In this document: positions 1 to 64,000 of the stretch, piece after piece
How positions within the stretch are numbered: position 1 is the stretch's first letter
Layout of the letters: every line of letters begins with the position of its first letter
From: an uncultured Clostridia bacterium
GTDB lineage: Bacteria; Bacillota; Clostridia; TANB77; CAG-508
Length of the DNA: 64,000 nucleotides
Direction: 5' to 3'
Assembly (NCBI GenBank): GCA_947581825.1
Contig: CANPVP010000007.1
Coordinates: forward strand, 7,543-71,542
The notes under the pieces: model-generated
What the model saw: only the letters and a program-made list of their open reading frames with translations
Told to the model about the DNA's origin: nothing
Databases searched by the model: none
Made by a program: the position numbers and the translations under genes

Positions 1-3000
1 TGTAAATACTAATGGAAAATATAAAGATGGAGAGCAAACATTTACATTAGTACTAACTGAGCAAGAGAGTGGAAGATATATACCACTAGAACATGATATA
101 GAAATTGAGTATACTTGTAAATATGATACAACAAATGATAAATGGGAAACTAAGTATACAAAAGTAAAATATGGAGACAAACAGGCAGAGGTTAAAGTAC
201 AAAATAGCGAAGCACAAAATCTTACAGGTTTACTAGATACAGATGAACTAGGCTTGTATCAGAAAGGTACTGATATTTACGTAGTAAATAAACCAGACTT
301 TAATCCAGCTCAAATACTATTACAAAAGAAAGATGAAGAAGGAAATCTTATAAATGGAATTACTTTCAAAGGAAAAGTTGAGCAAGTAAATCCTATAGAA
401 GGTGAAAAAGCAGATGCTGTAAATTTCGAAGTAACAACTGGTGAATCAAAAGATGCTAATGGAAATATTCTACAAGGTGTTGCTTTAATAGATAATATAA
501 ACTTATCTAGAGAAATAAAAATTACTATAGAAAGTGAAGCATGGAAAGATAAAAATAATAAACAGCCTCTAGAGTTCCCAACAGAACCTATAGTAATTAC
601 AGGAATAGAAGTATATGATGATTGGGAAGGAAATATTGGATATAAAAAGATAAGAACAAAAGATGATAGTGGAAAGATTACTGTACAAATAGGTGAACAA
701 GAAGCACAAACAATTGATGTAAATAATAAAGACGAAGCTTCTGAAAACCTTGTATCTTTCACTGGAAATGACAGTAATGTTGTAACATTCTATATTACAA
801 ATAAAAATAAAACATATGATCTAGATGGAAAAGATGCTGATACAGGAATACCATTCCCATATAAAGTTGAAAGAGACATTTTAGGAAATGAAAAGAACGT
901 AACAGAAGGAATTACATTTACTGGAAGAATAGAAGATAGCAATGGAGAAATACTACAAGACCCAGTAACTGTACAATTTAAACAAAATGTAAATTCATCA
1001 GCAGATGGGGCAAATGGAGAAGTAGGCATTGAAGCTAAAGATATTAATGGAAAAATATCTGTAAAAGAAGGAGAACAAGAAGAAGAATATAAACTTATTA
1101 TAAAAGAAAATAATGTATCAAGTAACAACACTGATGCTGTAACAGTTATATACACTTGTAAATATAATAGCGATGAAGACGAGTTTACATCAAAAATAAA
1201 AGCCTATGAGTACAATGGAAAAAGATATGATTTTAACAAGAATATGGAAGAAGTTAAAAAAGACTTAATTCCAGGTGAAGTTAAAGATGATGGTGCAAGA
1301 ATAAATATAAATGATTTATATGTTCCTATAAGAAAATTTGATGAATATGGAAATCTAATAAATGGAGTTGTATTCAAAGGAAAAATAAAAGTAAACATAG
1401 AAAAAGATGAAAATGGACATCCAAAGGATTTTAACTTAAAAGAAGAATATGATTTTATAACAGTAACTGGTGGACAATACTGGAATGATGAAACAAAGCA
1501 GATGGAAACAGCTCCAGATGGTGTTGCAGTAATACCAATTCCAAGTGAAGTAAAAGGAGATTTCACTATAACTATTGACGAAGAATATTGGGGAACTTAC
1601 AAAGAGAATAAATGGACTACAGAAAAAGGAAAATTACCAGATGGACAATTCCCACTAGAATTTGTAAAAGGTGTAGTAGAAATAGGTGGATATGGCATTA
1701 AAGAAGAGACAAAAAATGATATAACAGAAAGAACTGTAACATATAACGGAACAACTGTTAAATATACATTAAATGGTAGTGAAGAAAATAGTGAACCTAT
1801 AGAAGTAGAAAATTATAAAGCTGTAACTACAGATGAAAAAGGTTATATTAGATTTATAAATAATGAACTTAGATATGATTTGAAAAAATCAACTGAAACA
1901 GGAGAAGGAAACAATTTATTTGATGATAAATTTTTAGAGACAAGTTATGGATATAGAACTAAAATAAAAGAAGGAATTTATTTTACAGGCTATATAGTTG
2001 ATGAAACTAAATATGATGAAAAGGGAAATATTATTAAACCTAGTGTAACATTACAAGAAGGTAGAAGTACAAAAGATCCAGAAGACAAAAATAAAGTTAC
2101 TGTTGCTTTAGATAAAGATACAGGAGCAATTGTAGCAACAGGAATTAAAGGAAGTATAGCAGGAATAGATGAAAATAAAACCTTTAAATTTGTATTAGAA
2201 GAATTAAGTTCAAATGGTGAAAATGGCACTCTTAATGTAGTACCAATAGATCCAATTGTAGTAGAATATACTTGTAAATATGATAGAGAAAATGAAAAAT
2301 TTGAAACAGCAATAACAGCATATGAATATAAAGGAAAAAAATATAGAATGTCAGATATTCAAGAACAAACAACTGTAGAAAAAGACATAATTCCTGGATT
2401 AGTATGTGTTAAAGAGGAAGAAAGTAGTATTACAGATAAAATTGGATTAATAAACCATGAAAAGACAATTGATATTCCTTTAGTTAAAAAGGATGAAGCA
2501 GGAAGATTAGTAAATGGAATTAAATTTACAGGAAAAATAATAGCATTAGACGAAGAATATAAAGACGAAAATGGAAAACCAGTATTTGAGACTACAGAGG
2601 AAACAAACAATAATGAACAACCTACAACAAAGAGAAAATCAATGAATTTTGAAGTAGTAACTGGTGAAGTTCCAACAAAAGATTCAATAAAATTAGATGG
2701 TAGCAAAAATGAAGCAAATAATAGCGAAGATAAAAACTTTACAGATGAAGATGGAAAACCAATGTATACAGCTCGTGATGGTGTTGCTTTAATACCTCAA
2801 ATTCCTTATACTGGAAAAGTTAAAATTATTATTGAAAAAGAAGAATGGGCAGATGAGGATTATAAGCCAGCTCCAGGAGATCCAGACCTTGAATTTATAG
2901 ATGGACAAATAGAAGTAACGTTTAGTATTGTCAAAGATAAAAATGGTGAAAAACACATAAATTATAATGGTGGAATGCAAATTGAAGTTAAGGATAGAAA

Positions 3001-6000
3001 TGGTCAAAATATTACAAATGACTATATGGATCCAAAGAATAATCAACACAAGATTATAGTTGGACCAAATTACTTGGGTAAAGATGAAAAAGATTTTGCT
3101 TTTGGAATTAGTGTTACAAATAAATTTAAATCTTATGATGTGCCAATAGCTCTAAAGGTAATTGAAGAAGATACAAATGCTGAAAATGAAGAAAATAATG
3201 AAAACAAAAACATTGTAACAGTAAATAATAAAAAATACAGACAACCAACAAAAGAAGAAGCAAAAGAAATTAAATTTAGAGCAGAAGTTACAGATAGTAG
3301 TGGAACTGTAGTACAAACTTTATTACCACTAACACCAGACGATATGGCAAAAGCAGATGCAGTAGGAATTGGAATTGAAGTTAAAGATATAGATAGTGAT
3401 GGCAAAGAAGAAGCTGTTATCATAGCAAAAGGTATAAAGGGAAGTATTAATAAAGGTGAAGATTTAATTATAAAATTACAAGAAGTGTATTCAGGCGGAT
3501 TAGAACCAATACCAGATATAAAAGTTCATTATAAAATTGAAAATGGTGAAGCAAAAATAACAAAATATGAATGCAATGGACAAACAGATGAATGTAAACA
3601 ACAAAATAATGGAACATGCAAGATAAAAGATTTAATTTATGTTAGCGAAGATGGTAAATATGCATTAGTAAATAAACCTGAAACAGGAGAAGGACCAAAA
3701 GAAACAACACCAATACTTACAATTAAAAAAGTAATGAATGTAGATGGACATGAGGTAGGAGTTCCAGGTATATACTTTAAAATAAGAGTATGTACTGAAG
3801 AATGTAAAAATGATTGCAAAGATCCAGATAAATGCTCTTGCCAAGAAGGTGAAGAACCATGTGAAAAATGCTTTGATTATACAGCAATTTCACAAGCATA
3901 TGGATTAACTACATTCAAACTTACAGATTTTGCAAAAAATAAAGAAGATATAACAACTGGCAAAGTAAAAGTTATTATACTAGAAGAAAGATTAGCAACA
4001 GAAGAAGACAAAGCAAAAATTAAAGAAAATTCAGAAGAAACATCAGAAGATGAGAAAACAGCAGAAGTAGCACCATATACTACTGAACAACCTGGAGAAG
4101 TTAAACTTGAATTTATTAAAAATCCAATTGTAATTAATGGAATTGAAATAAAGAATGGTGAAGAAGAAAATGGAGATAAACAATGTAAAGTAGATTATAC
4201 TAATGCTACAGTAGCTGATACAAACAGTAATGTAAGCTTTGATAATCAAGTAGGAATGCAGATTGTATTTACTAATAAAGAAGCTACATTTGATTTAGAT
4301 TTATTCAAAGGTAAAATGATTAACTATATTGGTGAATTAGAACAAATCTATAAAGGTGTAGAATTTGAAGCTGATGTAGTTAGAGCAGAAGATATAAAAG
4401 CAGAAAACATAGCAGAAGTAAGCTTACAACATATAGTTTCTACAACTGATGAATCTACTGCTGAAAATACAGGCGATAATGGAAACTTAGCTACAACTGG
4501 AATTGAGACAAATAATGGTAAAATTCAAATAAAAGGAATTAAAGGTACTTTTGCATCAGAAAGTAATGAAGAACAACAAGAAAATGCACAACAATATGCA
4601 GTGGTATTAAGAGAAACAGCATCAGAAATATCAGATGCAAAAGATATGCCAACAATGGCAATTGTATTTGAAAGTAAATGTACAACAGGAACAGACGGAA
4701 AATGCACATTCACCCCAACTATAAAAGAATATAAATGGCAAGATGATAATGGATGGCATACTTTAAATGCATTGCAAAATCTTGAACGTGATGAAAATGG
4801 CAATTTAGAACAAGTCCTTGTTACTAATAGAATGTTGAGAAAGATTGAAAATGGTAAAGAAGAAACATATATAGTTAATACACCACCAACAACAATAATT
4901 GGTGGAGGATATTTACCAACAACAGTTGATATTCCTTTAGTTAAATATGATGAAAATGGAAATTTAGTAAATGGAGTAAAATTCTCAGGACATATAGAGG
5001 TTGGTAATCAACAGAAAATGAAATTCTCAACAATAACTGGTGAAGTTCCAACAACAACAATTGCTAATGGATTTGAAAATGTATATGTAGCTCGTGATGG
5101 TGTTGCAATAATACCAAAAATTCCATTTACAGGAGAAGTTAAAGTAGTTATTGAAAAAGAGGAATGGGCTAGTGATGCTTATAAACCATCTGCAGGTTAT
5201 CCAGATCTAGAGTTTATAGATGGAAAAATAGAAATAACATTAACTATAAATGAAGATGAAAAAGGAAATAAACATATTCAACAAGGTGGCATAAGCATAG
5301 CAGTAAAAGGCAAAGACGATAAAGACATTACAGACCAATATATTGATAGAAAAAATGGTAATAATAAAGTTTTAGTTGGATTAAATAGTTTAAATAAAGA
5401 TGATAACGAAGATAACGAAGAATTATTATTCGGAATTAAAATTACTAACAAAATTAAAACTTATGATTTACCAATAGCATTAAAAGTAATTGCAGAAGAT
5501 AACGAGAATGCTAATGGAGCAAATACTATAAAAGTAGGTGATAAAACATATAGAACACCAAGCACAGAAGAAGCTAAAGAACTTAGATTTAGTGCAGAAG
5601 TTTTAGATAGTACTGGAACTGTAGTACAAAACTTATTACCATTAACACCAGAACAAATGCAAAATGCAGATGCAGTGGGAATTGGAATTGCTACTAAAGG
5701 ATCAGACAACAAAACAGAAGCTGTTATTACAGCAAAAGGAATAAAAGGAAGCATAGTAGGAGATAACTTAACGATAAGATTACACGAAGAGAATTCTGCT
5801 GGATTAGAACCAATACCAGATATAGATGTTCATTATAAAACAATTGGAGATGATGCTCCAAAAGTAACATCATATCAATGTGGTGAGAAAACAGTAGAAA
5901 ACAGTGCACCAACAAATGGTGAACAATGCAATATAGAAGATTTAATTTATGTTAGCGAAGATGGTAAATATGCATTAGTAAATAAACCTGGAACAGGAGG

Positions 6001-9000
6001 AGGACCAAAAGAAACAACACCAGAACTTACAATTAAAAAAGTAATAAATGTAGATGGACATGAAGTAGGAGTTCCAGGTGTACACTTCAAAATAAGAGTA
6101 TGTACTCCTGAATGTAAAAACGATTGTACAGATGTAGCAAAATGCGGATGTGAAAACAATAATGATTGTGATAAATGTTATGATTATGAAGCAGTTTCTA
6201 AAGCAGGTGGTTTAGCTACTTTTGAACTTACAGATTTCAGCAAAGATACAACAGCTCAAAACATTGATAATCTAAAAGTAATTATATTAGAAGAAAAATT
6301 AGCAACAGAAGAAGAGAAGGCACAACTAGCAAAAGAAGGAGTTGAACCATATACTACTGAAAACCCTGGAGATGTTAAACTTGAATTTATTAAAAATCCA
6401 ATTACAATTAATGGAATACAATTAAAGAATGCTACAGAAGGAAAAAAGACACAATGCACAGTAGATTATACTAATGCTACAGTAGCAGATGAAAATAGTA
6501 ATGTACGTATCGATAACAACGCAGGAATGCAAATTGTATTTACTAATACAGAAGCAACATATGATTTAAAATTATTTGATAGCAAACTAGTATATGAAGA
6601 TAATAAATTAAAACAAATCTATAAAGGTGTAGAATTTGAAGCTGATATAGTTAGAGTTGAAGACATAAATGCAGAAAACATAGCAGAGAAGAGTTTACAA
6701 CATTTTGTTTCTGAAAAAGCCAAAGCTACTGCTAATAACACAGGCAAAAATGGAGATTTAGGTACAGTAGGACTAGATGAAAGTAATGGTCAAATCAAGC
6801 TAAAAGGAGTTAAAGGAACTTTAGAAGGAGATAATGGACAAGAATATGCAGTTATGTTAAAAGAAACATCATCAGAAGTATCAGATGCAGACGATATGCC
6901 AACAATGGTGATTGTATATAAATGTACTTGTACAACAGATGGAAATGGAAAATGTCAATTTAAACCAGAAATCGAAGAATACAAATGGCAAGATGATGAA
7001 GGATGGCATTCTCTAAATCCAACTCAAAATATTCAAACAGGTGAGAATGGACAGATAGAAAAGAATGAAATTATTGTTGATGGTAGAGTTAAAATACAAG
7101 TATTAGACGATAATAACAAGGTAGTTTCTCTAATTAATGATGGTGGAAAAATAGAACTTTCTACTTCTGAAAGTATTAAATTAACTAAAAAGGACAGCAA
7201 TGGAAATACAGTAGGAGGTATAGAATTTAAAGGAAAAGTAATTGCTTTAAATGCTGATGGAACACCAAAGAAAGAAGCTATGTCAGATGAACAAGGAAAT
7301 ATTATACAAGGCACAAAGAATATTGAATATGAATTTGATGTAATAACTGATAATAAAGGAACAGCTTTAATATACACACCAGATGCTAAAGAAATGCCAA
7401 AATACGAAGGTAAAATTAAAGTTGTTATTGAAGATGAAAAATGGGCAGCAAGTGTAACAGAGCCACCTTATAAACTAGGCTTTGCAGATGAAATAATCGA
7501 AATCACAGGATTAGAGTTAAAAACAGAAACAACTGGACAACTAAAAAACGGAAAAATTGTACACACTAGAGTTATTTATCCAGAACAACTTACTGTAACA
7601 TCTTATAAAAAAGGAGAAAATGGAACAAAAACAGAAGCAACAAATACATACAAAGATAAGGTTTCATTAGGTAAAGATAGTGTTATAGGAATTGAAATTG
7701 AAAACTCAATTTTAGACTATGATGTAGATTTATTTGATGCAAAAATCTTAAAATATGGTGAACACTATGAACAACTAAATTCAGATGTTACATTCTCAGG
7801 AAGAATTATAGGCTACAAAGGTAAAGATTCTAAGCAAGAAGCTAAAGACTATGATGTAGAAGTTAAATTGATTGAAGAAAATGATACAACATCAGGACAA
7901 CAAGGAACAGCAAATGGTAAAAAAGGTAAAATCGTTGCAAAAGGAATAAATGGAGAAATAACAGGAAGCGGTATATACTTAGAACTAATAGAAAAATCTA
8001 TTAATTATGATGTAGAAGATGTAACAGTTATAATCAAATATGATTATACTCCTGATGCACAAGGAAAAGGTACACCAGTTATAAAAGAATATAGAAAATG
8101 GAAAGATGGTGTAAAGGGTGAAGCAAAAGGAAATGTTTCAGATAATACTACAGATTTAATTTGTAATGCAGAAGGTGATGATAATGCCAAAGCATTAATT
8201 GGTGAAATGATTTATAAAAACTATAGTGATACAGCTAAGAATAGCTTAGTAAATATAGTTACTCCAAATCCACTAGACCTTCAAATTAAAAAAGTAGATA
8301 GCAATGGAAAACCTGTTGCAGGAATTAAGTTTACAGGAAGAATAATTGCTGTAGATGATAAAGGTGAAGCTAGAAAAGAAAAAGATGCACAAGGAAAAGA
8401 AGTTGAAATCAAGAAAGAATTTACAACAAGTATAGCAAACTCAGAAGAGCCTCTACAATGGATTACATCTGATTCAGATGGTGTTGCAAGTTTACACTTA
8501 ACATCAGAAGAAGTTAATAAATTTGCAGGAAAGATTAAGATTGAAATAGACAGTGAGGAATGGAGTACAGATGAAAAAGATCCATTAAGAGTTGACTCAT
8601 CAAAACGTACACCATTAGACTTTATCGATGGAAAAATAGAAATTACTGGAAAGAAAATTGATGTTCAAAAAGATAAAACAAGTAGTATAATAAATGCTGA
8701 AAATAATGGAACACCAACAGTAAAAATTATGAAAGATAAAGAAGATGTTACTGAAAAATATAAAGATAGAGTTAATGCAAATTCAAATGAAATTGCTTTA
8801 AGCATGAAGAATATTATTAAAGAATATGATTTAAAATTATTTAATAAGAAGATTATAAATGTAAATGGAGAAGAAATACAAATTAAAGGAGCCATTACAT
8901 TTACAGGAGAAATTAAACAAAACGACCAAACATATCCTATTACTATAGCTTTTGGTCCAGAAACAGATGGTGCAATTATTGCAAAAGGTATCAGAGGAGA

Positions 9001-12000
9001 GATAGTAGGAGATAATATTAAACTTTCAGTTAAAGAAGCAAAAACAATTCCAGGAATTGTTCCAGTAGATTTTGATATAGTATATTCTTGTACATATAAT
9101 GATGGTAAGTTTGAAACAACGATATCAAAGAAAACAATTAAAGACCAAAATACAGGAGAAACTCTAAAAGAAATAAATGGAACAAATGAAAATGGAGATG
9201 TTTTAGAGGAAGACATTACAAAAGATGGTGTAGAATTACAGATTAGAAAAGTGGATGAACATAATGTACCAGTAGCAGGAATTAAATTCTCAGGAACAAT
9301 AACATCAGAAGAAAATAATGGTGGAAAAATAACATTTTCTACTAAGGCAACTGATGAAAATGGTATTACAACTATAATTATTTCAAAAGCTGATATAGAG
9401 CAATACATAAAATTAGGTAGGTTTAATGTAGTTATAGACAAAGAAGAATGGGATAATGGAGCAGAAGCAAAATGGAATGCAATAGCAGGAAATGCTGATA
9501 GAAAACTTCAATTTATAACCTCACCTGTAACAATTTCAGGTTATAAGTTATTTGAAACTTGGGATGGTAACTATGCTCATAGAAGTGTAGACTTTAGTGG
9601 AATAAGCTGTGAAGATACAGAGCATGTTGAACTAGAAAAAGATACAGTAACAATTAAATTTAAAAACAACGATTTAACATACAACATACCATTTATTAAA
9701 ACAGATAAATTATTAACTAATGATAACCAAGATAGTGCTGAAAAATTAAAAGAAGTATCATTTGATATTTCTATAAAAGAAAGTGATGAAGATAACAATC
9801 CACAAAGATTTTATACAACATCTGATGACAATGGTAGATTTGATATAGAAGGAGTTTCAAAATTTGGAGATAATGTAACTTTAACATTAAAAGAGATTAC
9901 TTCTGAAAATGAAACAGCCCAAATGCTAGATGAACCAATAATAATTACTTATAAAACTGTAATAAGTAATGGAAAAGTTTCATTAGAAAATGTAAAAATT
10001 AATGGTAAGGAAATAGATGCACCTTCTGATGATCAAGTTAATAAAACAGATATAGAAGAAGAAAAAGAAAACAATATACAAAAAATCGATGTACAACAAG
10101 ATGAAGGAATAGTGTTAGCAGGATTTAATGTTGTAAACTTTAAAAAATATAGAATTACAATAGATAAAGACTTAAAAGTTGAGGATACAACAATAGATGC
10201 AACTGAATCTGTAGGATTTAAAGGTATTATTACAACAGATCCAAGTAAAGTAAATGGCAATAATACAATTATGAGTTATAAAGATTTTGAGAGTAAGTTA
10301 GAAACATGGAAGAATAGCTCTGATAAAGATGTAATTTACTTTGATGGTCATACAACTGGTGGAAAATTAGAAATTCCAAAAGACATAGATTTCTATGATA
10401 AGCAAGTTTATGTGTACTTTATTGAGTACGATGTTCCAGCTACAATGACTGAAATTAATGAGGTTATGTGGGCATCATTCAATAAGAGAATAACAAATGC
10501 TGAGGCAAATAGTGCATCTTCAGCAGGTAATGTTGAAATTACAAATACAGATACATTAAATATAAGTATTAAAGTTGTAAACCAAGCAAAATCTTATAAT
10601 GTTAACTTTAAGAAAATAGATGCACAAGATCCAAATAGGCAAATTGACTATAGCAATGCTAAATTTACAGTACAATTAAAAGCTTTGAAAGAAGACAACT
10701 CAGCTACTGAAGTAGTTGATACAATGGATATTGAATTTAATGGATTAGGAAAAATAAAAGAACAAACAAAGCCTGGAAAATACTTAGTTGATGCAAAATT
10801 TGAAGATAATCAAATTAAAATTGATGTAAATAAATTTGGTAATTTACAATTAGTAGTAACAGAGGATAGAGCACCAGCAAATTATCAAAAACTAGATACA
10901 GATATTGTAATTAATTATAAAGCAAATGCAGAAGCATCAGAAAAAGACAAAATAATAACTGATGTTCAACTTGAAAAGAATACAAATCCAAGCATTAAAG
11001 ATAAAATAAATGCAAAACCTAATGCTAAAGGAAATGATGTAAGCTTAGACTTCACATTACCAAACTATCCAAATGAATATAGTTTAACGATTAAGAAAAA
11101 ATCTAGAACAAATCCTGACAGTATATTAAATAATATTCAATTCCAATTATTGTTCTACAAAAATAGTGATAATAAAGAGAGATTTGAATATCTAGAAAAA
11201 ACATTGTATGTTGTTAATGGAGGAAAAGTAACAGTAGATGGCTTAAAAGAATATGGTGCAAATTATATGGTACTTCATGAAACAGAAACTGATGGAAAAG
11301 TAGTTAAGCTTCCTGGATATCATGTGTTTAATGTAGAAGCAGTAGTTGGACAAAAACCAAAATTAACATACTTAGGAATGTTTAAATCAGATAAAGAAAA
11401 AGAAGCTGATTATACTATAGAAGAAATAGATAGTAAGTTTAAAGAGCAAGATATTTCTAAACTAGATAAAGCATATAGTAGTTATTTCAAAACAGATGAA
11501 AATTCTGTTGAAGTAGGAAGCTTAGTTGTTGGAAATGATGAACCAAAACTTTACGATATAGATATATTAAAAATAGCTGAAGAAAAAGATGCAAAAACTG
11601 GAAAATCAAATCCACTAGAAGGAGCAATATTTAACTTATACTTAACTAAATCAGATGAAGATTATGCAACAGGAGAGAACCTATTAGATGTTAAATATAG
11701 AAGACAAACAACACCAGTAGATGGACTTATTTCTATCAAACAATTAGATAAGTATAGCGATAAATATGGTGATTTAAAATTAACCTTAGTTGAAGAAAAA
11801 CCACCAAAAGACTATAAAACAGTATTTAGTAAAATAGAAGTAACATATAATACAACAGATGGAAAAACTATTGAAATAAAATCAATAAAAGTATTTGATG
11901 CAAATAATAAAGAAATGTCAGATTACAAAAAATATGTAAACATAACTAATGGTAGTACAGACAAGAAAATAGAAGAATCTAAAATAGAAATAAGTGTTCT

Positions 12001-15000
12001 AAATCCACATAAAAAATCAGTACCATTAGGAATAAAGAAGGTTTACTATGAAGAAACAATAGAAAATGGACAAAGAACAAAGAAAGAAAAACCTATTAGT
12101 AATGCAACATTTAGTGGTGTCGTTTATGAAATAGGTAATCCAGATGATAAAACACCATTTACATCTAAACCAACTGGAGAGGACGGTACTGTTAAGCTTG
12201 GAGACTTCTATGTTGAAGGCGAAATTGAGGTAGTAATCGAAGAAATTAGTTCACCTGATGGATTTGAAAAAATACCTAAAACTACAATAGAGTGTTATGT
12301 TGGCGAAGAAAACAAGGCTACTAAAATAGATAAAAAATATGAAATTTCTACAAATGCAATAGAGTCAATTGAATATACTAATAATATGAATCTATTAAAA
12401 GTTGTTGATACACCAATTTTTGAAACAGACATATCTTTAGCAGGTATTGTTTGGGAAGATAGACCAACAACATTAAGTGAAAAAGAAGAGGCAGATTATA
12501 CAGTAGTCGATGGAAATAAGTATGTTGCAGGAGAAGGTTTTTATGATGAAGGTATAGATAAACTTATTACAAGTAAAAATGCAGATGGTGATGCTACATC
12601 AGAAGTAAATGATGTTGTAGATGGTATGATAGTTACATTACATAAATTAGAGCGTAATGATAAAAATGAGTGGAGAGAGAAAAATGAATACACAGGTTTT
12701 GCAAAAGTAACAACTGGTGATACAGGAAGATATGAATTTAGGGAATTAGACCCATTTGCAAAATACTATATTACATTTAAAATGGAAGGTAAGTATAATT
12801 CTGAAGATTATGAGCATGTTCATTTCTTAGTAGAAAAATTAAATGTTAGCGGTGAAGGTGATAATAAAACAGTAACAATAGACGATTATAACTCAATAGT
12901 AGAAGCAAAAGCTGCAAATAATCTTGAAAGTTGGAAACGAAATTCAAAGGCAGTAGCAGATGGTGTAGAGTCTGGCAATGGCGTAGATCCAAATATTTCA
13001 ACAACAACACAAACAAGAAATGCTAGAGGAAATAAAAACGGTGTTAACAAAATGGATAATATACAAAAATATCCAGTAGATGATTACTTTACTATAGTAG
13101 ATAAAGAAAAATATATAGATGAAAACGGTGAATATAAAGGAGCTTATGTACTTTTCAATGTAGATGTAACGGATAGTCAAAAATCAAATCAAACTATTGT
13201 CTATGCAGATTACTCAACAAGCGGAAAAGAAGAAGATAAGATTGAATTTAGTTCTTTAGATCCATGGCATGACTATATAAACTATGGTATCGTTGAAAAA
13301 CCTAAATTTGATTTATCACTAAGCAAAGATGTTGAAGAACTTTCAGTTAAAGTAAATGATAAAACGATGAAATATATATATGGTAACAAGATTGATTCAG
13401 GACATATGTATACATTAGAAATTAATGAAGCAGATATATCAAAACTAGCAGATATGAAAATTATTTATAAGATAGTTGTTAAAAACGAGAGCGTTAATCC
13501 AGGATACTTAAATTCAATAGCTGATTACTACAATTCAGACCTTATGAAATTTGAAAGCTGGAGTTTAGACGGAAAAAACTACGGAAAAACTGGAGTAACT
13601 GAAACAGAAGAAACTGGTTTAGTACCTGAGCAATATATAACAGGAGTAGTTGATGCAGATGGTAATAGTACAGGTGGAACTCTAACAGTAAATGGAGCTA
13701 ATACAAAACGAGTATTAATTCAAATTCCAGATGCTGAAGAAGGTAATAAGGATAAGAATAGAACAATATATTCAGGTGATGAAAATGCTAAAACAATTCT
13801 TATAACATATCAATATGATACAAATAAATTAAAAGAAAATGATAGTTTGTTTGGTAAGATTGCTAAAGCAGGAGATTCATATGTTACATTAGGACCAGCA
13901 GAAATTTATAGCAGTAATAGTCTAGGTGGCAGAAGAGATATAAACTCAATAAATGGAAATTTATCAAGTAAATTTACTGGTATTTATAACGAGCAGTTGA
14001 AAACTTTCTACACAAATTATGATAATGAGGGTGCATATTATCAAGATTTAAGACATAGCCTTGAAGGTGAAACAGATAAAGATGATGAAGATGTAGCACC
14101 AGCATTAAAAATACTAATAGCAGATCCAGGCAATAGAAAAATAACAGGTTCAGTATTTGATGATATAGAGGGAAACGGCTGGAAAGATGAAAATGATATA
14201 AATATTAAAGGAATAAAAGTTGAATTGTATAAGTGTGATGAAAATGGCAATATTAGAGAGGATGCAAAACCTGTACAATCAACCCAAACAGATGAAGATG
14301 GAAAATATGAATTTGTAGGAATTGAAACAGGATATTACAAAGTAAAATTCACATATGGTGATGAAAATACTCTATTACCTAAATTATATACAAGTACATA
14401 CAATAATGATTTATTAAAATATGTACAAGAACTACAAGAATTACCTGAATGGAATGATGAAGAAAATAATACTATTTATCCAAGAAATAATGAAAATTCA
14501 TATAATGGATTAGAATATGAAGATTCTACTCAAAATAAAATTATAGAGTATAATAGAGGAGATGAATATTGGTATAAGCAGAATAGAGATGAGGCATATT
14601 CTGATGCTGAAGACGAAGATGCATCAAGAAAAAAAGCAGATACAACTTTAAATGAAAGCGAATATTCTACAACAACAAACTATTATTTTATGGATAATGC
14701 AAAAGCCGAATTATTGTATTCATATAGAGGCGATATAACTCAAGAAGAAGTTCAAGAATACATTAGAAAATTAAAAGAAAATTCTGTAACAGCAACAACA
14801 GAGAAATTCAAAATTAATATTATGGATACAGATAGTGACGAACTAACATATGTTACTACAACAGAGTCAGGAGAGACACAATATACAGATGGTGAACATA
14901 TAATTGATACAGGATGTGAAGCTCAAATAGACTTTGGTGTTAAGCAAAGACCAAAAACAAATCTTAAAGTTGAAAAAACTGTAGATAATGTAAAAATCTT

Positions 15001-15856
15001 TACAAGTTCTGGAAATTCTAATGTAGATGCTTCTTACAAAGATGGACGTGCAATAGGGCAAGTAGGAAGAGTACAATGGAGTAAGGATTCTATTGCAGGA
15101 GAAAATGGAAATGGCAACAGAGGATACATTTGGATACAAAGATCAGAAGAAGAAATTGTAGGTGCTACATTAGAAATTACTTATAATATAAAAGTTAAAA
15201 ACGAAGAAGATGAAGCAACTAGAAAAGATCAATGGGTAACTATTGTAGATTATGTTCAAGAGGGTATGACATATTCTGATGAGAATAATACTGGTAATGG
15301 ATGGAATCTTCAAAAGGCTACAACTAAAGACAATAAGTCTTCAATTGGTAATATTTATATAAACAAAAATATTGACTTGACAAATGTAAGCACAGTAGTA
15401 ACACAAGACGTAGAATTACAAAATGGAGAATCAAAAGATATTAAGATTACATTAACAAAAACTCTAAATTCTTATAGTAATACTGATATTGATGCATATA
15501 CAAACTATGTAGAAGTAATATTAACAGCAACACCTGATATGGCTAAGAGTGACAAGAATTCTATACCAGGAAACTTCGATCCAAGTCAAGAAACAACATT
15601 AGAAGGAAACTTAGGAACAATATATGATTTACATCAGAATAGACGTGAAATAGAAGAAATACCATATGATCACCCAACTGAAGAAAGAACAACAATGAGA
15701 TTGGAAAGAGATACAGCAAAAGCACTAGAAACAATAAGTATTACAGCGGAAACTGGTGAGAATAGAAATACAGTATATTACATCTTGGCATTCGCAATAA
15801 TAGCAGTATTTGCAACAGGTATAGGAATAATTATTAAAAAAGTAATTAAGAAATAA
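1..15856 (+). CDS. Giant cell-surface fibrillar adhesin-like protein, 5'-partial (reading frame open from nt 2 to the window edge, so the true start lies upstream of the window). Tandem SpaA/Cna-B-type isopeptide domains, SdrD-B-like domains, conserved C-terminal module and a C-terminal TM anchor.
   Basis: 15.6-kb uninterrupted ORF in frame 2 with no in-frame stop from nt 2. Recurrent Cna-B/SpaA signatures, for example KKVDSNGKPVAGIKFTG, TEDRAPANY and LVEEKPPKDY (E-x-x-AP-x-GY type). SdrD-B-like segments such as KITGSVFDDIEGNGWKDEND...TDEDGKYEF...GYYKVKF. C-terminus ends ...ITAETGENRNTVYYILAFAIIAVFATGIGIIIKKVIKK, a hydrophobic helix plus basic tail. Colinear with gene 2 from about nt 22600 onward. 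Confidence 0.85.
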   Translation, partial: VNTNGKYKDGEQTFTLVLTEQESGRYIPLEHDIEIEYTCKYDTTNDKWETKYTKVKYGDKQAEVKVQNSEAQNLTGLLDTDELGLYQKGTDIYVVNKPDFNPAQILLQKKDEEGNLINGITFKGKVEQVNPIEGEKADAVNFEVTTGESKDANGNILQGVALIDNINLSREIKITIESEAWKDKNNKQPLEFPTEPIVITGIEVYDDWEGNIGYKKIRTKDDSGKITVQIGEQEAQTIDVNNKDEASENLVSFTGNDSNVVTFYITNKNKTYDLDGKDADTGIPFPYKVERDILGNEKNVTEGITFTGRIEDSNGEILQDPVTVQFKQNVNSSADGANGEVGIEAKDINGKISVKEGEQEEEYKLIIKENNVSSNNTDAVTVIYTCKYNSDEDEFTSKIKAYEYNGKRYDFNKNMEEVKKDLIPGEVKDDGARININDLYVPIRKFDEYGNLINGVVFKGKIKVNIEKDENGHPKDFNLKEEYDFITVTGGQYWNDETKQMETAPDGVAVIPIPSEVKGDFTITIDEEYWGTYKENKWTTEKGKLPDGQFPLEFVKGVVEIGGYGIKEETKNDITERTVTYNGTTVKYTLNGSEENSEPIEVENYKAVTTDEKGYIRFINNELRYDLKKSTETGEGNNLFDDKFLETSYGYRTKIKEGIYFTGYIVDETKYDEKGNIIKPSVTLQEGRSTKDPEDKNKVTVALDKDTGAIVATGIKGSIAGIDENKTFKFVLEELSSNGENGTLNVVPIDPIVVEYTCKYDRENEKFETAITAYEYKGKKYRMSDIQEQTTVEKDIIPGLVCVKEEESSITDKIGLINHEKTIDIPLVKKDEAGRLVNGIKFTGKIIALDEEYKDENGKPVFETTEETNNNEQPTTKRKSMNFEVVTGEVPTKDSIKLDGSKNEANNSEDKNFTDEDGKPMYTARDGVALIPQIPYTGKVKIIIEKEEWADEDYKPAPGDPDLEFIDGQIEVTFSIVKDKNGEKHINYNGGMQIEVKDRNGQNITNDYMDPKNNQHKIIVGPNYLGKDEKDFAFGISVTNKFKSYDVPIALKVIEEDTNAENEENNENKNIVTVNNKKYRQPTKEEAKEIKFRAEVTDSSGTVVQTLLPLTPDDMAKADAVGIGIEVKDIDSDGKEEAVIIAKGIKGSINKGEDLIIKLQEVYSGGLEPIPDIKVHYKIENGEAKITKYECNGQTDECKQQNNGTCKIKDLIYVSEDGKYALVNKPETGEGPKETTPILTIKKVMNVDGHEVGVPGIYFKIRVCTEECKNDCKDPDKCSCQEGEEPCEKCFDYTAISQAYGLTTFKLTDFAKNKEDITTGKVKVIILEERLATEEDKAKIKENSEETSEDEKTAEVAPYTTEQPGEVKLEFIKNPIVINGIEIKNGEEENGDKQCKVDYTNATVADTNSNVSFDNQVGMQIVFTNKEATFDLDLFKGKMINYIGELEQIYKGVEFEADVVRAEDIKAENIAEVSLQHIVSTTDESTAENTGDNGNLATTGIETNNGKIQIKGIKGTFASESNEEQQENAQQYAVVLRETASEISDAKDMPTMAIVFESKCTTGTDGKCTFTPTIKEYKWQDDNGWHTLNALQNLERDENGNLEQVLVTNRMLRKIENGKEETYIVNTPPTTIIGGGYLPTTVDIPLVKYDENGNLVNGVKFSGHIEVGNQQKMKFSTITGEVPTTTIANGFENVYVARDGVAIIPKIPFTGEVKVVIEKEEWASDAYKPSAGYPDLEFIDGKIEITLTINEDEKGNKHIQQGGISIAVKGKDDKDITDQYIDRKNGNNKVLVGLNSLNKDDNEDNEELLFGIKITNKIKTYDLPIALKVIAEDNENANGANTIKVGDKTYRTPSTEEAKELRFSAEVLDSTGTVVQNLLPLTPEQMQNADAVGIGIATKGSDNKTEAVITAKGIKGSIVGDNLTIRLHEENSAGLEPIPDIDVHYKTIGDDAPKVTSYQCGEKTVENSAPTNGEQCNIEDLIYVSEDGKYALVNKPGTGGGPKETTPELTIKKVINVDGHEVGVPGVHFKIRVCTPECKNDCTDVAKCGCENNNDCDKCYDYEAVSKAGGLATFELTDFSKDTTAQNIDNLKVIILEEKLATEEEKAQLAKEGVEPYTTENPGDVKLEFIKNPITINGIQLKNATEGKKTQCTVDYTNATVADENSNVRIDNNAGMQIVFTNTEATYDLKLFDSKLVYEDNKLKQIYKGVEFEADIVRVEDINAENIAEKSLQHFVSEKAKATANNTGKNGDLGTVGLDESNGQIKLKGVKGTLEGDNGQEYAVMLKETSSEVSDADDMPTMVIVYKCTCTTDGNGKCQFKPEIEEYKWQDDEGWHSLNPTQNIQTGENGQIEKNEIIVDGRVKIQVLDDNNKVVSLINDGGKIELSTSESIKLTKKDSNGNTVGGIEFKGKVIALNADGTPKKEAMSDEQGNIIQGTKNIEYEFDVITDNKGTALIYTPDAKEMPKYEGKIKVVIEDEKWAASVTEPPYKLGFADEIIEITGLELKTETTGQLKNGKIVHTRVIYPEQLTVTSYKKGENGTKTEATNTYKDKVSLGKDSVIGIEIENSILDYDVDLFDAKILKYGEHYEQLNSDVTFSGRIIGYKGKDSKQEAKDYDVEVKLIEENDTTSGQQGTANGKKGKIVAKGINGEITGSGIYLELIEKSINYDVEDVTVIIKYDYTPDAQGKGTPVIKEYRKWKDGVKGEAKGNVSDNTTDLICNAEGDDNAKALIGEMIYKNYSDTAKNSLVNIVTPNPLDLQIKKVDSNGKPVAGIKFTGRIIAVDDKGEARKEKDAQGKEVEIKKEFTTSIANSEEPLQWITSDSDGVASLHLTSEEVNKFAGKIKIEIDSEEWSTDEKDPLRVDSSKRTPLDFIDGKIEITGKKIDVQKDKTSSIINAENNGTPTVKIMKDKEDVTEKYKDRVNANSNEIALSMKNIIKEYDLKLFNKKIINVNGEEIQIKGAITFTGEIKQNDQTYPITIAFGPETDGAIIAKGIRGEIVGDNIKLSVKEAKTIPGIVPVDFDIVYSCTYNDGKFETTISKKTIKDQNTGETLKEINGTNENGDVLEEDITKDGVELQIRKVDEHNVPVAGIKFSGTITSEENNGGKITFSTKATDENGITTIIISKADIEQYIKLGRFNVVIDKEEWDNGAEAKWNAIAGNADRKLQFITSPVTISGYKLFETWDGNYAHRSVDFSGISCEDTEHVELEKDTVTIKFKNNDLTYNIPFIKTDKLLTNDNQDSAEKLKEVSFDISIKESDEDNNPQRFYTTSDDNGRFDIEGVSKFGDNVTLTLKEITSENETAQMLDEPIIITYKTVISNGKVSLENVKINGKEIDAPSDDQVNKTDIEEEKENNIQKIDVQQDEGIVLAGFNVVNFKKYRITIDKDLKVEDTTIDATESVGFKGIITTDPSKVNGNNTIMSYKDFESKLETWKNSSDKDVIYFDGHTTGGKLEIPKDIDFYDKQVYVYFIEYDVPATMTEINEVMWASFNKRITNAEANSASSAGNVEITNTDTLNISIKVVNQAKSYNVNFKKIDAQDPNRQIDYSNAKFTVQLKALKEDNSATEVVDTMDIEFNGLGKIKEQTKPGKYLVDAKFEDNQIKIDVNKFGNLQLVVTEDRAPANYQKLDTDIVINYKANAEASEKDKIITDVQLEKNTNPSIKDKINAKPNAKGNDVSLDFTLPNYPNEYSLTIKKKSRTNPDSILNNIQFQLLFYKNSDNKERFEYLEKTLYVVNGGKVTVDGLKEYGANYMVLHETETDGKVVKLPGYHVFNVEAVVGQKPKLTYLGMFKSDKEKEADYTIEEIDSKFKEQDISKLDKAYSSYFKTDENSVEVGSLVVGNDEPKLYDIDILKIAEEKDAKTGKSNPLEGAIFNLYLTKSDEDYATGENLLDVKYRRQTTPVDGLISIKQLDKYSDKYGDLKLTLVEEKPPKDYKTVFSKIEVTYNTTDGKTIEIKSIKVFDANNKEMSDYKKYVNITNGSTDKKIEESKIEISVLNPHKKSVPLGIKKVYYEETIENGQRTKKEKPISNATFSGVVYEIGNPDDKTPFTSKPTGEDGTVKLGDFYVEGEIEVVIEEISSPDGFEKIPKTTIECYVGEENKATKIDKKYEISTNAIESIEYTNNMNLLKVVDTPIFETDISLAGIVWEDRPTTLSEKEEADYTVVDGNKYVAGEGFYDEGIDKLITSKNADGDATSEVNDVVDGMIVTLHKLERNDKNEWREKNEYTGFAKVTTGDTGRYEFRELDPFAKYYITFKMEGKYNSEDYEHVHFLVEKLNVSGEGDNKTVTIDDYNSIVEAKAANNLESWKRNSKAVADGVESGNGVDPNISTTTQTRNARGNKNGVNKMDNIQKYPVDDYFTIVDKEKYIDENGEYKGAYVLFNVDVTDSQKSNQTIVYADYSTSGKEEDKIEFSSLDPWHDYINYGIVEKPKFDLSLSKDVEELSVKVNDKTMKYIYGNKIDSGHMYTLEINEADISKLADMKIIYKIVVKNESVNPGYLNSIADYYNSDLMKFESWSLDGKNYGKTGVTETEETGLVPEQYITGVVDADGNSTGGTLTVNGANTKRVLIQIPDAEEGNKDKNRTIYSGDENAKTILITYQYDTNKLKENDSLFGKIAKAGDSYVTLGPAEIYSSNSLGGRRDINSINGNLSSKFTGIYNEQLKTFYTNYDNEGAYYQDLRHSLEGETDKDDEDVAPALKILIADPGNRKITGSVFDDIEGNGWKDENDINIKGIKVELYKCDENGNIREDAKPVQSTQTDEDGKYEFVGIETGYYKVKFTYGDENTLLPKLYTSTYNNDLLKYVQELQELPEWNDEENNTIYPRNNENSYNGLEYEDSTQNKIIEYNRGDEYWYKQNRDEAYSDAEDEDASRKKADTTLNESEYSTTTNYYFMDNAKAELLYSYRGDITQEEVQEYIRKLKENSVTATTEKFKINIMDTDSDELTYVTTTESGETQYTDGEHIIDTGCEAQIDFGVKQRPKTNLKVEKTVDNVKIFTSSGNSNVDASYKDGRAIGQVGRVQWSKDSIAGENGNGNRGYIWIQRSEEEIVGATLEITYNIKVKNEEDEATRKDQWVTIVDYVQEGMTYSDENNTGNGWNLQKATTKDNKSSIGNIYINKNIDLTNVSTVVTQDVELQNGESKDIKITLTKTLNSYSNTDIDAYTNYVEVILTATPDMAKSDKNSIPGNFDPSQETTLEGNLGTIYDLHQNRREIEEIPYDHPTEERTTMRLERDTAKALETISITAETGENRNTVYYILAFAIIAVFATGIGIIIKKVIKK
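2470..4929 (+). repeat. Intragenic tandem repeat unit, copy a (about 2.46 kb, roughly 820 aa, multi-domain module containing the 7-Cys insert).
   Basis: Begins gatattcctttagttaaa (DIPLVKKDEAG...) and is colinear, domain for domain, with nt 4930-7090. Stretches are nearly identical at nucleotide level, for example 3628-3710 versus 5938-6020. Confidence 0.8.
4930..7090 (+). repeat. Intragenic tandem repeat unit, copy b.
   Basis: Begins with the identical gatattcctttagttaaa (DIPLVKYDENG...). Same domain order as copy a: VTGEVPT..., ARDGVA.IP, KIRVC-Cys cluster, YAVxLxET..., KEYKWQDDxGWH. Confidence 0.8.
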
Positions 15857-15886
15857 TAGTTACTGTAAATAATAATAAACCTAAAC

Positions 15887-15913
15887 AAAAAAACGAGCTT
15901 TGCTCGTTTTTTT
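15887..15913 (+). terminator. Rho-independent terminator of giant gene 1.
   Basis: aaaaaaacgagc-ttt-gctcgttttttt: perfect GC-containing stem with a 3-nt loop followed by a T7 run, 31 nt after the stop at 15854-15856. Confidence 0.8.
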
Positions 15914-16233
15914 GTTACCTCCAACTATTTGTTTTTATATTATATTATCAAAATTTTCATCAGCTTTTTTGGACAAAAAAAACGCAAAACTGGCTTTTCC
16001 CTAAGTATAGTGACATTTCAAATAAGCCAATGTAATGAAAAAATAATATAAATGAAACATTATGACATCAAACCCGCATCCGTAAAGACTTAGAGAGAAT
16101 ATTACTATATAATATATTGAAAAAAAAATTACAAAATGCAAAAATATCTATAAGTATGTTGCTAATTAACATAAAAATAATCGACAGCGATAAACACTAA
16201 ATTTAATACTAAAAGAGAGTAGTATTAAAATGA

Positions 16234-16240
16234 AAGGAGC
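16234..16240 (+). promoter_or_regulatory. Ribosome-binding site of giant gene 2.
   Basis: aaaggag located 6 nt upstream of ATG 16246. Confidence 0.7.
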
Positions 16241-16245
16241 AAAAA

Positions 16246-19200
16246 ATGGAAAGGATAAAACAAAAACTACTAGCAATAATCCTAATAATAATAGCTGGAA
16301 TAGTAGGATACCAAGCATATGTTATGGCACATGGATATCCAAGAGCAATTGGACAGGGTGTACCATTTTGGTCAAATGGATCTATGGTGTATTGTAGAGA
16401 GCATAACAATGGTTGGGGCTATGGACAAGGAGCTGCTGATAGAGCATCCTATTATGTATGCGTTGGCGAAGTTAGCACGGTGGCTAAACAAGCTGATGGA
16501 CTAGCATATTATGTATCTAGAGCAAGTGCAAGAAGTATACAGGATTTAATATGGAGTAAAAGTGGATCTAGTGCAGGACAATCAATAATAAATATGGGAA
16601 CTGATTTTAGAAGTTGGTTTGCACCATGGGGCAGTGATAATTTTGCAAATTTATTTTCTATAAATGAAGGAAATAAAGAAACAGGAAATGAAGAAAAAAA
16701 TTCAGCTTCAATGGAGGCTTTACGCAAAGATGTTACTGTTAAAGTTGTTGATGAACTTCCTGACTGGTTTTTTACAAATGTAAATGCTGGTTCTGTAGGA
16801 GAAAGTGATAAAAAGAATAATAGTACAGCTCTTTCTGATAGTGAAATAAACGTGATTATTAAGGAATATGAAAAAAATCACACAAAGGAAGAAACAGAAG
16901 CTTTTAAAAAAGAATTAAAAGATGCACAAAATAACGAGAAAATAATCGAAACAACAGTAAACAAGGTAATTAATACTATAAAAGCAAAGAGTATAGACAT
17001 AAATAGATTTACTGAAGAGCAGAGTAATGAACTTAAGGCAGAAATTCAAAAAGAAGAAGGTATAAAAAATAGTATTATTCCAAGTAAGAAAAAAGAAATT
17101 GAGCAACAAATTAAAAATAAAGAGAGAGAAAATGTAAATGATATAAATAAAGTAGCAACTGAAGAAGTAACAGAAGATATTTTACAAAGAGCAGTAACAA
17201 AAATTGAATTAGAGCAAAATGAAAAAGAAGAAGAGAAAATAGAAAAAGAATTAAAGAAAATAGAAGAACTTTTAGAAAAAGAAAATTTACAACAAGATTT
17301 AAGAATAATAAAAGAAGATTTAAAGACTATAAGAGATAATTGGAATACTACAAAAGAAAAGTACAAAGCAAATCAAATAAGTGTAGAAGATTATAAGAAA
17401 ATAGAAGATGAATACTATAACAAAGTATTAAAAGATATACAAACAATTTTAGTAAATAATTATGAAAATACTGAAGAGTTGAATCAATATAAAGGAAATC
17501 AAGATGCAAGTGAAGAAGAATCTTATAATTTAGTAGACTTAATAGTAGAACAATCAGGCAAAATAAGTGATATATCTTATGATGAATATAAATATTTATA
17601 TGATATGCATAAATTATTTCAATTTTTTGGTAGTTACAAAAACCAAGCAAATACCTTTTTAGATGGAAATGTAAATTCAGAATCATGGAATTTATTATTA
17701 AGACATTTAAATAGTTATTCATCAGATGGTACAAGTAATTTATTAAGAAAAGTAGATAAAAATATCTCAATGGCTGATAAAAATTCTACAACATATGTTT
17801 CAAATGTAACTCAACTTGATCAATCTAAAATAGTTTCAGTAGAAAGTAAAGATAATTCATATGGAACTGCTGTAGACATTTATGCACATTATCAATTAAA
17901 TTTAACAAGCGAACAACAAGCAAAATTGAATAGCATGAATAATGAAAATGAGAAAAGAGAATATCAGAAAACAATTGGACAAACATTATGGGCTTATCAA
18001 TCAGATAGAAAAAAAGATAAAGATGGAAAAGAGATTACACATCAAATAACAATAGATGGACAACAAAAAACTTATTATGAATATGAAAAAATATATTTTG
18101 AAGATCAAGCAGATTCTGTTGTTTCTTTCTTTAGTGAAGAACTACTTTGTATAGGAACAGACGATCAAGATGGTGTAATTGGTACAAATGCAAGCGAAAC
18201 TAGTGCTTTATTAAAATATATTGAATGCTTTAAAGATGATGCAAAGGGTACTACAGAGTTTTGTTCGTTTATAAAGAATAAATATCCTAATTTAGCAAAA
18301 CAATTATCAGAAGCAAAAGGAAGTAATTTAAGCGAAAGAATAATAAATTTATATAATAAATATACAAGCAAAATAACAAATATCTGCCAAGAAGATAATT
18401 CAGAACATTACTATGTATATAAAAATAAAGTGGAAGAAAATTATTGGGATCTTAATTGGGGAGATACAAAAAAAGCAGCTAGATTATATCAATGGTTGAT
18501 GACAAGAGATGCAGAAGGTGTAACTAACATAGATAAAATAGCAGGTCAATTTTCAATTGATGATACTGATGCAAGGGTTTCAATAGATAGAGTAAGTGGA
18601 AAATATCTTATTGGACCATATACAATAAATTATTCAACTTTGATATTAAATGGTGAGAAATTATTAGGAATAGATGATTTTTCAGTATTGTTATCAATGG
18701 GAGAGAATGGAAAAGAAGTAAATAAAGTTCTAACTCAAGGAGATGGAAAAGACCAATATAATATAGTTTGTATGAAAGGTACAACAAGAAATATTAAAAA
18801 TAAAGATGGAAAAACTATAGAAGTTCCTAAGAGTGGAAATTCATTCTTTATTGAATTAGATAAAGATGTAAAAGGTAATGGAAAACGTTTAACAGAAAAT
18901 GATATATTTAAATTTAATATTTCATATGAATACTTAAAGCAAATAAATGCAACAGTTCACTTATTAAGAGATAGTGCAAGTGATGCATCTAGTGGTACTC
19001 CTGATATATGGAATTCTTCTCACCCTCAAAGATTAATGACATTTACTTGGAGATCAGAAAGAGATTATATTGATAAGTCTATTGCAACTAGTACAAGAGA
19101 GTATGACTTTAAATTGAGAAAAACTGATAAAGAAACAGGTAAAGGTGTTAATGGTGGTAAATATATTGCTGCTGCAAAATATAAAAATTCAAAAGATGGT

Positions 19201-22200
19201 TCAATTGCATATTTTGATTTAGAAAGACAAATTAAAAGTTATAATAGTTTTGAAGAATTTAAGGCTGCGGCAGAAGCTCAAGATGTGTCAACATATATTT
19301 CTGAGTCTCAGCCAGAAGGTAATGGATATATTTTATGGAATGATATTCCAGAAAGTATAGCAGAAGTTGAGAGAACAACCGAAGATGGTACAGTGATTTT
19401 ATCTTCTGATAAAATTTGGACTTTAGAATGTATAGAGGTTGAAGAGATAGAAGCACCAAATGGATATAGTATTCCTACTATAGATGAAATTAAAGTTTCA
19501 AATGGATGTACAATAAATAATAAAGGAAGTTATTATACAGTAAGTATACCTACAAGTAGTTCTGAAGGAGAAATTACTTGGCCAGAGCCATCAGTTCCTA
19601 AAGATTATTACATACCAATTAAAAAAGTTGATAATAATGGAAAGCCAATTGATGATTTAAAATTAGAATATTGGTTTGCAGATTTGACTGTTGCTTCTGG
19701 TGAGTGGGATAGTCAAAATTGGAAATACGGATCTGGCAATCGTCAACAGGCAATTACAGGACACCGAATCTATGCTGAAAAAGGAAAAAAACCAGGAAAG
19801 CAATTAAATGGTATGGCATATCTTACAAATAATATGTATAGTGATGCTATTCTTCTAGTAATAGAAGAAAAACCAGCAGAAGGATATGATTATCAATATT
19901 TTCAAAAGATAGCAATGGTATATTCAGCTAAGCAAGGGGCTAAAGGACCAGAGATTAAATTCTTAAAAGCAGAAGATATAAAAAATACTATTGCAAAACA
20001 AAACTTGGCAAACTGGGAAAATGAAGCTGAAAGAGAAGTTATTCAAAATAATAATTGGGAAAACGGTGTGCTTTTTGTTAAAGATAAAACAGGAAGTATA
20101 ATAGAAAGTTCAGCAAAGAAAGTTGAAGGAAAAGAAGGACAAGGAATTTACGTAAATGCGGAAGTGACCTTAGAGGAGCTTAATAATGAAATTGTTGAGA
20201 TTATAAATGATGAAATTCCTCCATATAGTTTAGAATTATTTAAATTTGAAGATAGTGGAGAATACAATCCTAACTTAGCAGGAACTAGGTTTAAAGTTTG
20301 GATTACAATGGGTAATAGAGAAGAGGCAGCATATGAAAAAGAAATAACAGTAAAAGAAGAAAAAGATGAAAATGGTAAGAAAATATATGTTGCTAAAGCT
20401 GAAGGAATAAGAATTTATGGAGATAATTTAGCATTACATATACAAGAAAAATATGCAAAACCTGGTTTTGAATCTAAATTAACAGTAAAAACTATTGCTT
20501 TAATATATAAAGCACAAGTTGTATTTGAAAACGGAAAAGTAAAACCAAAATTAACTATACTAGAAAATACACCTAATGAGAGCTTATTTGTATCAAATAA
20601 TTCTAACTTGCCAGATGAGTTTAACGGACATCCAATTACAGTAGTGAACGAAGATACAATATCTGGTATCTGTGTAGGAATAGAAAATGAAAGAGCACCT
20701 CATTATTTAAGATTCTTTAAAGCAGATGAAGATGGAAAACCTTTAGCAGGTGCAACATTTACATTAGCAAATAAAGATCCAAGAGAGGAAGGCTTCAATA
20801 GTTCAAATGAAATAGGAACAGATACAAGTGACACAGATGGATATATGGAATTTGCAATACCTTCTGAAGTAAAAGGTGAAAATAAAGAATATACACTTTA
20901 CTTGTATGAAAATAGTTCTGGAGACGGACATATATATTCTGATACAAGCAAAAACAATCCTGTCATTATTAAATATCAATATGTAGCAGGAGATGACAGC
21001 ATAACAGGTTTATCAATTATACATAATGGAAAAGACCTTACAGATAATTGGACAAAAGTACAAAACAAAGAATTTACAAAAGAAAATAAAAAATTACATT
21101 GTCAACAAACAGTACAAGATCAAGAAAGAACAAAAGAAGATGGTACAAAAGAAACAGTAAAAGTAAATGTAAATTCTATAAAAAATAATGGATATATATT
21201 TGATTTTGGAAACTTAAAAGAGATATTCTTGTTAACAAATAACCCTGTACCATATTCATTAGATTGGGATAAAGTTGAAGCTGAAACAGATATACCTCTT
21301 GGAAATGCAAAATTTGAAGTAAGCATTGTTCAATCTGATGGAGACCTAAGTAATACTATTAAAGAAATTGTTGAAGACCTTGCAAAAGATAATACTTATA
21401 TCTTACCATCAGGAGTTAGGTTTGCAAAATATAAAAATGATGATACAGAACTACCAATTAAAAATCTTGGTAAATTAATAAATGATGGTAAACAAGAAGG
21501 TCAAGATATAGTTTCAAATAATGAAGAAGGAGAAAATAAAGGTAGAGTTTCAGTAGATAATATTGTAACTTATGGAGAATGTTATGCATTTATTAAAGAA
21601 ATTCAAACTGTTGGAGCACATCAACTACTAAATGACATAATAGTTGTACATTATAAAATAAATAAAGGTGAAACAAAACCAACTATTTTAGATGATATTT
21701 ATGTTTATACACCAGCAAGTAATGATAAAGAAGCAAAAGTAACTAAATATTTAAGATCAAATGGTGTATATAAAGATGATAATGGTAAAGTTTATACAAA
21801 TGTTTCAATGGATGGAAATACTTTACAAATAATTAACCAGAAAGCTCCATATTCATTAGAAATTAACAAAACTAATGCATTAAGTGGTAGACCAATTAAA
21901 GATGTAGCATTTAGAGCAATAATACGTCATAAAAATGAAAATGGTGAACCTAAAGTAGTTGATATATCACGCACTACTGAGAGCGGAAAAATTACTATAA
22001 ATGATATTTATGAATATAGTGTAAATGACAATGATTTAATTACATTAGAGCTATATGAAACAGTACCAGAATATTATAATTATTTTGATAAAAATAAGGC
22101 TAGCGAATTAGTATATATTGCTGATTACATTAAGAAAGGAGCAAATGAACCATTACAACAAAAAACTGGATATATGATAATAAATCCAATAACAGGCGAA

Positions 22201-25200
22201 GGCAACAAAATAGAATCTTTTGATAAAATTGGAGATACAAGTAAAATATTATTTACAATTTCAGAAGTAGGACAAAGTAATGGTCAAAACGATAGCAATT
22301 CTAGTCTTCATACAGTAAAAATTCCTAATATGCCAACTTATAATTTACAAGCTGAGAAAAAAGAAGAATTCAATGGTCAACTTAACAATGTAGATATTAA
22401 TGGAATCAGCTTTACTGGAAAAATCAGAAAAGGTGGAGTTAATGAAAATGGAGATGTAATTCAAAATGGACAATCTGCTAATGCTAAAGAATTAGATGTA
22501 AGAAACTTCACAGTATATCTAAAAGAATATACTTCAAATGGACTTAAGAGTGTAATGGTAAGTGCTGAAGGAATAGATACTCATAGTGCTTTCTTTGATG
22601 AAAGTGGAAACTTAAATAATAATGCTCAAACATTTACATTAGTATTAGAAGAAGCATCTAATGGAAAATATGCAATAGAGCATCCTATAGAAATTGAATA
22701 TACTTGCCAACCTGATACAGACAATGGTATATGGAAAACAGAATATAAAAAGATAAAATTTAATGATAAAACAGTAGATATACCTGCAGGTCAAGAAACA
22801 GTACTAATAGATACAGAAGAATTAGGAATTCAAGTAGCTAAAGATGGACATCTTATCCTTATAAATAAATATAAATTTGAACCAATTCAAATTTTATTAC
22901 AAAAGAAAGATGAAAATGGAAAGCTTATAGATGGAATTAGTTTCGAAGGACTATTAGAGCAAGATGAATCAAAGCTTATGGCAGGAAAAGAACCAAGAAA
23001 GATAGCTTTTGGAGTAAAACCAGTTTATGGTAAAGTAACAGAAATAGATCCAATAACAACTGGTGAAAAAATTGCTCCTGATGGAAAACAGTATAATGGT
23101 GTGGCTGTCTTAGATAATATAGACTTTGGAGGTGCTGTAAAACTTACAATTACAAAGGAATATTGGAAAGATCCAACAGATAAACCAGCACTTAACTTCC
23201 AAGAAGAACCTATAGAAATTTCTGGTATGTACATAGCAGAGTATAAAAAGGGAAATGTTACATATAGAAAATTAACAGTTCCTAACAATAAAATAACAGT
23301 AAAAGTAGGAAATGGAGAAGCAAAAGAAGTCGATATAACTAAAACAGAGGCTCTTAATGAATTTGTATCTTTCAGCTCTGATGGAAATGTTTCAACATTC
23401 TATATTACAAACCAATATAAGAGATACAACTTAGATGGTAATGATGAAGACAAAGACGATACTCCACCGCCTTTCTCTGATAAAGTAATAAGAGACGTTC
23501 AAGGTAATGATACTGAATACAAAAATGAGGATAAAAAAATACAATTTACAGGTATAATAACAGATAGCAATGGCGAAGTATTACAAAATGATGTAAAAGT
23601 AACATTTGAGAAAAAGGAAACACAAAATGCAGAAGGAAAAGAAAGCAAAGTATCAATTAAAGCACTAGACATAAACGGAAGCATATCTGGAAAAGACGAA
23701 AATGGAAAAGAAAAAGAATTTAAACTTGTTCTTAAAGAAAATACTGATGATGAACCTATAACAGTTATCTATACTTGTACTTATGATAGTAGTTCTGATG
23801 AATTTACAGCAAATATTATAGGATATGAGTATAAAGGAATTAGATATAATAAAGACGATAAGGAAAATAATCCTGAACAAAAAGACGATATAGTTCCAGG
23901 ACGTGTAGATAATGATGGTAGCCTAATAAACTATAATAAATTATATATTCCTATAACAAAGCATGATGAAAAAGGAAACCTTGTTAATGGCGTTGTATTT
24001 AAAGGAACAGTAGAATATCCAAAGGATGAAAATGGACATCCAACAAAATTTGGAGAAAATGGACAGAGCTCATGGGATTTCGAAACAGTAACAGGTGGAA
24101 AATATTATGATTTTGCAGAAGACGAATATAAAACAGCTCCAGATGGTGTTGCAGTAATTGTAGTTCCATATGAAATGGATGGCGATTTTATAGTTACAAT
24201 TACAGACGAATATTGGGGAACTAAAGAAGACGATACATGGACAACTACAAGAGGAACAATGCCAGATGAACAACCTTATGACCTAGAATTTATGGAAGTT
24301 GATGCAGCAATCAAAGGTTATAGTGTAAAAAAGGAAAAAGTTGATGAATGGAAAACTGTTTCAAAACTTTACTATAATGGAAATAAAGTTGAATATACAG
24401 TAGAAAATATGGAAGATGAAGCAGTTAATGTAACAGCTTATAACTATATAGATGTAGACAAAGATGGTCATATTAAGTTTGTAAATGATGAAATCAGATA
24501 CAACTTAGATGAAAACACAAAACCATTATTTGATGAAAAGATTAAAGTAGATTCTTTAGGTAATGCATTCCAAGTAAAAGATAATATATCTTTCACAGGA
24601 TATATAAAAGATACAGATGGAAAAACACTTCAAGAAGGACAATCAATCAACGAAGAAATTAGAGATAAAGACAAATTTACAGTTGGACTAGATAGCGAGG
24701 GAAGAATTATTGCTACTGATATTTTAGGTGAAATATCAGGTGATGAAAATACAGAATTCTATTTTGTACTACAAGAATTAGGAGAAGGCGAAGGACAACC
24801 ATTAGAGATTACAGTAATTTATACTAGCGTATATAATAAACAAACAAGAACATTCGATATAACTATTAAAGGATACGAATACAATGGTGAACGTTATGAT
24901 ATAACTACAGAAACAGGTGATAATACATTTAATGAAATAGTTAAAGGATACGTTTGGCATAAACAAGAAAATGGAGAAGAAAAAAGAGACTTAATAAATG
25001 TATTAGAAACAAGTATTCCATTAATAAAATATGAAGAAGCTAAAAAATCTGAAGGTGGACAACCAATACTTAGAAATGGAATCCAATTTACAGGAAAAGT
25101 AGAGGCTGTAGAAGAGAGAGTCGGTTCAAATGGTATAAAAGAATATACAACTAAGAAAAATGCAGAAGGAAACGAAATTTCTCAATACTTTAAAATTGTA

Positions 25201-28200
25201 ACAGGTGAAAAACAAAAAGACATAAATGGTCAAAATTGTAAAGATCCAAAAACAGGATTAGAATATCCATCATATGATGGTGTAGCTACAATCTACGGAA
25301 TTACTAAAGATTATGTTGGTAAAGTTAGAATAACTATTACTGAGGAAAAATGGAAAGATGGTAAAGAATTATCACCAAAAGAAAATGAAGTTAATTTCGT
25401 TGATGACATTATTGAAATTATTGTAGATGTAAAAGAACAAACAGAACAAGATGGAACAAAAAAATTAGTTGTTGACTATGGAGAAAACTTAAATTGGAAT
25501 ACATATAGCAAAAACTCAACAACTGAAAATAGCAGTTTATCAGAAGAATTAAATGAAAAAATAGAGGAAGTAATAAAAGCAAAAGGACAATCTACAACAG
25601 AAAATTATAAAGTAAAAGAAAATGATGAATTTGCATCAGCACTTTTAGATATTGACACATACAATAATGACAAGAAACAAGATGATGTTATCGGAATTAA
25701 AGTTGTAAACGAAGTTAAAACTTACGATATTGAAATACCAAAAGTAGTTGAAGTAGAAAAAGATGGTAAGAAGACATATAGAGCGTTAACTCCAGAAGAA
25801 GCTGCAGAACTTAGATTTACAGCTAAGATTTATGATTCAACTTATAATGGAGAAAATACAGATGCAAAACCAATACAAGAACTTGATGGAAATCATGTAA
25901 GAGTAGTTGTTCTTGATGAAAAAGGAAATGAAATAAAAGAGGGAACAACAAATCAAGAAAATAACAATAATAAAACAAAATCAGTTATTAGAGTTTCTGG
26001 AATTAGAGGTTCTATAATAGGAGAAAGTTTAACACTTGTTTTACATGAAGAGGCATCTGGAGGAATTCAAAAAATAGAAAAAGACATCCAAGTTACATAC
26101 AAATATACTAATAATGAAGCTGATAAGGATGGAAAACCAGAATTATTAAAATTCAAAGATCCAAATGTGGAAAATGGAAACGGTATAATAGATGTTAAAC
26201 TAATAGAAAAAGAAGATAAAAATGAAGAATTTAAAGAAACTAATGTGTCTACAAATCCATATTTAGTAGTAACTGATGAGGGTGTAGCAATTGTTCAAAA
26301 AGAAAAAGAAACAACTCTTGCAATTAAAAAAGTTAAAAAAGTAAAAGATACAAATGGAAATGAGGTAGAACAACCTGTTTCTGGTATCAAATTTACTATA
26401 AGAGTTTGTGGAAGTTGCGAGAAAGAGTGTGCTAAAGACCCATTAAAATGTACATGCGGAGATGATTGCACAAAATGCAAAACATTAACTGCAACTTCAG
26501 ATGAGCATGGATTAGCAGAATTTACAGGAATAACAGAAACTGGCGAAGTTAAAGTAGTTATTCTAAAAGAAGAATGGGATACTACACAATTAACAGAAGC
26601 AGAAAAAGAAGGAAATGACAAGATTGAGTTTATTAATGAACCAGTTGTAATTTCTGGAATTAAAATAAAAAAAGGCAAAGAAGAAGAAAATGCCAATATA
26701 GTAGATTATACCAATGCACAAGTAGTAGAAAGCAGTGGAGAAAGCAAAGCTAGTAGCCATGTAAGTATAAATAAAAACTTTGGTATTCAAATTGTATTTA
26801 AAAATGATACTGCAACATATGATTTAGAGGCATTTGATAGCAAAGTTACAAACTACAATGGAACAATAGAAAAAGTATTGAAAGATGTTACTTTTGAAGC
26901 TGTTATAGCAAAACATAAAGACGGTGCACCTGATATAACCATACCAGATGGAAATACTACATTTAACTTAAATGACGTATATGAAAGAAGTGATAAGGCA
27001 GAAGATAAATTACAATATATCGGTCCATTTGGAATAAGCAGTGATGGAAAAATAAGAGTAGAAGGCATTAAAGGAACAATAGCAAAACAAGTAAAAGCTG
27101 AAGAACAACAAACACAAGCAAATAGTACTGAAACAGAAGGTACATATGATGTTATATTAAGAGAAGTATCATCAAATATGACACCAAATTCAGATGAATC
27201 AACAGATGGAGAAAAAACAGAAGAGATTAAGAGACCAATTATAAAAATTGTATATACTTCTACATGCATAACTGATAAAAATGGAAATAGCTCATTTAAA
27301 ACAGAAATAAAAGAGTATGTATGGAAAGATAGCGAAGGAAAATCACATAAATACATTCCAAATTCAAAAGTACAAGTAGTTGATGAAGGACCAGCAACAA
27401 CATTAGAAACAAATAATAATGTTGCTAATGGAAAAGAAATTGAATTACAGTATTCTGAATCATTTGGAGAAGTATTATATGTTCATAAAGATGGAAAAGT
27501 AAGTTTAATTAATACTGAAAAAAATCCAGTTGCAATTAACTTAAAGAAAGTAGATAGTAATGGAAATCCAGTTAGAGGAATTAAATTTACAGGAAAAGTA
27601 ATTGCATTATTAAATGTAAACGATAAAACTTTAATTCCTAAAGAAGAGCTTACTGATACAGAAAATGGACAATTAATGCAAAAGAGAATTGAATTTAACT
27701 TTGGTGGAAACGATACAAATTCTGGTAGAACAAATTATAGTGGTGTAGCTTTACTTGAAATACCTGAAGATGAAATATTCAATTATGAAGGTGAACTTAA
27801 AGTTGTAATCACTAACGAAGAATGGGTAGATAGCACCAATAAACCTGTATTAGGATTCCCTAATGAGCCATTTGCAATTACTGGATTAACTCTAAAAACT
27901 GATCCACAAACACATAAGAGCAGAATAGAGTATGGAGATATAAAAGTTGAAAAATGTGATGTAAATGGAAATACACAAGAAGGAGAATCTGCATATAAAA
28001 ATAAAGTAAAGAAATATAGTGTTGATGATGGAGAACAACAAGGAACAGAAATATTAGGAGTTTCTGTAGAAAACCCAATCTTAGACTATGATTTAGATTT
28101 AGGTTATAAATTATTAAAATCTGGAGATGAACTTATACCTTTAAAAGAAGGTGTTGGATTTAAAGCTCAAGTATACAAAGATGGAAAAAAAGAAGCAACA

Positions 28201-31200
28201 CAAAAACCTAATCAAGAACCTGATGTAGTGCTTAATGCTGCAGACGGAAAGATTACAGCCAAAGCAATAAAAGGTGATATTATAGGTAACGATATAGAAT
28301 TAATATTAACAGAAACAGAAAACGGACATATTGTAAAAGATATGGAAATTACGATAGTATACTCATACAATCCAGATGGAAACCCAAATGATAAACCTAC
28401 TATAACAGAATACAAATGGAAAGAAAAACAAGAAGATGGAACAGAAGTTGATAAATCATATAAAGTACCACAAGATGGTACAACAGGCGGAGATGGAGAA
28501 GAAGCTAAAAATACACAAATTGGTAACATGATTTATACAAATTACAAAGAATTAGTAGGTATTATAAATGAAGTTATTCCAAATCCTTTAGATATTCAAA
28601 TTGAGAAGAGGGATAGCAATGGAGCTACTGTTGCTGGTATCAAATTCGAAGGAAGAATAGTTGCAGTAGATAAAAATGGACAAGAAAGAAAAGATGAAAA
28701 TGGTAAGGCTATAGAGAAAACATTTACAACAACTATAGATAAAGAAGATGGTACACAGGAAACTCTAAATTGGATTACAACAGATACAACAGGTATAGCA
28801 AAATTACACTTAACCAAAGAGGAAGTTAATAAATTTGCTGGAAATATTAAAATTGAAATAAGCAAAGAAGATTGGAGCACAGACGATAGAGATCCATTAA
28901 AAGTAGATCCAGAACAACGTACACCATTGGACTATATTGATGGAACAATTGAAATTACTGGTAAGAAGATTAATGTTGAAGAGAATAGCCAAAGCAGTAT
29001 AATAAATGATGGAGAAGTAACAGTAACTATTAAGAATAATGGAAAAGACGTTACAGAGCAATATAAAGATAGAGTTGATGCAAAGGCTCCAGGAGAAATA
29101 TCTGTAAGCATGAAGAATATTATTAAAAAATATGATTTAGAATTGTTTAATAAGAAGATTATAAATGTAAATGAAGAAGAAGTACAAATTAAAGGAGACA
29201 TTACATTTACAGGAGAAATTAAACAAAACGACAAAACATATCCTATTACTATAGCTTTTGGACCAGAAACAAATGGTGCAATTATTGCAAAAGATATCAG
29301 AGGAGAGATAGTAGGAGAGAATATTACACTTTCAGTTAAAGAAGAAAAAACAATTTCTGGAATTATTCCAGTAGATATTGATATAGTATATTCTTGCTCA
29401 TATAATGATGGTAAGTTTATAACAGCAATATCAAAGAAAACAATTAAAGACCAAAATACAGGAGAAATTCTAAAAGAAATAAATGGAACAGATGAAAATG
29501 GAAATGTATTAGAGGAAGACGTTGTTAGAACAGGTGTTGAAATTCCAATTAAAAAGGTTGACCAACAAGGAAAACCAGTAGAAGGAATTAAATTCACAGG
29601 ATATGTAATATCAAACAACAAAAATAGCAAAGATGAAGGTGTAGCTTTTAATGTAACAACTAATGAATATGGTATTGCAAATATAGCACTTAAAGCTGAT
29701 TATTCAAATAAAGATAATGTTATAGACGAAATAAAAGATAAAGGTCTTTTAGGAAACTTCAAAGTTGTTATAGAAAAAGAAGAGTGGGCAGAAGGTGCAG
29801 AAGCAACATGGAGAGCAATTCCTGGAAATGAACATAGAAAACTTAAATTTGTAGCAAATAATACAGAGATTGCAGGTTTTGAAATGCAAGAAGCTATTTC
29901 TGAAAATATAGTTATAAGAACTGTATTATTCGATAAAGCAACATGTAACAATACTCATGTTCAGGTAGATAAAAATAATATTACAATTAATGTTGATAAC
30001 CCAGACTTAACATATGATATACCATTTATTAAAACAGATGAATTAATGAATGAAGAAAATAAAGATAAAGTAAACAGATTAGCTAATATAGAATTCTATG
30101 TTACAATCGAAAGTGGTAGTGATAAACAAGAATTTAAACCAAAGACAGATGAGAATGGTATGTTTACATTAGAGAATATTCACGTATTTAGTAGTGATAC
30201 AACTCCTGTAACACTAACAATGAAAGAATTACCACCAGCTGATTTAGGAATACAAATATTAAAAGAACCAATAGTAATTACTTACTATACAGTAGTAAAT
30301 AATGAAACTGGAGAAGTTTCTTTTAAAGATGTTAAAATAGTTCAAAATGGTACTGAACAAAATGATAATAATACTGATAAAATAGTAGATTATATACAAG
30401 TAACTTTAGGAGATAAAGAATATAAATTAATCAACATTGTAAACCATAAAGCATATTCAATTACTTTAGACAAGAAAATTCGTGTTAATGGCAATGAAGA
30501 TAATAAAGTAAAAGATGTAATAGAAGAAATAGGATTTACAGGTTGCGTTACTACAAATCCAGAAAGATTTGGAGTAACACAAAGTAAAGATGAATCTGGT
30601 AATATTCAATATAAGATTGATAAAATTGCATTTGAAGCTAATTTAAACCCAAGTGCAACTAAAGATCTAACAGATACAATATATTTCAGCGGAACGACAG
30701 CAAACGGAAAATTAGAAATACCAGATATAACATTCTATGATAGACAAGTTTATGTAATATTTAAAGAGTTCTTTGTTAATGGCAAAGAACCAAGCTCAAT
30801 GGAATGTACTGATGAAGTTATGGTGGCATCATTTAATAGAAGAATATCAAATGTAGAGTCAACAAGTACATCATCAGATAATGTAACATTTACAAGTATA
30901 GAACCATTAAATATAAGCATTCAAGTTGTAAATGAAGCTATAAACTATAAAGTAAAATTGAAAAAAGTAGATACTGATGATAAAAGTAGATTAATAGATT
31001 ATAAGGGTTCTCAATTTACAATAACTTTAAAAGAACTAGAAGATGATAAAGAGGTTACAGAAACAACAGATCAAGTAACATTAGTATTTGACGAGGAAGA
31101 AGAGATTGATAAAACTCTATCTACAGCTCTTCCAAGTAAATATATAGTTGGGGCACAATTAGTAACAGAAACAGACGAAAATGGAAATGTAAAATTAGAT

Positions 31201-34200
31201 ACAGATGGTACTCCACTAAAATATATTGAATTAGAGCTTAATAAATTTGGTAATAATCTACAACTAGTAGCAACAGAGGATAAAGCACCAGCTGGATATG
31301 AAGCATATAATGGAGATATAGTAATTACATATTCGACACCAGAGCCAGGAGAAAACAAAGAAAATAGTAATATAACAATTAAAGAAATTGTTGGGGAAAG
31401 TGTTACAGCAACTACAAGCAATGACAATAATGTATTAAGTTTAAACTTTGAACTGCCAAATAGTCCTAAACCATATCCATTAGAATTCTTTAAAGTATCT
31501 AAAGAAACAAATAAAAAATTAAATAATATTCAATTCCAAATACTATTTATGAGAAAAATTGATTCTGAAAATTGGGAAAGAATCTTAGAAGACAAGGGAA
31601 GATTATTTAATACAGTAGCTGGAAAGATAACTATACCAGATATTCACAATTATGGAACATATTATATGGTATTAAAAGAAACTGAAACACCTAAAAATAC
31701 AGTAAGATTAGAAGGATATCATATAGTTGAAGTAAATGCGGAGATAGATAAAACTCCAACTCTAATATATAAAGGAACTTTTGCAGAATATGGATATACA
31801 GATAAAGAAACTCTTGTTGATAATGATGAAACAATAAAACAAGTATTATTAGATGCTAAGAATGCTATTGAAAACAATTTTGTAGAAATACAAAAAAATA
31901 ATTTGACTGAAAAATACAAAGCATATTTCAAAAATAAGACTGAGGCTAATGATAACTTCTACTTTACAGTTGAAAATGATTCATCAATAGATTATAAGAT
32001 AAACGTTTTGAAGAAGGACATAAGTAATCATGATAAAGATTTGGATGGAGCAATGTTTGACTTATACTTAGTAAAAGCTAACATGCCATATACAACAGAA
32101 ACTAACTTAATACGAGAACAAGACAGAAAAGGAGAAACTGTTGATGGTAAAATTACTCTTGATTTAGGATATAGTGAAGAACATTATAGTAAAAATACAT
32201 ATACTGAAGAACAGATAGAGGCTATAAGAAATGGAACAAATACTGAAGCTTTAGGCGATATGCTTAAATTGGTATTAGTAGAAACTAATCCACCAAAAGA
32301 CTATAAATCAGAATTTAGCAGAATAGAAGTAACATTCTATACTCATGATGGTAAAGATATTAAAATCATAGATATAAAAGTATTTGATGAAGTAGGAAAT
32401 GAAATAGAGAATAAGTATGCAGAGTATGTTGATAGAAATGAACCAAAAGAAGCAGAAATTACTTTAGCAGCATACAATACTAAGAAAATAGGGGTTCCAT
32501 TACAAATTAAGAAAGTTTATTACAAAGAAGTAGTAGTAGAAGAAAATGGACAAAAGGTAATAAAGAAGATAGAACAACCTCTTGAAGGTGCAGCTTTCTC
32601 TGGTGTGGTTTATGAGAAAGGAAAAGTAAAAGCGGGTACTGAATTTAGCAACGTTACAACTAATAAAGATGGTATTGCTAACCTTGGAGAGTTCTATGTT
32701 GAAGGTGATATTGTAATAGATATTACCGAAGTTAAAGTGCCTGCAGGATTTGAAGAAATAGATGAAACTAACATAGAATGTACAGTAGATGGAAAGAAAA
32801 TAACAGATTATTCTATTTCAACAAATGCTGTAGAAGAGATAGATTGGGTAAATGAAACAAACCAAATAAAAATAATAGAAGGTGTTGATATTAAGTATGA
32901 TATATCTTTACAAGGTTTTGTTTGGGAAGATAGACCAGCAGACACTGGAACAAAACATGAAGATGACTATACAGTAAAAGGTGTAGCAACTGAGGGCTTG
33001 TATGATGACGGTGTAGATTTAAAAATTAAAACAACTGATAAGGAGAATAATCCAACAACAGAGATATCTGATGTTGAAGATGGTGTTATAGTTAATTTGT
33101 ATAATTATGATACTGGAGAACTTTTACAACAAACGACTACATACGATGATGGCTTATATACATTTAAGATTTCAGATCCATTTGCAAAATACTATGTTAC
33201 ATTTGAAATGCGTGGAAAATATAACTATGATAATTATGAGAATGTTAAATTCTTAGTAAAATCAATTGAAACTGAACAACAAAATGGAGTAGAAGAGAAT
33301 AAAATTAATCAATATAATAACATTAATGATGCAATAAGTGCAGCAGAAGGAAATTTGGAAAGCTCTAATTGGATGTACAATTCAAAAGCAATTTTGGACG
33401 AGACAACTGATAAGAATCAAAAATTAGATCAAAATACAGCAGTAACTACTAATAAGAATACAGCTAGTGGTAATAGAAATACAGTTCGTCCAGAAAATGT
33501 ACAAGCATATCCAATATATGATTATTTCACTATACAGAATGATAATAAACTTGGAATGTTTGTTGTCTACAAACAAATTTCAGGAAATAATACAAATCCT
33601 GATTATACAATAGCTAATGTACAAGAAGATAAAAATCCAAATGTGGAAGGATATACTCCAATAACATTTGAAATATTAGATCCAATACACAAATATATAA
33701 ACTTTGGAATTGTAGAAAAAACTGAATTCTGGCTAACATTAGAAAAATACGTTGAAGAAATGAAAATGACATTAGGAGATGACAAGAACGAAACACCATA
33801 TACGTATGAATTTGGTAAATATGAAGGCGACAAGATGTATACTTTAAATATAAATAAAGCAGATTTAGGAAAATTAAAGAATTTAGATATTATCTATAGA
33901 ATAGATGTTTTAAATGAGAGTATAACTGATGGAACATTAAAATCAATAGCTGATTATTATAATTCAGATATTATGGAATATGCAGGATATGCTATAAATC
34001 TAAAGGCTGATTCAGAAGGAAAAATAGACTTCGATAAAGTTAATTGGAATACAGATAAAATGCCTGAAGATCCAACCCATAAAGAAAATCTAATTCCAGA
34101 ACAATGGTCTACTGATGACGTTATAATTCAGAGAGCACAAGCAACTACAGGAAAGCAAATAATTGAATTGAAGCCAACAGATCAATATATAAGCAGTCAT

Positions 34201-36285
34201 GAAAAAATATCAATTTATGTAAAATATAATTATAAACCAGACAAATTAGTGGACGAACATAAGAATTTATTCGGTAAGATAAATGAAGTAAATTCATCAT
34301 ATGTTACTCTAAGTGTAGCAGAAATATATGAAAGTTCAGGCGAAGGTGGAAGAAAAGATATTAATTCTGAAAATAATAGCTTAGAGAATAAATTTGTAAA
34401 TACGTATAAACGTGTATTTAATGATTTCTATGATTATGAGAGCGATAACCAATACTATTGGGATTTAAGTCATAAACAAGAAGGCGAATTTGATATATAT
34501 GATGAAGATGCAGCACCAGCAATGAAATTATTAATTGAAAACCCATCAACTAGAAAAATAACTGGACAAGTATTTGATGACGAAAATGAAGATGGAATAA
34601 TGAATGAAGGCGAAGTTGGTATTGATGGTGTAAAAGTAAGTATTTATGATGAATATGGAACTAAGATTAAAGACACAGTAACATCAACTAATAAAGCAGA
34701 CGGCTCAAATATTGCAAATAAAGGAACATATGAATTTAATGGAATTCCAGAAGGAAAATATAGTCTAGAATTCACATATGGTGATGAAAATACAGTATTA
34801 CCTAAGTTATATACTGAAAGTACAGATGAGAATGGAAATATCATGAAAGATACTAATGGAAATATAGTTATAGCTGATGATAATACAAATAGTAATTGGA
34901 TATATAATGGACAAACATTACCAAGAAACAATAATAAGTCATATAATGCATTAGAATATCAAAGTACCAATGCATATAAGATAGAGCAAGATAATGATTT
35001 CTGGTATAGAGATGAAAAGAGAGCTAATACAGTTTACTCTGATGCTACAGATGATTCTACAAAGAGAGCTGCAGCAGATAATACATTAAATACTAATGGA
35101 AAAGGTATTATGAACAATGCAAAAGCCGAATTATTGTACTCATACAGAGGAAGTGAATATAATAAGGATTATATTGAAACTTTAATAAATAATGCAGTAT
35201 CTGCAAAAACAAATAAGTTCAAAATTAATAGTATGAATACAGAATCAACAGAATTCTCATACACAGGTGATACAGAAGATGGTTCTTCATATGAAGACGA
35301 GCATGGAAATCTTGTAGGAACTGGAAGCAATGCAAAAATAAACTTCGGTGTTAGACCTAGAGAGATGACAAATCTTAAAGTTGTAAAGAAAGTAGATAAT
35401 GTAAAAATCTATACAAGTAGTGGAAATTCTAATGTAGATGCTTCTTATAACAATGGAACAGTAGGACAAGCAGGAAGAGTTCAATGGTCACCAGGTAATG
35501 AACAAAACGGTAATAGAGGATACATTTGGATTCAAAGATCAGAAGAAGAGATTATAGGAGCTAAATTAGAAATTACTTATAATATAACTGTTAGAGATGA
35601 GTCAGAGGATAAAATAGCTGGAGAAGAGGTAACAATTGTAGATTATGTTCAAGATGGAATGAACTTTGATAAAAATAGCTATGAGGATAATAAATCTTGG
35701 GAGATTGCAACAGCAAGCACTAAGGACAATATAAGTAAAATAGGAGATGTTAATATAAACAAAAATATTGATTTGACAAATGTAAGTACAGTAGTAACGA
35801 AAAAAGTAACATTAGATGAAAATGGAGAATCAGAAGATATTAAGATTACATTAACAAAAACTCTAAATTCTTATAGTAATACTGATATTGATGCATATAC
35901 AAATTATGTAGAAGTAATACAAACAGTAACTCCAGGATTAGCTAGAAAGGATAAAAACTCAATACCAGGAAACTTCGATCCACAGAGGGAAACAACTATT
36001 GAAGGAAACATTGGAGCAATTGGTAACTTACAGAATGTAATTACTAAAGCTTTAATAAGCCGTGAAATAGTATTAGTACCATATGATGGACAGGTACCAA
36101 CCGAATATGAAAATGAAAGCATAAGACTAGAAAGAGATACAGCAAAAGCACAAGAAACAATAAGTATTACAGCAGAAACTGGTGAAAACAGAGCTACAAC
36201 ATATTATATCTTAGCATTTGCAGTAATTGCAGTATTTGCAACAGGGGTAGGTGTAATTGTTACAAAAGTAATTAAGAAAAAATAA
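16246..36285 (+). CDS. Giant cell-surface fibrillar adhesin-like protein (6,679 aa). Signal peptide, unique head domain, long E/K-rich coiled coil, then more than 30 Cna-B/SpaA-type and SdrD-B-like domains, a conserved C-terminal module and a C-terminal TM anchor.
   Basis: 20,040-nt ORF with RBS. N-terminus MERIKQKLLAIILIIIAGIVGYQAYVMA (h-region plus AxA-like site). Classic Cna-B motifs such as FFKADEDGKPLAGATFTLANKDP...TDTDGYMEF and IEVEEIEAPNGY. SdrD-B-like segment ITGQVFDDENEDGIMNEGEVGIDGVKVSIYD...GTYEFNGIPEGKYSLEF. C-terminus ITAETGENRATTYYILAFAVIAVFATGVGVIVTKVIKKK. Confidence 0.9.
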   Translation: MERIKQKLLAIILIIIAGIVGYQAYVMAHGYPRAIGQGVPFWSNGSMVYCREHNNGWGYGQGAADRASYYVCVGEVSTVAKQADGLAYYVSRASARSIQDLIWSKSGSSAGQSIINMGTDFRSWFAPWGSDNFANLFSINEGNKETGNEEKNSASMEALRKDVTVKVVDELPDWFFTNVNAGSVGESDKKNNSTALSDSEINVIIKEYEKNHTKEETEAFKKELKDAQNNEKIIETTVNKVINTIKAKSIDINRFTEEQSNELKAEIQKEEGIKNSIIPSKKKEIEQQIKNKERENVNDINKVATEEVTEDILQRAVTKIELEQNEKEEEKIEKELKKIEELLEKENLQQDLRIIKEDLKTIRDNWNTTKEKYKANQISVEDYKKIEDEYYNKVLKDIQTILVNNYENTEELNQYKGNQDASEEESYNLVDLIVEQSGKISDISYDEYKYLYDMHKLFQFFGSYKNQANTFLDGNVNSESWNLLLRHLNSYSSDGTSNLLRKVDKNISMADKNSTTYVSNVTQLDQSKIVSVESKDNSYGTAVDIYAHYQLNLTSEQQAKLNSMNNENEKREYQKTIGQTLWAYQSDRKKDKDGKEITHQITIDGQQKTYYEYEKIYFEDQADSVVSFFSEELLCIGTDDQDGVIGTNASETSALLKYIECFKDDAKGTTEFCSFIKNKYPNLAKQLSEAKGSNLSERIINLYNKYTSKITNICQEDNSEHYYVYKNKVEENYWDLNWGDTKKAARLYQWLMTRDAEGVTNIDKIAGQFSIDDTDARVSIDRVSGKYLIGPYTINYSTLILNGEKLLGIDDFSVLLSMGENGKEVNKVLTQGDGKDQYNIVCMKGTTRNIKNKDGKTIEVPKSGNSFFIELDKDVKGNGKRLTENDIFKFNISYEYLKQINATVHLLRDSASDASSGTPDIWNSSHPQRLMTFTWRSERDYIDKSIATSTREYDFKLRKTDKETGKGVNGGKYIAAAKYKNSKDGSIAYFDLERQIKSYNSFEEFKAAAEAQDVSTYISESQPEGNGYILWNDIPESIAEVERTTEDGTVILSSDKIWTLECIEVEEIEAPNGYSIPTIDEIKVSNGCTINNKGSYYTVSIPTSSSEGEITWPEPSVPKDYYIPIKKVDNNGKPIDDLKLEYWFADLTVASGEWDSQNWKYGSGNRQQAITGHRIYAEKGKKPGKQLNGMAYLTNNMYSDAILLVIEEKPAEGYDYQYFQKIAMVYSAKQGAKGPEIKFLKAEDIKNTIAKQNLANWENEAEREVIQNNNWENGVLFVKDKTGSIIESSAKKVEGKEGQGIYVNAEVTLEELNNEIVEIINDEIPPYSLELFKFEDSGEYNPNLAGTRFKVWITMGNREEAAYEKEITVKEEKDENGKKIYVAKAEGIRIYGDNLALHIQEKYAKPGFESKLTVKTIALIYKAQVVFENGKVKPKLTILENTPNESLFVSNNSNLPDEFNGHPITVVNEDTISGICVGIENERAPHYLRFFKADEDGKPLAGATFTLANKDPREEGFNSSNEIGTDTSDTDGYMEFAIPSEVKGENKEYTLYLYENSSGDGHIYSDTSKNNPVIIKYQYVAGDDSITGLSIIHNGKDLTDNWTKVQNKEFTKENKKLHCQQTVQDQERTKEDGTKETVKVNVNSIKNNGYIFDFGNLKEIFLLTNNPVPYSLDWDKVEAETDIPLGNAKFEVSIVQSDGDLSNTIKEIVEDLAKDNTYILPSGVRFAKYKNDDTELPIKNLGKLINDGKQEGQDIVSNNEEGENKGRVSVDNIVTYGECYAFIKEIQTVGAHQLLNDIIVVHYKINKGETKPTILDDIYVYTPASNDKEAKVTKYLRSNGVYKDDNGKVYTNVSMDGNTLQIINQKAPYSLEINKTNALSGRPIKDVAFRAIIRHKNENGEPKVVDISRTTESGKITINDIYEYSVNDNDLITLELYETVPEYYNYFDKNKASELVYIADYIKKGANEPLQQKTGYMIINPITGEGNKIESFDKIGDTSKILFTISEVGQSNGQNDSNSSLHTVKIPNMPTYNLQAEKKEEFNGQLNNVDINGISFTGKIRKGGVNENGDVIQNGQSANAKELDVRNFTVYLKEYTSNGLKSVMVSAEGIDTHSAFFDESGNLNNNAQTFTLVLEEASNGKYAIEHPIEIEYTCQPDTDNGIWKTEYKKIKFNDKTVDIPAGQETVLIDTEELGIQVAKDGHLILINKYKFEPIQILLQKKDENGKLIDGISFEGLLEQDESKLMAGKEPRKIAFGVKPVYGKVTEIDPITTGEKIAPDGKQYNGVAVLDNIDFGGAVKLTITKEYWKDPTDKPALNFQEEPIEISGMYIAEYKKGNVTYRKLTVPNNKITVKVGNGEAKEVDITKTEALNEFVSFSSDGNVSTFYITNQYKRYNLDGNDEDKDDTPPPFSDKVIRDVQGNDTEYKNEDKKIQFTGIITDSNGEVLQNDVKVTFEKKETQNAEGKESKVSIKALDINGSISGKDENGKEKEFKLVLKENTDDEPITVIYTCTYDSSSDEFTANIIGYEYKGIRYNKDDKENNPEQKDDIVPGRVDNDGSLINYNKLYIPITKHDEKGNLVNGVVFKGTVEYPKDENGHPTKFGENGQSSWDFETVTGGKYYDFAEDEYKTAPDGVAVIVVPYEMDGDFIVTITDEYWGTKEDDTWTTTRGTMPDEQPYDLEFMEVDAAIKGYSVKKEKVDEWKTVSKLYYNGNKVEYTVENMEDEAVNVTAYNYIDVDKDGHIKFVNDEIRYNLDENTKPLFDEKIKVDSLGNAFQVKDNISFTGYIKDTDGKTLQEGQSINEEIRDKDKFTVGLDSEGRIIATDILGEISGDENTEFYFVLQELGEGEGQPLEITVIYTSVYNKQTRTFDITIKGYEYNGERYDITTETGDNTFNEIVKGYVWHKQENGEEKRDLINVLETSIPLIKYEEAKKSEGGQPILRNGIQFTGKVEAVEERVGSNGIKEYTTKKNAEGNEISQYFKIVTGEKQKDINGQNCKDPKTGLEYPSYDGVATIYGITKDYVGKVRITITEEKWKDGKELSPKENEVNFVDDIIEIIVDVKEQTEQDGTKKLVVDYGENLNWNTYSKNSTTENSSLSEELNEKIEEVIKAKGQSTTENYKVKENDEFASALLDIDTYNNDKKQDDVIGIKVVNEVKTYDIEIPKVVEVEKDGKKTYRALTPEEAAELRFTAKIYDSTYNGENTDAKPIQELDGNHVRVVVLDEKGNEIKEGTTNQENNNNKTKSVIRVSGIRGSIIGESLTLVLHEEASGGIQKIEKDIQVTYKYTNNEADKDGKPELLKFKDPNVENGNGIIDVKLIEKEDKNEEFKETNVSTNPYLVVTDEGVAIVQKEKETTLAIKKVKKVKDTNGNEVEQPVSGIKFTIRVCGSCEKECAKDPLKCTCGDDCTKCKTLTATSDEHGLAEFTGITETGEVKVVILKEEWDTTQLTEAEKEGNDKIEFINEPVVISGIKIKKGKEEENANIVDYTNAQVVESSGESKASSHVSINKNFGIQIVFKNDTATYDLEAFDSKVTNYNGTIEKVLKDVTFEAVIAKHKDGAPDITIPDGNTTFNLNDVYERSDKAEDKLQYIGPFGISSDGKIRVEGIKGTIAKQVKAEEQQTQANSTETEGTYDVILREVSSNMTPNSDESTDGEKTEEIKRPIIKIVYTSTCITDKNGNSSFKTEIKEYVWKDSEGKSHKYIPNSKVQVVDEGPATTLETNNNVANGKEIELQYSESFGEVLYVHKDGKVSLINTEKNPVAINLKKVDSNGNPVRGIKFTGKVIALLNVNDKTLIPKEELTDTENGQLMQKRIEFNFGGNDTNSGRTNYSGVALLEIPEDEIFNYEGELKVVITNEEWVDSTNKPVLGFPNEPFAITGLTLKTDPQTHKSRIEYGDIKVEKCDVNGNTQEGESAYKNKVKKYSVDDGEQQGTEILGVSVENPILDYDLDLGYKLLKSGDELIPLKEGVGFKAQVYKDGKKEATQKPNQEPDVVLNAADGKITAKAIKGDIIGNDIELILTETENGHIVKDMEITIVYSYNPDGNPNDKPTITEYKWKEKQEDGTEVDKSYKVPQDGTTGGDGEEAKNTQIGNMIYTNYKELVGIINEVIPNPLDIQIEKRDSNGATVAGIKFEGRIVAVDKNGQERKDENGKAIEKTFTTTIDKEDGTQETLNWITTDTTGIAKLHLTKEEVNKFAGNIKIEISKEDWSTDDRDPLKVDPEQRTPLDYIDGTIEITGKKINVEENSQSSIINDGEVTVTIKNNGKDVTEQYKDRVDAKAPGEISVSMKNIIKKYDLELFNKKIINVNEEEVQIKGDITFTGEIKQNDKTYPITIAFGPETNGAIIAKDIRGEIVGENITLSVKEEKTISGIIPVDIDIVYSCSYNDGKFITAISKKTIKDQNTGEILKEINGTDENGNVLEEDVVRTGVEIPIKKVDQQGKPVEGIKFTGYVISNNKNSKDEGVAFNVTTNEYGIANIALKADYSNKDNVIDEIKDKGLLGNFKVVIEKEEWAEGAEATWRAIPGNEHRKLKFVANNTEIAGFEMQEAISENIVIRTVLFDKATCNNTHVQVDKNNITINVDNPDLTYDIPFIKTDELMNEENKDKVNRLANIEFYVTIESGSDKQEFKPKTDENGMFTLENIHVFSSDTTPVTLTMKELPPADLGIQILKEPIVITYYTVVNNETGEVSFKDVKIVQNGTEQNDNNTDKIVDYIQVTLGDKEYKLINIVNHKAYSITLDKKIRVNGNEDNKVKDVIEEIGFTGCVTTNPERFGVTQSKDESGNIQYKIDKIAFEANLNPSATKDLTDTIYFSGTTANGKLEIPDITFYDRQVYVIFKEFFVNGKEPSSMECTDEVMVASFNRRISNVESTSTSSDNVTFTSIEPLNISIQVVNEAINYKVKLKKVDTDDKSRLIDYKGSQFTITLKELEDDKEVTETTDQVTLVFDEEEEIDKTLSTALPSKYIVGAQLVTETDENGNVKLDTDGTPLKYIELELNKFGNNLQLVATEDKAPAGYEAYNGDIVITYSTPEPGENKENSNITIKEIVGESVTATTSNDNNVLSLNFELPNSPKPYPLEFFKVSKETNKKLNNIQFQILFMRKIDSENWERILEDKGRLFNTVAGKITIPDIHNYGTYYMVLKETETPKNTVRLEGYHIVEVNAEIDKTPTLIYKGTFAEYGYTDKETLVDNDETIKQVLLDAKNAIENNFVEIQKNNLTEKYKAYFKNKTEANDNFYFTVENDSSIDYKINVLKKDISNHDKDLDGAMFDLYLVKANMPYTTETNLIREQDRKGETVDGKITLDLGYSEEHYSKNTYTEEQIEAIRNGTNTEALGDMLKLVLVETNPPKDYKSEFSRIEVTFYTHDGKDIKIIDIKVFDEVGNEIENKYAEYVDRNEPKEAEITLAAYNTKKIGVPLQIKKVYYKEVVVEENGQKVIKKIEQPLEGAAFSGVVYEKGKVKAGTEFSNVTTNKDGIANLGEFYVEGDIVIDITEVKVPAGFEEIDETNIECTVDGKKITDYSISTNAVEEIDWVNETNQIKIIEGVDIKYDISLQGFVWEDRPADTGTKHEDDYTVKGVATEGLYDDGVDLKIKTTDKENNPTTEISDVEDGVIVNLYNYDTGELLQQTTTYDDGLYTFKISDPFAKYYVTFEMRGKYNYDNYENVKFLVKSIETEQQNGVEENKINQYNNINDAISAAEGNLESSNWMYNSKAILDETTDKNQKLDQNTAVTTNKNTASGNRNTVRPENVQAYPIYDYFTIQNDNKLGMFVVYKQISGNNTNPDYTIANVQEDKNPNVEGYTPITFEILDPIHKYINFGIVEKTEFWLTLEKYVEEMKMTLGDDKNETPYTYEFGKYEGDKMYTLNINKADLGKLKNLDIIYRIDVLNESITDGTLKSIADYYNSDIMEYAGYAINLKADSEGKIDFDKVNWNTDKMPEDPTHKENLIPEQWSTDDVIIQRAQATTGKQIIELKPTDQYISSHEKISIYVKYNYKPDKLVDEHKNLFGKINEVNSSYVTLSVAEIYESSGEGGRKDINSENNSLENKFVNTYKRVFNDFYDYESDNQYYWDLSHKQEGEFDIYDEDAAPAMKLLIENPSTRKITGQVFDDENEDGIMNEGEVGIDGVKVSIYDEYGTKIKDTVTSTNKADGSNIANKGTYEFNGIPEGKYSLEFTYGDENTVLPKLYTESTDENGNIMKDTNGNIVIADDNTNSNWIYNGQTLPRNNNKSYNALEYQSTNAYKIEQDNDFWYRDEKRANTVYSDATDDSTKRAAADNTLNTNGKGIMNNAKAELLYSYRGSEYNKDYIETLINNAVSAKTNKFKINSMNTESTEFSYTGDTEDGSSYEDEHGNLVGTGSNAKINFGVRPREMTNLKVVKKVDNVKIYTSSGNSNVDASYNNGTVGQAGRVQWSPGNEQNGNRGYIWIQRSEEEIIGAKLEITYNITVRDESEDKIAGEEVTIVDYVQDGMNFDKNSYEDNKSWEIATASTKDNISKIGDVNINKNIDLTNVSTVVTKKVTLDENGESEDIKITLTKTLNSYSNTDIDAYTNYVEVIQTVTPGLARKDKNSIPGNFDPQRETTIEGNIGAIGNLQNVITKALISREIVLVPYDGQVPTEYENESIRLERDTAKAQETISITAETGENRATTYYILAFAVIAVFATGVGVIVTKVIKKK
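25010..27360 (+). repeat. Third copy, in gene 2, of the roughly 2.4-kb multi-domain module that is duplicated in gene 1.
   Basis: SIPLIKYEEAK...VTGEKQKD...IRVCGSCEKECAKDPLKCTCGDDCTKC...YDVILREVS...KEYVWKDSEGKSH is colinear with gene 1 units a and b. Confidence 0.7.
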
Positions 36286-36297
36286 TTACAAAATACA

Positions 36298-36326
36298 AAA
36301 TAAAGCGAGCATTGCTCGCTTTATTT
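36298..36326. terminator. Bidirectional rho-independent terminator between the convergent giant gene 2 and ttcA-like gene.
   Basis: aaataaagcgagc-att-gctcgctttattt: 13-bp perfect stem, A-rich on the 5' side and T-rich on the 3' side. Confidence 0.8.
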
Positions 36327-36334
36327 TGCATTAA

Positions 36335-37057
36335 TTATTGATCTCCCAGCTTTGCCCAACCTTTTATGTTGCTTCTTTGAATAGCACCATATAAATTTGC
36401 TCTTACTCTAGGAATATCTATTTGCATATCTCTAATTAATTGTTTCATTTTTTCTCTTGTAGTAGATCCATCCATTGGACAAACTTTAGGCATTACTTCA
36501 ATTTCATTCTTTCTAATAAATTTTCGTATATATTTTTCAGGTGTATAAATTAATGGACGAATTAATGTTATTTTTGATCTGTCCATATAAGAAGTTGGAG
36601 CAAAAGTATGAATGCTACCACCATAAAATAAATTTAATAAAAAGGTTTCAAGAACATCATCTTCATTATGACCTAAAGCAATTTTATTGCATCCTTCACG
36701 AATAGCGATGCTATTTAACATACCTCTACGTAAATTAGCACAAAGAGAACATGGATTTTTTTCTTTTCTAATATCAAAAACAATTTCTTTTATATGACCC
36801 TGTTCAATAATTAGAGGGACACCTAAATTATCACAAAAATTTTTTAAACTTGATGAATCAAAATTCTCAAAGCCAGAATCAATGGTAATAGCAATTATAT
36901 CAAATTTTTTTGGATAAAATCTTTGTAAATTTTTAAATCCCATAAGCATTGAAAGCGAATCTTTACCACCAGAAAGACCAACAGCTATTTTATCTCCTTC
37001 TTCAATCATATTATAATCTTCAATTGCTTTTCTCATATAACTTAAAATTTGTTGCAT
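36335..37057 (-). CDS. ttcA: PP-loop ATPase of the TtcA family (tRNA 2-thiocytidine biosynthesis protein-like).
   Basis: SGGKDS PP-loop motif. Cys motifs CSLCANLRRG and KVCPMDGS. 240 aa, typical for TtcA-like proteins. Confidence 0.7.
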   Translation of the reverse strand: MQQILSYMRKAIEDYNMIEEGDKIAVGLSGGKDSLSMLMGFKNLQRFYPKKFDIIAITIDSGFENFDSSSLKNFCDNLGVPLIIEQGHIKEIVFDIRKEKNPCSLCANLRRGMLNSIAIREGCNKIALGHNEDDVLETFLLNLFYGGSIHTFAPTSYMDRSKITLIRPLIYTPEKYIRKFIRKNEIEVMPKVCPMDGSTTREKMKQLIRDMQIDIPRVRANLYGAIQRSNIKGWAKLGDQ

Positions 37058-37135
37058 AAAAACTCCTTAAATACTTAATAATTAAATACAATGTACAATA
37101 TATTTATTAGAAAGTCAAGAAACGACATAATTGGG

Positions 37136-37174
37136 GACGTAGTAAAATGGCAATATTTTACTACGTCTTTTGTT
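37136..37174 (+). terminator. Orphan terminator-like hairpin (13-bp perfect stem plus T-run) upstream of tRNA-Arg.
   Basis: gacgtagtaaaat-ggcaat-attttactacgtc followed by ttttgtt. There is no plus-strand gene upstream. Confidence 0.45.
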
Positions 37175-37230
37175 ATAAAAAAACTTGCTTTTTAAAATTA
37201 GTTGTAGTATGATATAAAAATGAATTAAAT

Positions 37231-37306
<76 letters not shown>

Positions 37307-37350
37307 TTGTTGCTTTAATTAATAATAAATAAAAATTGGAAAGAGAAAAA

Positions 37351-37812
37351 ATGGAAGAAAAAGAAATATTCATGAAACAAGCTTTAAAAGAAGCAAAAAA
37401 AGCTTATGATAAATTAGAAGTTCCAGTTGGTGCTATTATTGTAAAAGATGGAAAAATAATAGCTAGAGCACATAATTTAAAAGAAACCAAAAAAGATACA
37501 ACGAAACATGCAGAAATATTAGCAATCCAAAAAGCAAGTAAGAAATTAGATACATGGAGATTGATAGATTGCGAAATGTATATTACTTTAGAACCATGTA
37601 CTATGTGTATGGGGGCAATTATAAATTCAAGAATAAAAAAAATTTTTATAGGAACCATGGATCCAAAAACTGGAGCATGTGGGTCAGTATTAAATTTAAA
37701 TGATGATTATACTTTCAATCACAAAGTAGAAATAGAAACAGGAATTATGAAAAAAGAGTCGGAAGAATTATTAAAAGATTTTTTTAATAAATTAAGAACT
37801 TTAAAAAAATAA
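37351..37812 (+). CDS. tadA: tRNA-specific adenosine deaminase TadA. The ORF is open from TTG 37336, but ATG 37351 is the likelier start.
   Basis: CMP/dCMP deaminase zinc motifs HAEILAI and PCTMCMGA. About 150 aa. The tRNA-adjacent tadA-ffs-dnaX arrangement is conserved in Firmicutes. Confidence 0.85.
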   Translation: MEEKEIFMKQALKEAKKAYDKLEVPVGAIIVKDGKIIARAHNLKETKKDTTKHAEILAIQKASKKLDTWRLIDCEMYITLEPCTMCMGAIINSRIKKIFIGTMDPKTGACGSVLNLNDDYTFNHKVEIETGIMKKESEELLKDFFNKLRTLKK

Positions 37813-37834
37813 TATAAGAATAAGAGGAGTTTTT

Positions 37835-38572
37835 ATGGAAGTTTCAAGAAGAGCTATACATATAGTACTTATTATATGCATAATAGTTGCTGTTGCAATT
37901 TTTGTTGGAGTAACAATGCAAAGATATGAAATTGAAGGCGAAAAGAATATGCCATTTGAGCTTTCAAAAATAATGATATTTAGTACTGCTGAAGGCTTTG
38001 CAAATGAAAAAAGTGATTATAAATGGGACTTTAATATTTTTCAAAATAATGATATTTATATAAGCATAGCAAAAAATGATGATTATAAAAAAACAGAAAT
38101 TATAGATAAAATAGTAATTGATAATTTTTCAATAGATGAAAAACCCAAAAAGGGTGAATTAGTAGTTTATAAGCCAAATATAGAAACAGCAACACCTTTT
38201 AAATGTGATGAAAAATATGAAGTAAAAGATGTGTTAGAATTTACGGGTGAAACAGAAGCAAATGTAGAAAAATTGCAAATTGCAAATCAAGGTGGAATGA
38301 TAATTTTTAGAATTTCTAATAAAAATCTTCATAGATACCAATCAAATGATGATAAAACAATAGTACATGATGGAACTTTGTTGGCAAAGGCTAATATAAA
38401 AAATGAAGATATAAAATGCAAAGTGTCTTTTGATATAACCATAGAGTTAAAATCAGAAAAAAAATATAAGGGAACAATCACTTTAGAATTGCCAGAAGGA
38501 AATATATTAAAAAATGGTCAAGAAAGCTTAGAAATAACAAATTTTGATGATGTAGTATTTAAGAGAATATAA
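37835..38572 (+). CDS. Hypothetical membrane-anchored protein (N-terminal TM helix).
   Basis: ORF with AGGAG RBS. N-terminal hydrophobic segment IHIVLIICIIVAVAIFVGV. No recognisable catalytic motif. Confidence 0.55.
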   Translation: MEVSRRAIHIVLIICIIVAVAIFVGVTMQRYEIEGEKNMPFELSKIMIFSTAEGFANEKSDYKWDFNIFQNNDIYISIAKNDDYKKTEIIDKIVIDNFSIDEKPKKGELVVYKPNIETATPFKCDEKYEVKDVLEFTGETEANVEKLQIANQGGMIIFRISNKNLHRYQSNDDKTIVHDGTLLAKANIKNEDIKCKVSFDITIELKSEKKYKGTITLELPEGNILKNGQESLEITNFDDVVFKRI

Positions 38573-38577
38573 AAAAA

Positions 38578-38599
38578 CAAGGAGGCTCATGCCTCCTTG
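38578..38599. terminator. Bidirectional terminator hairpin shared by convergent genes.
   Basis: caaggaggc-tcat-gcctccttg preceded by an A7 run, which is a T7 run on the minus strand. It overlaps the last codons of the minus-strand small gene. Confidence 0.6.
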
Positions 38600-38772
38600 C
38601 TTGTCTGAGAATCATCAATGTTTTCTTTGGCCATTTTTTCTCTCTGAATATGCTCGCGTCTGCCCCGCAAAGCAGCAGGGAAAAGGAAAAAAGAGAGAAT
38701 TATTGCAAATACAATGCCGATTCCCCAAAGGCATAAAATTGCAATTCCGATAAGCTTTAAAATGATCATCAA
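38587..38772 (-). CDS. Small membrane protein (61 aa, one TM helix plus a basic C-terminal tail). The locus is locally GC-rich.
   Basis: Strong RBS AAAGGAGGTG 8 nt before the ATG. Hydrophobic core LIGIAILCLWGIGIVFAIILSFFLF. GC content is clearly above neighbouring DNA. Confidence 0.55.
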   Translation of the reverse strand: MMIILKLIGIAILCLWGIGIVFAIILSFFLFPAALRGRREHIQREKMAKENIDDSQTSKEA

Positions 38773-38897
38773 AGAGGCACCTCCTTTTCATAAAATACAG
38801 AGCTAAAAAATTTAAGCTAATACTACTATTATAAAGAAAATGTTAGAAAAAGTCAAATAATTGTAACAAGTAAACAGGTATGTTTTAACTTTTCTGA

Positions 38898-38926
38898 TTG
38901 ACACGAAATCAAATATATAATATAAT
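38898..38926 (+). promoter_or_regulatory. Consensus sigma-A promoter of the SRP RNA gene.
   Basis: TTGACA-17 nt-TATAAT (38898-38903 and 38921-38926). Confidence 0.7.
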
Positions 38927-38931
38927 GGGCA

Positions 38932-39062
38932 AGTAGTTAGAATCTTACCTTTGTACGGAGAGTAATTTCAATAGAGCCCCATGAACCTCGTCAGGTCTGG
39001 AAGGAAGCAGCGATAAATGGGATACTTTATGTGAGTAATTACTTTCCGTAGAGAGGTAAGAT
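38932..39062 (+). ncRNA. ffs: Signal recognition particle RNA (4.5S/scRNA-like, apparently short form). The 3' end is uncertain.
   Basis: Domain IV consensus GTCAGGTCTGGAAGGAAGCAGC (E. coli GUCAGGUCCGGAAGGAAGCAGC) at 38990-39011. It sits at the apex of a roughly 117-nt hairpin, cttacctttgtacggagagtaatt...aattactttccgtagagaggtaag. Position immediately upstream of dnaX, as in Bacillus. Confidence 0.7.
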
Positions 39063-39122
39063 TTAAAATTAGAACCAAAAAAGTAGAGATGTTATCTCAT
39101 GGTATTATGAATTATAGCATCT

Positions 39123-39195
39123 GTAGGGACGACCAGTTGCTGAGGCTGTTAAGGCTTTGCCTGTTACAGCATCAGTATGCTGTGTAGGTCGCCCG
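39123..39195 (+). repeat. Roughly 73-nt structured repeat element, copy 1 (between the SRP RNA and dnaX).
   Basis: gtagggacgaccagttgctgaggctgttaaggctttgcctgttacagcatcagtatgctgtgtaggtcgcccg is about 90% identical to 41975-42047. Internal 10-bp stem ctga(g/t)gctgt/acagcatcag. Outer stem gggacgacc/ggtcgccc. Confidence 0.7.
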
Positions 39196-39278
39196 AATAA
39201 CAAAGAGCGGCAGAGATGTTAATTTATATTTAATGAATAATGAATGATGAATAATTAATGTAAAAGGAGGAAAACTCT

Positions 39279-40883
39279 TTGGAATATACAGCATTATACA
39301 GAAAATTCAGACCAACTACATTCAGTGAAATCGTTGGACAAGAACACATAACAAAAACACTAAAAAATCAAATAAATTCAGGAAGAGTGGGCCATGCTTA
39401 TTTATTTAATGGTGGACGTGGAACAGGAAAAACATCTGCAGCAAAAATATTAGCAAGAGCAGTAAATTGCTTAAATCCTAAAGATGGCGAACCTTGCAAT
39501 GAATGCGAAATTTGTAAGGGAATATTATCAGGTTCTCTAACAGATGTTGTTGAAATGGATGCTGCATCAAATAATAGTGTAGAAGATATAAGAAGTATAA
39601 GAGAAGAAGTTAACTTTTTACCAACACTTGCAAAATATAGAGTATATATAATAGATGAGGTTCATATGCTTTCAACAGGAGCTTTTAATGCTCTTCTAAA
39701 AACATTAGAAGAACCACCAGCTCATGTAAAATTTATATTAGCAACAACAGAACCACAAAAAATTCCAGCAACAATTTTATCACGTTGTCAAAGATTTGAT
39801 TTTAAGAAATTATCAACAGATAATATAATTAAAAGATTAAAAATTGTTTGTAAAGAGTCAAATATAGAAATTACACAAGAGGCTTTAACAACAATAGCTG
39901 TATTAGCAGAAGGTGCAATGAGAGATGCTTTATCTATTTTGGAAAGATGTTTGCAAGATGGCGATACTAATATAGATGAAAATAAAGTTAAAGATTTAGT
40001 TGGAATTCCAAAGCTTACATATGTAAGTAAAATGACAGAAGCTATAATAGATTATAATGTAGAAGAAGCTTTAAAAACAATTGACGAAGTCTTAGCAGAA
40101 GGTAAAGATATAAATAATTTATTATGGGAATTGATAAAATACACAAAAGATATATTAGTGTATAAAACAAGCAAAAATTTACAAATATATAGTAAGGATG
40201 AATTAGAATGTATCGAAAAGCTAGGGGAGAAAGCTTCTAAGGATAGATTATTAAATATGATTTATAAATTATCAGAATTAGAAAATAGCATTAAATGGTC
40301 AACTCAAAAAACAATAGTTTTTCAAACAGGAATTATAAAATTGTGCATAGAAACATCATCTAATTCTATTGAGGATTTAAATGATAGAGTTTCTAAAATA
40401 GAACAAGCAATAAGAAGCGGAGCCGTAGCACAAAGACAAAACAATGTAAAACCAACAAATAATGTGGATATGGCAAGAAAAACGGAAAATGTAATAACTA
40501 GAAAAATGCCTGAAAAAACAAGTATAGCAGCACAGGGAGATGGCACTTTAAATTGGCCATCAATAGTAAATGAATTTAAAGCAGATGGAAAAATTATGCT
40601 ATATACAAATTTAATAAATACAAATGCAAAAGAAATTGATGATATGACAGTTGGTATAGAATTTCCAAATGGTTTAACTAGCTTTGGAAAAACAGTTTTA
40701 GAAAAGCCAGAAAATATGCAAGAATTAGTAAAAGCAGTTTCTTTAGCAGCAGGAAAAACAATGAGAATAAAACTTATAGATTTAAAAGCAGGTAAAGCGA
40801 ATCAGTCAAGCAATAATACAGCATCATCAGGAAGTCAAAATGGTCTTGATAATTTAGATATACCAATTAATTTTATAGATTAA
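39279..40883 (+). CDS. dnaX: DNA polymerase III subunit gamma/tau.
   Basis: TTG start with AAAGGAGG RBS. MEYTALYRKFRP N-terminus. Walker A GGRGTGKTS. Zinc module CNECEIC. Clamp-loader motifs. Confidence 0.9.
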   Translation: MEYTALYRKFRPTTFSEIVGQEHITKTLKNQINSGRVGHAYLFNGGRGTGKTSAAKILARAVNCLNPKDGEPCNECEICKGILSGSLTDVVEMDAASNNSVEDIRSIREEVNFLPTLAKYRVYIIDEVHMLSTGAFNALLKTLEEPPAHVKFILATTEPQKIPATILSRCQRFDFKKLSTDNIIKRLKIVCKESNIEITQEALTTIAVLAEGAMRDALSILERCLQDGDTNIDENKVKDLVGIPKLTYVSKMTEAIIDYNVEEALKTIDEVLAEGKDINNLLWELIKYTKDILVYKTSKNLQIYSKDELECIEKLGEKASKDRLLNMIYKLSELENSIKWSTQKTIVFQTGIIKLCIETSSNSIEDLNDRVSKIEQAIRSGAVAQRQNNVKPTNNVDMARKTENVITRKMPEKTSIAAQGDGTLNWPSIVNEFKADGKIMLYTNLINTNAKEIDDMTVGIEFPNGLTSFGKTVLEKPENMQELVKAVSLAAGKTMRIKLIDLKAGKANQSSNNTASSGSQNGLDNLDIPINFID

Positions 40884-40901
40884 AATAAGGAGGTTTTTAT
40901 A

Positions 40902-41246
40902 ATGGGAAAAAGAGGTGGATTCCCAGGCGGTATGGGAGGATTTGGCGGAATGAACATCAACCAATTAATGAAAGAAGCTAAAAAAATGCAAGCAGATTTG
41001 GAAAAATCACAAGAAGAATTATCTGTACAAGAATTTGAAGCAACAGCAGGTGGAGGAGCTATTGTAGTAAAAGTTAGCGGAAATAAAGAAATTAAAAGTG
41101 TAAAAATAAAACCAGAAGTAATTGATCCAGAAGATGCTGAAATGCTAGAAGATTTAATCTTAACATGTACAAATGAAGCTTTAAGAAAGGTAGATGCAGC
41201 TCAAGCTTCAGCAATGGGAAAATATAATATACCTGGATTAATGTAG
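40902..41246 (+). CDS. ybaB: Nucleoid-associated protein YbaB/EbfC.
   Basis: 114 aa. Gly-rich N-terminus GGMGGFGGMNINQLMKEAKKMQ. Conserved dnaX-ybaB-recR synteny. Confidence 0.85.
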   Translation: MGKRGGFPGGMGGFGGMNINQLMKEAKKMQADLEKSQEELSVQEFEATAGGGAIVVKVSGNKEIKSVKIKPEVIDPEDAEMLEDLILTCTNEALRKVDAAQASAMGKYNIPGLM

Positions 41247-41265
41247 AAAAAGGATGTGAAAAAAT

Positions 41266-41868
41266 ATGTCGTACTATTCACCTTCAGTAGAAAAATTAAT
41301 AGAAGCTTTTGAAAGGTTACCTAGTATAGGAAATAAGACGGCAATAAGATTGGCTTTTCATATGTTAAATGCAAGCCAAGAAGAAATTAATGAGTTTACA
41401 TCAGCAATTATAAATGCAAAGAAGAATCTAAAATATTGTTCTATTTGTTATAATATATCAGATACTGATCCATGTCCTATATGTGGAAATGCTAAAAGAG
41501 ACGCCACATCAATTTGCGTAGTAGAAGATGTAAGAGATGTTATTGCTATGGAGAGAACTCATGAATTTAAAGGAACATATCATGTTTTGCATGGTTCTAT
41601 ATCTCCAATGAATGGAATAGGACCAGAAGATATAAAAATAAAAGAATTATTAAATAGAATAAATGAAAATCCAAATATAAAAGAAATAATACTTGCAACA
41701 AACCCTAGGGTAGAAGGCGAAGCAACAGCTATGTATATATCAAAATTAATAAAACCACTAGGCATAAAAGTTACAAGAATAGCACATGGAATTCCTGTAG
41801 GAGGAGACTTAGAATATACAGACGAAATTACATTAATGAAAGCTTTTGAAGGAAGAAGAGAATTGTAA
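41266..41868 (+). CDS. recR: Recombination protein RecR.
   Basis: 200 aa. HhH N-terminus [18 protein letters not shown]4 zinc finger [16 protein letters not shown]. Toprim region. Confidence 0.9.
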
Positions 41869-41974
41869 AAATAATTTAATGAATGATGAATAATGAATAA
41901 TTTTTATTTTAAATTATACATTATTCATTTTTAATTATTAAATATTAATTGCAATGCGAATGCATTGCACAACC

Positions 41975-42047
41975 GTAGGGGCAATCAGTTGCTGATGCTG
42001 TTAAGGCTCTGCCTGTTACAGCATCAGTATGCTGTGCAGGTCGCCCG
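41975..42047 (+). repeat. Roughly 73-nt structured repeat element, copy 2. It doubles as the recR operon terminator (followed by T6GT5).
   Basis: gtaggggcaatcagttgctgatgctgttaaggctctgcctgttacagcatcagtatgctgtgcaggtcgcccg followed by ttttttgttttt. Confidence 0.7.
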
Positions 42048-42092
42048 TTTTTTGTTTTTACGAAAAAATCCTTATTTCCGTAGTAAAAATCG

Positions 42093-42122
42093 TTGACAAG
42101 CCAGACAAAAATATGATATAAT
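42093..42122 (+). promoter_or_regulatory. Sigma-A promoter with extended -10, upstream of rpoB. It predicts a roughly 250-nt leader.
   Basis: TTGACA (42093-42098), 18-nt spacer, tgaTATAAT (-10 at 42117-42122 with a TG-1-TATAAT arrangement). Confidence 0.6.
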
Positions 42123-42372
42123 ATCACCTGCATAAAATGCAAAAAAGTTTATAATCTTAGTAAATTTATAGAGAAGAGGAATTAAATATATATGCTTTTA
42201 AGCTTTTTAATAAAGAGTTAAGCAGGTCTTTAAAGAAAAACATAAAACTATATATTTGAGAAGGACTTCTTTATATTATTTATAAATCTATATTTTCTAA
42301 GTAATTCATTACGAAGAAGATTTTAGTTCAAAATTTTTTAATTCCTGCTATATTTTATTTCAAGAGACAGGG

Positions 42373-45300
42373 GTGATTTGTTTGGTAAAAGATATCAAAC
42401 ACGAAAAATGCGTACGTAAAACGTTCGCAAAGGTTGGAGACACTATAGAAATGCCTAACCTTATTAAAGTCCAAAAAGATTCATACGATTGGTTCATTAA
42501 AGAAGGACTAGGAGAAGTCCTAAGAGATATTTCACCAATAATAGACTATTCAGGAAATCTTGTATTAGAATTTTTTGACTATTATATGGAGGATAAAACA
42601 AAATATTCTTTAGAAGAATCTAAAGAAAGAGATGCAACATATTCTACAAGATTACATGTAAAAGTTAGATTAATAAACCGTGAAACAGGTGAAATTAAAG
42701 AACAAGAAATCTATTTAGGTGATTTCCCACTTATGACAGATAGCGGAACTTTCGTAATCAATGGTGCAGAAAGAGTTGTAGTAAGTCAATTAGTTCGTTC
42801 ACCAGGATGTTATTATGCATCAGATTTCGATAAAACAGGAAAGCAAATTTTCACATCAACAGTAATGCCAATAAGAGGAGCTTGGATAGAATATGAAACA
42901 GATGCAAATGATATTTTCTATGCAAGAGTTGATAGAACTAGAAAATTGCCTGTAACATGTTTATTAAGAGCAATAGGTATTGCAACAGATCAACAAATAA
43001 TAGATTTATTTGGAGAAGAAGATAAAATTATTGCAACAATTAATAAAGATCCAATCAAAACTCAAGATGAAGCTTTAATAGAAATTTATAAAAAATTAAG
43101 ACCAGGAGAATTACCTACAGTTGATGCTGCTAGAAATTTATTTAATGGATTATTCTTCGATTCAAGAAGATATGATTTAGCAAAAGTAGGTAGATATAAA
43201 TTTAATCAAAAATTAAATCTAGCACACAGAATAACAAATCAAATAGCTTTTTCAGATATAATTGATCCTGAAACAGGAGAAGTATTAGTTGAAAAAGATA
43301 TGCCAATACCAAAGGATGTAGCAAGACAAATACAAGATTTAGGAATAAATATTGTAGATGTTAAAGTTTCTGATAAAAAAGTTAGAATAATTGGTAACGG
43401 AACAGTAGATATAAAGAAATTTGTAGATGAAGATTTAAGCGATTTAAATATTAAAGAAGATGTAAATTATGAAGTGTTAAAAAGTATCTTAGATACAACA
43501 GATGCTAAAGACTTAAAGAAAGTAATAAAAGAAAGAATAGAAGAATTATTACCAAAACATATAACAACAGAAGATATGATTGCATCAGTTAACTATCTAT
43601 TGAATTTACAACATGGATTAGGTAAAGTAGATGATATTGATCACTTAGGAAATAGACGTATTAGATGTGTTGGTGAATTATTACAAAATCAATTTAGAAT
43701 TGGTTTAACAAGATTAGAAAGAGTTGTTAGAGAAAGAATGACAATTCAAGACTTAGATGTTGTTACTCCTCAAACTTTAATAAACACAAAACCAATAACA
43801 TCATCAATTAGAGAATTCTTCGGAAGTTCTCAATTGTCACAATTTATGGATCAAACAAACCCATTATCAGAATTAACACATAAAAGAAGAATATCAGCAT
43901 TAGGACCTGGAGGTCTTTCAAGAGAAAGAGCTGGATTCGAAGTAAGAGACGTTCACTATACTCACTATGGAAGACTATGTCCAATAGAATCTCCAGAAGG
44001 TCCAAACATAGGACTTATATCAGCACTTTCATCTTTTGCTGTAATAAATGAATATGGATTTGTTGAAACACCATATAGAAAAATAGATCCTGTAACAAGA
44101 GTTGTAACAGATGAAATTGAATATATGACAGCAGATGTTGAGGATGACTACATAATAGCACAAGCAAAAGAACCAATAGGACCAGATGGAAAATTGGCAA
44201 ATAAAAAGATAAAAGTTAGATACTTAGATGAAGTTACAGAAGTTCCAGCTGATAAAGTAGATTACTTAGATGTATCACCAAAACAATTAGTTTCAGTAGG
44301 AGCAGCAATGATACCTTTCTTAGAGCATGATGATGCTAACCGTGCGTTAATGGGTGCAAACATGCAACGTCAAGCAGTACCTTTGATGATAACAGATTCA
44401 CCAATAGTAGGAACAGGTATAGAATACAGAGCAGCAAAAGACTCTGGAATAATGATATTAGCAAAATCAAATGGTGTTATCCAAAAGGTAACAGGTGATG
44501 AAATCACATTAAAAACAGACAAAGGTGAAACAGAAACTTATAAATTACGTAAATTTAAAAGAACTAATGGTGGAACATGTATAAACCAAAGACCTATAGT
44601 TGTTAAAGGAGAAAAAGTTAAAGCAGGAGATGTTATTGCAGACGGACCTTCAACAGATAAAGGTGAAATGGCTTTAGGAAAGAACGTAATAATAGCTTTC
44701 ACAACTTGGGAAGGTTATAACTACGAGGATGCTATTCTATTAAATGAAAGATTAGTAAAAGAAGATGTTTATACATCAATTCACATTGAAGAATACGATT
44801 GTGAATGTAGAGATACAAAATTAGGACCAGAAGAAATAACAAGAGATATTCCAAATGTTGGAGAAGACAGCTTAAAAGACTTAGACGAAAATGGAATTAT
44901 AAGAATAGGTGCAGAAGTAAGACCTGGAGATATATTAGTTGGTAAAGTTACTCCAAAGGGAGAAACAGAATTAACAGCAGAAGAAAGATTACTTCGTGCT
45001 ATATTTGGAGAAAAAGCTAGAGAAGTTAGAGATACATCTTTACGTGTACCACATGGAGAAGCAGGAACAATAGTAGATATAAAAATATTTACTAGAGAAA
45101 ATTCAGATGAATTAGGACCTGGTGTAAATCAAGTAATAAGATGTTATATAGCTCAAAAAAGAAAAATATCTGTTGGAGATAAAATGGCTGGACGTCATGG
45201 TAACAAAGGTGTTATTTCAAGAATATTACCAGAAGAAGATATGCCATTTATGCCAGATGGAACTCCAGTAGATGTTGTGCTTAACCCATTAGGTGTACCA

Positions 45301-46092
45301 TCTCGTATGAATTTAGGTCAAGTTTTAGAGGTACATTTAGGAGCAGCTGCAAAAGCTTTAGGATGGAAAATTGCAACACCAGTTTTCGATGGAGCAAAAG
45401 AATACGAAATAACTGAATTGCTAGAAAAAGCAGGAAGAACACCAGATGGAAAAACTATACTTTATGATGGTAGAACAGGAGAGCCATTTGATAAACCAAT
45501 TACTGTTGGAGTTATGTACATGCTTAAACTTCACCACTTAGTTGATGATAAAATACATGCTCGTTCAACAGGACCATACTCACTAGTAACACAACAACCA
45601 TTAGGAGGTAAAGCTCAATTTGGTGGACAACGTTTTGGAGAAATGGAAGTTTGGGCTCTAGAAGCATATGGAGCAGCACATACGCTACAAGAAATATTAA
45701 CAGTAAAATCAGATGATGTTGTAGGAAGAGTAAAAACATATGAAGCAATAGTTAAAGGCGAAAATATACCAGAACCAGGAGTGCCAGAAAGCTTTAAAGT
45801 TTTAATAAAAGAACTTCAAAGTTTAGGTCTAGATGTAAGATTATATTCTGAAAACGATAAAGAGCTTGAATTAAAAGAACATGTAGATGAAGGAATTGAT
45901 TTTGATATAGACAAAAATGACAGTTTAACTGGAGAAGATGTTTTAGTTAATAACGAGTTAGAAGAAGGATACAGTGAAGAATCTGAAGATGCATTAGCAA
46001 CAGATGAATTATACGAAAATGATGAGATAGAAGAAGAATTTGATGAGGATTTTAATGAGGATGAGTTGATTATTGATGACGACGAGTTGTAG
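42373..46092 (+). CDS. rpoB: DNA-directed RNA polymerase subunit beta. Start is GTG 42373 or TTG 42382.
   Basis: 1,239 aa with hallmark RpoB regions ([49 protein letters not shown]). Acidic C-terminal tail. Confidence 0.95.
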
Positions 46093-46469
46093 TGACGTTT
46101 GAAAAATAATCAGTATCTTGCGTTGTTAGACTTCATTTGGAATCAAATCAAAGTACACGCGTACGCCTCATTGATTTCAAAATCGTCTGCCTAGCAATAT
46201 ACTAATTCTTTTCCAAACTTAATCATCAAAAAATATTAGAAAAATCAAATTAAAAATAATTAAATAATCTCTAAATTAAATTTAATTACTAATCCGATGG
46301 AATTGTTCGAGCAGTGTATGGTAATTAAAGAGAATTTAGAAAAAGAAAATTATGTAGGGGCGATTATCAATCGCTCGTACACAAAATAACATATGGAGAT
46401 GTTATTTTGTTCATATCTATAATTTTAGATAACCACTGTAAATTAAAACAATAGTTGTGAATAGTAACA

Positions 46470-49400
46470 TTGAAGGATTTTCAAGGAGGGAAAATTTTCG
46501 TGAACGAAGAATTAGAATTATTTGATAAATTAAAAATAGGACTTGCTTCAGATGAAAAAATAAGAGAATGGTCAAAGGGAGAGGTAAAAAAACCTGAGAC
46601 AATAAATTATAGAACTTTAAAACCAGAAAAAGATGGACTTTTCTGTGAAAGAATATTTGGACCAACAAAAGACTGGGAATGTCATTGTGGTAAATATAAA
46701 AGAGTAAGATATAAAGGAATTGTTTGTGATAGATGTGGTGTTGAAGTAACTAAATCAAAAGTTAGAAGAGAGAGAATGGGACATATAGAACTTGCTGCAC
46801 CAGTTGCACATATCTGGTATTTTAAAGGAATACCAAGTAGGGTAGCCTTAATGCTTGATATATCACCAAGAAGTTTGGAAAAGGTTATATATTTTGCATC
46901 ATACATAGTAACAGATAAAGGAACATCAGGACTAACAAAATGTCAAGTATTAACAGAAAAAGAATATGTTGAAGCTGTAGAGAAATACGGAAAGGGTAGC
47001 TTCAAAGCAGAAATGGGAGCTGAAGCTATCAGAAAATTATTAGCTGAAATTGATTTAGAGAAATTATCAGCTAAGCTAAAAAAAGAAGTAGAAAAAGCAA
47101 GTGAGCAAAAGAAAGTCAAATTAATTAAAAGATTAGATACTGTAGAGTCATTTAAATTATCAGGAAACAAACCAGAATGGATGATAATGAATGTTATTCC
47201 TGTAATTCCACCAGAATTAAGACCAATGGTTCAATTAGATGGTGGTAGATTCGCTACATCAGACTTAAATGATTTATATAGAAGAGTTATAAATAGAAAT
47301 AACAGATTAAAAAGATTGTTAGAATTAGGAGCACCAGAGATTATTGTAAGAAATGAAAAGAGAATGTTACAAGAATCTGTTGATGCGTTAATAGATAACG
47401 GTAGACGTGGTAGACCAGTAACAGGTGCTGGAAATAGACCATTAAAATCATTATCAGATATGTTAAAAGGAAAACAAGGAAGATTTAGACAAAACCTATT
47501 AGGTAAGCGTGTTGACTATTCAGGACGTTCAGTTATAGTTGTAGGACCAGAATTAAAAATATATCAATGTGGTTTACCAAAAGAAATGGCAGTAGAATTA
47601 TTTAAACCTTTTGTTATGAAAGAATTAGTAGGTCGTGGAATTGCACATAACATAAAGAATGCAAAAAGAATGGTAGAAAAGTTAAGACCAGAAGTATGGG
47701 ATATACTAGAAGAAGTTATTAAAGATCATCCAGTAATGTTAAACCGTGCTCCAACACTTCACAGACTTGGTATTCAAGCTTTTGAGCCAATATTAGTAGA
47801 AGGTAGAGCAATAAAACTTCACCCATTAGTTTGTACAGCTTTCAATGCTGACTTCGATGGTGACCAAATGGCTGTACACGTTCCATTATCACCAGAAGCA
47901 CAAGCAGAAGCAAGATATTTAATGTTATCAGTAAACAACTTATTAAAACCACAAGATGGTAAACCAGTTACAGTACCTACACAAGATATGATTCTTGGAA
48001 GTTACTACTTAACAATGCAAGTTGATGGAGAATATGGAGAAGGTATGTACTTTAAAGATCCAGAAGAAGCTTTACTTGCATATCAAAATGGTGATGTAGG
48101 ATTACATGCTAAAGTAAAAATAAGAATGTCTAAAGAAATTGATGGAGAAATAAAAACAAAAACTATAGAATCAACAGTTGGTAGACTAATATACAATCAA
48201 GGAATACCACAAGACATAGGTTTTGTAGATAGAACAAATCCAGAAAACGAATTTAACTTAGAAATAGATTTCCCAGTTATAAAGAAAAACTTAGGAACTA
48301 TAGTTGCAAAATGTATTACAAAACATGGTTTAAGTAAAACAGCAGAAGTGCTAGATTATATTAAAGCTACAGGTTTCAAATATTCAACAAAAGGAGCTAT
48401 AACAGTTAGTGTTGCTGACGTTAGTGTTCCTGAGAAGAAAAAAGAAATATTAGCACAAGCAGAAGAACAAGTTGATAATATAATTAAACAATACAGACGT
48501 GGTTTAATAACAGAAGAAGAAAGATATTCTTCAATAATAAAAATATGGGAAAAAGTAACAAATGATGTTACAGAAGCTATGAAAGAAAACTTTGATGAAT
48601 TAAACCCAATATACATGATGGCACAATCAGGAGCCAGAGGTAATATGAACCAATTAAGACAAATTGCAGGTATGCGTGGTCTTATGGCAAACACATCAGG
48701 TAAAGCAGTTGAAATACCAATTAAGGCATGTTTTAGGGAAGGATTAGATGCTCTTGAGTATTTCATTTCATCACATGGTGCTAGAAAGGGTCTTGCAGAT
48801 ACAGCTTTAAGAACAGCCGATTCAGGCTATCTAACAAGAAGATTAGTTGATGTAAGTCAGGAAATAATTATTAGAGAAAAAGATTGTGGAACACATGATG
48901 GTATTGTAATTTCAGATATAAAAGATGGAAATCAAATAATAGAGAAATTACAAGAAAGATTAGAAGGAAGATATGCAGTAGAAGATGTAATAGATCCTAA
49001 TACAAACGAAGTAATTGTAGATACAAACACAATGATAAATGATAAAATTGCTGAAAAAATTGTAAAAGCAGGAATTACAGAAGTAAAAGTTCGTTCAGCA
49101 CTAGGTTGTAGAGCAAAACACGGTGTTTGTAGCAAATGTTATGGTATGGGACTTGCAACAAGAGAAGATGTTGCAATAGGAGAGGCTGTTGGTATTATTG
49201 CAGCTCAATCAATAGGTGAACCTGGTACACAGCTTACAATGAGAACTTTCCACATGGGAGGTGTTGCTGGAGGAGATATTACACAAGGTCTTCCTAGAGT
49301 TGAAGAATTGTTCGAAGCAAGAAAACCAAAGGGACTTGCAATTATAACAGAAATAGCAGGAACTGTAAAAGTAGAAAATGATAAGAAGAAAAAAGAAGTT

Positions 49401-50036
49401 ATTGTTACATCAAAAGATAATTCTAAAACATATACAATTCCTTTTGGATCAAAATTAAAAGTAAAAGATGGAGACGAAGTAAAAGCAGGAGATCCTCTAA
49501 CAGAAGGATCTATAAACCCAAATGAAATCTTAGCAATAAATGGACCTGAAGGAGTATATAAATATTTAATTCAAGAAGTTCAAAAAGTTTATAGAAACCA
49601 AGGTGTTGATATAAACGATAAGCACATCGAAGTTATTGGTAGACAAATGCTTAAGAAAGTAAGAGTAGACGATAATGGAGATACAAACTTATTCCCAGGT
49701 TCATTAGTAGACATGTATGAATTTGAAGATAAAAATAATGAAGCAATAAAAGAAGGAAAGAGACCAGCTACAGGAAAGAGAGCTTTACTTGGAATTACAA
49801 AAGCATCACTTGCTACAGAAAGCTTCTTGTCAGCGGCATCATTCCAAGAAACAACAAGAGTACTTACAGAAGCAGCAATAAAAGGAAAAGTAGACCCATT
49901 AATAGGATTAAAAGAAAATGTTATTATTGGTAAACTTATTCCTGCAGGAACTGGAATGAGCATATATAAAAATATAACTATAAATACAGAACAAAAACAG
50001 GAAGAAGAAAATAATGAAAATGTTGTAAATGAATAA
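46470..50036 (+). CDS. rpoC: DNA-directed RNA polymerase subunit beta'. The ORF is open from 46470. The likely true start is the in-frame GTG about 30 nt downstream, preceded by AAGGAGGG, giving [24 protein letters not shown].
   Basis: Zn-finger [20 protein letters not shown]. Catalytic NADFDGD. Conserved blocks throughout the 1,188 aa. Confidence 0.95.
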
Positions 50037-50054
50037 AAAGCTCAATACAATATA

Positions 50055-50092
50055 AAAACCTTTTGGAGCAAAGTCTCTGAGAGGTTTTTTAT
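50055..50092 (+). terminator. Rho-independent terminator downstream of rpoC.
   Basis: aaaaacctttggagcaaagtctctgagaggtttttt: imperfect hairpin plus a T6 run. Confidence 0.6.
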
Positions 50093-50283
50093 ATTGTAGA
50101 AAAAATTTTTAATATTGTTTTAATATATTTCGTATATATATAAGAAATCTAGAGAGTAGTTGTGCGTAAGAAAATCTTAATTGAGGATTTTTACGATGCG
50201 AAAATTGTAACAAAAATGTTGCTATTTTTTTATATATTTGTTATACTTGTAATACTTATTCAAAAATAACAAATGATTAGGGA

Positions 50284-51633
50284 GTGACGGATTTGAGAGA
50301 AATTTTAGAAAAACAAAAGAAAAAACATAAAAGGAAAAAACTGAAAATAATTTTACTAATAATTTTGATAATAATAATTGCAATAGTAGGGTTTATTGTA
50401 TATAGAACACAAAAAAATGGTGGAGGAATGAGAGGATTCCTAGCTACAATGCTTGGACATAATGAACATACACTAGAAAAGCTAGATGAGTTATTTGTAC
50501 TAATTGTCGGGGAAAGTAATGGAATGACAGACACAATTATGTTGTGCTCATACGACCCTAAAACGCAAGAGGCTTCAATGCTTTCAATACCTAGAGATAC
50601 TTTTATAGGAGAAAATAAATCAATTGCAACAGCTTCAGATAAAATAAATTCTATATATAATAGTAGAGGGTTGGAAGGTTTAGTAGAAAAAGTAGAAAAA
50701 CTGACTAATATCGAAATACCTTACTATGTAAAAGTAGATACAGCAGGTTTAAAATCTTTAGTTGATACTATAGGTGGTGTAAATTTCGAAGTGCCAATGG
50801 ATATGGATTATGATGATAATAAACAAAATTTACACATTCATCTTAAAAAAGGATATCAACTTCTTGACGGAGATAAATCAGAACAGGTTGTTAGATTCAG
50901 ACATAACAATGATGGAACGAGTTATCCAGTAGAATATGGTGATAACGACTATGGAAGAATGAAAACTCAAAGAGAATTCTTAAAAGCAGTGTTACATCAA
51001 ACTATAAAATTAGGAAATGTAATGAAAATAAAAGAATTCATAGACATAGGAAAAAAATATGTCACAACTAATATAAATGTAAAATTTATTAAAGATTATA
51101 TACCTTATGTTATAGACTTCAAACTAGGGGATTTAAAAACTGCAACTCTTCCTGGTGCATCAGAAAAATGTAACGGAGTTTGGATTTTTCTACATAATGA
51201 ACAGCAAACAAAAAAGATAATAGATGAGATGTTTTTATCAATAAAAGGTAAAGATGATGATATAGAAGATGATAAAAATGATAATAAAAATAACACAACT
51301 GAAAACGGTATAGTAGATACAGATATACATGCAAATGAGATAGCAGATGCTAAACCAGTAAAATCAAATGGAATAAAAGTAGAACTTGTTAATGGAGCAC
51401 CAACCAAAAATCAACTTAATAGAATGAAGAACATATTAGAAAAAGCAGGATATACAATTGTAAATACAAAAACTACAAGCAAAACAGAGAAAACAAAGAT
51501 AATAAATAAAAAGAATTTATCAGACAGCAAATTGAACAAATTAAAAGATACAATTGGAGTAGGAAATTTGAGCAATGAGCCAGATAAAAAATCTAAAGTA
51601 GATGTATCAATAATAATAGGAAATGATTTTTAA
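50284..51633 (+). CDS. LytR-CpsA-Psr (LCP) family cell-envelope phosphotransferase. The start is uncertain and TTG 50293 is possible.
   Basis: N-terminal basic segment plus TM helix. LCP core LIVGESNGMTDTIMLCSYDPKTQEASMLSIPRDTF...VKVDTAGLKSLVDTIGGVNFEVP...QVVRFRHNNDG...DYGRMKTQREFLKA. Confidence 0.8.
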   Translation: MTDLREILEKQKKKHKRKKLKIILLIILIIIIAIVGFIVYRTQKNGGGMRGFLATMLGHNEHTLEKLDELFVLIVGESNGMTDTIMLCSYDPKTQEASMLSIPRDTFIGENKSIATASDKINSIYNSRGLEGLVEKVEKLTNIEIPYYVKVDTAGLKSLVDTIGGVNFEVPMDMDYDDNKQNLHIHLKKGYQLLDGDKSEQVVRFRHNNDGTSYPVEYGDNDYGRMKTQREFLKAVLHQTIKLGNVMKIKEFIDIGKKYVTTNINVKFIKDYIPYVIDFKLGDLKTATLPGASEKCNGVWIFLHNEQQTKKIIDEMFLSIKGKDDDIEDDKNDNKNNTTENGIVDTDIHANEIADAKPVKSNGIKVELVNGAPTKNQLNRMKNILEKAGYTIVNTKTTSKTEKTKIINKKNLSDSKLNKLKDTIGVGNLSNEPDKKSKVDVSIIIGNDF

Positions 51634-51670
51634 TCATTTCCTATTATCTTATATTAACTTAACATATGTA

Positions 51671-52315
51671 TTAAAAATATTTTAAACAAGTGCTTAAGGC
51701 TTTATTTTTTATTATATTTGTACCATATTCAGTCAATTTTTTTTCAAAAACATTAGAACAACTTACAAAATTTGCAAATTCAACAATAGAAGAACAGAAG
51801 AACTTAGATAATTGCATTTCTGGAATCATTTTAATATTATATAATACTAAATAATATTTATTATTATATAAGTACAGAGAGATTTTTTCAGAAAAGTTTT
51901 CTATGTAAAGAATTAAATTAGGATTTAGTTTTTTTAAATTTTTACAAAAATCACAAAATAAATCAAAAGTTGCAAAACAATAAACTGAACTTGTAAAATT
52001 TAAATCTGGAAGTCTTCTTTTTATACGAAGTTTTTTCTTATAAAAATTCGGTTTTGCTTTTTCAGTTTCGGGAATAATTCTAGTTATTGTTAAAACAAAT
52101 CCTCCATCTGAAACAGCTAAAGCTTCTATCATAATCTTATAATTATCAGTAACAAATCCTATTTTTTCTTCGACTTCATCAAGCATTTCTAAAAAGATTT
52201 TTTGTGATTCAATAGAGTTGGTCATAAAAGTATTTAAATCTATATTTTTTTCTTGTAAATCAGTCGTGTTTAAAATTATTCTGATTTTATTTTCATTTAA
52301 CTTTTCAATTTTCAT
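51671..52315 (-). CDS. mecA: Adaptor protein MecA. The ORF extends to 52330, but the start is likely the MKIEKLNENKIRI methionine.
   Basis: N-terminus MKIEKLNENKIRIILNTTDLQEKNIDL and C-terminal LYLYNNKYYLVLY...LTEYGTNII resemble B. subtilis MecA (MEIERINEHTVKF...LYSFENRYYLYV...LEEYGKLI). Confidence 0.7.
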   Translation of the reverse strand: MKIEKLNENKIRIILNTTDLQEKNIDLNTFMTNSIESQKIFLEMLDEVEEKIGFVTDNYKIMIEALAVSDGGFVLTITRIIPETEKAKPNFYKKKLRIKRRLPDLNFTSSVYCFATFDLFCDFCKNLKKLNPNLILYIENFSEKISLYLYNNKYYLVLYNIKMIPEMQLSKFFCSSIVEFANFVSCSNVFEKKLTEYGTNIIKNKALSTCLKYF

Positions 52316-52539
52316 GAGTAACCTCCGCAAAACAATATATTAGCTTATACATTAATTATACTACTATTAAGTAAGTTTTAAAATGATAAAAATATGGTAG
52401 TGCTTACAATTATTATATGATAAATAAAAAATAATGTGATATGTTCTAAAAATATGAAAAAGACGTTATTTTCATATGTAATTGTTCTTTAATACTTGAA
52501 AAAATTTCATATAGCATATATAATACATATGTAATTTAT

Positions 52540-52851
52540 GTGAGTATACGGAACAAAGGAAAAAGCAACCTAATTGATGGGAGTGAAGTAGCAGTGGCAG
52601 TAAAAGATAAAAATGTTTGGATACTATTAATATTCTTATTATCGGGGCTAGTTATTGGTGGGCTTTTAGGCGAAATAGCATCTAGAGTAGATTTTTTATG
52701 GTGGCTAGCATATGGAGATGATTTTGGAATAAAAAGCCCAGTTAATTTAGATTTTAATGTGCTAAAAATAACATTTTCTTTAATTATAAAAATAAATATT
52801 GCTAGCATAATAGGAATGGCAATAGCTATATTCATATATAGAAAAGTTTAG
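52540..52851 (+). CDS. Small integral membrane protein (possibly DUF4321-like). The start is uncertain and GTG 52597 is possible.
   Basis: Two hydrophobic segments, WILLIFLLSGLVIGGLLG and IASIIGMAIAIFIY. Located upstream of radC-mreBCD. Confidence 0.5.
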   Translation: MSIRNKGKSNLIDGSEVAVAVKDKNVWILLIFLLSGLVIGGLLGEIASRVDFLWWLAYGDDFGIKSPVNLDFNVLKITFSLIIKINIASIIGMAIAIFIYRKV

Positions 52852-52896
52852 TTACTTTTAATAATGGGGAGTAAGAGAGCAAGAAAGGATATAAGT

Positions 52897-53598
52897 ATGT
52901 CAATTAAAATGAAAGAACTTCCCGAATGTGAAAGACCATACGAAAAATTAGAAATGTATGGAGCAGAAAAATTATCTAATGCTGAATTATTGGCAATAAT
53001 AATAAAAACAGGCACAAAAGAAGAAACAGCAGTAAGTTTAGCTCAAAAACTTTTGAAGTCAAGTTCTATATCTAACAGAGATTGTTTAAAATTTCTTCAA
53101 GAGATGTCTATAGAGGAATTTACGAAGATAAAAGGAATTGGAAGAGTAAAAGCCATTCAATTAAAAGCTATATGTGAAATTGCAAAAAGAATGTCTAGAC
53201 CAATAGATACTTTAAAAATAAAGATTAAAAAACCAGAAGATGTAGCAGAATTATTAATGGAGGAGATGCAATATGAAAAAAGGGAGATAGCTAAAGTAAT
53301 GATGCTAAATACTAAAAATATTGTATTAAAAATTGTAGATGTATCTTTTGGAGGAACAAATTTTGCAATGATTGATCCTAAAGAGGTTTTAACAGAGGCA
53401 ATCAAGATGCAAGCTCCAAAAATAATATTAATTCATAATCATCCGAGTGGAGACCCAACACCTAGTTCACAAGATTTTAACATTACTGATAGAATTTATG
53501 ATGCATGTGAAATAATAGGTATAGAATTATTAGACCATATAGTCATAGGAGATGGCTATTTTGAGAGCATATTTAACAAGAAGAAAAGGAGTTTTTAA
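52897..53598 (+). CDS. radC: RadC-like JAB/MPN-domain protein (UPF0758). The ORF is open from 52864 and the likely start is ATG 52897 (MSIKMKELPE).
   Basis: N-terminal LPECERPYEKLEMYGAEKLSNAELLAIIIKTG. JAMM motif HNHPSGDPTPSSQD. Confidence 0.85.
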   Translation: MSIKMKELPECERPYEKLEMYGAEKLSNAELLAIIIKTGTKEETAVSLAQKLLKSSSISNRDCLKFLQEMSIEEFTKIKGIGRVKAIQLKAICEIAKRMSRPIDTLKIKIKKPEDVAELLMEEMQYEKREIAKVMMLNTKNIVLKIVDVSFGGTNFAMIDPKEVLTEAIKMQAPKIILIHNHPSGDPTPSSQDFNITDRIYDACEIIGIELLDHIVIGDGYFESIFNKKKRSF

Positions 53599-54629
53599 TG
53601 AGTACAAACAAAATCTTTAAAAGTAATGATATAGGTATAGACCTAGGAACATCAAACATTCTAGTGGCAATAAAAGGAAAGGGAATTATCCTTAATGAAC
53701 CTTCTGTTGTAGCAATAAAAAATAATACAAATACAGAAATAGCTATGGGAGCCGAAGCAAAAGATATGATAGGAAGAACCCCAGAAAGCATTAGTGCCAT
53801 TAATCCTTTAAAAGGAGGCGTTATTGCAGATTTTGTAGCTACAAGAATATTACTAAATAGAGTTATGGAAAAAGTATATAAAAGGCATAAAATTAGAAAA
53901 CCAAGAGTAATTGTAGGAGTGCCATGTGGAATTACAGAAGTAGAAGAGAGAGCCGTAGAAGAAGTAGTAGTCCAAGCAGGTGCAAGAGAGGTGTACTTAA
54001 TAGAAGAACCTATGGCAGCAGCTATTGGAGCGGGAATAAATGTTGCTGAGCCTACTGGAAATATAATTGTAGATATTGGAGGAGGAACAACAGAAGTTGC
54101 AGTAATTTCACTAGGTGGAATTGTTTTAAGTAATTCTATTAGAATTGCAGGAGACAATTTAGATGAAGATATTATAAATTATGTAAAAAAGAAATATAAT
54201 ATGATAATTGGATTAAAAACAGCTGAAGATATAAAAATAGAATTAGGATGTGCAACTCCAGTAATGTCTGAAAAAACTTTACAAGTAACAGGAAGAGATT
54301 TAGAGAATGGTTTGCCTAAAACAATAATCATTGGATCAGAAGAGGTTAGAATTGCAATAGAAGCATCTTTAGCAGAGATAGTTGAAGTTATAAAGATAAC
54401 TCTAGAAAAAACTCCACCAGAATTGTCATCTGACCTTATGGCACAAGGAATTGTTTTAACAGGAGGAGGAGCACTAATAGAGAATTTAGATTCTTTAATT
54501 AATCAAAGAACTGGAATTACAGTACGTGTATCAGAGAAACCATTGGAAGATGTGGTAAATGGAACTCAGAAAGCCTTAGCAGATTTAGAGAAGCTAAGAA
54601 CAGTATTGAAATATAAAAAAAGGAAGTAA
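53598..54629 (+). CDS. mreB: Rod-shape-determining actin homologue MreB.
   Basis: IGIDLGTSNILVAIKGKGIILNEPSVVAI. 343 aa. TAATG overlap with the radC stop. Confidence 0.95.
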   Translation: MSTNKIFKSNDIGIDLGTSNILVAIKGKGIILNEPSVVAIKNNTNTEIAMGAEAKDMIGRTPESISAINPLKGGVIADFVATRILLNRVMEKVYKRHKIRKPRVIVGVPCGITEVEERAVEEVVVQAGAREVYLIEEPMAAAIGAGINVAEPTGNIIVDIGGGTTEVAVISLGGIVLSNSIRIAGDNLDEDIINYVKKKYNMIIGLKTAEDIKIELGCATPVMSEKTLQVTGRDLENGLPKTIIIGSEEVRIAIEASLAEIVEVIKITLEKTPPELSSDLMAQGIVLTGGGALIENLDSLINQRTGITVRVSEKPLEDVVNGTQKALADLEKLRTVLKYKKRK

Positions 54630-54651
54630 TAAACATAAGTAGGGGGAAATA

Positions 54652-55461
54652 ATGTATAAAAAGAAAAAGGGTATTTTAGGAGTTGTAATAACAACAATTA
54701 TACTAATTATACTAGTTTTTTTAACAAACGTTAATACAGAAAAATTATCATACATTGAAAATGTATGCAATAGCCTCATAATGCCTATTCAAAATGGTAT
54801 AACTTATATAAAAAACAAAATTAATGGAAATAATTCTTTTTTTGAAAATATAAGCGAAATACAAGAGAAAAACAAGGTATTACAAGAAGAAAATACAAAG
54901 CTTGAACAGAGTTTAAGAGAATTAGAAATTATAAAAGCAGAAAATACAACTCTAAAAGAATATCTATCTTTAACAGAAAAATATGAAGAGTTTAAATCAA
55001 TACCTGCATATATAATTAGTAAAGATGTAAGCAATTACAGTAGTGTATTTGTCTTAAATGTTGGAACTGATGATGGAGTGGAAAATGGAATGACTGTTAT
55101 AGCAGATAAGGGGTTGGTAGGTCACGTTATTTCAGTAACAAAATCTACTGCAAAAGTTCAAACAATAATAGATTCTGCAAGTAATGTAAGTGCAAAAATC
55201 AATACTTCAAACGAAAGTATATCTTGTAAGGGTGTGTTAAGTTCAAAAACATTAAAAGCTACATACATTCCAAATGATGCAGAATTAATTTCTGGTGATA
55301 CTGTTCAAACTTCAGGAATGGGAGGAATATATCCAAAAGGTATACACATAGGAACTGTAAGAAAAATAGTATCTACCAACAACATTCTAGATAGATATCT
55401 AGAGATAGAGCCAGCTGTAAATTTTGAAACTGTTGAAACAGTTTTAGTCATAACGCATTAG
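54652..55461 (+). CDS. mreC: Rod-shape-determining protein MreC.
   Basis: N-terminal TM helix, coiled coil (LQEENTKLEQSLRELE), then a beta-rich C-terminal domain. Position after mreB. Confidence 0.85.
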   Translation: MYKKKKGILGVVITTIILIILVFLTNVNTEKLSYIENVCNSLIMPIQNGITYIKNKINGNNSFFENISEIQEKNKVLQEENTKLEQSLRELEIIKAENTTLKEYLSLTEKYEEFKSIPAYIISKDVSNYSSVFVLNVGTDDGVENGMTVIADKGLVGHVISVTKSTAKVQTIIDSASNVSAKINTSNESISCKGVLSSKTLKATYIPNDAELISGDTVQTSGMGGIYPKGIHIGTVRKIVSTNNILDRYLEIEPAVNFETVETVLVITH

Positions 55462-55506
55462 AGATAATGAAAGAGTGCTTTTACCATGGAAGGAATGAGA
55501 TAAAAT

Positions 55507-56040
55507 TTGAAAAATATTCTAGTAGGAATAGTATCTTTTATAGTGTTTTTAATAATATATTTTTTACAAATAAATTTTTTTAGTTGGTTTAATATATCTG
55601 GTGTAAAGCCAAATCTTTTTGTAATTTTAGTATTATTTCTAGGACTATATGCTGGGCAGAGAAATGGATTAGTTTTAGGAATAATATTTGGACTTTTTCT
55701 GGATATGACAATGGGTAGAAATATAGGAATATCAGCAATAATGTTATCTATAATAGGTATTTTAGGAGGATATTTCGATAAAAATTTTTCTAAAGATAGT
55801 AGAATAACAATAATGCTAATGGCAGTAGGCTCAACACTTGTTTTTGAATTAGGTTCATATTTATTAAATGCTATGTTGTTAAGCTACAGAATAGATATAT
55901 TAAATTTCATAAGAATAGTGATTATAGAAATGTTTTTCAATATGATGCTTATAATTATTTTATATCCACTGCTAAAAAAAGTAGGATATATGCTAGAAAA
56001 TATGTACAAATCTACGCAAGTACTTACAAGATACTTTTAA
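55507..56040 (+). CDS. mreD: Rod-shape-determining protein MreD.
   Basis: 177-aa polytopic membrane protein following mreC. Confidence 0.75.
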   Translation: MKNILVGIVSFIVFLIIYFLQINFFSWFNISGVKPNLFVILVLFLGLYAGQRNGLVLGIIFGLFLDMTMGRNIGISAIMLSIIGILGGYFDKNFSKDSRITIMLMAVGSTLVFELGSYLLNAMLLSYRIDILNFIRIVIIEMFFNMMLIIILYPLLKKVGYMLENMYKSTQVLTRYF

Positions 56041-56064
56041 ACTATTATTGAAAGAAGGCGAAAA

Positions 56065-58155
56065 ATGGGAAATAAAGGACCAAACATAAATATAAGATAT
56101 AATGTTATGACTGTACTTATATATGTAATAGGAATAATTTTTTTAATAAGATTATTTAGCCTTCAAATAATAAGTGGAGCCGAGTATAGGGAAACATCTA
56201 ATACAAGGCTTTCAAGAGAAACATCGCTAAAAGCAGCAAGAGGAAATATAACTGATAGATCTGGAAATGTTTTAGCAGGAACGCATATGGGGTTTGGATT
56301 AGAGTTTTATAAAAGTAAAGCTGATAATAAAACTTTAAATGATACAATATTAAGAATAATAACTGTTTTAGATGAAAAAGGGGAAAAATATGATGATACA
56401 TTTCCTATAAGTATAAATCCTTTTAAATTTACTTTTTCAAATAAAGAAGCAGAAATTGCTTGGAAGCAAAAATATGAGATTGATGTGAATACATCAGCAG
56501 AAGATTGTTTTTACATATTCCAAGAAAAATATAAGATTGATAATGAGTATATAGAAGATATAAGGAAAATTATAACAGTAAGATATAGAATAGAAACAGA
56601 AGGATATAGTTCAACAAAATCAATAAAATTAGCAGATGATATAAAAAGGGATACAGCAGTTACTTTTAGGGAAAGAAGTTCAGATTTCCCTGGAATAAAT
56701 GTAACTTTAAGTGCTATAAGGGAATATCCAAATAGAAATTTAGCATCTCATATAGTTGGATATATAGGAAAAATAGGAGAAGAAGAATATAAAGCTAACA
56801 AAGATCAAGGATATTTAATAAGCGATTATGTAGGAAAAACTGGTATAGAATATACTTTTGAAAAATACTTAAAAGGAACAGATGGAGTAAAACAAATAGA
56901 CATGGCAGTTGATGGAACTGTTAATGATGAATATATAGTAGAAGAAGCGACAGGCGGAGCAAATGTTGCACTAACAATTGATGCAAATCTTCAACAAGTT
57001 GCAGAAAATGCTCTAGAAGAAGCTGTAATAGGACTTCAGAAAGGAAAATATAATAAAACAAAATATAAATCTAATTGGGGGGCAGTCGTTGTTATGGAAG
57101 TAAAAACTGGAGAAATATTAGCAATGGCAAGTTATCCTGATTATGATCCAAATATGTTTGTTGGAGTAGTAGATGATAAAGACTGGAAAGATGTTAGCGA
57201 AGGAAATAAATTGTTTAATAATGCAATACAAGGTTCATCAGCACCAGGTTCTACTTTTAAAATGGTAACAGGTATTGCTGCTTTAGAAACAGGAAAAGTA
57301 GATAGATATGATACTGTTAATGATGTTGGAATCTATTATAAAGCACATAACCCAGTATGTTGGTACTATACGAGCTACAAAACGGGACATGGTTATTTAA
57401 ATATGGAACATGCATTAGAACGTTCATGTAACTACTTCTTCTATGAAATGGGAGACCGTGTAGGAATTGATACTTTGGAGAAATATGCTAGATATTTTGG
57501 ATTAGGTTCAAAAACAGGAGTAGAATTACCAAGTGAAACTGCAGGAACGGTAGCGAGTAAATCTGAAGCAGAAAAAGATGGTGAACAATGGTCAGAGGGA
57601 AGTACTTTATCTGCAGCAATAGGTCAAAGCTATAATAACTTTTCTCCAATACAAATGGCAAAATATGTTGCGATGATTGCTAATGGAGGAAAAAAAGTAA
57701 ATCCAACAATAGTAAAATCAATAATTAATGCAGATGGTTCAGAAGTCAAAAAAGATGAAATAAACAAATATGTTAAAAAAAGATTGAATTTAACAGATGA
57801 TAAAGCAGAAGATTTAAAAATTTCTGAAGAAAGTTTGGATACAATACGTTCAGGAATGAAACTTGTTACAACATCTGGAAGCGGTACAGCATATTCAGTA
57901 TTTAAAGGATTTAATATAACAGTAGCAGGAAAAACAGGTTCCGCACAAGCGGGAGATGTAACGAATGGATGGTTTGTTGGGTTTGCACCATATAAATCAC
58001 CAGAAATTGCTGTAGCAGTTTTAATAGAAGATGGAGCAACAGGAGGAGCAACAGGAACAGTTGCAAGACAAGTTATTGCACAATATTTTGGAATGAATGC
58101 AACAGATATAAAAGAGGATGTGACAGCAATGCCAAGCGTAGAAATACAAAGATAA
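56065..58155 (+). CDS. mrdA: Penicillin-binding protein 2 (elongasome transpeptidase).
   Basis: N-terminal TM helix, dimerisation domain, transpeptidase motifs SAPGSTFK (SxxK), SCN and KTGSAQ (KTG). 696 aa. Confidence 0.9.
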   Translation: MGNKGPNINIRYNVMTVLIYVIGIIFLIRLFSLQIISGAEYRETSNTRLSRETSLKAARGNITDRSGNVLAGTHMGFGLEFYKSKADNKTLNDTILRIITVLDEKGEKYDDTFPISINPFKFTFSNKEAEIAWKQKYEIDVNTSAEDCFYIFQEKYKIDNEYIEDIRKIITVRYRIETEGYSSTKSIKLADDIKRDTAVTFRERSSDFPGINVTLSAIREYPNRNLASHIVGYIGKIGEEEYKANKDQGYLISDYVGKTGIEYTFEKYLKGTDGVKQIDMAVDGTVNDEYIVEEATGGANVALTIDANLQQVAENALEEAVIGLQKGKYNKTKYKSNWGAVVVMEVKTGEILAMASYPDYDPNMFVGVVDDKDWKDVSEGNKLFNNAIQGSSAPGSTFKMVTGIAALETGKVDRYDTVNDVGIYYKAHNPVCWYYTSYKTGHGYLNMEHALERSCNYFFYEMGDRVGIDTLEKYARYFGLGSKTGVELPSETAGTVASKSEAEKDGEQWSEGSTLSAAIGQSYNNFSPIQMAKYVAMIANGGKKVNPTIVKSIINADGSEVKKDEINKYVKKRLNLTDDKAEDLKISEESLDTIRSGMKLVTTSGSGTAYSVFKGFNITVAGKTGSAQAGDVTNGWFVGFAPYKSPEIAVAVLIEDGATGGATGTVARQVIAQYFGMNATDIKEDVTAMPSVEIQR

Positions 58156-58185
58156 AATAATTAGTTATAAGAAAGAGGAAGAGTA

Positions 58186-58818
58186 ATGAGAAATTGCACA
58201 ATCATAACAGTAGGAGCAAAAGAAATAAAAATAAAAGTAGATGAAAAAGCAACACATGTAGAATTAATGGAATCTTTAAAAAAGAAAATGAATAAAATAA
58301 AAGATGCTGTTGAAGATGAAAAATTACCAATAAGGTTTGCAGGAAAAATATTAAGAATAAAAGAAATGTCAGAAATTGAAGAATTAATACATAAAAATGT
58401 ACAAGTAAAAATTAATTTTGATAGTCCAAAAGCCTTAGGGCTACATGAAATTAAAAATACATTTACTACAGAATTAGAAACATCAGATACTAAATTTCAT
58501 AAAGGTTCTATTAGATCTGGAATGAAATTAGAATATGAAGGTAGTTTAGTAATATTAGGGGATGTAAATGCAGGTGCAGAAGTAATTGCAGGTGATAATA
58601 TTGTAGTAGTAGGATATTTAAGAGGATTAGCACATGCAGGTGCAAAAGGAAATAAAAAATGTATAATTTCAGCATCACAAATAGAAGCACCTCAATTGAG
58701 AATCGCTAACATAGTAAAAGAAGTTGAAAGAGAAGAATATGAAAATGCTGTAATGGTAAAAAAATATGCATTTGTAAAAGAAAAAGAAGATGGAAGTGAA
58801 GAGATAATAATAAAATAA
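58186..58818 (+). CDS. minC: Septum site-determining protein MinC.
   Basis: C-terminal beta-helix region GSIRSGMKLEYEGSLVILGDVNAGAEVIAGDNIVVVGYLRGLAHAGAKG. Confidence 0.85.
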   Translation: MRNCTIITVGAKEIKIKVDEKATHVELMESLKKKMNKIKDAVEDEKLPIRFAGKILRIKEMSEIEELIHKNVQVKINFDSPKALGLHEIKNTFTTELETSDTKFHKGSIRSGMKLEYEGSLVILGDVNAGAEVIAGDNIVVVGYLRGLAHAGAKGNKKCIISASQIEAPQLRIANIVKEVEREEYENAVMVKKYAFVKEKEDGSEEIIIK

Positions 58819-58826
58819 AAGACGTA

Positions 58827-59381
58827 ATGGGAGTAAGAGAAAAAATGAAATGGAAGAATTTTTGGGGACACTTATATACAGTAACTAAACATAAATGGGA
58901 GGTATTTAAATTAAGTATAAGAGCAGGAATTCCTATAAGAGGTTTGTTGCATGATTTATCTAAATATTCCCCAACAGAATTTTGGGAAGGTGTAAAATAC
59001 TATAATGGGAAAAGAAGTCCTATTATAATGTGTAAGAACGAAAAAGGTTATTCTAAGGCATGGTTGCATCACAAAGGAAGGAATAAACATCATTTTGAAT
59101 ATTGGGTAGATTTTACAGCACCAGATAAAACACCAGTAATACCATACAAATATACAGTAGAAATGGTTTGCGATACATTAGCTGCAGGATTAGTATATAT
59201 GGGAAAAGATTGGAATCAAAGTGAACCATTACAATATTTTAATAGAAGAAGAGATAGAGAATATTTAAATGATAAAATAGAAAATGTTATGTTAGAAGTT
59301 TATAGACAGGTTGAGAAAAATGGAATAAAAAAGACAGTAACAAAAAAGAATCTAAAGAAAATTTATAATATGTATGTGTAG
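58827..59381 (+). CDS. Hypothetical protein with a possible HD-domain-like His/Asp pattern. It occupies the position where minD/minE usually follow minC. Start may be M at 58842.
   Basis: Residue spacing H...LLHDLSK...WLHHKGRNKHH...D is reminiscent of HD phosphohydrolases. No firm family assignment. Confidence 0.4.
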   Translation: MGVREKMKWKNFWGHLYTVTKHKWEVFKLSIRAGIPIRGLLHDLSKYSPTEFWEGVKYYNGKRSPIIMCKNEKGYSKAWLHHKGRNKHHFEYWVDFTAPDKTPVIPYKYTVEMVCDTLAAGLVYMGKDWNQSEPLQYFNRRRDREYLNDKIENVMLEVYRQVEKNGIKKTVTKKNLKKIYNMYV

Positions 59382-59441
59382 AGATGTTAAATTTATTCAA
59401 TAAATTTTCTATGCTTTTTTCTCGCTCGTCCCAACTTCGTA

Positions 59442-59490
59442 GAAAATATAAAAAGAAATGCATCTAAAGATACATTTCTTTTATATTTTC
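59442..59490. terminator. AT-rich 19-bp inverted repeat in a convergent intergenic region (candidate bidirectional terminator).
   Basis: gaaaatataaaaagaaatg-catctaaagata-catttcttttatattttc. Confidence 0.45.
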
Positions 59491-59577
59491 TAACTCGTCG
59501 GTCCCCACACAAGCTCGCTACGAAAAAACATAGAAAATTATATAATATATCATAAAACATGAAATGGTCGCCCGTTT

Positions 59578-60858
59578 TTATAATCTATAATTTTTTTTAC
59601 TAAGAGCCATTTTTGCTTTTTTCTTCATAAATACAAGAAGCAAAGAGAATAATACTAATAGAAAAATTATTAATACGACTCTTACAATAATAAGAACATA
59701 AGAAACTTTTTCTACATCTGAGTTAGCAACTAAGTTAGAAGAATATGTCTCACCGTCTATATCATATGTTACAGTTCCTAATACATCTCCTTTTTTTATA
59801 GGAGCTTTTAAATTTTCCTTTATATCTATTTTAGGATCTAATTCGGATATAGAAATACTTTTATCAATAAATGCTGAAATGTCTGATTCATAAGCAATAT
59901 CTAAATTTTTGGTTTCTTTAGTAGCATTACTAATTGTAGCTTGTGAACAAATATCCCCTTGATTTGCAATATTTTCTATTGTATAATTATCAAAGGCAAA
60001 ATTAAATAATGTTTTACAGTCTAAATATTTTTCTCTTAAGCCTTCTTTGGTATAACCACCACCAAGTACAACAGCAATGTATTCTATACCATTTTTTTCT
60101 GCACTGGCTACGATACAATCTTTTGAATTGTCTGTAAATCCAGTTTTTACTCCAGTAACATAATCACAATAATAAGCTTTCATACTTTCTCTAATCATTG
60201 AATTTGTTGACACAAAATATCTATCATTTTTTTTGTATATATCTGTTGCAGGAAGAGTGTAATCAGGTTTCTTAACTATTTCCCTGAAAGTATCAAATTG
60301 AAGAGCATAGTCTGCTAATAAATATAAATCATAAGCAGTAGAGTAATGATCGTCTTGATGTAATCCGCTAGGATTTAAGAAGTTTGAACCTGTACATCCA
60401 ATTTCTTTTGCTTTTGAATTCATTAGTTTAGCAAATTCTTCTATTGAACCAGAAACATGCTCTGCAAGTACATTTGCAGCATCATTAGCTGAAGGAATTA
60501 ATAAAGCATGTAATAATTCATAAACTGTAAATTGTTCACCTTCTTTTAAGCCAGCTGTTGTATAGTCCCAAGGAACGCTCATTATTGCATTATTGCTAAC
60601 TGTAGCTTTTTCGTTTAAATCACAATTTTCTAAAACTAAAATGGCAGTTAATATTTTGGTTGTGGATGCCATATAAATTTTATCATAAGCTTTTTTCTCA
60701 TATAAAATTTTTCCTGTACTTCTTTCAACTAATATAATATTTGGACAGTAAGTTTGTAAAGATGAAGAATCAGCGACTGCATAAACATTGTTTAAGCCAA
60801 AAATATTTAATATTAGTATTACTAGTATAATTATTAATAAAAATTTTTTCTTAATCAT
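59578..60858 (-). CDS. Serine-type D-Ala-D-Ala carboxypeptidase (PBP5/DacF-like, peptidase S11).
   Basis: Signal peptide. SxxK = ASTTK, SxN = PSAND, KTG = KTGFT. C-terminal membrane anchor. Confidence 0.85.
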   Translation of the reverse strand: MIKKKFLLIIILVILILNIFGLNNVYAVADSSSLQTYCPNIILVERSTGKILYEKKAYDKIYMASTTKILTAILVLENCDLNEKATVSNNAIMSVPWDYTTAGLKEGEQFTVYELLHALLIPSANDAANVLAEHVSGSIEEFAKLMNSKAKEIGCTGSNFLNPSGLHQDDHYSTAYDLYLLADYALQFDTFREIVKKPDYTLPATDIYKKNDRYFVSTNSMIRESMKAYYCDYVTGVKTGFTDNSKDCIVASAEKNGIEYIAVVLGGGYTKEGLREKYLDCKTLFNFAFDNYTIENIANQGDICSQATISNATKETKNLDIAYESDISAFIDKSISISELDPKIDIKENLKAPIKKGDVLGTVTYDIDGETYSSNLVANSDVEKVSYVLIIVRVVLIIFLLVLFSLLLVFMKKKAKMALSKKNYRL

Positions 60859-60937
60859 TTGTTTTGGTCTCCTAAAAATAAAATTAGTTATACTATATAT
60901 TAAATTACAAAAAAAATCAACATACGGAGGTAGAATA

Positions 60938-61589
60938 ATGAAGGTTTTTGGTGAAAAAAGAAATTTTATATTTTTTATTGTAGGTATATGTTGTGCAATA
61001 TTAATAATAGTTGTTTTTAATTTATATGTAACGAATAATAAAACTATAACAGACGAAGAAGATTTTTTTAATAATATAGAAAATAATAATTATTCAGAAA
61101 ATAATGAATTAAATGATAATATAGAAAACAACGAATTAAAAGAAGAAAAACTATTAACAATACATGTGGCTCGGAGCTGTAAAAAAAGAAGGTGTTATTA
61201 AAATAAAAGAAAATTCAAGAATAATTGATGCAATAGGAGAAGCGGGAGGACTAACAAAAGATGCAGATTTAAAAAAAGTTAATTTAGCGTATAGCATAAA
61301 TGATGGACAAAAAATATATATCCCAAGTATAAACGATAAAGAGGAATTTGAAATAGTAAGCAATGGAATAAATGAAGGAGGAGTGGCAAACGAAAAAGGA
61401 ATGGTAAATATAAATACAGCAACTCAAACACAATTAGAAGAATTATCGGGGATTGGACCTTCTACAGCGAGTAGTATTATTTCATATAGACAAGAAAAAG
61501 GAAAATTTAAAAGTATAGATGAGATAAAAAATGTATCTGGAATAGGAGAAGCAAAATATAATAAGATTAAGGAAAATATTTGTGTGTAA
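60938..61589 (+). pseudogene. comEA: Competence protein ComEA (SLBB plus tandem helix-hairpin-helix DNA-binding protein) interrupted by a +1 frameshift near nt 61172.
   Basis: N-part 60938-61201 (GGAGGT RBS, TM helix, ...LLTIHVA then RSCKKRRCY stop). C-part in the next frame from 61164: (W)LGAVKKEGVIKIKENSRIIDAIGEAGGLTKDADL...INTATQTQLEELSGIGPSTASSII...IKNVSGIGEAKYNKI. Deleting the C at 61172 (gct-c-gga) restores the consensus HVAGAVKKEGV SLBB motif. Confidence 0.75.
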
Positions 61590-61629
61590 ATACAATATAA
61601 AAAAATAAAAAAGAGTATAAAATACTCTT

Positions 61630-62355
61630 TTAATAAATTGATATTATTGCATGAGTTGTAGCTAAATCATCACTTTTAATAGTAACAATATGTTTACCAT
61701 CAGAATTAGAATAAAAACATTTTATCTTATTAGGATATCTAAGTTGTCTTTTATAAATTATTTCTATTGTACTTGTATCAAGGCTAGAATATACATCTAA
61801 AGGTAAAGCTTCATAAGCAAAGTCTAAATAACAAAGATTATTTACATGACTGTTTAAATCTATATCTCTTCTTTGAATATCATATTCGAAAGTTAAAGAA
61901 GAATTTTCTGGTTCTTGCATTTTTTCATCAATATTAATTTCAAATACACTTTTATCTAGTATTCCGTAAGCATTACGCATTTCAGGTGAAATTCTTTCTA
62001 AAGTATGTGTTGTATAATTTGTTAATGCCCATTTAGATGATGCTTTGCAAATTATATTATTATTTGAATCATATATTTCAAAATCACGATAAGAAGAAGC
62101 TTTAGAAATCATTCTTGCCCAAGTTTTAATATGTAAAACCTCAGAGATAAGAGGTCTTCTTAAAATTTGTACTTTCCAATTAAGAAGGACCCAAGAAAGG
62201 TTAGTGCTAGAAATATTCTCAAAACCATATCCGATAGCTTCTGCATGATCATTAGCAATGTCTTGTAAATATTTAAGAAAACCTTTTGTAGTTAATCTGT
62301 TGGAAGAGTCAATTTCCCAATATCTAATTTTTAAATCTTTTTCAAATACGCACAT
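61630..62355 (-). CDS. Acyl-ACP thioesterase (FatA/B-like, double hot-dog).
   Basis: 241 aa. C-terminal-domain motif DIDLNSHVNNLCYLDFAYE matches the D-x-D-x-N-x-HVNN-x-x-Y signature of acyl-ACP thioesterases. Confidence 0.7.
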   Translation of the reverse strand: MCVFEKDLKIRYWEIDSSNRLTTKGFLKYLQDIANDHAEAIGYGFENISSTNLSWVLLNWKVQILRRPLISEVLHIKTWARMISKASSYRDFEIYDSNNNIICKASSKWALTNYTTHTLERISPEMRNAYGILDKSVFEINIDEKMQEPENSSLTFEYDIQRRDIDLNSHVNNLCYLDFAYEALPLDVYSSLDTSTIEIIYKRQLRYPNKIKCFYSNSDGKHIVTIKSDDLATTHAIISIY

Positions 62356-62514
62356 TTAAATCATCCTTTCGATTTCAAAGTATATCACCACAAAAAATAA
62401 ATGTAAAGAAAAATAATGTTACATAAGTTTGAAATTTAGGTAAAAAATATCGACAAGTTTTTATATTTATGATATAGTATAAAAAAATATCAGGTTTTAG
62501 AGGTTGGAGGACTT

Positions 62515-64000
62515 ATGGAGAGAGGAAGAAGATATTACGAAGAACCGAAATTAAATGTAAAAAAGGTAATAGCAGTAATTATTGCAATACTAGTAATAAT
62601 TATGTTTGTTATAGCTTTAAATAAATTAATAAAAAAAGAAAAAACACATGAAGCTTTTAGCAAAAAATATTATTTCCCAGTATATACAAATAAAAAATGG
62701 GGAGTAATTGATAATAATGGAGATATAATAATCGAGCCAACATATGAAGAATACATAATTATTCCAAATGATGAAAAAGACGTTTTTATTTGTACATATG
62801 ATGTTGATTATAATAAAAACACATATAAAACTAAGGTGATAAATGCAAATAATGAAGAAATAATTTCAGGATATAAAAAAATAGAGCCAATATATAACTA
62901 TGATGAGAGCAATAATATATTCTTTGATGACAATATATTATTGGTGGAAAAAGACAATAAATATGGTTTAATAGATTATGAAGGAAAAGTAATTTTAAAT
63001 TGTGATTATGATGGAATAGAAGCTCTTAAAAAGATAGAAAATAGTTTTATAATAAAAAAAGATAATAAGCAAGGAATTGTAGATGCTAAAGGCAAAATAA
63101 TAATAGAACCAACATACAAAGAAATTAAGTCTATTGGAGATAATTATCAAAATGGATATATAGTTATAAATGAAAAAAACAAATATGGTGTAATTGATTT
63201 TACAGGAAATCAAGTACTAGAAAATAAATATGATGACATATCTCAAGTATATGGAAACAATATGTACATAATACAAGAGAATGGAAAATATAAGCTTATA
63301 AAAAAATCAGGAGAAACAGTTTTAAAAGATTTTGATTCAATAAAATCAATTGATGATGAAAGAATAATTATAAAAGAAGATGGCAAATACGGAATAAAAA
63401 ATATTAGTGGAAAAGAGGTAGTTCCTGCAAAATATCAGGACTTAGAATATACATTTTCAAATTATTACATAGCAAAAAAAGATGGTAAATATGGAATAAT
63501 AGATACTGATGGTAAGGAAATGTTAAAATTTAACTATGAAAATATAACATATAGAAATGTAGCAAATTTTTTTGAAGCTGAGAAAAAAGGAGAATCAAAT
63601 ACAATAATAATTGATTCGAATTTCAAAGAAAAAGTTAAAGGCTATATTAGTGAAGTAAATCTTGAAAAGGGATATTTTAGAATAAAAGTAGATGGAGAAT
63701 ATAAATATTACAACTTTAAGTTTGAAGAAAAGGAATCAAAAGAAATATTAACAGACAATAATTTGTTCTTAAGTAAAAAAGACAATAAATATGGATTTGT
63801 TGATAAAGCAGGAAATGTGGTTGTTGATTACATTTATGATGATGCAAGAGAACAAAATGCATATGGATTTGTAGCAGTAAATAAAGATGGATTATGGGGC
63901 AGCTTAGATAAAAATGGAAATATAATAGTAGAACCAAAATATACTTTAAAATTTAACGTATATGAAAACTTTATTGGAAAGTGGCATATTAGCGAAGATT
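62515..64000 (+). CDS. Membrane-anchored WG-repeat (KWGxID/KYGxID beta-repeat) protein, 3'-partial at the window edge.
   Basis: RBS aggttggagg. N-terminal TM helix VIAVIIAILVIIMFVIAL. At least 8 repeats of about 35-40 aa containing KWGVIDNNGDIII, KYGLIDYEGKVIL, KQGIVDAKGKIII, KYGVIDFTGNQVL, KYGIIDTDGKEML and similar. Confidence 0.75.
   Translation, partial: MERGRRYYEEPKLNVKKVIAVIIAILVIIMFVIALNKLIKKEKTHEAFSKKYYFPVYTNKKWGVIDNNGDIIIEPTYEEYIIIPNDEKDVFICTYDVDYNKNTYKTKVINANNEEIISGYKKIEPIYNYDESNNIFFDDNILLVEKDNKYGLIDYEGKVILNCDYDGIEALKKIENSFIIKKDNKQGIVDAKGKIIIEPTYKEIKSIGDNYQNGYIVINEKNKYGVIDFTGNQVLENKYDDISQVYGNNMYIIQENGKYKLIKKSGETVLKDFDSIKSIDDERIIIKEDGKYGIKNISGKEVVPAKYQDLEYTFSNYYIAKKDGKYGIIDTDGKEMLKFNYENITYRNVANFFEAEKKGESNTIIIDSNFKEKVKGYISEVNLEKGYFRIKVDGEYKYYNFKFEEKESKEILTDNNLFLSKKDNKYGFVDKAGNVVVDYIYDDAREQNAYGFVAVNKDGLWGSLDKNGNIIVEPKYTLKFNVYENFIGKWHISED

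Follow-up and report, generated by a model that had tools for sequence, protein, structure and literature searches.

Tandem giant genes of an uncultured Clostridia bacterium encode putative sortase-attached fibrillar adhesins with SpaA/CnaB-like stalks

Introduction

TIE proteins follow a common plan, in which a signal peptide and an N-terminal head are followed by self-cross-linking, Ig-like stalk modules and by a C-terminal sorting signal. A sorting signal is also found at the end of protein A, whose tail consists of LPETGEENP, a helix and RRREL. Described TIE proteins include BaTIE of B. anthracis and CpTIE (Cpe0147) of C. perfringens, and thioester domains (TEDs) carry three motifs in the order [YFL]C-hydrophobic-polar, TQxx-hydrophobic-W and hydrophobic-Q-polar-hydrophobic-hydrophobic (PMC4450167, PMC6194298). 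The giant Gram-positive fibrillar adhesin is well established as a kind, so that the biological surprise offered by a further example is moderate.

Here we describe two giant genes, g1 and g2, located in a window of 64,000 nucleotides (the whole stretch of DNA analyzed, from contig CANPVP010000007.1 of an uncultured Clostridia bacterium). They represent a rare new family within the well-known Gram-positive fibrillar, TIE-like adhesins. Although the overall plan is that of TIE proteins, g1 and g2 are 10 times longer, and their tail carries T[A/P]ETG rather than LPXTG.

Results

Two giant genes in tandem

The window opens within g1 (2..15856, + strand), of which it holds the 3' 15.9 kb. Frame 2 is open from base 2 and comprises 5,284 codons up to the stop at 15856; the frame runs off the window start, and the product thus has at least 5,284 aa, with its N-terminus outside the window. 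The nearest relative of g1 is P0002 (6,806 aa), which shows 55% identity across 4,030 aa with an offset of about 1,400-1,500 aa. The second gene, g2 (16246..36285, + strand), is complete, starts with an ATG at 16246 and encodes 6,679 aa in a frame uninterrupted by stops. A ribosome-binding site, GAAAGGAG, can be read off the sequence 6 nt 5' of this ATG (16232..16239, + strand), and a terminator-like hairpin with a GC stem and A and T runs on either side lies between the two genes (15884..15916, no strand assigned).

The two genes are tandem colinear paralogues: residues 218-5284 of g1 align colinearly with residues 1628-6678 of g2 at 36% identity, and the last 400 aa of the two proteins are 63% identical. 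The pair accounts for 56% of the window, in agreement with the first-pass annotation, which had described two head-to-tail giant ORFs. Its further statement that each product matches the largest bacterial proteins known in size was too strong, since predicted ones reach 85,804 aa (bioRxiv 10.1101/2023.11.21.568195); g1 and g2 are large, but not record-class.

A sorting-signal-like tail

At the extreme C-terminus, both proteins end in a motif, a hydrophobic helix and a basic tail, in that order. In g1 (15737..15856, + strand) SITAETGENR precedes the helix, KKVIKK and the stop, and in g2 (36163..36285, + strand) the same ten residues are followed by the helix YYILAFAVIAVFATGVGVIV, TKVIKKK and the stop. 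The g2 product contains exactly two hydrophobic segments (aa 4-29 and aa 6650-6677), the second of which is followed by KVIKKK. SIT[A/P]ETGENR is invariant in 7/7 family proteins, with variable flanks, and P0006 carries the TPETG variant instead of TAETG. An anchor of non-LPXTG type had been proposed for these proteins; indeed, LP.T[GAS] is absent from both g1 and g2, and a signal peptide, a C-terminal TM helix and a basic tail are present, but the anchor is not devoid of a motif, SITAETGENR being placed just before the helix.

Only sortase-signal models match the tail. With the LPXTG model TIGR01167 (cut-off 15.9 bits), P0006 passes at 17.2 bits, g1 stays below at 14.1 bits and g2 gives no match, and scores with the LAETG model NF041528 (12.0-14.9 bits) are well below its cut-off of 30 bits. 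The tails resemble LAXTG/LAETG signals (class E sortase) and other non-canonical signals covered by these models in their AETG core, helix and basic tail. They differ by a Thr rather than a Leu at motif position 1, by the scores of g1 and g2 under the cut-offs, and by the lack of a cognate sortase in the window or in recovered flanks. As previously noted for the window, no sortase was found among its other ORFs of about 110 aa and longer, and none was present in the recovered flanks of relatives (10 kb or less for P0007, 0.7-4.5 kb for P0004 and P0006, whose contigs are short). The other window ORFs tested, of that same size range, are housekeeping genes.

T[A/P]ETG together with the TM helix and the basic tail is most likely a variant sortase signal. 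A sortase-type transpeptidase would cut the T-G bond in TAETG, within the putative substrate peptide ...ETISITAETGENR..., and would join the fibre to peptidoglycan. Alternatively, the same fibre could dispense with a sortase, its C-terminal helix acting as a permanent anchor in the cytoplasmic membrane from which the protein threads through the wall, with SITAETGENR as a structural or stop-transfer element. Such an arrangement would fit the missing LPXTG motif, the missing sortase in the window and near three relatives, and the low scores of the g1 and g2 tails with both models. It fits less well with the invariance of ten residues in a row just before the helix in seven proteins whose identity to g2 is otherwise 42-68% (last 330 aa), with a layout that closely parallels that of protein A, and with the fact that P0006, which has TPETG, is accepted by the LPXTG model. 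In addition, a DUF11 surface protein that adjoins P0007 and is unrelated to the family ends in LTLKTGQ, a TM helix and KKY; recurrence of the tail as T-L-K-T-G on this second protein suggests a lineage-specific sortase specificity. We consider a permanent membrane anchor unlikely, albeit with some weight left, and favor the variant sortase signal.

The N-terminal head

The signal peptide of g2 (16246..16329, + strand) consists of MERIKQK, a hydrophobic core and the family-conserved GYQAYVMA. It leads into the N-domain of the head (aa 28-180; 16327..16785, + strand), with invariant C50-R51-E52, C72 and Q99...W103, for which neither Pfam nor the PDB provided a match. A K/E-rich helical, coiled-coil-like insert follows (aa about 198-470; 16837..17655, + strand) and is missing in the shorter relatives. 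The remaining head (aa 471-945; 17656..19080, + strand) ends in the invariant HPQRLM (aa 926-931). Searches against Pfam, PDB profiles and by fold revealed no known relative for this region of approximately 900 aa.

The family-invariant motifs of the head, all short, are [YFL]C-R-E, [IVF]Q-x-x-hydrophobic-W and [PS]Q-R-[LF]-[MI], which is the order of TED-style motifs. When compared to those of TEDs, an Arg follows the Cys, the Thr is missing and the motifs lie 3-5 times farther apart; the candidate Cys-Gln gap amounts to 520-880 aa, versus 170-200 aa in two class II TEDs. Assignment of the head as a thioester domain found no support in these searches: unlike in TIE proteins, no TED was recognized by Pfam, by PDB sequence profiles or by Foldseek, and the AF2 model of the head was poor (pLDDT 48.7). 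The two invariant Cys residues of the head, C50 and C72, offer a disulfide as an alternative to a thioester. It appears doubtful that the head is a new, greatly expanded class of covalently binding adhesion domain, with a thioester between Cys50 and Gln928 across large inserted subdomains, and that this Clostridia lineage also uses a previously undescribed T-x-x-T-G signal recognized by a sortase with a new specificity. If both were true, the protein would be a covalent 'harpoon' on an isopeptide-locked stalk of 0.1-0.2 um.

Stalk modules

The stalk of g2 comprises 23 SpaA/CnaB-like modules (aa 948-5523; 19087..32814, + strand), 16 of which form eight degenerate two-module super-repeats in an array within it (aa 2026-4691; 22321-30318, + strand). 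In g1, a super-repeat array (aa 94-3325; 281..9976, + strand) contains at least nine units of 320-410 aa, each with an A-type and a B-type SpaA-like module, and four further canonical SpaA-like modules with E..AP..Y-type motifs are located at aa 3525-4110 (10574..12331, + strand). Iterated intra-family profiles unite the 23 modules of g2 and at least 16 of g1 in one SpaA/CnaB-like family; iteration was on 7 sequences only and with lenient thresholds, which makes drift possible in some module calls.

At threshold, Pfam recognizes a single SdrD_B domain in each protein and, in g2, a single SpaA domain as well, and over more than 95% of both proteins Pfam and NCBIfam recognize nothing. The sole match to Pfam SpaA (PF17802) above the gathering score of 23.1 bits is at aa about 1490-1537 of g2 (32.2 bits); g1 has none. 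In the domain-by-domain Pfam comparison that had been suggested as a check, only one SpaA domain in 12,000 residues is above threshold; SpaA is the top Pfam family for the modules, with 10/38 matching at E < 1 (best 3.9e-6). A module profile matched the Gram-positive pilin 3pf2 in the PDB (E = 9.4e-5), and pilins such as SpaC and SpaA account for 8/11 of the weaker matches (E 0.007-0.84). The AF2 model of a super-repeat unit is all-beta (pLDDT 81.8), and pilins lead, weakly, among its structural matches. These matches support the initial view that chains of SpaA/CnaB-type beta-sandwich domains are the main build of both proteins. The motif strings quoted in its support are all present, but each occurs once only; E..AP..Y motifs number 2 in g1 and 4 in g2, and 'GKPL.GA' is found once.

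Across 117 modules of seven family proteins, the best-kept positions are a Lys (110/113), a Phe (112/116), a Gly (98/114), a Glu (98/107) and an Asn at the module junction (86/86). Among the 38 window modules, whose mean identity is 15%, K14 is the sole invariant column. At the sequence level, the buried Lys, the Glu and the junction Asn read as an isopeptide triad signature; in the two-module unit at aa 2570-2935 of g2, the candidate triads are K3-E86-N178 and K196-E275-N~347. A point against this reading is that the reactive Lys of SpyCatcher sits three residues N-terminal to the one matching the invariant Lys of the modules. Each stalk module could lock itself through a putative autocatalytic Lys-Asn isopeptide bond, with the Glu as catalyst. 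Locked in this way, the modules would build a rod that withstands proteases and force and carries the head out past the wall; by domain count its length would be nearer 0.1-0.2 um than the hundreds of nm proposed earlier.

Like SpaA-fold/CnaB-type stalk domains (PF17802; survey PMC12617251), the modules start with K.D..G.p[LV].G..F, their first strand has a Lys and their last strand an Asn, and a Glu is present along with a conserved aromatic residue that is a candidate 'cap'; the profile matches to pilins are a further link. In contrast to these domains, only 1 of about 39 modules exceeds the Pfam threshold, the A-type modules of the super-repeats have E.(E)W instead of E..AP.GY and contain 60-100 aa inserts, and a 7-Cys insert is present in some modules.

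Since pilin domains are the best structural and sequence matches, g1 and g2 could be viewed as subunits of a sortase-polymerized pilus, or else as a scaffold, for instance part of an S-layer or a cellulosome, instead of single-chain adhesins. However, g2 has no YPKN-type pilin motif and the one YPRN of g1 lies outside a pilin context; no class C sortase is adjacent; SLH, cohesin and dockerin domains are absent from all Pfam scans; and a length of approximately 6,700 aa exceeds that of a pilin 10- to 20-fold. Single-chain adhesins are preferred, and a pilus or scaffold role is very improbable.

The C-terminal block

Between the stalk and the tail, each protein has a block composed of an SdrD_B-like domain 1, a domain X1, an SdrD_B domain 2 (12407..14491 in g1 and 32878..34935 in g2, both + strand) and a conserved domain X2 (aa 4966-5215, 14897..15646, + strand, in g1; aa 6355-6600, 35308..36045, + strand, in g2). 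Pfam SdrD_B (PF17210, cut-off 29.7 bits) is matched by domain 2 at aa about 6103-6217 of g2 (48.3-50.7 bits) and aa about 4716-4790 of g1 (45.2 bits), and domain 1 stays below threshold, with 24.9 bits in g2 and 18.7 bits in g1. Such domains were initially described as interleaved along the chain; there are in fact two per protein, both within the C-terminal 1,100 aa.

The SdrD_B-like domains, in each protein one confident and the other below threshold, carry a G.VF(W)DD..DG Ca-site-like motif and are reminiscent of the B-repeat stalks of SdrD/Cna-type MSCRAMMs. In g1 and g2, however, these domains form a basal block by the anchor, paired with X1 and X2, and are not the repeating stalk unit. 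PDB profile searches yielded no match for the C-terminal 1,150 aa. By eye, X1 and X2 had suggested a DUF11-like pattern, but DUF11/CLIPPER (PF01345) was dropped as a candidate, the isolated segments giving no match at E <= 10.

Relatives and integrity of the genes

The family is very rare: a collection of about 15 billion proteins contains six clusters of it at 90% identity, and for one of these the source was traced, to the gut metagenome of a gazelle. The architecture of g2 recurs in five further full-length relatives. No relative was detected in a scan of species-representative genome contigs with the C-terminal alignment, nor in JGI metagenome contigs scanned with WIQ[RA][SA][EQ]E[EQ] and IT[AP]ETGEN. 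A homologous-protein search with the C-terminal 700 aa of g2 or with the N-domain alignment returned nothing, a weak negative since the family's own members, present in the collection, were also missed. A large ORF downstream of P0004, considered as a possible tandem family member, was unrelated and was rejected. The closest RpoB relatives are from uncultured Clostridia MAGs (78-80% identical); synteny with these MAGs was rejected, there being no giant gene upstream of rpoB.

The source of the DNA is a metagenome and both genes are internally repetitive, which could point to assembly artefacts (repeats collapsed, expanded or chimeric) or to decaying pseudogenes, but this reading is close to refuted: 6,679 codons without a stop have a chance of about 1e-246 at 29% GC, the g2 product recurs at the same length on 8 contigs from several samples (P0011 identical, P0001 99.985% identical), the repeats have diverged at the DNA level (longest near-identical stretch 300 nt, at 93% identity) and can therefore be resolved by short reads, functional residues are kept across modules, and the full-length relatives share the architecture. 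The ORFs of g1 and g2 are thus real, and the concern over artefacts or internal stops raised at the outset is answered by the open frame of g2 and its constant length in independent assemblies.

Discussion

We propose, with good though not full confidence, that g1 and g2 are tandem paralogues encoding Sec-secreted, C-terminally anchored fibrillar adhesins of an uncultured, probably animal-gut Clostridia bacterium, with an isopeptide-locked stalk and attachment by a sortase. In g2 the order would be a cleavable signal peptide, the approximately 900-aa head as the presumed ligand-binding tip, the 23-module stalk, a basal block with two SdrD_B-like domains, X1 and X2, and a tripartite sorting signal.

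The two proteins expose an annotation gap, in that Pfam and NCBIfam see next to nothing in about 12,000 residues of surface protein that is conserved and clearly functional. Super-repeat modules could serve as useful new seeds for isopeptide-domain families, and the divergent, putatively self-locking modules are raw material for protein engineering of the SpyCatcher type. Motif-based surfaceome predictions would miss a specificity of the T[A/P]ETG type. As for the organisms themselves, the orphan head probably sets the attachment target of these gut Clostridia, for example plant fibre, mucus or other cells.

Two colinear giant genes

Two giant open reading frames take up 56% of the window, in agreement with the first-pass annotation. 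The first gene, g1, occupies frame 2 of the + strand, open from base 2 until it stops at 15856; it extends beyond the window start and comprises 5,284 codons or more. The second, g2, lies directly downstream on the same strand, from an ATG at 16246 to 36285, and its 6,679 codons are stop-free, for which the probability at the window base composition is ~1e-246 (GC 29%; purine skew is strong on the + strand). The 390-nt spacer between them contains a ribosome-binding site, GAAAGGAG, and a GC-stem hairpin (15884-15916) with A and T runs on either side.

The two genes are colinear paralogues: g1 aa 218-5284 and g2 aa 1628-6678 align at 36% identity, and the last 400 aa at 63%. A 300-nt patch (8789-9088 in g1 versus 29095-29394 in g2) is 93% identical despite an overall protein identity of only ~36%, a pattern suggestive of recent gene conversion within the tandem pair. 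A database relative, P0002, is 55% identical to g1 and measures 6,806 aa, implying that full-length g1 would have ~6,800 aa and the same head (the N-terminal ~900 aa).

A protein identical to g2 (P0011) and one of the same length that is 99.985% identical (P0001) are recorded on eight contigs in all, from ENA and NCBI, and the neighbours of g2 are unchanged in the two ENA assemblies that we read directly. The DNA repeats inside g1 and g2 have diverged; near-identity extends over no more than 300 nt (93%), so collapse or expansion by short-read assembly is unlikely. The same-length product on eight contigs and the diverged repeats thus make an assembly artefact, a concern raised at first pass, very unlikely.

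The other genes of the window are Firmicute chromosomal housekeeping genes (ttcA, tadA, SRP RNA, dnaX-ybaB-recR, rpoB, rpoC, LCP transferase, mecA, radC, mreBCD, PBP2 and minC), and the nearest RpoB sequences, at 78-80% identity, come from uncultured Clostridia MAGs. On the + strand, tRNA-Arg(CCT) (37231-37306) lies upstream of tadA, and a small SRP RNA of bacterial type (38954-39053) upstream of dnaX. Between tadA and the SRP RNA, a 245-aa ORF (37835-38572, +) found no match in Pfam or NCBIfam and recurs unchanged in 12 or more contigs. dnaX-ybaB-recR directly precede rpoB-rpoC, with no rplKAJL genes between.

A stalk of divergent SpaA-like modules

Domain searches had been called for in the first-pass annotation. 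Pfam recognized one SpaA (aa ~1490-1537, 32.2 bits) and one SdrD_B domain (aa ~6103-6217) in g2 and a single SdrD_B domain in g1, the rest being unmatched; NCBIfam matched neither protein. The motif strings quoted at that stage are all present, each only once, and the E..AP..Y motif occurs twice in g1 and four times in g2. Profiles iterated within the seven-member family brought both halves of the super-repeat (a unit of A-type plus B-type module, 320-410 aa long in g1), the Pfam SpaA match and the flanking modules into one module family, comprising 23 modules of g2 (aa 948-5523) and no fewer than 16 of g1. The grouping is supported by two independent checks. A profile built from the 38 window modules matched a PDB pilin structure, 3pf2 (E = 9.4e-5), with pilins making up 8 of the 11 weaker matches; taken one at a time, modules matched SpaA far more often than any other Pfam family (10/38).

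Pairwise identity among modules is only ~15%. All 38 window modules carry a first-strand Lys, on the hydrophobic face of its strand (Y.L.I.K), and over 117 modules conservation is high for Lys (110/113), Phe (112/116), Gly (98/114), Glu (98/107) and the junction Asn (86/86). CnaB-type intramolecular isopeptide domains are characterized by a Lys-Glu-Asn set accompanied by a neighbouring aromatic residue (PMC12617251), and we infer one isopeptide bond in each stalk module.

Stalk modules are arranged in pairs, forming super-repeats that carry large inserts. One of these, a seven-Cys insert (VC..C...C......C.C...C..C), lies inside one A-type module of g2 (aa 3388-3411, ~26407-26478) and two of g1 (aa 1264-1290, ~3791-3871; aa 2034-2059, ~6101-6178), and could be a metal-binding or disulfide knot. 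g1 also contains a recent internal tandem duplication of a two-unit block of ~2.3 kb (~2465-4940 versus ~4920-7250), whose products (aa 822-1650 versus 1640-2413) share ~60% identity, with 89% at the nucleotide level in, for example, 3604-3835 versus 5914-6145; repeat number therefore evolves by segmental duplication.

C-terminal block and anchor

Each protein carries two SdrD_B-like domains, one confident and one sub-threshold, each followed by a conserved ~250-aa domain (X1, X2). All are confined to the C-terminal 1,100 aa and do not alternate with stalk modules as initially described. A visual impression that X1 and X2 are DUF11-like was dropped, as Pfam gave no match.

Neither g1 nor g2 contains LPXTG, as the first-pass annotation had noted in proposing a non-LPXTG anchor. 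In all seven family proteins, a variable linker leads into an invariant S-I-T-[A/P]-E-T-G-E-N-R, which is followed immediately by a hydrophobic segment ~20 residues long and then a Lys/Arg tail. When isolated tails were scanned, sortase-signal models were the sole matches: TIGR01167 LPXTG_anchor (cut-off 15.9) scored 17.2 bits on the P0006 tail (TPETG) and 14.1 bits on g1, and the LAETG model gave 12-15 bits, under its cut-off. An unrelated 1,773-aa DUF11-repeat surface protein beside family member P0007 (L086 619-5940; ENA ERZ27249148 NODE_271), found in one strain only and bearing an N-terminal 'LYCVQAE', a TED-style Cys motif, ends in L-T-L-K-T-G-Q, a helix and KKY. This second tail points to T-x-x-T-G as a probable lineage-wide variant. 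Given the invariant motif, the model matches and the second tail, we read the g1/g2 terminus as a putative variant sortase signal. The main rival is that the C-terminal helix serves as a permanent membrane anchor; no sortase gene was found among the tested window ORFs, as already remarked at first pass, nor in the recovered flanks of three relatives.

The head

The g2 protein begins with a typical signal peptide (aa 1-28), as first annotated, with GYQA.VMA conserved in the family. Neither Pfam, for any family member, nor PDB sequence searches gave a match to the ~900 aa that follow; g2 and P0002 possess an additional K/E-rich helical insert of ~270 aa. Invariant residues include [YFL]-C50-R-E, C72, Q99-x-x-hydrophobic-W103 and, just ahead of the first stalk module, Q928-R-[LF]-[MI]. 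The Cys, Q-x-x-hydrophobic-W and Gln motifs come in the same order as the three known from thioester domains (TEDs; PMC4450167, PMC6194298) and resemble them, and a low-confidence model (pLDDT 48.7) shares with TEDs a strand location for Cys50 and a helical one for Q99-W103. In contrast to known TEDs, the residue after Cys is Arg and the motif spacing is 3-5 times larger; the motifs are short, and no search returned a TED match for the head. A C50-C72 disulfide instead of a thioester would be equally simple. A thioester head is thus a lead rather than a finding.

Comparison with known adhesins

By analogy, the g1 and g2 proteins are predicted Gram-positive fibrillar adhesins of the thioester-isopeptide-ester (TIE)/MSCRAMM type, with which they have in common a head, a putatively self-cross-linking Ig-like stalk and a probable sorting signal. 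What sets them apart is stalk modules so divergent that Pfam catches only one of SpaA type, the two-module super-repeats with large inserts, including the seven-Cys insert, the orphan head and the putative T[A/P]ETG sorting motif. With ~27 beta-sandwich domains of 4-5 nm plus the helical insert, we estimate a fibre length of 0.1-0.2 um. At 6.7 kaa the proteins are large, yet far from the biggest predicted bacterial proteins (up to 85,804 aa; bioRxiv 10.1101/2023.11.21.568195), with which the first reading had ranked them.

Distribution of the family

When the super-repeat profile was run exhaustively with HMMER against 1.84 billion cluster representatives, only 10 proteins reached E <= 1e-3: g2, P0002, four shorter relatives (3,645-5,291 aa), an Ig-like protein of Serratia that is unrelated, and three short, weak matches (98-1,183 aa). 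The six family clusters all come from metagenome assemblies, including one sample of Mongolian gazelle gut (PMC8965509). With the patterns used, scans of GTDB species representatives and JGI metagenomes revealed no relatives. A word-indexed homology search missed the family's own members, present in its collection; its negatives are unreliable for such giant proteins.

P0007 (3,874 aa) and the window contig were recovered from one sample with similar coverage, and the organism may thus carry three family members. The P0007 locus (L086-L088) places a response-regulator-GGDEF (diguanylate cyclase) gene upstream and a PMT_2-family glycosyltransferase downstream, which hints that the fibre may be under c-di-GMP control and glycosylated.

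Follow-up and report, generated by a model that had tools for sequence, protein, structure and literature searches.

An in-frame tandem duplication of a two-module, pilin-like cassette in a giant protein of a gut Clostridia bacterium

A cassette of 750-820 residues, comprising two pilin-like modules, is genuinely duplicated, in tandem and in frame, at positions 2465-7174 of the window, the whole 64,000-nt stretch of DNA analysed here. Very probably, the event was an old one, in which a cassette of four Ig-like domains was doubled within the stalk of a surface protein of ~7300 aa. The doubling would have taken place after gene 1 and its neighbouring paralogue, gene 2, had separated, and at about the time when, or before, the species carrying the orthologous protein P0002 split off. 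The copies would then have diverged by substitutions and in-frame insertions and deletions, and a tract of ~180 nt would have been homogenised later by gene conversion. The predicted effect is an extension of the stalk from 7 to 9 pilin-like modules, whereby the N-terminal part of the protein would sit further away from the cell. Cassette duplication is an ordinary, textbook route to the lengthening of a repetitive surface protein or adhesin, and the present case offers a clean example, with paralogue, orthologue, and conversion tract all legible in the sequence.

Two giant genes and the geometry of the repeat

The DNA comes from an uncultured Clostridia bacterium of the gut whose GC content is 29%. 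Gene 1, an unannotated gene that is 7309 aa long as called in sister assemblies and for whose product we infer a surface location, is collinear with gene 2 and with its orthologue P0002, except that gene 1 has one unit extra (Table 1). The gene 2 product begins with a signal anchor, and its C-terminus combines the sequence TAETGEN with a hydrophobic helix and a tail of basic residues. Pfam coverage of the two genes is near nil, at one domain in ~12,000 visible residues, and searches of Pfam, NCBIfam, and PDB sequences with the unit, the modules, and the N- and C-termini returned nothing usable. An exhaustive profile search yielded 3 matches among 1.84 billion representative proteins, making the giant-protein family very rare. 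A word-indexed protein search with U1 or the Cys-rich segment gave no match, giant proteins evidently lying beyond its reach, and no relative emerged from two scans of the JGI metagenomes, each made with a different alignment.

Table 1. Coordinates of the genes, repeat units, and shorter features within the window
Feature	Position	Strand	Description
Gene 1	2-15856	+	Giant protein, predicted surface location; truncated by the left window edge, 5284 aa visible
Gene 2	16246-36285	+	6679 aa; complete paralogue of gene 1
Unit 1 (U1)	2465-4921	+	819 aa; module a 2468-3718, module b 3719-4924
Unit 2 (U2)	4922-7174	+	751 aa, 2253 nt; module a 4925-6028, module b 6029-7174
18-mer GATATTCCTTTAGTTAAA, copy 1	2471-2488	+	Encodes DIPLVK, first strand of module a, conserved Lys included
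18-mer GATATTCCTTTAGTTAAA, copy 2	4928-4945	+	
Gene-conversion tract, U1 side	3620-3796	+	a/b module boundary; 93.8% identical to 5930-6106
Gene-conversion tract, U2 side	5930-6106	+	Offset 2310 nt
Cys-rich loop, 7 Cys	3785-3871	+	U1 module b
Cys-rich loop, 7 Cys	6095-6178	+	U2 module b
Single unit of gene 2 (U')	25009-27525	+	35-37% identical to U1 and U2

The two units align by BLASTP from end to end and in frame (817 bits, E = 0, 813 columns), and the reading frame is open across both. The original observation of an in-frame tandem duplication is borne out in this respect, with revised boundaries: the second unit ends at 7174 rather than 7090, and the proposed unit starts lay 1-2 bases out of frame. 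Similarly, the 18-mer GATATTCCTTTAGTTAAA, said to head both units, does occur exactly twice, at 2471 and 4928 and not at 2470 and 4930, with a spacing of 2457 nt (819 codons). Comparison of the window with itself, which had been suggested as a check for an off-diagonal line, revealed such a line in the form of a pile-up of 10-mers common within positions 1-16000: at offsets of 2250-2319 nt, each 30-nt bin contains 129-132 of them, where the median bin has 3. The anticipated offset of about 2.46 kb is present at the extreme start alone (2457 nt), after which the value drops to 2376, then 2319-2304, 2274-2265, and 2250. In all, the offset shifts eleven times, always by a multiple of 3, reflecting in-frame indels. 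It is from this stepwise fall from 2457 to 2250 nt that the length of U2 and its end point follow, U2 being shorter than U1 through in-frame deletions that total 207 nt.

Divergence, copy number, and age of the units

A profile of the unit detects two full copies in gene 1 and one each in gene 2, where a single copy of the module had been noted, in the L001 protein, and in P0002, which comes from another species. A gene of 6682 aa upstream of P0002, in L006, also counts among the gene-1 orthologues. Across the duplicated region, the alignment offset between gene 1 and gene 2 falls from ~+2120 to ~+1360 aa, and that between gene 1 and P0002 from +2192 to +1495. Gene 1 is 7309 aa long in three sister assemblies, and in a fourth it has the same total length, with a nonsense codon splitting the gene. 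The variation in copy number between strains that had been envisaged therefore did not appear among the five assemblies, although this is a weak test, all of them being near-identical strains.

At the protein level, U1 and U2 are 60% identical over ungapped columns (MAFFT), at the low end of the 60-70% originally estimated, and 54% identical when gaps are counted. Their DNA is 75% identical, with a longest exact match of 54 nt, a dS of 0.44, and a dN of 0.28-0.30, and protein identity is 59-62% in all three pairs formed by U1, U2, and the P0002 unit. Because dS is ~0.44, DNA identity is 75%, and the distance between the copies equals that of either copy to the single P0002 unit, the description of the duplication as "recent" is unsupported; on these distances the duplication is old and diverged. 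Change has been uneven: the U1 tail and the U2 head, which flank the internal junction, evolved at two to three times the rate of the outer halves.

Across the tract at the boundary between modules a and b (Table 1), identity to P0002 is 79.7% for either copy, and dS between U1 and U2 over 3620-3760 is 0.03. Since the tract copies are nearly identical to each other yet equally far from P0002, the tract is the product of later gene conversion and not a leftover of a young duplication. The near-identical stretch noted earlier at 3628-3710 and 5938-6020 is confirmed, at 81 of 83 positions; it belongs to this tract and is not a sign of recency. We also considered a SNP cluster at 6511-6910 in U2, observed between sister strains, as a possible case of U1-to-U2 conversion. 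Although 16 of its 18 SNPs have one U1-matching allele, plain allelic divergence predicts exactly such a pattern, which therefore provides no evidence for conversion, and the candidate was rejected.

Were the units a recent duplication in a "periscope"-type array, whose copy number is readily changed by recombination between near-identical repeats, one would have a ready account of the identical 18-mer at the head of both units, of the 54-nt exact match and the ~180-nt tract at 94% identity, and of a copy number of 2 in gene 1 versus 1 in its orthologue. This explanation is nevertheless very improbable given the overall DNA identity and dS, the eleven offset changes, and the equal length of gene 1 in all sister assemblies; the tract of high identity is short and points to conversion through the equal distance of both copies from P0002, and periscope proteins depend on high DNA identity between their repeats (PMC8201768). 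Still less credible is an assembly artefact, in which a repeat was mis-joined or doubled during short-read metagenome assembly. The contig is indeed of the SPAdes metagenome type, with ~6x coverage, and repeats are error-prone in such assemblies, but neither unit can be explained as an erroneous copy of its partner, because 25% of their bases differ and 207 nt of indels separate them. Moreover, the frame stays open through both units and the 7309-aa gene recurs in three other assemblies. Chance similarity as the cause of the U1-U2 match was rejected along with the artefact.

A further alternative concerns only the timing and does not conflict with the main explanation. The two-copy state might be ancestral to both species, with the P0002 unit representing a chimera of a U1-like head and a U2-like tail that arose by an unequal-crossover deletion. 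Trees built from separate segments are in keeping with such a history at the two ends: the head groups U1 with P0002 (bootstrap 99.5% for protein and 98% for nucleotides; dS 0.41 for U1-P0002 versus 0.56 for U1-U2), and the tail groups U2 with P0002, weakly (63% bootstrap; dN 0.28 for U2-P0002 versus 0.41-0.43). The middle segment groups U1 with U2. We regard this scenario as possible but somewhat doubtful: third positions in the head give an equivocal signal (279:159:62), the fast-changing U2 head and U1 tail, combined with an outgroup as distant as 35% identity, could mimic the same pattern via long-branch attraction, and the shared features include many ancestral states also present in gene 2.

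Predicted fold and conserved triads of the module

Each unit consists of two "basic modules", and each module is modelled as two beta-sandwich domains. Module heads number at least 9 in gene 1, 7 in gene 2, and 7 in P0002, and 16 modules can be aligned over their full length. These are 25-60% identical in protein sequence, those outside the U1/U2 pair being ~25% identical. An AlphaFold2 prediction for the complete unit of 819 aa, based on 3 sequences, reached a pLDDT of 48.8 and was set aside in favour of the 16-module alignment, with which a single module was predicted as two end-to-end beta-sandwich domains (pLDDT 87.2, pTM 0.79). The best PDB matches of this model in Foldseek are the pilin Spy0128 (probability 0.98; 3b2m, 3gle), PitA, SpaE, a Bacillus anthracis TIE protein, and SpaA, with low global TM-scores to the pilins (0.23-0.25). 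In its predicted fold, the basic module thus resembles Gram-positive pilins such as Spy0128. At the sequence level, the unit has no match in Pfam or the PDB, only one of the 16 modules has a weak match to the curated family SpaA (E = 8.8e-5), and matches to SdrD_B are confined to a region far downstream, near the C-terminus.

The alignment contains two sets of conserved residues. K7, E95, and N180 are invariant in all 16 modules; in the second set, E255 is likewise present in 16 of 16, and K193 and a terminal Asn or Asp are each found in 15. All five homologues of the unit retain these triads too. In each predicted domain, the Lys lies on an early strand, the Glu on a central strand, and the Asn or Asp on the final one, the same arrangement as in Spy0128, whose domains each contain one Lys-Asn isopeptide bond with an acidic residue close by (PMC2886109). 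The conservation of two such triads per module suggests that these are isopeptide-stabilised stalk domains, the bonds in the present proteins being predicted ones. As all four triads of the unit are retained in both U1 and U2, a stalk longer by two modules is the likeliest effect of the duplication, in agreement with the proposal that gain or loss of whole cassettes would alter the length of the fibre. The two genes that carry the cassette are almost wholly "dark", yet an alignment of modules drawn from the window alone led to a confident pilin-like model with conserved triads. Model and triads together provide a handle for annotators, and the 319-aa module at 8273-9229 is a compact object for tests of isopeptide-bond formation.

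Relation to known surface proteins

The major pilin of Streptococcus pyogenes, Spy0128, and related pilins (SpaE, PitA, SpaA, CppA) are likewise built of tandem Ig-like domains, two or more in number, which contain intramolecular Lys-Asn isopeptide bonds. Such pilins are ~300-650 aa long and are linked covalently into a fibre by sortase, whereas here 7-9 modules are fused within one polypeptide of 6700-7300 aa. The giant proteins have no detectable sequence similarity to those pilins, no LPXTG, and no pilin motif. Tentatively, though we consider the picture quite conceivable, the proteins may belong to a rare, undescribed family of 5300-7300 aa in gut Clostridia, in which the stalk would be a one-polypeptide pilus of 7-9 Spy0128-like modules; every such module would have two domains and would form two isopeptide bonds by itself. 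Such a family would evolve by cassette duplication, faster change beside new junctions, and gene conversion within and between paralogues.

Fibrillar adhesins and periscope proteins, among them SasG, Aap, Sgo_0707, Rib/alpha-like proteins, and Esp, are surface proteins that likewise have an extended stalk in which Ig-like domains follow one another in tandem, and it is the repeat count that determines how long the stalk is (PMC8201768, PMC9210967). In periscope proteins the repeats have highly identical DNA and vary in number by strain, whereas the pair duplicated here has DNA and protein identities of 75% and 60%, respectively; the number of repeats is constant among the near-identical strains available, a weak test, and is 2 versus 1 between species.

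The TIE proteins, adhesins with thioester, isopeptide, and ester-bond domains (B. anthracis 6fwv, among the fold matches, and Clostridium perfringens Cpe0147), match in their Firmicute setting and in a stalk of cross-link-type Ig-like domains. The giants differ from them in being about ten times longer. Near the N-terminus they share with TIE proteins a loose conserved motif, Cys ... Q..[IV]W, in which the spacing of Cys and Gln is ~50 aa, much shorter than the ~150 aa of known thioester domains. Four N-termini gave no Pfam match even at E <= 10, no thioester-domain profile matches, and the thioester reading of this motif is not supported. No adhesive tip domain was recognised in the ~2200 N-terminal residues, and the window contains no sortase gene. 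NCBIfam anchor models do not match the C-terminus, where the motif is TAETG and not LPXTG. In its longer form, ITAETGEN, this motif is common to all five giants, and a hydrophobic helix and a KKVIKK tail are present as well.

Tandem units in gene 1 and their homologues

The first 36 kb of the window consist of two giant ORFs, gene 1 and gene 2. Tiling of gene 1 against gene 2 revealed collinear paralogues all along, with an offset of about +2120 aa ahead of the duplicated region and of about +1360 aa beyond it. The original prediction of an in-frame tandem duplication within gene 1 proved to be real: two adjacent units, U1 and U2, align in frame at 817 bits over 813 columns, with 60% protein and 74.5% DNA identity at ungapped codons. 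An 18-mer occurring exactly twice, at 2471 and 4928 (spacing 2457 nt, or 819 codons), is present at both unit starts as proposed, although the predicted starts were one or two bases off frame and the second unit ends at 7174 rather than 7090. Shared 10-mers within positions 1-16000 peak at offsets of 2250-2319 nt (129-132 per 30-nt bin versus a median of 3), and the exact offset steps between the units (2457, 2376, 2319-2304, 2274-2265 and 2250) are all multiples of three. The off-diagonal line expected at about 2.46 kb therefore exists, but lies mostly at 2.25-2.32 kb.

Coordinates of the giant genes and of the units within them
Feature	Position in window	Length
Gene 1	runs off left edge, ends 15856	5284 aa visible
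Gene 2	16246-36285 (+)	6679 aa
U1 (gene 1)	2465-4921	819 aa
U2 (gene 1)	4922-7174	751 aa
Gene 2 copy of the unit	25009-27525	

Only three of 1.84 billion representative proteins matched in an exhaustive profile search, namely gene 2, P0002 (6806 aa) and P0003 (5291 aa). Collinearity between gene 1 and P0002, with 50-74% identity, is well over the gene 1/gene 2 level in identity, and P0002 is treated here as the putative gene-1 orthologue of another species; the offset between the two, +2192 aa ahead of the duplicated region, falls to +1495 aa beyond it. Among 185,579 species genomes, the sole match was a 7107-aa protein from a rabbit-gut Clostridia MAG (locus L001), a gene-2 orthologue with one unit. 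The unit profile matches gene 1 twice at full length, P0003 partially, and P0002, the rabbit-MAG protein and gene 2 once each, the last in agreement with the single copy originally predicted there.

Age and subsequent history of the duplication

The duplication had been described as recent. By the Nei-Gojobori method, U1 and U2 differ by a dS of 0.43-0.44 and a dN of 0.28-0.30, a dN/dS of about 0.65 that suggests loose constraint on surface residues. Relative to the P0002 unit, dS is 0.51 for U1 and 0.57 for U2, and relative to the gene 2 copy about 0.8; the gene 2 copy and its rabbit-MAG orthologue differ by 0.23. The two units share 59% protein identity and are no closer to each other than either is to P0002 (62% for U1, 59% for U2). 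These dS values and identities argue that the duplication is of about the same age as the window/P0002 species split, younger than the gene 1/gene 2 split and far from recent, such that the earlier interpretation had the kind of event right and its age wrong.

The near-identical stretch cited in support of youth (3628-3710 versus 5938-6020) does match at 81 of 83 positions. Over 3620-3796, U1 and U2 are 93.8% identical, and 93% at third codon positions, whereas each is 79.7% identical to P0002; dS is 0.03 over 3620-3760 versus 0.48 beyond a wider patch at 3604-3835. Synonymous sites here lack conservation between species, and the tract therefore reflects gene conversion between the copies rather than constraint or youth. 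Positions 8789-9088 of gene 1 and 29095-29394 of gene 2 (300 nt) are likewise 93.3% identical in genes otherwise 35-50% identical in protein, and identity to the respective orthologue (in L006, the P0002 locus, and in L001) is only 74-76%, which points to conversion between the paralogous genes as well.

The phylogenetic signal along the unit is mosaic. U1 pairs with P0002 at 99.5% bootstrap over the initial 400 alignment columns, which make up the head, and with U2 over columns 400-800 (66% protein, 88-92% nucleotide); the tail yields a weak grouping of U2 with P0002 (63%). Simple three-taxon arithmetic on dN values gives head branch lengths of about 0.23 for U2, 0.08 for U1 and 0.11 for P0002, and tail branch lengths of about 0.28 for U1 versus 0.15 and 0.13. 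Given these unequal lengths, the halves flanking the new internal junction (U1 tail and U2 head) have evolved at two to three times the rate of the outer halves. The mosaic fits a duplication in the window lineage followed by asymmetric divergence. An older two-copy state, later reduced to a chimera in the lineage of P0002, fits it too, but long-branch attraction to the 35%-identical outgroup could mimic such a chimera.

In four sister assemblies (ENA metagenome contigs), 36-168 substitutions separate the sister sequences from the window over the 32-40 kb compared, and gene 2 differs by one amino acid. Three of the four carry a gene 1 call of 7309 aa; in the fourth (ERZ27249148, ~6x coverage) the total length of the gene is equal but a TAT-to-TAG change at 6620-6622 within U2 (375-377 of its locus, L005) splits it into products of 4231 and 3000 aa. 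The change may be genuine, either pseudogenising or of a phase type, or may stem from a sequencing error. The suggested variation in copy number is not visible among these strains, which are all near-identical and whose loci reach only to 6246. Substitutions relative to the four assemblies cluster in U2 at 6511-6910 (16-19, ~4.5%) against a background of roughly one per 1-2 kb, and one allele carries the U1 base in 16 of 18. This match is no evidence for U1-to-U2 conversion since ordinary allelic divergence already predicts it, and we take the cluster to be a patch that was imported or evolves fast. One sister locus (L002) has about 130 substitutions in rpoB too (43500-45000); the rpoB and U2 clusters look like recombination imports or local hypervariability.

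Module architecture and predicted fold

An iterated head profile located nine module heads in visible gene 1 (aa 104, 439, 823, 1243, 1642, 2013, 2392, 2758 and 3077) and seven each in gene 2 and P0002. Based on these positions, the unit consists of two successive basic modules of 370-420 aa, a and b; the halves of U1 are weakly alike (E = 1e-4). The b module contains a seven-cysteine loop. This loop (3785-3871, 6095-6178 and 26401-26478) sits as an insertion within the first domain of each b module, follows the pattern RVC-x3-C-x3-C-x5-C-x-C-x6-C-x2-C plus variants, and is kept in all five unit homologues; cysteine makes up merely 0.4-0.7% of each giant protein. It may form a metal-binding or disulphide knot.

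AlphaFold2 modelled the whole unit poorly from three sequences (pLDDT 48.8). Sixteen modules from the window align at full length with about 25% identity, and this alignment, with the compact module at 8273-9229 as target, gave a pLDDT of 87.2 and a pTM of 0.79. The modelled module comprises two beta-sandwich domains (residues 1-182 and 184-318), for which the top Foldseek match in the PDB is the Streptococcus pyogenes major pilin Spy0128 (3gle, 3b2m; E = 2e-4, probability 0.98), followed by PitA, SpaE, the B. anthracis TIE protein, SpaA and CppA. Global TM-scores to pilins are low (0.23-0.25), as expected for multi-domain rods whose domain angles differ.

Nine columns of the module alignment are invariant, including K7, E95, N180 and E255, while K193 and a terminal Asn or Asp each occur in 15 of 16 modules. 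In each modelled domain, the triad positions fall on an early, a central and the last strand. Every domain of Spy0128 has a Lys-Asn isopeptide bond with an acidic helper (PMC2886109), and the predicted domains show a matching arrangement of Lys, acidic residue and Asn. All four triads are present in U1, U2, the gene 2 copy and the P0002 and L001 units. Isopeptide bonding in the modules is inferred.

The central region is most likely a rigid, cross-linked stalk of pilin-like modules, which the duplication would extend from seven to nine. Since the residues that define the fold are retained in both copies, the additional cassette probably has a structural role and is functional. The predicted gain in stalk length, judged by analogy from two-domain pilins, would be some tens of nanometres. 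Gene 1 would work like a fibrillar adhesin stalk; it resembles pilins in module fold and triads but not in sequence, size or assembly mode. Periscope proteins are defined by repeats that are highly identical in DNA and vary in number from strain to strain (PMC8201768), and gene 1 shows neither trait in the units and near-identical strains compared. The duplication itself is an ordinary event, and the remaining interest lies in the rare, unannotated family of the host gene.

Termini and genomic setting of the giant genes

The window derives from a bacterial chromosome (29% GC). Located 3′ of the giant genes are tadA, dnaX, recR, rpoB, rpoC, an LCP protein gene, mecA, radC, mreBCD, PBP2 and minC, and one tRNA and the SRP RNA are also encoded; RpoB shares 87% identity with proteins that bear the label "MAG: Clostridia bacterium". 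Across the ~12,000 residues of genes 1 and 2, Pfam matches only one SdrD_B domain near each C-terminus, and NCBIfam matches nothing.

At the C-terminus, all five giants share "ISITAETGENR" followed by a hydrophobic helix and then by a basic KKVIKK tail (window 15700-15856 and 36130-36285). Sortase signals have this layout, but the motif here is non-canonical rather than LPXTG; no NCBIfam anchor model matches these termini, and no sortase gene was found within the window. The gene 2 N-terminus is a signal-anchor-like hydrophobic segment, and surface display is likely but unproven. An N-terminal domain of about 100 aa (16321-16650, gene 2 aa 26-135), conserved also in L001, P0002 and P0003, carries the motif [VI][YF]CRE..N ... 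AYY ... [VI]Q..[IV]W..SG. It bears a loose likeness to thioester-domain motifs, but its Cys-Gln spacing is only ~50 aa, and Pfam returned nothing for it even at E <= 10.

Upstream of P0002 (L006 1-9446) lies a second gene-1-like giant of 6682 aa, which shares 57% identity with P0002, 54% with gene 1 and 41% with gene 2. A PDDEXK_2 (Rpn-like) gene, of a kind absent from the window, sits between the two, and a matching reading frame (L001 71-658), Rpn-like by position and by eye only, precedes the gene-2 orthologue of the rabbit MAG. From this layout, giant genes also duplicate and move whole.

Minus-strand ORFs of 167-258 aa occur within the giant genes (8665-9441, 26853-27356 and 28932-29630), and most likely result from sense codon usage that is rich in A/G and poor in stops. 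Around the gene 2 start, window positions 16030-16182, entirely 5′ of the start codon, and 16191-16300, spanning it, are 86-92% identical to L001 920-1071 and 1573-1682, whereas the gene 2 coding sequence is far more diverged from this locus; a conserved promoter or leader may explain the conservation.

Follow-up and report, generated by a model that had tools for sequence, protein, structure and literature searches.

The window analysed here, a stretch of 64,000 nucleotides from an uncultured Clostridia bacterium, carries two adjacent genes for giant surface proteins in which a cluster of seven cysteines (Cys7) fills a hypervariable loop joining two strands of one beta-sandwich module. This Cys7 motif is real, new and narrow in its distribution. 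What holds the loop together is probably either bound metal ions or disulfides; on indirect grounds we favour metal over a disulfide knot. Metal binding, the identity of the metal and the role of the loop are what we infer from sequences and predicted structures. The features discussed below are the following:

2..15856, + strand: gene 1, giant surface protein with two Cys7 clusters, no in-frame stop from base 2
3572..3619, + strand: nearby Cys triplet CNGQTDECKQQNNGTC in the module before cluster 1a, present in gene-1-type proteins only and absent in gene 2
3686..4174, + strand: host beta-sandwich module ("A-domain") of cluster 1a (AlphaFold2 model, paralogous-module HMM)
3791..3871, + strand: Cys7 cluster 1a of gene 1, CTEECKNDCKDPDKCSCQEGEEPCEKC
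4679..4705, + strand: nearby hairpin pair CTTGTDGKC in the module after cluster 1a
5996..6469, + strand: host module of cluster 1b (paralogous-module HMM)
6101..6178, + strand: Cys7 cluster 1b of gene 1, CTPECKNDCTDVAKCGCENNNDCDKC
15734..15856, + strand: C-terminal anchor of gene 1, ISITAETGENRNTVYY followed by a hydrophobic stretch and then KKVIKK
16246..36285, + strand: gene 2, giant surface protein of 6,679 aa with one Cys7 cluster
26296..26691, + strand: host beta-sandwich module of gene 2, fourth of seven A-domains (AlphaFold2, paralog HMM)
26407..26478, + strand: Cys7 cluster of gene 2, CGSCEKECAKDPLKCTCGDDCTKC
36163..36285, + strand: C-terminal anchor of gene 2, with the same architecture as in gene 1

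The Cys7 clusters and the proteins that carry them

The three peptides that the initial annotation had quoted were all found, 1a lying within the claimed 3775-3885 and in the frame of the long ORF. The clusters span 24-27 residues with 7 Cys each (26-29% Cys), in proteins that contain 36 Cys in 5,284 aa (gene 1) and 29 Cys in 6,679 aa (gene 2). A chance origin is excluded, since no 27-residue window exceeded 5 Cys in 5,000 shuffles of each protein, compared with the 7 observed three times. The only ORFs overlapping the Cys7 site are antisense and short (60 aa or less). The spacing C-x3-C-x3-C-x5-C-x-C-x(3-6)-C-x2-C, which had been attributed to all the copies, describes the two of gene 1, but the cluster of gene 2 reads C-x2-C-x3-C-x6-C-x-C-x3-C-x2-C, and what is invariant across the copies is C2-x3-C3, C4-x-C5 and C6-x2-C7. 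The interior between C1 and C7 lacks F, Y, W and H, having neither aromatics nor large hydrophobics in the cluster peptides compared, and the loop is strongly acidic.

Clusters 1a and 1b had been assigned to separate genes, but they are two repeats within one ORF that is free of stops from 2 to 15856. At least 5,284 aa of this protein are encoded in the window, whose left edge cuts the 5' end of the gene, and the whole protein has 7,309 aa in the source contig, the length called in ENA contigs L002-L004. The module of cluster 1b lies within the second copy of an old 770-aa tandem duplication. The whole-protein Pfam scan matched gene 1 only at an SdrD_B domain near the C-terminus, and in gene 2 SdrD_B is likewise found near the C-terminus only, far from the clusters in both proteins.

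The gene 2 protein is identical to the database protein P0002. Its N-terminus is a signal or an anchor, and at its C-terminus an xAETGEN motif precedes a hydrophobic stretch and a basic tail. The C-terminal motif I-T-A-E-T-G, with its hydrophobic segment and KKVIKK tail, is LAXTG-like and not LPXTG, and the C-terminus of gene 1 can likewise be read as a putative LAXTG-like sorting signal. The LPXTG-anchor models of NCBIfam did not match gene 2, and no sortase gene was found within the window. The idea that the cluster sits at the tip of a loop anchored at both ends was rejected, because the N-terminal hydrophobic segment appears to resemble a cleavable signal peptide (VMA-HG).

Outside the clusters, each protein contains 10-16 lone Cys that are more than 60 residues away from any other Cys, several of them within a recurring strand motif Y[TS]C[KTS]Y[DN], and the non-cluster Cys are kept between orthologs at 14/20 and 13/16 aligned positions. 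The Cys pairs near the clusters, which had been proposed as conserved, do exist (3572-3619 and 4679-4705), but neither is conserved: gene 2 has 0 Cys at the first site and 1 Cys at the second, and in the gene-1 ortholog P0001 an Asn replaces the distal Cys of the second pair. The C-x7-C hairpins near the clusters in gene-1-type proteins resemble disulfide staples.

The host module, its conservation and its distribution

The AlphaFold2 model of the 1a module (m2bb08f336bce) has a pLDDT of 73 and strands at residues 10-14, 29-37, 62-68, 74-78, 92-103 and 148-155. Cluster 1a occupies residues 36-62, with 10-residue block-mean pLDDT values of 73-89 and no regular secondary structure. In the AlphaFold2 model of the gene 2 module (m71ddcebeb918; pLDDT 70), the strands are in the 80s and the cluster only at 56-60. 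In both adjacent genes the cluster lies in module four of a paralogous set of seven, and the loops of the remaining six are free of Cys and variable in length. The proposed insertion into a beta-sandwich is thus supported, since the cluster lies between two confident AlphaFold2 strands and the paralogous modules have Cys-free loops there.

The description of this domain as Cna-B-like could be sustained only weakly. Its best structural neighbours in Foldseek are CnaB-type pilins, although the best of them, SpaD, has a non-significant E of 0.05, and no Pfam match reached the threshold. Whole-protein Pfam scans gave no match to Cna_B or SpaA (PF05738, PF17802) at the cluster modules, and when 16 isolated modules were compared with Pfam, SpaA appeared on 2 of them with a best E of 0.01, under threshold. 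At the isopeptide-triad positions, the first-strand Lys and the Glu are invariant in 16/16 modules and the last-strand Asn/Asp is missing in several. No profile-profile relation was detected by hhalign between the host module and the SdrD_B domain (PF17210) of the same proteins (probability 0.2%).

Orthologs lacking these cysteines had been named as the finding that would count against the cluster; all the relatives found keep 7/7 Cys, i.e., the gene-2 ortholog (62% overall identity), the gene-1 ortholog (63%) and the internal duplicate (53%). When five distinct copies, taken from three organisms, are compared, nothing in the loop is invariant except the seven Cys and two Lys (K-C4 and K-C7), and the comparison also shows an Arg two residues before C1. 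The lengths between Cys vary among the copies, and just 8/17 of the non-Cys loop residues are identical between gene 2 and its ortholog, against the 62% overall identity. The 90% clusters of the two database relatives contain near-identical members only and thus no informative variants. Exported Firmicutes proteins are usually depleted in cysteine. For this reason, a seven-Cys loop that is strictly conserved and lies midway along proteins of 6,700-7,300 residues is a deliberate feature.

Proteins bearing Cys7 were found in three related uncultured gut bacteria only, in a search covering 1.8 billion representative proteins, GTDB genomes, JGI metagenomes and IMG/VR. Neither Pfam, NCBIfam nor PDB contains a family matching the cluster, using whole proteins, modules or cluster peptides as queries. 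The five cluster peptides retrieved from Pfam, at E values up to 10, no metallothionein but only noise (DUF3079, MiAMP1, DUF326), and they did not match its Fe-S families. PDB sequence searches with the module, a 16-module profile and a cluster-only profile gave nothing meaningful. The word-indexed protein search with the 170-aa module or a 4-sequence alignment returned 0 matches, not even the query proteins themselves, the peptide-pattern scan of JGI metagenomes none, and the scan of IMG/VR none. The 120 JGI loci matching the DNA pattern R-V-C..C..C..K-C-x-C were discarded as TG-repeat or out-of-frame noise after translation and tblastn, and a heme CxxCK site was rejected because it is found only in the gene-2 copies.

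Proposed metal binding or disulfides in the Cys7 loop

We tentatively read the Cys7 stretch as a metallothionein-like metal-thiolate knob, probably with two Zn, that would rigidify the loop. It may form a self-contained mini-domain, with two Zn(II) on seven thiolates, one of them bridging, or a small Cu(I) cluster, and it takes the place of the hypervariable loop joining strands two and three of the fourth module, in what is presumably the stalk of giant C-terminally anchored surface fibres. Once exported by Sec, the unfolded loop could take up metal from the lumen and collapse, giving a stiff and highly charged knob at the flank of the stalk. Through this knob, one module might offer a defined surface for recognition or for contact between fibres, and no oxidising folding system would be needed.

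The main rival is a knot of three intramolecular disulfides (e.g., 1-4, 2-5 and 3-6) that leaves the seventh Cys free and makes a protease-resistant knob, a possible but rather doubtful reading. Several observations separate the two. The compositional signature of metallothioneins is about 30% Cys, with C-x-C, C-x2-C and C-x3-C spacings and no aromatics, and the Cys7 loop agrees with it in having 7 Cys per 24-27 residues with invariant C-x-C and C-x2-C. A Lys beside a Cys is another metallothionein hallmark, thought to offset the thiolate charge; the two invariant Lys that precede Cys thus favour metal, whereas a disulfide knot has no such need and leaves them unexplained. The strictly conserved odd number of seven does not sit easily with an all-disulfide fold but is unremarkable in metal clusters, as in HIV-1 Tat, which has seven Cys and binds two Zn in vitro (PMC2483996). 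The many lone, largely conserved Cys of the same exported proteins suggest that exported free thiols are tolerated, pointing to a reducing exterior, and they speak against the knot. In the same direction, the source is a gut MAG, labelled Clostridia by a single MAG title, from an anaerobic habitat, and Firmicutes generally avoid disulfides in exported proteins (PMC2823432). The drift of the non-Cys residues and the varying lengths suggest that the fold of the loop is dictated by Cys ligands and not by packing, although Cys-only conservation with drifting loops would also suit small disulfide-rich domains. The defined non-regular conformation predicted for the gene-1 cluster also counts for metal, whereas the low AlphaFold2 confidence of the gene-2 cluster counts against it.

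Other points weigh against metal or for the knot. The cluster has no His, and no known metal-binding family of Pfam, NCBIfam or PDB profiles matches it; in addition, an acidic loop would add negative charge to a Zn-thiolate cluster. With C-x(2-3)-C-x3-C-x(5-6)-C-x-C-x(3-6)-C, the clusters come near the inhibitor-cystine-knot consensus, but only the gene-1 copies fit, and loosely; the x2 and x6 of the gene-2 copies are beyond the usual ranges, and the seventh Cys is extra. The staple-like hairpins near the gene-1 clusters also suit disulfides, but these pairs, as described above, lack conservation. Weak as the structural match is, the SpaD pilin comes closest to the host module, and actinobacterial pilins of this class have disulfide-stabilised domains. 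Some Clostridia, moreover, encode functional DsbA/VKOR homologues (PMC12453122). An eighth ligand for the metal was sought and rejected both in the nearby Cys pairs, because they are not conserved, and in the single Cys after the cluster module, which is a generic lone Cys of the recurring strand motif.

The odd Cys count could also mean that the cluster is incomplete alone and pairs, through a shared metal or disulfide, with the cluster on an adjacent fibre (gene 1 to gene 2, or each to itself), so that fibres would be tied to one another at a fixed height above the cell, which we regard as unlikely. The genes are adjacent, each has a cluster in the fourth of seven modules, and the distances from the cluster to the C-terminal anchor are nearly equal (3,250 aa for gene 1 copy b, 3,291 aa for gene 2 and 3,331 aa for P0001), but equal height follows trivially from the common ancestry of the architectures. 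As precedents, a metal-linked Tat dimer through the Cys-rich region has been proposed and debated (PMC2483996), and minicollagen CX3CX3C-type domains polymerise through disulfide exchange (PMC4863159). However, the second copy of gene 1, 770 aa higher, has no partner in gene 2, and a single node per fibre of 6,700-7,300 aa is a weak tie. Quite unlikely, too, is that the loop forms one half of a metal (or disulfide) hook between molecules, in which an eighth ligand from a partner would complete two tetrahedral sites, so that metal available in the gut lumen zips the fibres into a cross-linked coat or into cell-cell aggregation; as an extracellular device built on Cys, it would parallel the Rad50 zinc hook or the staphylococcal zinc zipper. 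We consider very improbable a redox or reactive-thiol site, that is, an Fe-S cluster or the covalent capture of host or particle ligands by thiol-disulfide exchange with mucins or by metal-sulfide binding. Seven Cys is the ligand count of 7Fe ferredoxins, a CX3CX3C string appears in ferredoxin motif classifications, and the habitat is anaerobic, but the loop has neither a ferredoxin-like spacing (no CxxCxxCxxxCP) nor a hydrophobic shell around it, it is exposed and of 24-27 residues, no Fe-S family of Pfam matches it, and pre-assembled Fe-S clusters are impossible in Sec-exported giant proteins.

Metal binding, if it occurs, would make the Cys7 loop an extracellular module of metallothionein type within an adhesin stalk. 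An anaerobe would then have a new means of stiffening a surface fibre, or of giving it a function, without oxidative folding. The loop is also compact (~25 residues) and hence a candidate for engineering metal binding into a beta-sandwich scaffold. Its very restricted occurrence, in three related uncultured species, limits its impact, and its role is putative.

Comparison with known systems

Metallothioneins (the mammalian beta-domain M3Cys9; bacterial SmtA/BmtA) resemble the Cys7 loop in their ~27% Cys, their C-x-C, C-x2-C and C-x3-C spacings, the lack of aromatics, the Lys adjacent to Cys and the conservation of Cys only. They differ in being free small cytosolic proteins, and not a loop of 24-27 residues in an extracellular beta-sandwich that has seven Cys, no Pfam metallothionein match and a putative metal binding. 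Zinc binding by HIV-1 Tat also uses a His. Its Cys-rich region (residues 22-37) likewise has seven Cys in a short, solvent-exposed and otherwise unstructured stretch (PMC2483996), but Tat is an intracellular viral regulator unrelated in sequence, spacing and biology. The minicollagen CX3CX3CX3CX3CC domains are also short extracellular Cys-only modules on a fibrous protein, where they cross-link fibres through disulfide exchange (PMC4863159), and they begin with CX3CX3C as the gene-1 copies do, whereas the gene-2 copies start with CX2CX3C; they have six Cys, a terminal position and a eukaryotic secretory pathway with oxidative folding.

The prealbumin-like CnaB/SpaA stalk domains (SpaD, SpaB, BcpA, GBS52) share with the host module a seven-strand-type sandwich repeated in a surface fibre, in Gram-positive pilins and MSCRAMMs, and genes 1 and 2 do contain a true SdrD_B domain. 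They differ in that the host module has no Pfam match at threshold, a non-significant Foldseek hit and an isopeptide triad not conserved throughout, and CnaB/SpaA-type members are not known to carry more than a single disulfide, or any Cys7 loop. The G5-E repeats of staphylococcal SasG/Aap are repetitive stalk modules of giant Gram-positive surface proteins with metal-dependent behaviour, mediating zinc-dependent adhesion. Zinc is bound between their chains by His, Asp and Glu, and this in every repeat; they have no Cys and no relation in sequence or fold to the Cys7 module, but are a possible functional analogy for fibre-fibre contact.

The giant proteins and their seven-cysteine clusters

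The window, with a G+C content of about 29%, carries two genes that encode giant surface proteins. The gene 1 ORF extends from base 2 to 15856 without an in-frame stop, the window beginning inside it, and the full-length gene in the source contigs encodes 7,309 aa. It is followed by gene 2 (16246-36285), an ORF of 6,679 aa whose product is identical to the database protein P0002. The N-terminus of gene 2 shows a basic-hydrophobic segment ending in VMA-HG, which is probably a signal peptide. The C-termini of both giants (15734-15856 and 36163-36285) have SITAETGEN followed by a hydrophobic stretch of about 20 residues and, at the end, KKVIKK, an architecture resembling a sorting signal with an LAXTG-like, not LPXTG, motif. 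The giants were matched neither by the NCBIfam anchor model nor by any other NCBIfam model, and no sortase gene was found in the window. Pfam detected a single SdrD_B domain near each C-terminus and nothing else, leaving the first 3,333 residues of gene 2 without a match. The N-terminal head of gene 2 (residues 50-72; window 16393-16461) contains a conserved motif, YCREH(x16-19)YxCVGE, that is common to gene 2 and P0001, an ortholog of gene 1, despite their low overall similarity, and that may have a catalytic or a structural role as a Cys/His site.

A Cys-pattern scan of both translated ORFs yielded exactly three matches to the seven-cysteine (Cys7) cluster:

3791-3871, + strand, Cys7 cluster, gene 1 copy a, CTEECKNDCKDPDKCSCQEGEEPCEKC
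6101-6178, + strand, Cys7 cluster, gene 1 copy b, CTPECKNDCTDVAKCGCENNNDCDKC
26407-26478, + strand, Cys7 cluster, gene 2, CGSCEKECAKDPLKCTCGDDCTKC

The three peptides and their positions agree with the initial annotation; what it had named gene 1a and gene 1b are two repeats within one gene. The whole-protein Cys content of the giants is 0.4-0.7%, and shuffling (5,000 permutations per protein) never placed more than 5 Cys in a 27-residue window, while 7 were observed three times. Only short antisense ORFs (≤60 aa) overlap the Cys7 site.

Distribution, conservation and host module of the cluster

The Cys7 protein family is extremely narrow. A HMMER search of 1.84 billion representative proteins, with a profile of the three copies as query, gave P0002, P0001 (6,806 aa, found in a different ENA assembly), a single weak match that is spurious, and no others. 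When one genome was scanned for each GTDB species, a single locus emerged, L001, which belongs to a MAG from rabbit gut (title 'uncultured Clostridia bacterium') and carries an ortholog of gene 2 (L001p). No real match was obtained in JGI metagenomes (two scans) or IMG/VR (one scan), nor any match whatsoever in a word-indexed protein search, and P0001 and P0002 have only near-identical sequences in their 90% clusters.

We compared five distinct cluster sequences, i.e., the three window copies and those of P0001 (CTEECKNDCKNLDKCSCDENTEKCEKC) and L001 (CGKCEHECDKDPEKCICGNECDKC). The seven Cys are invariant in all five; orthologs lacking them, which the initial annotation would have taken as a refutation, are absent among the relatives found. 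Between C1 and C7 the only other invariant residues are two Lys, each directly before a Cys (K-C4 and K-C7), and R-V immediately precedes C1. The gaps C2-x3-C3, C4-x-C5 and C6-x2-C7 are fixed, whereas C1-C2 (2-3), C3-C4 (5-6) and C5-C6 (3-6) vary. Overall identity is 61.6% between gene 2 and L001p and 62.6% between gene 1 and P0001. In the loop of gene 2 and L001p 8 of the 17 non-Cys residues are identical, so the constraint rests on Cys. However, conservation is also fairly good for Cys elsewhere in the proteins (14/20 and 13/16 kept), and therefore the stronger argument is the retention of the seven cluster Cys across paralogs (the cluster modules of gene 1 and gene 2 are 39% identical) and across an old duplication. 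Gene 1 contains a tandem duplication of a 770-aa unit (window 3002-5311 and 5312-7621), which explains why it has two Cys7 clusters and P0001 one. Identity is 53% between the two units and about 50% between each of them and the single unit of P0001, indicating that the duplication is old, and both copies have kept all seven Cys.

A module HMM, for which the cluster-bearing segments and weak internal matches served as input, showed that each protein contains a series of paralogous modules, about 150 aa long and some 350-400 aa apart. Their consensus begins with L-x-I-K-K-x-D-x-x-G-x-x-V-x-G-I-x-F-x-G-x-V and, after a loop, continues with G-V-A, G-x-x-K-V-x-I-x-x-E-E-W and L-E-F-I-x-x-P-I-x-I-x-G. 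The loop, which joins the 'GIKFxGxV' strand to the next one, is hypervariable, both in its length and in its sequence, and contains no Cys, with a single exception: one module has the Cys7 stretch at this position. Among the seven modules that score well in gene 2, in L001p and in P0001, this is the fourth. The Lys of the first strand (IKK) and a Glu of the 'IxxEEW' strand are invariant in 16/16 modules (the gene 2 module at window 26296-26691 and its 15 paralogs), and the last strand often has an Asn or Asp, missing in several of the 16; this set might form an intramolecular triad, of either the isopeptide or the ester kind. Before the cluster module, the P0001 linker (residues ~3420-3470) has a poly-proline run, PPPPPPPGP, where gene 1 (window 3644-3700) has GEGPKETTP, and the first loop of P0001 has a 20-residue Asn/Glu-rich insertion. 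The long acidic linker after the cluster module is predicted, with low confidence, to be partly helical.

Structure prediction, as proposed in the initial annotation, gave a beta-sandwich with confident strands on either side of the cluster in both modules modelled, from alignments of paralogs and relatives only:

gene 2 module: mean pLDDT 70; cluster residues 38-61, pLDDT 56-60
gene 1a module: mean pLDDT 73; cluster residues 36-62, pLDDT 73-89 (10-residue block means)

The cluster of the gene 1a model is devoid of regular secondary structure. The domain had been called Cna-B-like. Foldseek found no significant match for the module models in the PDB; a second Foldseek list was headed, non-significantly, by the CnaB-type pilins SpaD (E 0.052, prob 0.84), SpaB, BcpA and GBS52. 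Pfam placed SpaA and Big_1 on only 2 of the 16 modules, below threshold, the module profile matched no PDB sequence, and it was unrelated to the giants' own SdrD_B domain (hhalign probability 0.2%). Thus, 'Cna-B-like' is a reasonable guess at the fold, family membership not being demonstrated.

Possible chemistries of the cluster

Between two plausible chemistries we favour, tentatively, a metal-thiolate cluster. The composition is metallothionein-like (26-29% Cys, no aromatic or hydrophobic residues), as are the C-x-C, C-x2-C and C-x3-C spacings, and apart from Cys, conservation is limited to Lys residues next to a Cys, a feature also found in metallothioneins. The number of Cys is odd and strictly kept, which is unusual in disulfide folds and normal in metal clusters. 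Each giant also has 10-16 isolated Cys, separated from every other Cys by more than 60 residues. Several of them lie in a second module type, in which a Y[TS]C[KTS]Y[DN] strand recurs with a single conserved Cys; examples are:

116-118, + strand, gene 1, EYTCKYD
1157-1159, + strand, gene 1, IYTCKYN
22705-22707, + strand, gene 2, EYTCQPD
23776-23778, + strand, gene 2, IYTCTYD
29395-29397, + strand, gene 2, VYSCSYN

Free thiols therefore survive outside the cell, and unpaired exported thiols are the rule in these proteins, which also favours metal binding, as does the anaerobic gut habitat together with the avoidance of exported disulfides by Firmicutes as a group (PMC2823432). There is a precedent in HIV-1 Tat, whose seven Cys within 16 residues bind two Zn (PMC2483996). 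For the present cluster, the simplest stoichiometry for seven Cys would be two tetrahedrally coordinated Zn that share one thiolate as a bridge. However, the cluster matches no known metal-binding family and has no His, its spacing fits loosely an inhibitor cystine knot, and some Clostridia own functional DsbA/VKOR enzymes (PMC12453122). Of the conserved Cys pairs reported near the clusters, C-x7-C hairpins do occur in gene-1-type proteins and look like disulfide staples, yet they are not conserved. This evidence gives weight to a knot of three disulfides plus one thiol, a somewhat less probable but still serious alternative.

That the cluster is a cross-linking site seems improbable. The odd Cys count would suit it, and the distance from the cluster to the C-terminal anchor is nearly equal in gene 1 copy b (3,250 residues), gene 2 (3,291) and P0001 (3,331), but common ancestry already accounts for this equal height. 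Minicollagen CX3CX3C domains, which polymerise through disulfide exchange (PMC4863159), provide a precedent. A cross-linking 'hook' is slightly less probable still, and would, if true, have considerably greater import than the other readings. An Fe-S or reactive-thiol role is very unlikely.

If the cluster binds metal, the loop would fold around it after Sec export, giving one specific module of the stalk a knob that is rigid and charged, perhaps for recognition or fibre-fibre contact. In its working, the loop most resembles a Cys-rich metal site such as those of metallothioneins or Tat, or else a mini cystine knot, grafted into the stalk module of a fibrillar surface protein of Gram-positive style; the tests run placed it in none of these families. 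As a sequence motif Cys7 is new, while the underlying concept, in which a Cys-rich insert stabilises an extracellular sandwich, is a variant on known themes. The narrow distribution limits the weight of the finding.

Genomic surroundings of the giant genes

The giants are followed by housekeeping genes (tilS-like, deaminase, dnaX, ybaB, recR and rpoB), and thus they are chromosomal. Rfam identified two RNAs in the window, both far downstream of the clusters:

37231-37303, + strand, tRNA
38954-39053, + strand, SRP RNA, small bacterial type (RF00169, 59.5 bits)

The large type of SRP RNA is the one found in Bacillus and Clostridium, so it may be worth checking whether the related MAG is rightly labelled 'Clostridia'.

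One of four same-strain ENA assemblies splits gene 1 into two ORF calls of 4,231 and 3,000 aa in place of the 7,309 aa (L005 1-9611, compared with L002-L004 1-9611), through a frameshift, a strain variant or an assembly error. In L006, the locus with P0001 in a second organism, this gene is preceded by a giant gene (6,682 aa; 1-8125) and a PDDEXK_2 transposase-like gene (8583-9446), the former probably being the gene 2 counterpart with its cluster region beyond the locus, and is followed by a 2,738-aa GH94-family protein (30542-38758). The surroundings of the giant genes are therefore ordered differently from those in the window.

Follow-up and report, generated by a model that had tools for sequence, protein, structure and literature searches.

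Probable gene conversion between two tandem giant surface-protein genes of an uncultured Clostridia bacterium

Two patches of high nucleotide identity between tandem, full-length genes for giant repeat-rich surface proteins are, with a probability that we put at about 0.9, tracts of non-allelic (interlocus) gene conversion. The window analysed is a stretch of 64,000 nucleotides from an uncultured gut Clostridia bacterium; the longer patch is called tract 1 below, and the shorter one tract 2.

The two genes, designated gene 1 and gene 2 (products p1 and p2), are paralogs lying in tandem on the same strand, and are 63.5% identical in nucleotide sequence (codon alignment) and approximately 47% identical in amino acid sequence. 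Gene 1 (2..15856, +) lacks its 5′ end, which lies beyond the edge of the window: its frame is open from position 2 over at least 5284 codons, and counted from the first start codon the reading frame is 254..15856. Gene 2 (16246..36285, +) is intact and encodes a protein of 6679 residues, with a hydrophobic signal or anchor at the N terminus and a sorting-like signal at the C terminus. Both proteins finish with ...SITAETGENR, a hydrophobic stretch and KK(K), which in gene 1 takes the form of a TAETGEN motif, the hydrophobic stretch and a KK tail. The motif has the form xAETG, which differs from the LPXTG of sortase-anchored adhesins, and NCBIfam matched no anchor model in either giant protein. 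Each protein contains around 20 repeat modules. SdrD_B was matched once per protein near the C terminus (E values of 1e-10 to 5e-12), and the Pfam and NCBIfam searches of the giant proteins gave nothing beyond SdrD_B and CarboxypepD_reg near the C terminus; SpaA (PF17802) matched only 5 of 26 repeat modules, with a best E value of 7e-6. Between the genes there is a terminator-like palindromic hairpin (15884..15916, no strand assigned) of 15 pairs followed by a T run, for which the terminator scan gave 0.1 expected in shuffles; this suggests that genes 1 and 2 would be separate transcription units. The AAAGGAG ribosome-binding site that precedes the ATG of gene 2 belongs to gene 2 itself. Further along the window, recR is found at 41266..41868, which shows only that part of the homologous-recombination pathway is present.

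A preliminary description of this DNA had reported the high-identity patches, and they are real and essentially where it placed them, although its gene-2 coordinates were about 3 nt out of register. The patch given as 8821–9040 versus 29130–29345 is identical at 205 of 220 aligned positions (93.2%), and that given as 15421–15510 versus 35822–35905 at 82 of 90 (91%). Divergence is not uniform along the alignment: in 90-nt windows the identity between the paralogs has a median of 62%, a 95th percentile of 84% and a maximum of 96%, and the islands stand out in the sliding-window profile, which runs at 91–96% inside tract 1.

The two-breakpoint maximum chi-square method, with nucleotide alignment at the breakpoints, recovers a discrete tract 1 at 8812..9214 (+) in gene 1, matching 29118..29520 (+) in gene 2. 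The two copies are identical at 376 of 403 nt (93.3%) with no gaps, leaving 27 differences. The 5′ breakpoint lies within 8799–8811 in gene 1 (29105–29117 in gene 2), and the 3′ one falls between 9214 and 9215; the flanks are collinear and, in gene 2, still of gene-2 type, as expected of a replacement and not of an insertion. The homogenisation extends to synonymous sites. The p1–p2 dS (Nei–Gojobori) is 0.065 within the tract and 0.735 elsewhere, and of the 116 identical amino acids, 112 have the same codon in both genes, compared to a background of 69%. The differences include 20 non-synonymous and 5 synonymous changes, giving an omega of 1.07. We make no claim of positive selection in tract 1: compared to an omega of about 0.6 elsewhere there is no significant amino acid excess (Fisher P = 0.5–1.0).

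As the gene-2 orthologue we used L001, a single locus from a scan of genome collections, which comes from a rabbit-gut Clostridia MAG; the gene 2 product, which is identical to the database protein P0005, is 60–66% identical to it. The 5′ 6.2 kb of the L001 contig may contain the end of a gene-1 orthologue. The best relative of gene 1 is P0002 (6806 residues, 55–63% identical), which we took as the gene-1 orthologue and, for tract 1, compared as protein only. Two further relatives are L007, a gene-1-type fragment that is itself a mosaic, and P0003, a third and distant family member located elsewhere. This family of proteins of 5000–6800 residues is very rare: an exhaustive HMMER search of 1.84 billion representative proteins found four clusters, all from uncultured Clostridia. 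The tract region (8198–9736) gave zero matches in a word-indexed protein search, although HMMER shows that relatives exist, and a scan of JGI metagenomes with tract peptides found no relatives, in a collection where even the window species and the P0002 species, both of which carry the searched peptide, are absent.

In a three-sequence test with L001, 141 of the 155 informative sites in 8812–9214 group gene 1 with gene 2, compared to a background of 26% (binomial log10 P = -65.6, where the possible segments number 10^6.9). The segment score for the site pattern is 93, where the maximum in 500 shuffles is 11, and the site patterns change abruptly at the tract edges. Gene 2 is only about 0.60 identical to L001 in nucleotide sequence within the tract but 0.78–0.93 in the flanks, and the dS of gene 2 against its orthologue is 0.79 within the tract and 0.23 in the flanks. 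Only inside the tracts do the paralogs group together against the orthologues; the earlier reading of the mosaic as conversion between the paralogs is thereby borne out.

The same comparisons bear on donor and acceptor. At protein level in tract 1, p2 is 0.60 identical to the gene-1 orthologue and only 0.43 to its own, whereas in the flanks these values are 0.40–0.57 and 0.77–0.80 respectively. The identity of p1 to the gene-1 orthologue is 0.62 inside the tract and 0.60–0.74 in the flanks; the module is therefore native to gene 1. In gene 2 the tract lacks the 18- and 15-residue insertions that mark the gene-2 orthologue. Because gene 2 thus carries a gene-1-type module without the gene-2 insertions, gene 1 is the donor and gene 2 the acceptor, and because gene 1 is unchanged in the tract, the transfer was non-reciprocal. 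The p1–p2 identity in the tract (0.85) is far above that between p1 and the gene-1 orthologue (0.62), and the event therefore postdates speciation. As read from amino acid identities and indels, the gene-1 orthologue being compared as protein, these comparisons show a one-way transfer from gene 1 to gene 2. Its age is about 0.17–0.28 of the divergence from the nearest known relative, a coarse figure because the searches gave just one orthologue per gene and both are distant (dS 0.2–0.4).

Tract 2 (15416..15504, + in gene 1; 35812..35903, + in gene 2) is approximately 90 nt long with 97% identity between the copies, and holds an exact match of 70 nt (15435–15504), longer than any other that the two genes share. 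Among the four sequences compared (genes 1 and 2, L001 and L007), gene 1 and gene 2 are 0.97 identical while the other five pairs are 0.79–0.82, and genes 1 and 2 have in common the derived codons GAT ATT AAG, in place of which the two orthologues carry CCA GTx xxx. In the three-sequence test, all 11 informative sites join gene 1 with gene 2, but the resulting score of 11 equals the null maximum. The tract sits in the most conserved motif of the family, where informative sites are few, and throughout the C-terminal 1.1 kb sites at which gene 1 equals gene 2 are more frequent (0.45 versus 0.26), so that the local background is noisier. Tract 2 is the weaker of the two in the three-sequence test, and is clear once four sequences are compared. 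A further segment of gene 2 at 35395..35554 (+), aligned to gene 1 14984–15158, is a tentative case of an older or patchy gene-1-type segment: the four-taxon protein scan finds p2 closer there to the gene-1 orthologue than to its own, with a score of 10 (null 95th percentile 6, maximum 11), and its nucleotide identities are mixed. No tract in another direction, from gene 2 to gene 1 or within the relatives, rose above the null. Only two post-speciation tracts, of 403 and approximately 90 nt, were found in approximately 12.4 kb of three-way aligned sequence (4137 codons).

High local identity between paralogs may of course have other origins. One possibility is that the patches are no more than the protein's most tightly conserved regions, with the DNA held similar by purifying selection and AT-biased codon usage. 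Tract 2 does fall in the motif ITLTKTLNSYSNTDIDAYTNYVEVI, which is conserved in all five family members, and the 69% background of same-codon use is due to codon bias. However, few regions are less conserved between the orthologues than tract 1 (p2 versus its orthologue 0.43, with two indels), and its unusual similarity sits at synonymous sites and not in the amino acids, as the counts of changes given above indicate. Orthologue divergence and synonymous-site homogenisation together refute purifying selection as the cause of tract 1, and in tract 2 the high identity is confined to the within-genome pair, the other five pairs being around 0.8. We therefore consider this explanation very improbable for the patches overall. 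A nucleotide-level element constraining both copies, such as an overlapping antisense gene or an RNA element, is more improbable still. There are indeed antisense reading frames over tract 1, at 8665..9441(-) (258 residues) and 28932..29630(-) (232 residues), which are among the longest in the AT-rich genes 1 and 2. They have no Pfam match, however, and when synonymous codons were shuffled the longest antisense runs had means of 211 and 192 codons and 95th percentiles of 306 and 287, against observed runs of 280 and 255. L001 has no long antisense reading frame at the corresponding place, where its DNA is only about 60% identical, and Rfam gave no match inside genes 1 and 2. The shuffling null and the absence from L001 lead us to reject an overlapping antisense gene.

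The related records are low-coverage metagenome assemblies (around 6x according to the contig names), and rpoB in one of them has a suspicious divergent patch, which raises the question of whether a short-read assembly has joined the paralogs, or a related species, within a repeat. We give this almost no weight: a chimera of genes 1 and 2 would give 100% identity, yet there are 27 differences over the 403 sites; one with the related species would share only about 60% of its residues with the gene 1 protein; and the last 10 kb of gene 2 are the same, base for base, in three other independent assemblies. A somewhat less remote alternative, which we nevertheless regard as very improbable, is that the module reached both genes from a third source, either an upstream paralog or foreign DNA, instead of passing from gene 1 to gene 2. 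The window begins inside gene 1, leaving room for paralogs upstream, and both the distant member P0003 and the mosaic fragment L007 exist. On the other hand, the module is native to gene 1 (p1 versus the gene-1 orthologue 0.62 in the tract, 0.60–0.74 in the flanks), the window contains no further copy of the tract, and a single transfer from gene 1 to gene 2 accounts for everything.

Under the favoured explanation, which is gene conversion, a stretch of gene 1 about 403 nt long would have overwritten the matching module of gene 2 after the split from the lineage of the rabbit-gut MAG relatives, removing the gene-2-type sequence together with its two insertions; tract 2 (approximately 90 nt, near the 3′ end) would have been homogenised likewise. 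A plausible route is that a break, a gap or a stalled fork arose in one copy and was repaired by homologous recombination, with the paralog at a distance of 20 kb, on the same chromosome or its sister, as the template. Exchange may have begun and stopped in short conserved stretches at the module edges. Resolution presumably did not involve a crossover, which between direct repeats would have led to loss or duplication of the intervening 20 kb. Ordinary mutation would later have separated the copies again, to give the 27 differences. What the data show are the two tracts with their breakpoints, the homogenised synonymous sites, the phylogenetic discordance, which gene gave and which received tract 1, and the fixation; the recombination pathway is inferred, as is the part played by selection or drift in keeping the converted allele.

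Over the last 10 kb of gene 2, including both tracts, three other independent metagenome assemblies that represent the same species agree exactly with the window. The last ~410–450 bp of the gene are also matched by two short read-assembly contigs, which reach at most part of tract 2. The p2 sequence has been recorded from several contigs, and the sole recorded variant of the protein differs at one residue (window position 19564), far from the tracts. The converted allele is fixed across all the assemblies sampled, and the conversion is old and not visibly ongoing. The suggestion in the preliminary description that conversion is ongoing is thus not upheld, given the 27 later substitutions in tract 1, the small number of tracts and the invariance of gene 2 across assemblies. 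It also took conversion to be a mechanism by which surface proteins vary. In the rest of the window blastn and tblastn brought up no extra or silent copies of the tracts or of p2, the gene 2 tracts do not vary across the assemblies, and there is no significant amino acid excess; such a role for conversion is speculation.

Tract 1 covers one folded β module out of approximately 20 repeats, and ends within 15–30 nt of the boundaries of the module envelope found by jackhmmer (8783–9229). AlphaFold2 models the module with a pLDDT of 88.5 and predicted strands over residues 14–132 (~8822–9179). It has no Pfam match, a sequence-profile search of the PDB gave no significant match, and nor did a search of the PDB with the model (best Foldseek E value 0.15, TM 0.26). 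One might suppose that the conversion was a module-precise cassette swap, that the conserved module edges act as recombination anchors, that the family may diversify as paralogs, and possibly orthologues (given that L007 too is a mosaic), trade entire modules, and that the module is possibly a β fold new to the PDB; we regard this extended reading as rather unlikely.

Conversion between surface-protein paralogs is a well-known means of reshuffling adhesins, and the mechanism is not new. Tract 1 is a clean example in which donor, acceptor, breakpoints and relative age are resolved, and in which what was exchanged corresponds to a single structural repeat module, in a very rare family of giant proteins. 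Conversion tracts can evidently be resolved even in short-read MAGs, and they must be masked when orthology or selection is analysed in genes of this kind.

In Helicobacter pylori, non-allelic conversion dependent on homologous recombination occurs between the paralogous outer-membrane adhesin genes babA/babB and sabA/sabB. The likeness lies in the non-reciprocal copying of segments between full-length diverged adhesin paralogs, producing chimeric genes with sharp identity islands. The H. pylori events are frequent, occur within hosts and between strains, and alter expression or binding, whereas the tracts here are fixed and invariant among the sampled assemblies; the H. pylori adhesins are also unrelated to the giant Gram-positive-type repeat proteins. 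The lpl lipoprotein cluster of Staphylococcus aureus, as outlined in PMC2568036, is likewise a set of tandem same-strand Firmicutes paralogs that recombine homologously between neighbours and evolve as mosaics, but in that account each exchanged unit runs from the 3′ end of a gene across the intergenic region into the 5′ end of its neighbour, altering copy number, whereas here it is intragenic, a single module, and copy number is constant. Antigen families of Mycobacterium tuberculosis (PE/PPE, PE_PGRS) are described as undergoing gene conversion (PMC13061034, PMC12046097, PMC1762029), with short tracts between paralogous surface or antigen genes giving identity islands and diversity hotspots that are hard for short reads; as described there the events are polymorphic among clinical isolates, whereas no polymorphism was detected here, and the organism, GC content and protein family differ. 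The antigenic variation systems of Neisseria (pilE/pilS) and Borrelia (vlsE), which work by cassette conversion in the sense outlined in PMC3828179, resemble the present case in the one-way copying into an expressed surface-protein gene, and are characterised by many silent partial cassettes, dedicated cis elements, very high rates and variation within populations. In contrast, the genes here are full length with their own signals, there are no silent cassettes in the window, and the tracts are invariant among assemblies. Duplicated housekeeping genes such as tufA/tufB undergo concerted evolution. The duplicated rRNA operons do so too, and in these systems, as described for rRNA in PMC6002687, RecA-type conversion between dispersed or tandem copies homogenises synonymous sites as well, as in the present tracts. 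In the rRNA operons and tufA/tufB, conversion happens often enough for entire genes to stay nearly identical, whereas genes 1 and 2 have diverged by 36% at the DNA level and only about 0.5 kb of the approximately 12.4 kb in the three-way alignment has been homogenised since speciation.

The window has a GC content of 29% and contains two very long open reading frames, both on the forward strand. The frame of gene 1 is open from position 2 and ends at 15856 (+), its 5' part being cut by the window edge, and gene 2 (16246..36285, +) encodes a protein of 6679 amino acids. The 390-bp spacer between them contains a terminator-like hairpin (15884-15916), and gene 2 has its own ribosome-binding site, AAAGGAG, 5' of its ATG. 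Gene 2 is followed by Firmicute housekeeping genes of an ordinary kind (a PP-loop protein, tadA, dnaX and recR), with a tRNA gene (37231-37303) and the bacterial small SRP RNA (38954-39053) lying among the PP-loop gene, tadA and dnaX. At the positions of two more downstream open reading frames, matching assemblies have genes with Rpb2 (RNA-polymerase beta) and Rpb1 (beta-prime) Pfam domains. The rpoB-like frame, with the Rpb2 domains, is 42373..46092 (about 1239 amino acids). One same-species contig (L002, ENA ERZ27249643) differs from the window at one position in the 20.7 kb compared, outside a 775-nt patch in this frame (43908-44682), where 128 nucleotides differ (16.5%) and 27 amino acids are changed; this patch was either imported from another species by recombination or created as a chimera during metagenome assembly, the gene being a conserved one.

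The two giant genes were compared over 4190 aligned codons, and are 47% identical in amino acids and 63.5% identical in nucleotides. Identity in 90-nt windows has a median of 62% and a 95th percentile of 84%; values of 91–96% occur at two places only, 8810-9200 / 29116-29505 and 15404-15523 / 35800-35922 (gene 1 / gene 2). The high-identity patches reported in the preliminary description are therefore present, with identities of 93% and 91% over the stretches singled out there, and they stand out as two islands in a sliding-window plot. The longest exact match between the genes, of 70 nt, is inside the second. We refer to them as tract 1 and tract 2, and argue below that both patches arose by interlocus gene conversion, the two genes being tandem paralogs for surface proteins.

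A scan of the genome collection found one relative only, a rabbit-gut 'uncultured Clostridia' MAG (L001), whose giant open reading frame is 60% identical to the gene 2 protein (p2) and 37% identical to the gene 1 protein (p1), and is the gene-2 orthologue. When 1.84 billion representative proteins were searched exhaustively with HMMER, only four members or clusters of the family came up. Among the protein matches, P0001 is p2 with one substitution, P0005 is p2 exactly, P0002 (6806 amino acids, 55–63% identity) appears to be the gene-1 orthologue, P0003 is a distant third family member, and P0004 is a weak match only. A second protein search added a short ENA contig (L007, ERZ27249413) encoding a gene-1-type C-terminus. 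Compared with P0002, its positions 1-1697 encode a first stretch of about 200 residues at 30–53% identity and a last stretch of about 300 residues at 82–100%. The coverage of this contig is very low (1.7x), and it contains two in-frame stops; the called gene is split by one of them.

In a three-way codon alignment, the identity of gene 2 to its L001 orthologue falls from 0.78–0.93 outside tract 1 to about 0.60 inside, while that of gene 1 to gene 2 rises from 0.50–0.80 to 0.91–0.96, and that of gene 1 to L001 is about 0.6 throughout. The informative-site pattern switches abruptly at the edges. An exhaustive two-breakpoint scan gave as best segment gene 1 8812-9214 / gene 2 29118-29520, in which 141 of the 155 informative sites unite the two genes (background 26%). 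The log10 P is -65.6, to be set against 10^6.9 possible segments, and the score is 93, compared with a shuffle-null maximum of 11. In the nucleotide alignment the 5' breakpoint is bracketed to 8799-8811, and the 3' breakpoint falls between 9214 and 9215. The recombination-breakpoint analysis of the paralogs and orthologue thus yields a discrete segment.

It could be argued that such a patch reflects constraint on the protein. However, this is ruled out by the silent sites and by the orthologue comparison: of 140 aligned codons in tract 1, 116 stand for one and the same residue in both genes, and at 112 of these the codon itself is identical, as against a same-codon share of 69% outside. By the Nei–Gojobori method, dS between the genes is 0.065 inside the tract and 0.735 elsewhere, and omega is 1.07 inside (20 non-synonymous and 5 synonymous changes) and about 0.6 elsewhere, a difference that is not significant. 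The unusual likeness is in silent sites and not in the protein, the reverse of what purifying selection predicts. The attribution of the mosaic identity to conversion is therefore borne out, by dS and by the regrouping of sites within the tract. Assembly chimerism is rejected because 27 sites differ between the copies and because other assemblies recover the same gene 2 sequence, and a donor from a third source is rejected since the gene 1 module is native and no third copy was found in the window.

Antisense open reading frames also lie over tract 1 in both genes (8665..9441 (-), 258 amino acids, and 28932..29630 (-), 232 amino acids), which at first sight is unusual for 29% GC. Owing to the scarcity of Tyr, Gln and His in this region, their length is within the range of a synonymous-codon shuffle null, and the L001 orthologue has no counterpart of either; they are therefore probably not genes. 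They have no match in Pfam.

The direction of the tract 1 transfer is indicated by a four-taxon alignment. The amino-acid identity of p2 to its own orthologue is 0.43 inside the tract and 0.77–0.80 in the flanks, while its identity to the gene-1 orthologue is 0.60 inside and 0.40–0.57 in the flanks; p1 shows 0.62 and 0.60–0.74, respectively, to the gene-1 orthologue. Insertions of 18 and 15 amino acids that the gene-2 orthologue carries here are missing from p1, p2 and the gene-1 orthologue. These comparisons identify gene 1 as donor and gene 2 as acceptor. The gene 1 module is still native, so the transfer was non-reciprocal, and the identity of p1 to p2 in the tract (0.85) is far above that of p1 to the gene-1 orthologue (0.62), which places the event after the split from the relatives, at about 0.17–0.28 of the age of that split (dS 0.065, compared with 0.23–0.375 for orthologues).

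Tract 2 (gene 1 15416-15504 / gene 2 35812-35903) contains a motif conserved throughout the family, and the three-sequence test is borderline, with 11 of 11 informative sites equalling the null maximum. When L001 and L007 are both included in a nucleotide comparison, gene 1 and gene 2 are 97% identical, and the other five pairs 79–82%. Both genes also carry GAT ATT AAG, derived codons in place of the CCA GTx xxx found in the two orthologues. In our interpretation this second, short tract arose by conversion, which could have run in either direction. Gene 2 tentatively carries gene-1-type sequence in one more segment (gene 1 14984-15158 / gene 2 35395-35554). Over the C-terminal 1.1 kb (14700-15856 / 35100-36285), the share of sites at which gene 1 and gene 2 agree and L001 differs is 0.45, compared with 0.26 gene-wide; possible explanations are conversions that are older or patchy, and a higher rate of divergence on the L001 side. 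The L007 fragment, from a related organism, is also a mosaic, so recombination is perhaps common in this family of giant proteins.

The N-terminus of the gene 2 product is hydrophobic. Both proteins end in SITAETGENR, a hydrophobic segment and a KK(K) tail (15700-15853 and 36130-36282), an arrangement also kept in P0002 and P0003, which resembles a sortase sorting signal with xAETG instead of LPXTG; no anchor model or curated model in NCBIfam matches it. Pfam identifies only a single SdrD_B-like domain near the C-terminus of each protein. An iterative profile search showed tract 1 to be one copy of a module of about 150 residues, present in about 20 copies per family member; the two genes together contain some 25 further modules, among them 6512-7084 and 28045-28491. 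The AlphaFold2 model of the module, built from 26 window modules, is confident, with a pLDDT of 88.5 and a pTM of 0.79, and is all-beta, with strands within residues 14–132. Neither a fold search of the PDB with this model (best E 0.15, TM 0.26) nor a profile search of the PDB gave a significant match; the converted copy has no match in Pfam, and a SpaA prealbumin-like domain is matched weakly in only 5 of the 26 modules. The module envelope (8783-9229) lies close to the ends of tract 1, and conversion thus replaced one whole folded module, as delimited by the model.

Over the last 10 kb of gene 2, including both tracts, three independent same-species metagenome assemblies have exactly the sequence of the window. 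Two short contigs from read assemblies agree with the last 410–450 bp or so of gene 2, reaching at most part of tract 2, and the sole recorded variant of p2 has a single residue changed, far from the tracts. The 27 differences between the tract 1 copies include changes in gene 1 and changes in gene 2. No further copies or silent cassettes of the tracts were found within the window, and tract scans in other directions gave nothing exceeding the null. Conversion events are rare, and old relative to the sampled within-species diversity. Hence, of the interpretation in the preliminary description, conversion stands, but the invariance of gene 2 and the differences within tract 1 do not support its being ongoing, nor do the invariant gene 2 tracts and the lack of silent cassettes in the window support a mechanism for surface-protein variation.

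Programmed cassette-based antigenic variation is defined by silent cassettes and variation within a population, and the gene 1/gene 2 tracts differ from it in both respects. Interlocus conversion between paralogous surface-protein genes is known in the bab/sab genes of H. pylori. The same process is described for tandem paralog clusters of S. aureus (PMC2568036) and for antigen families of M. tuberculosis (PMC13061034, PMC12046097, PMC1762029). The process itself is thus already known, and gene 1 and gene 2 provide a further case of it, in which only the module-precise swap, the rarity of the protein family and a fold without a known match are less ordinary.
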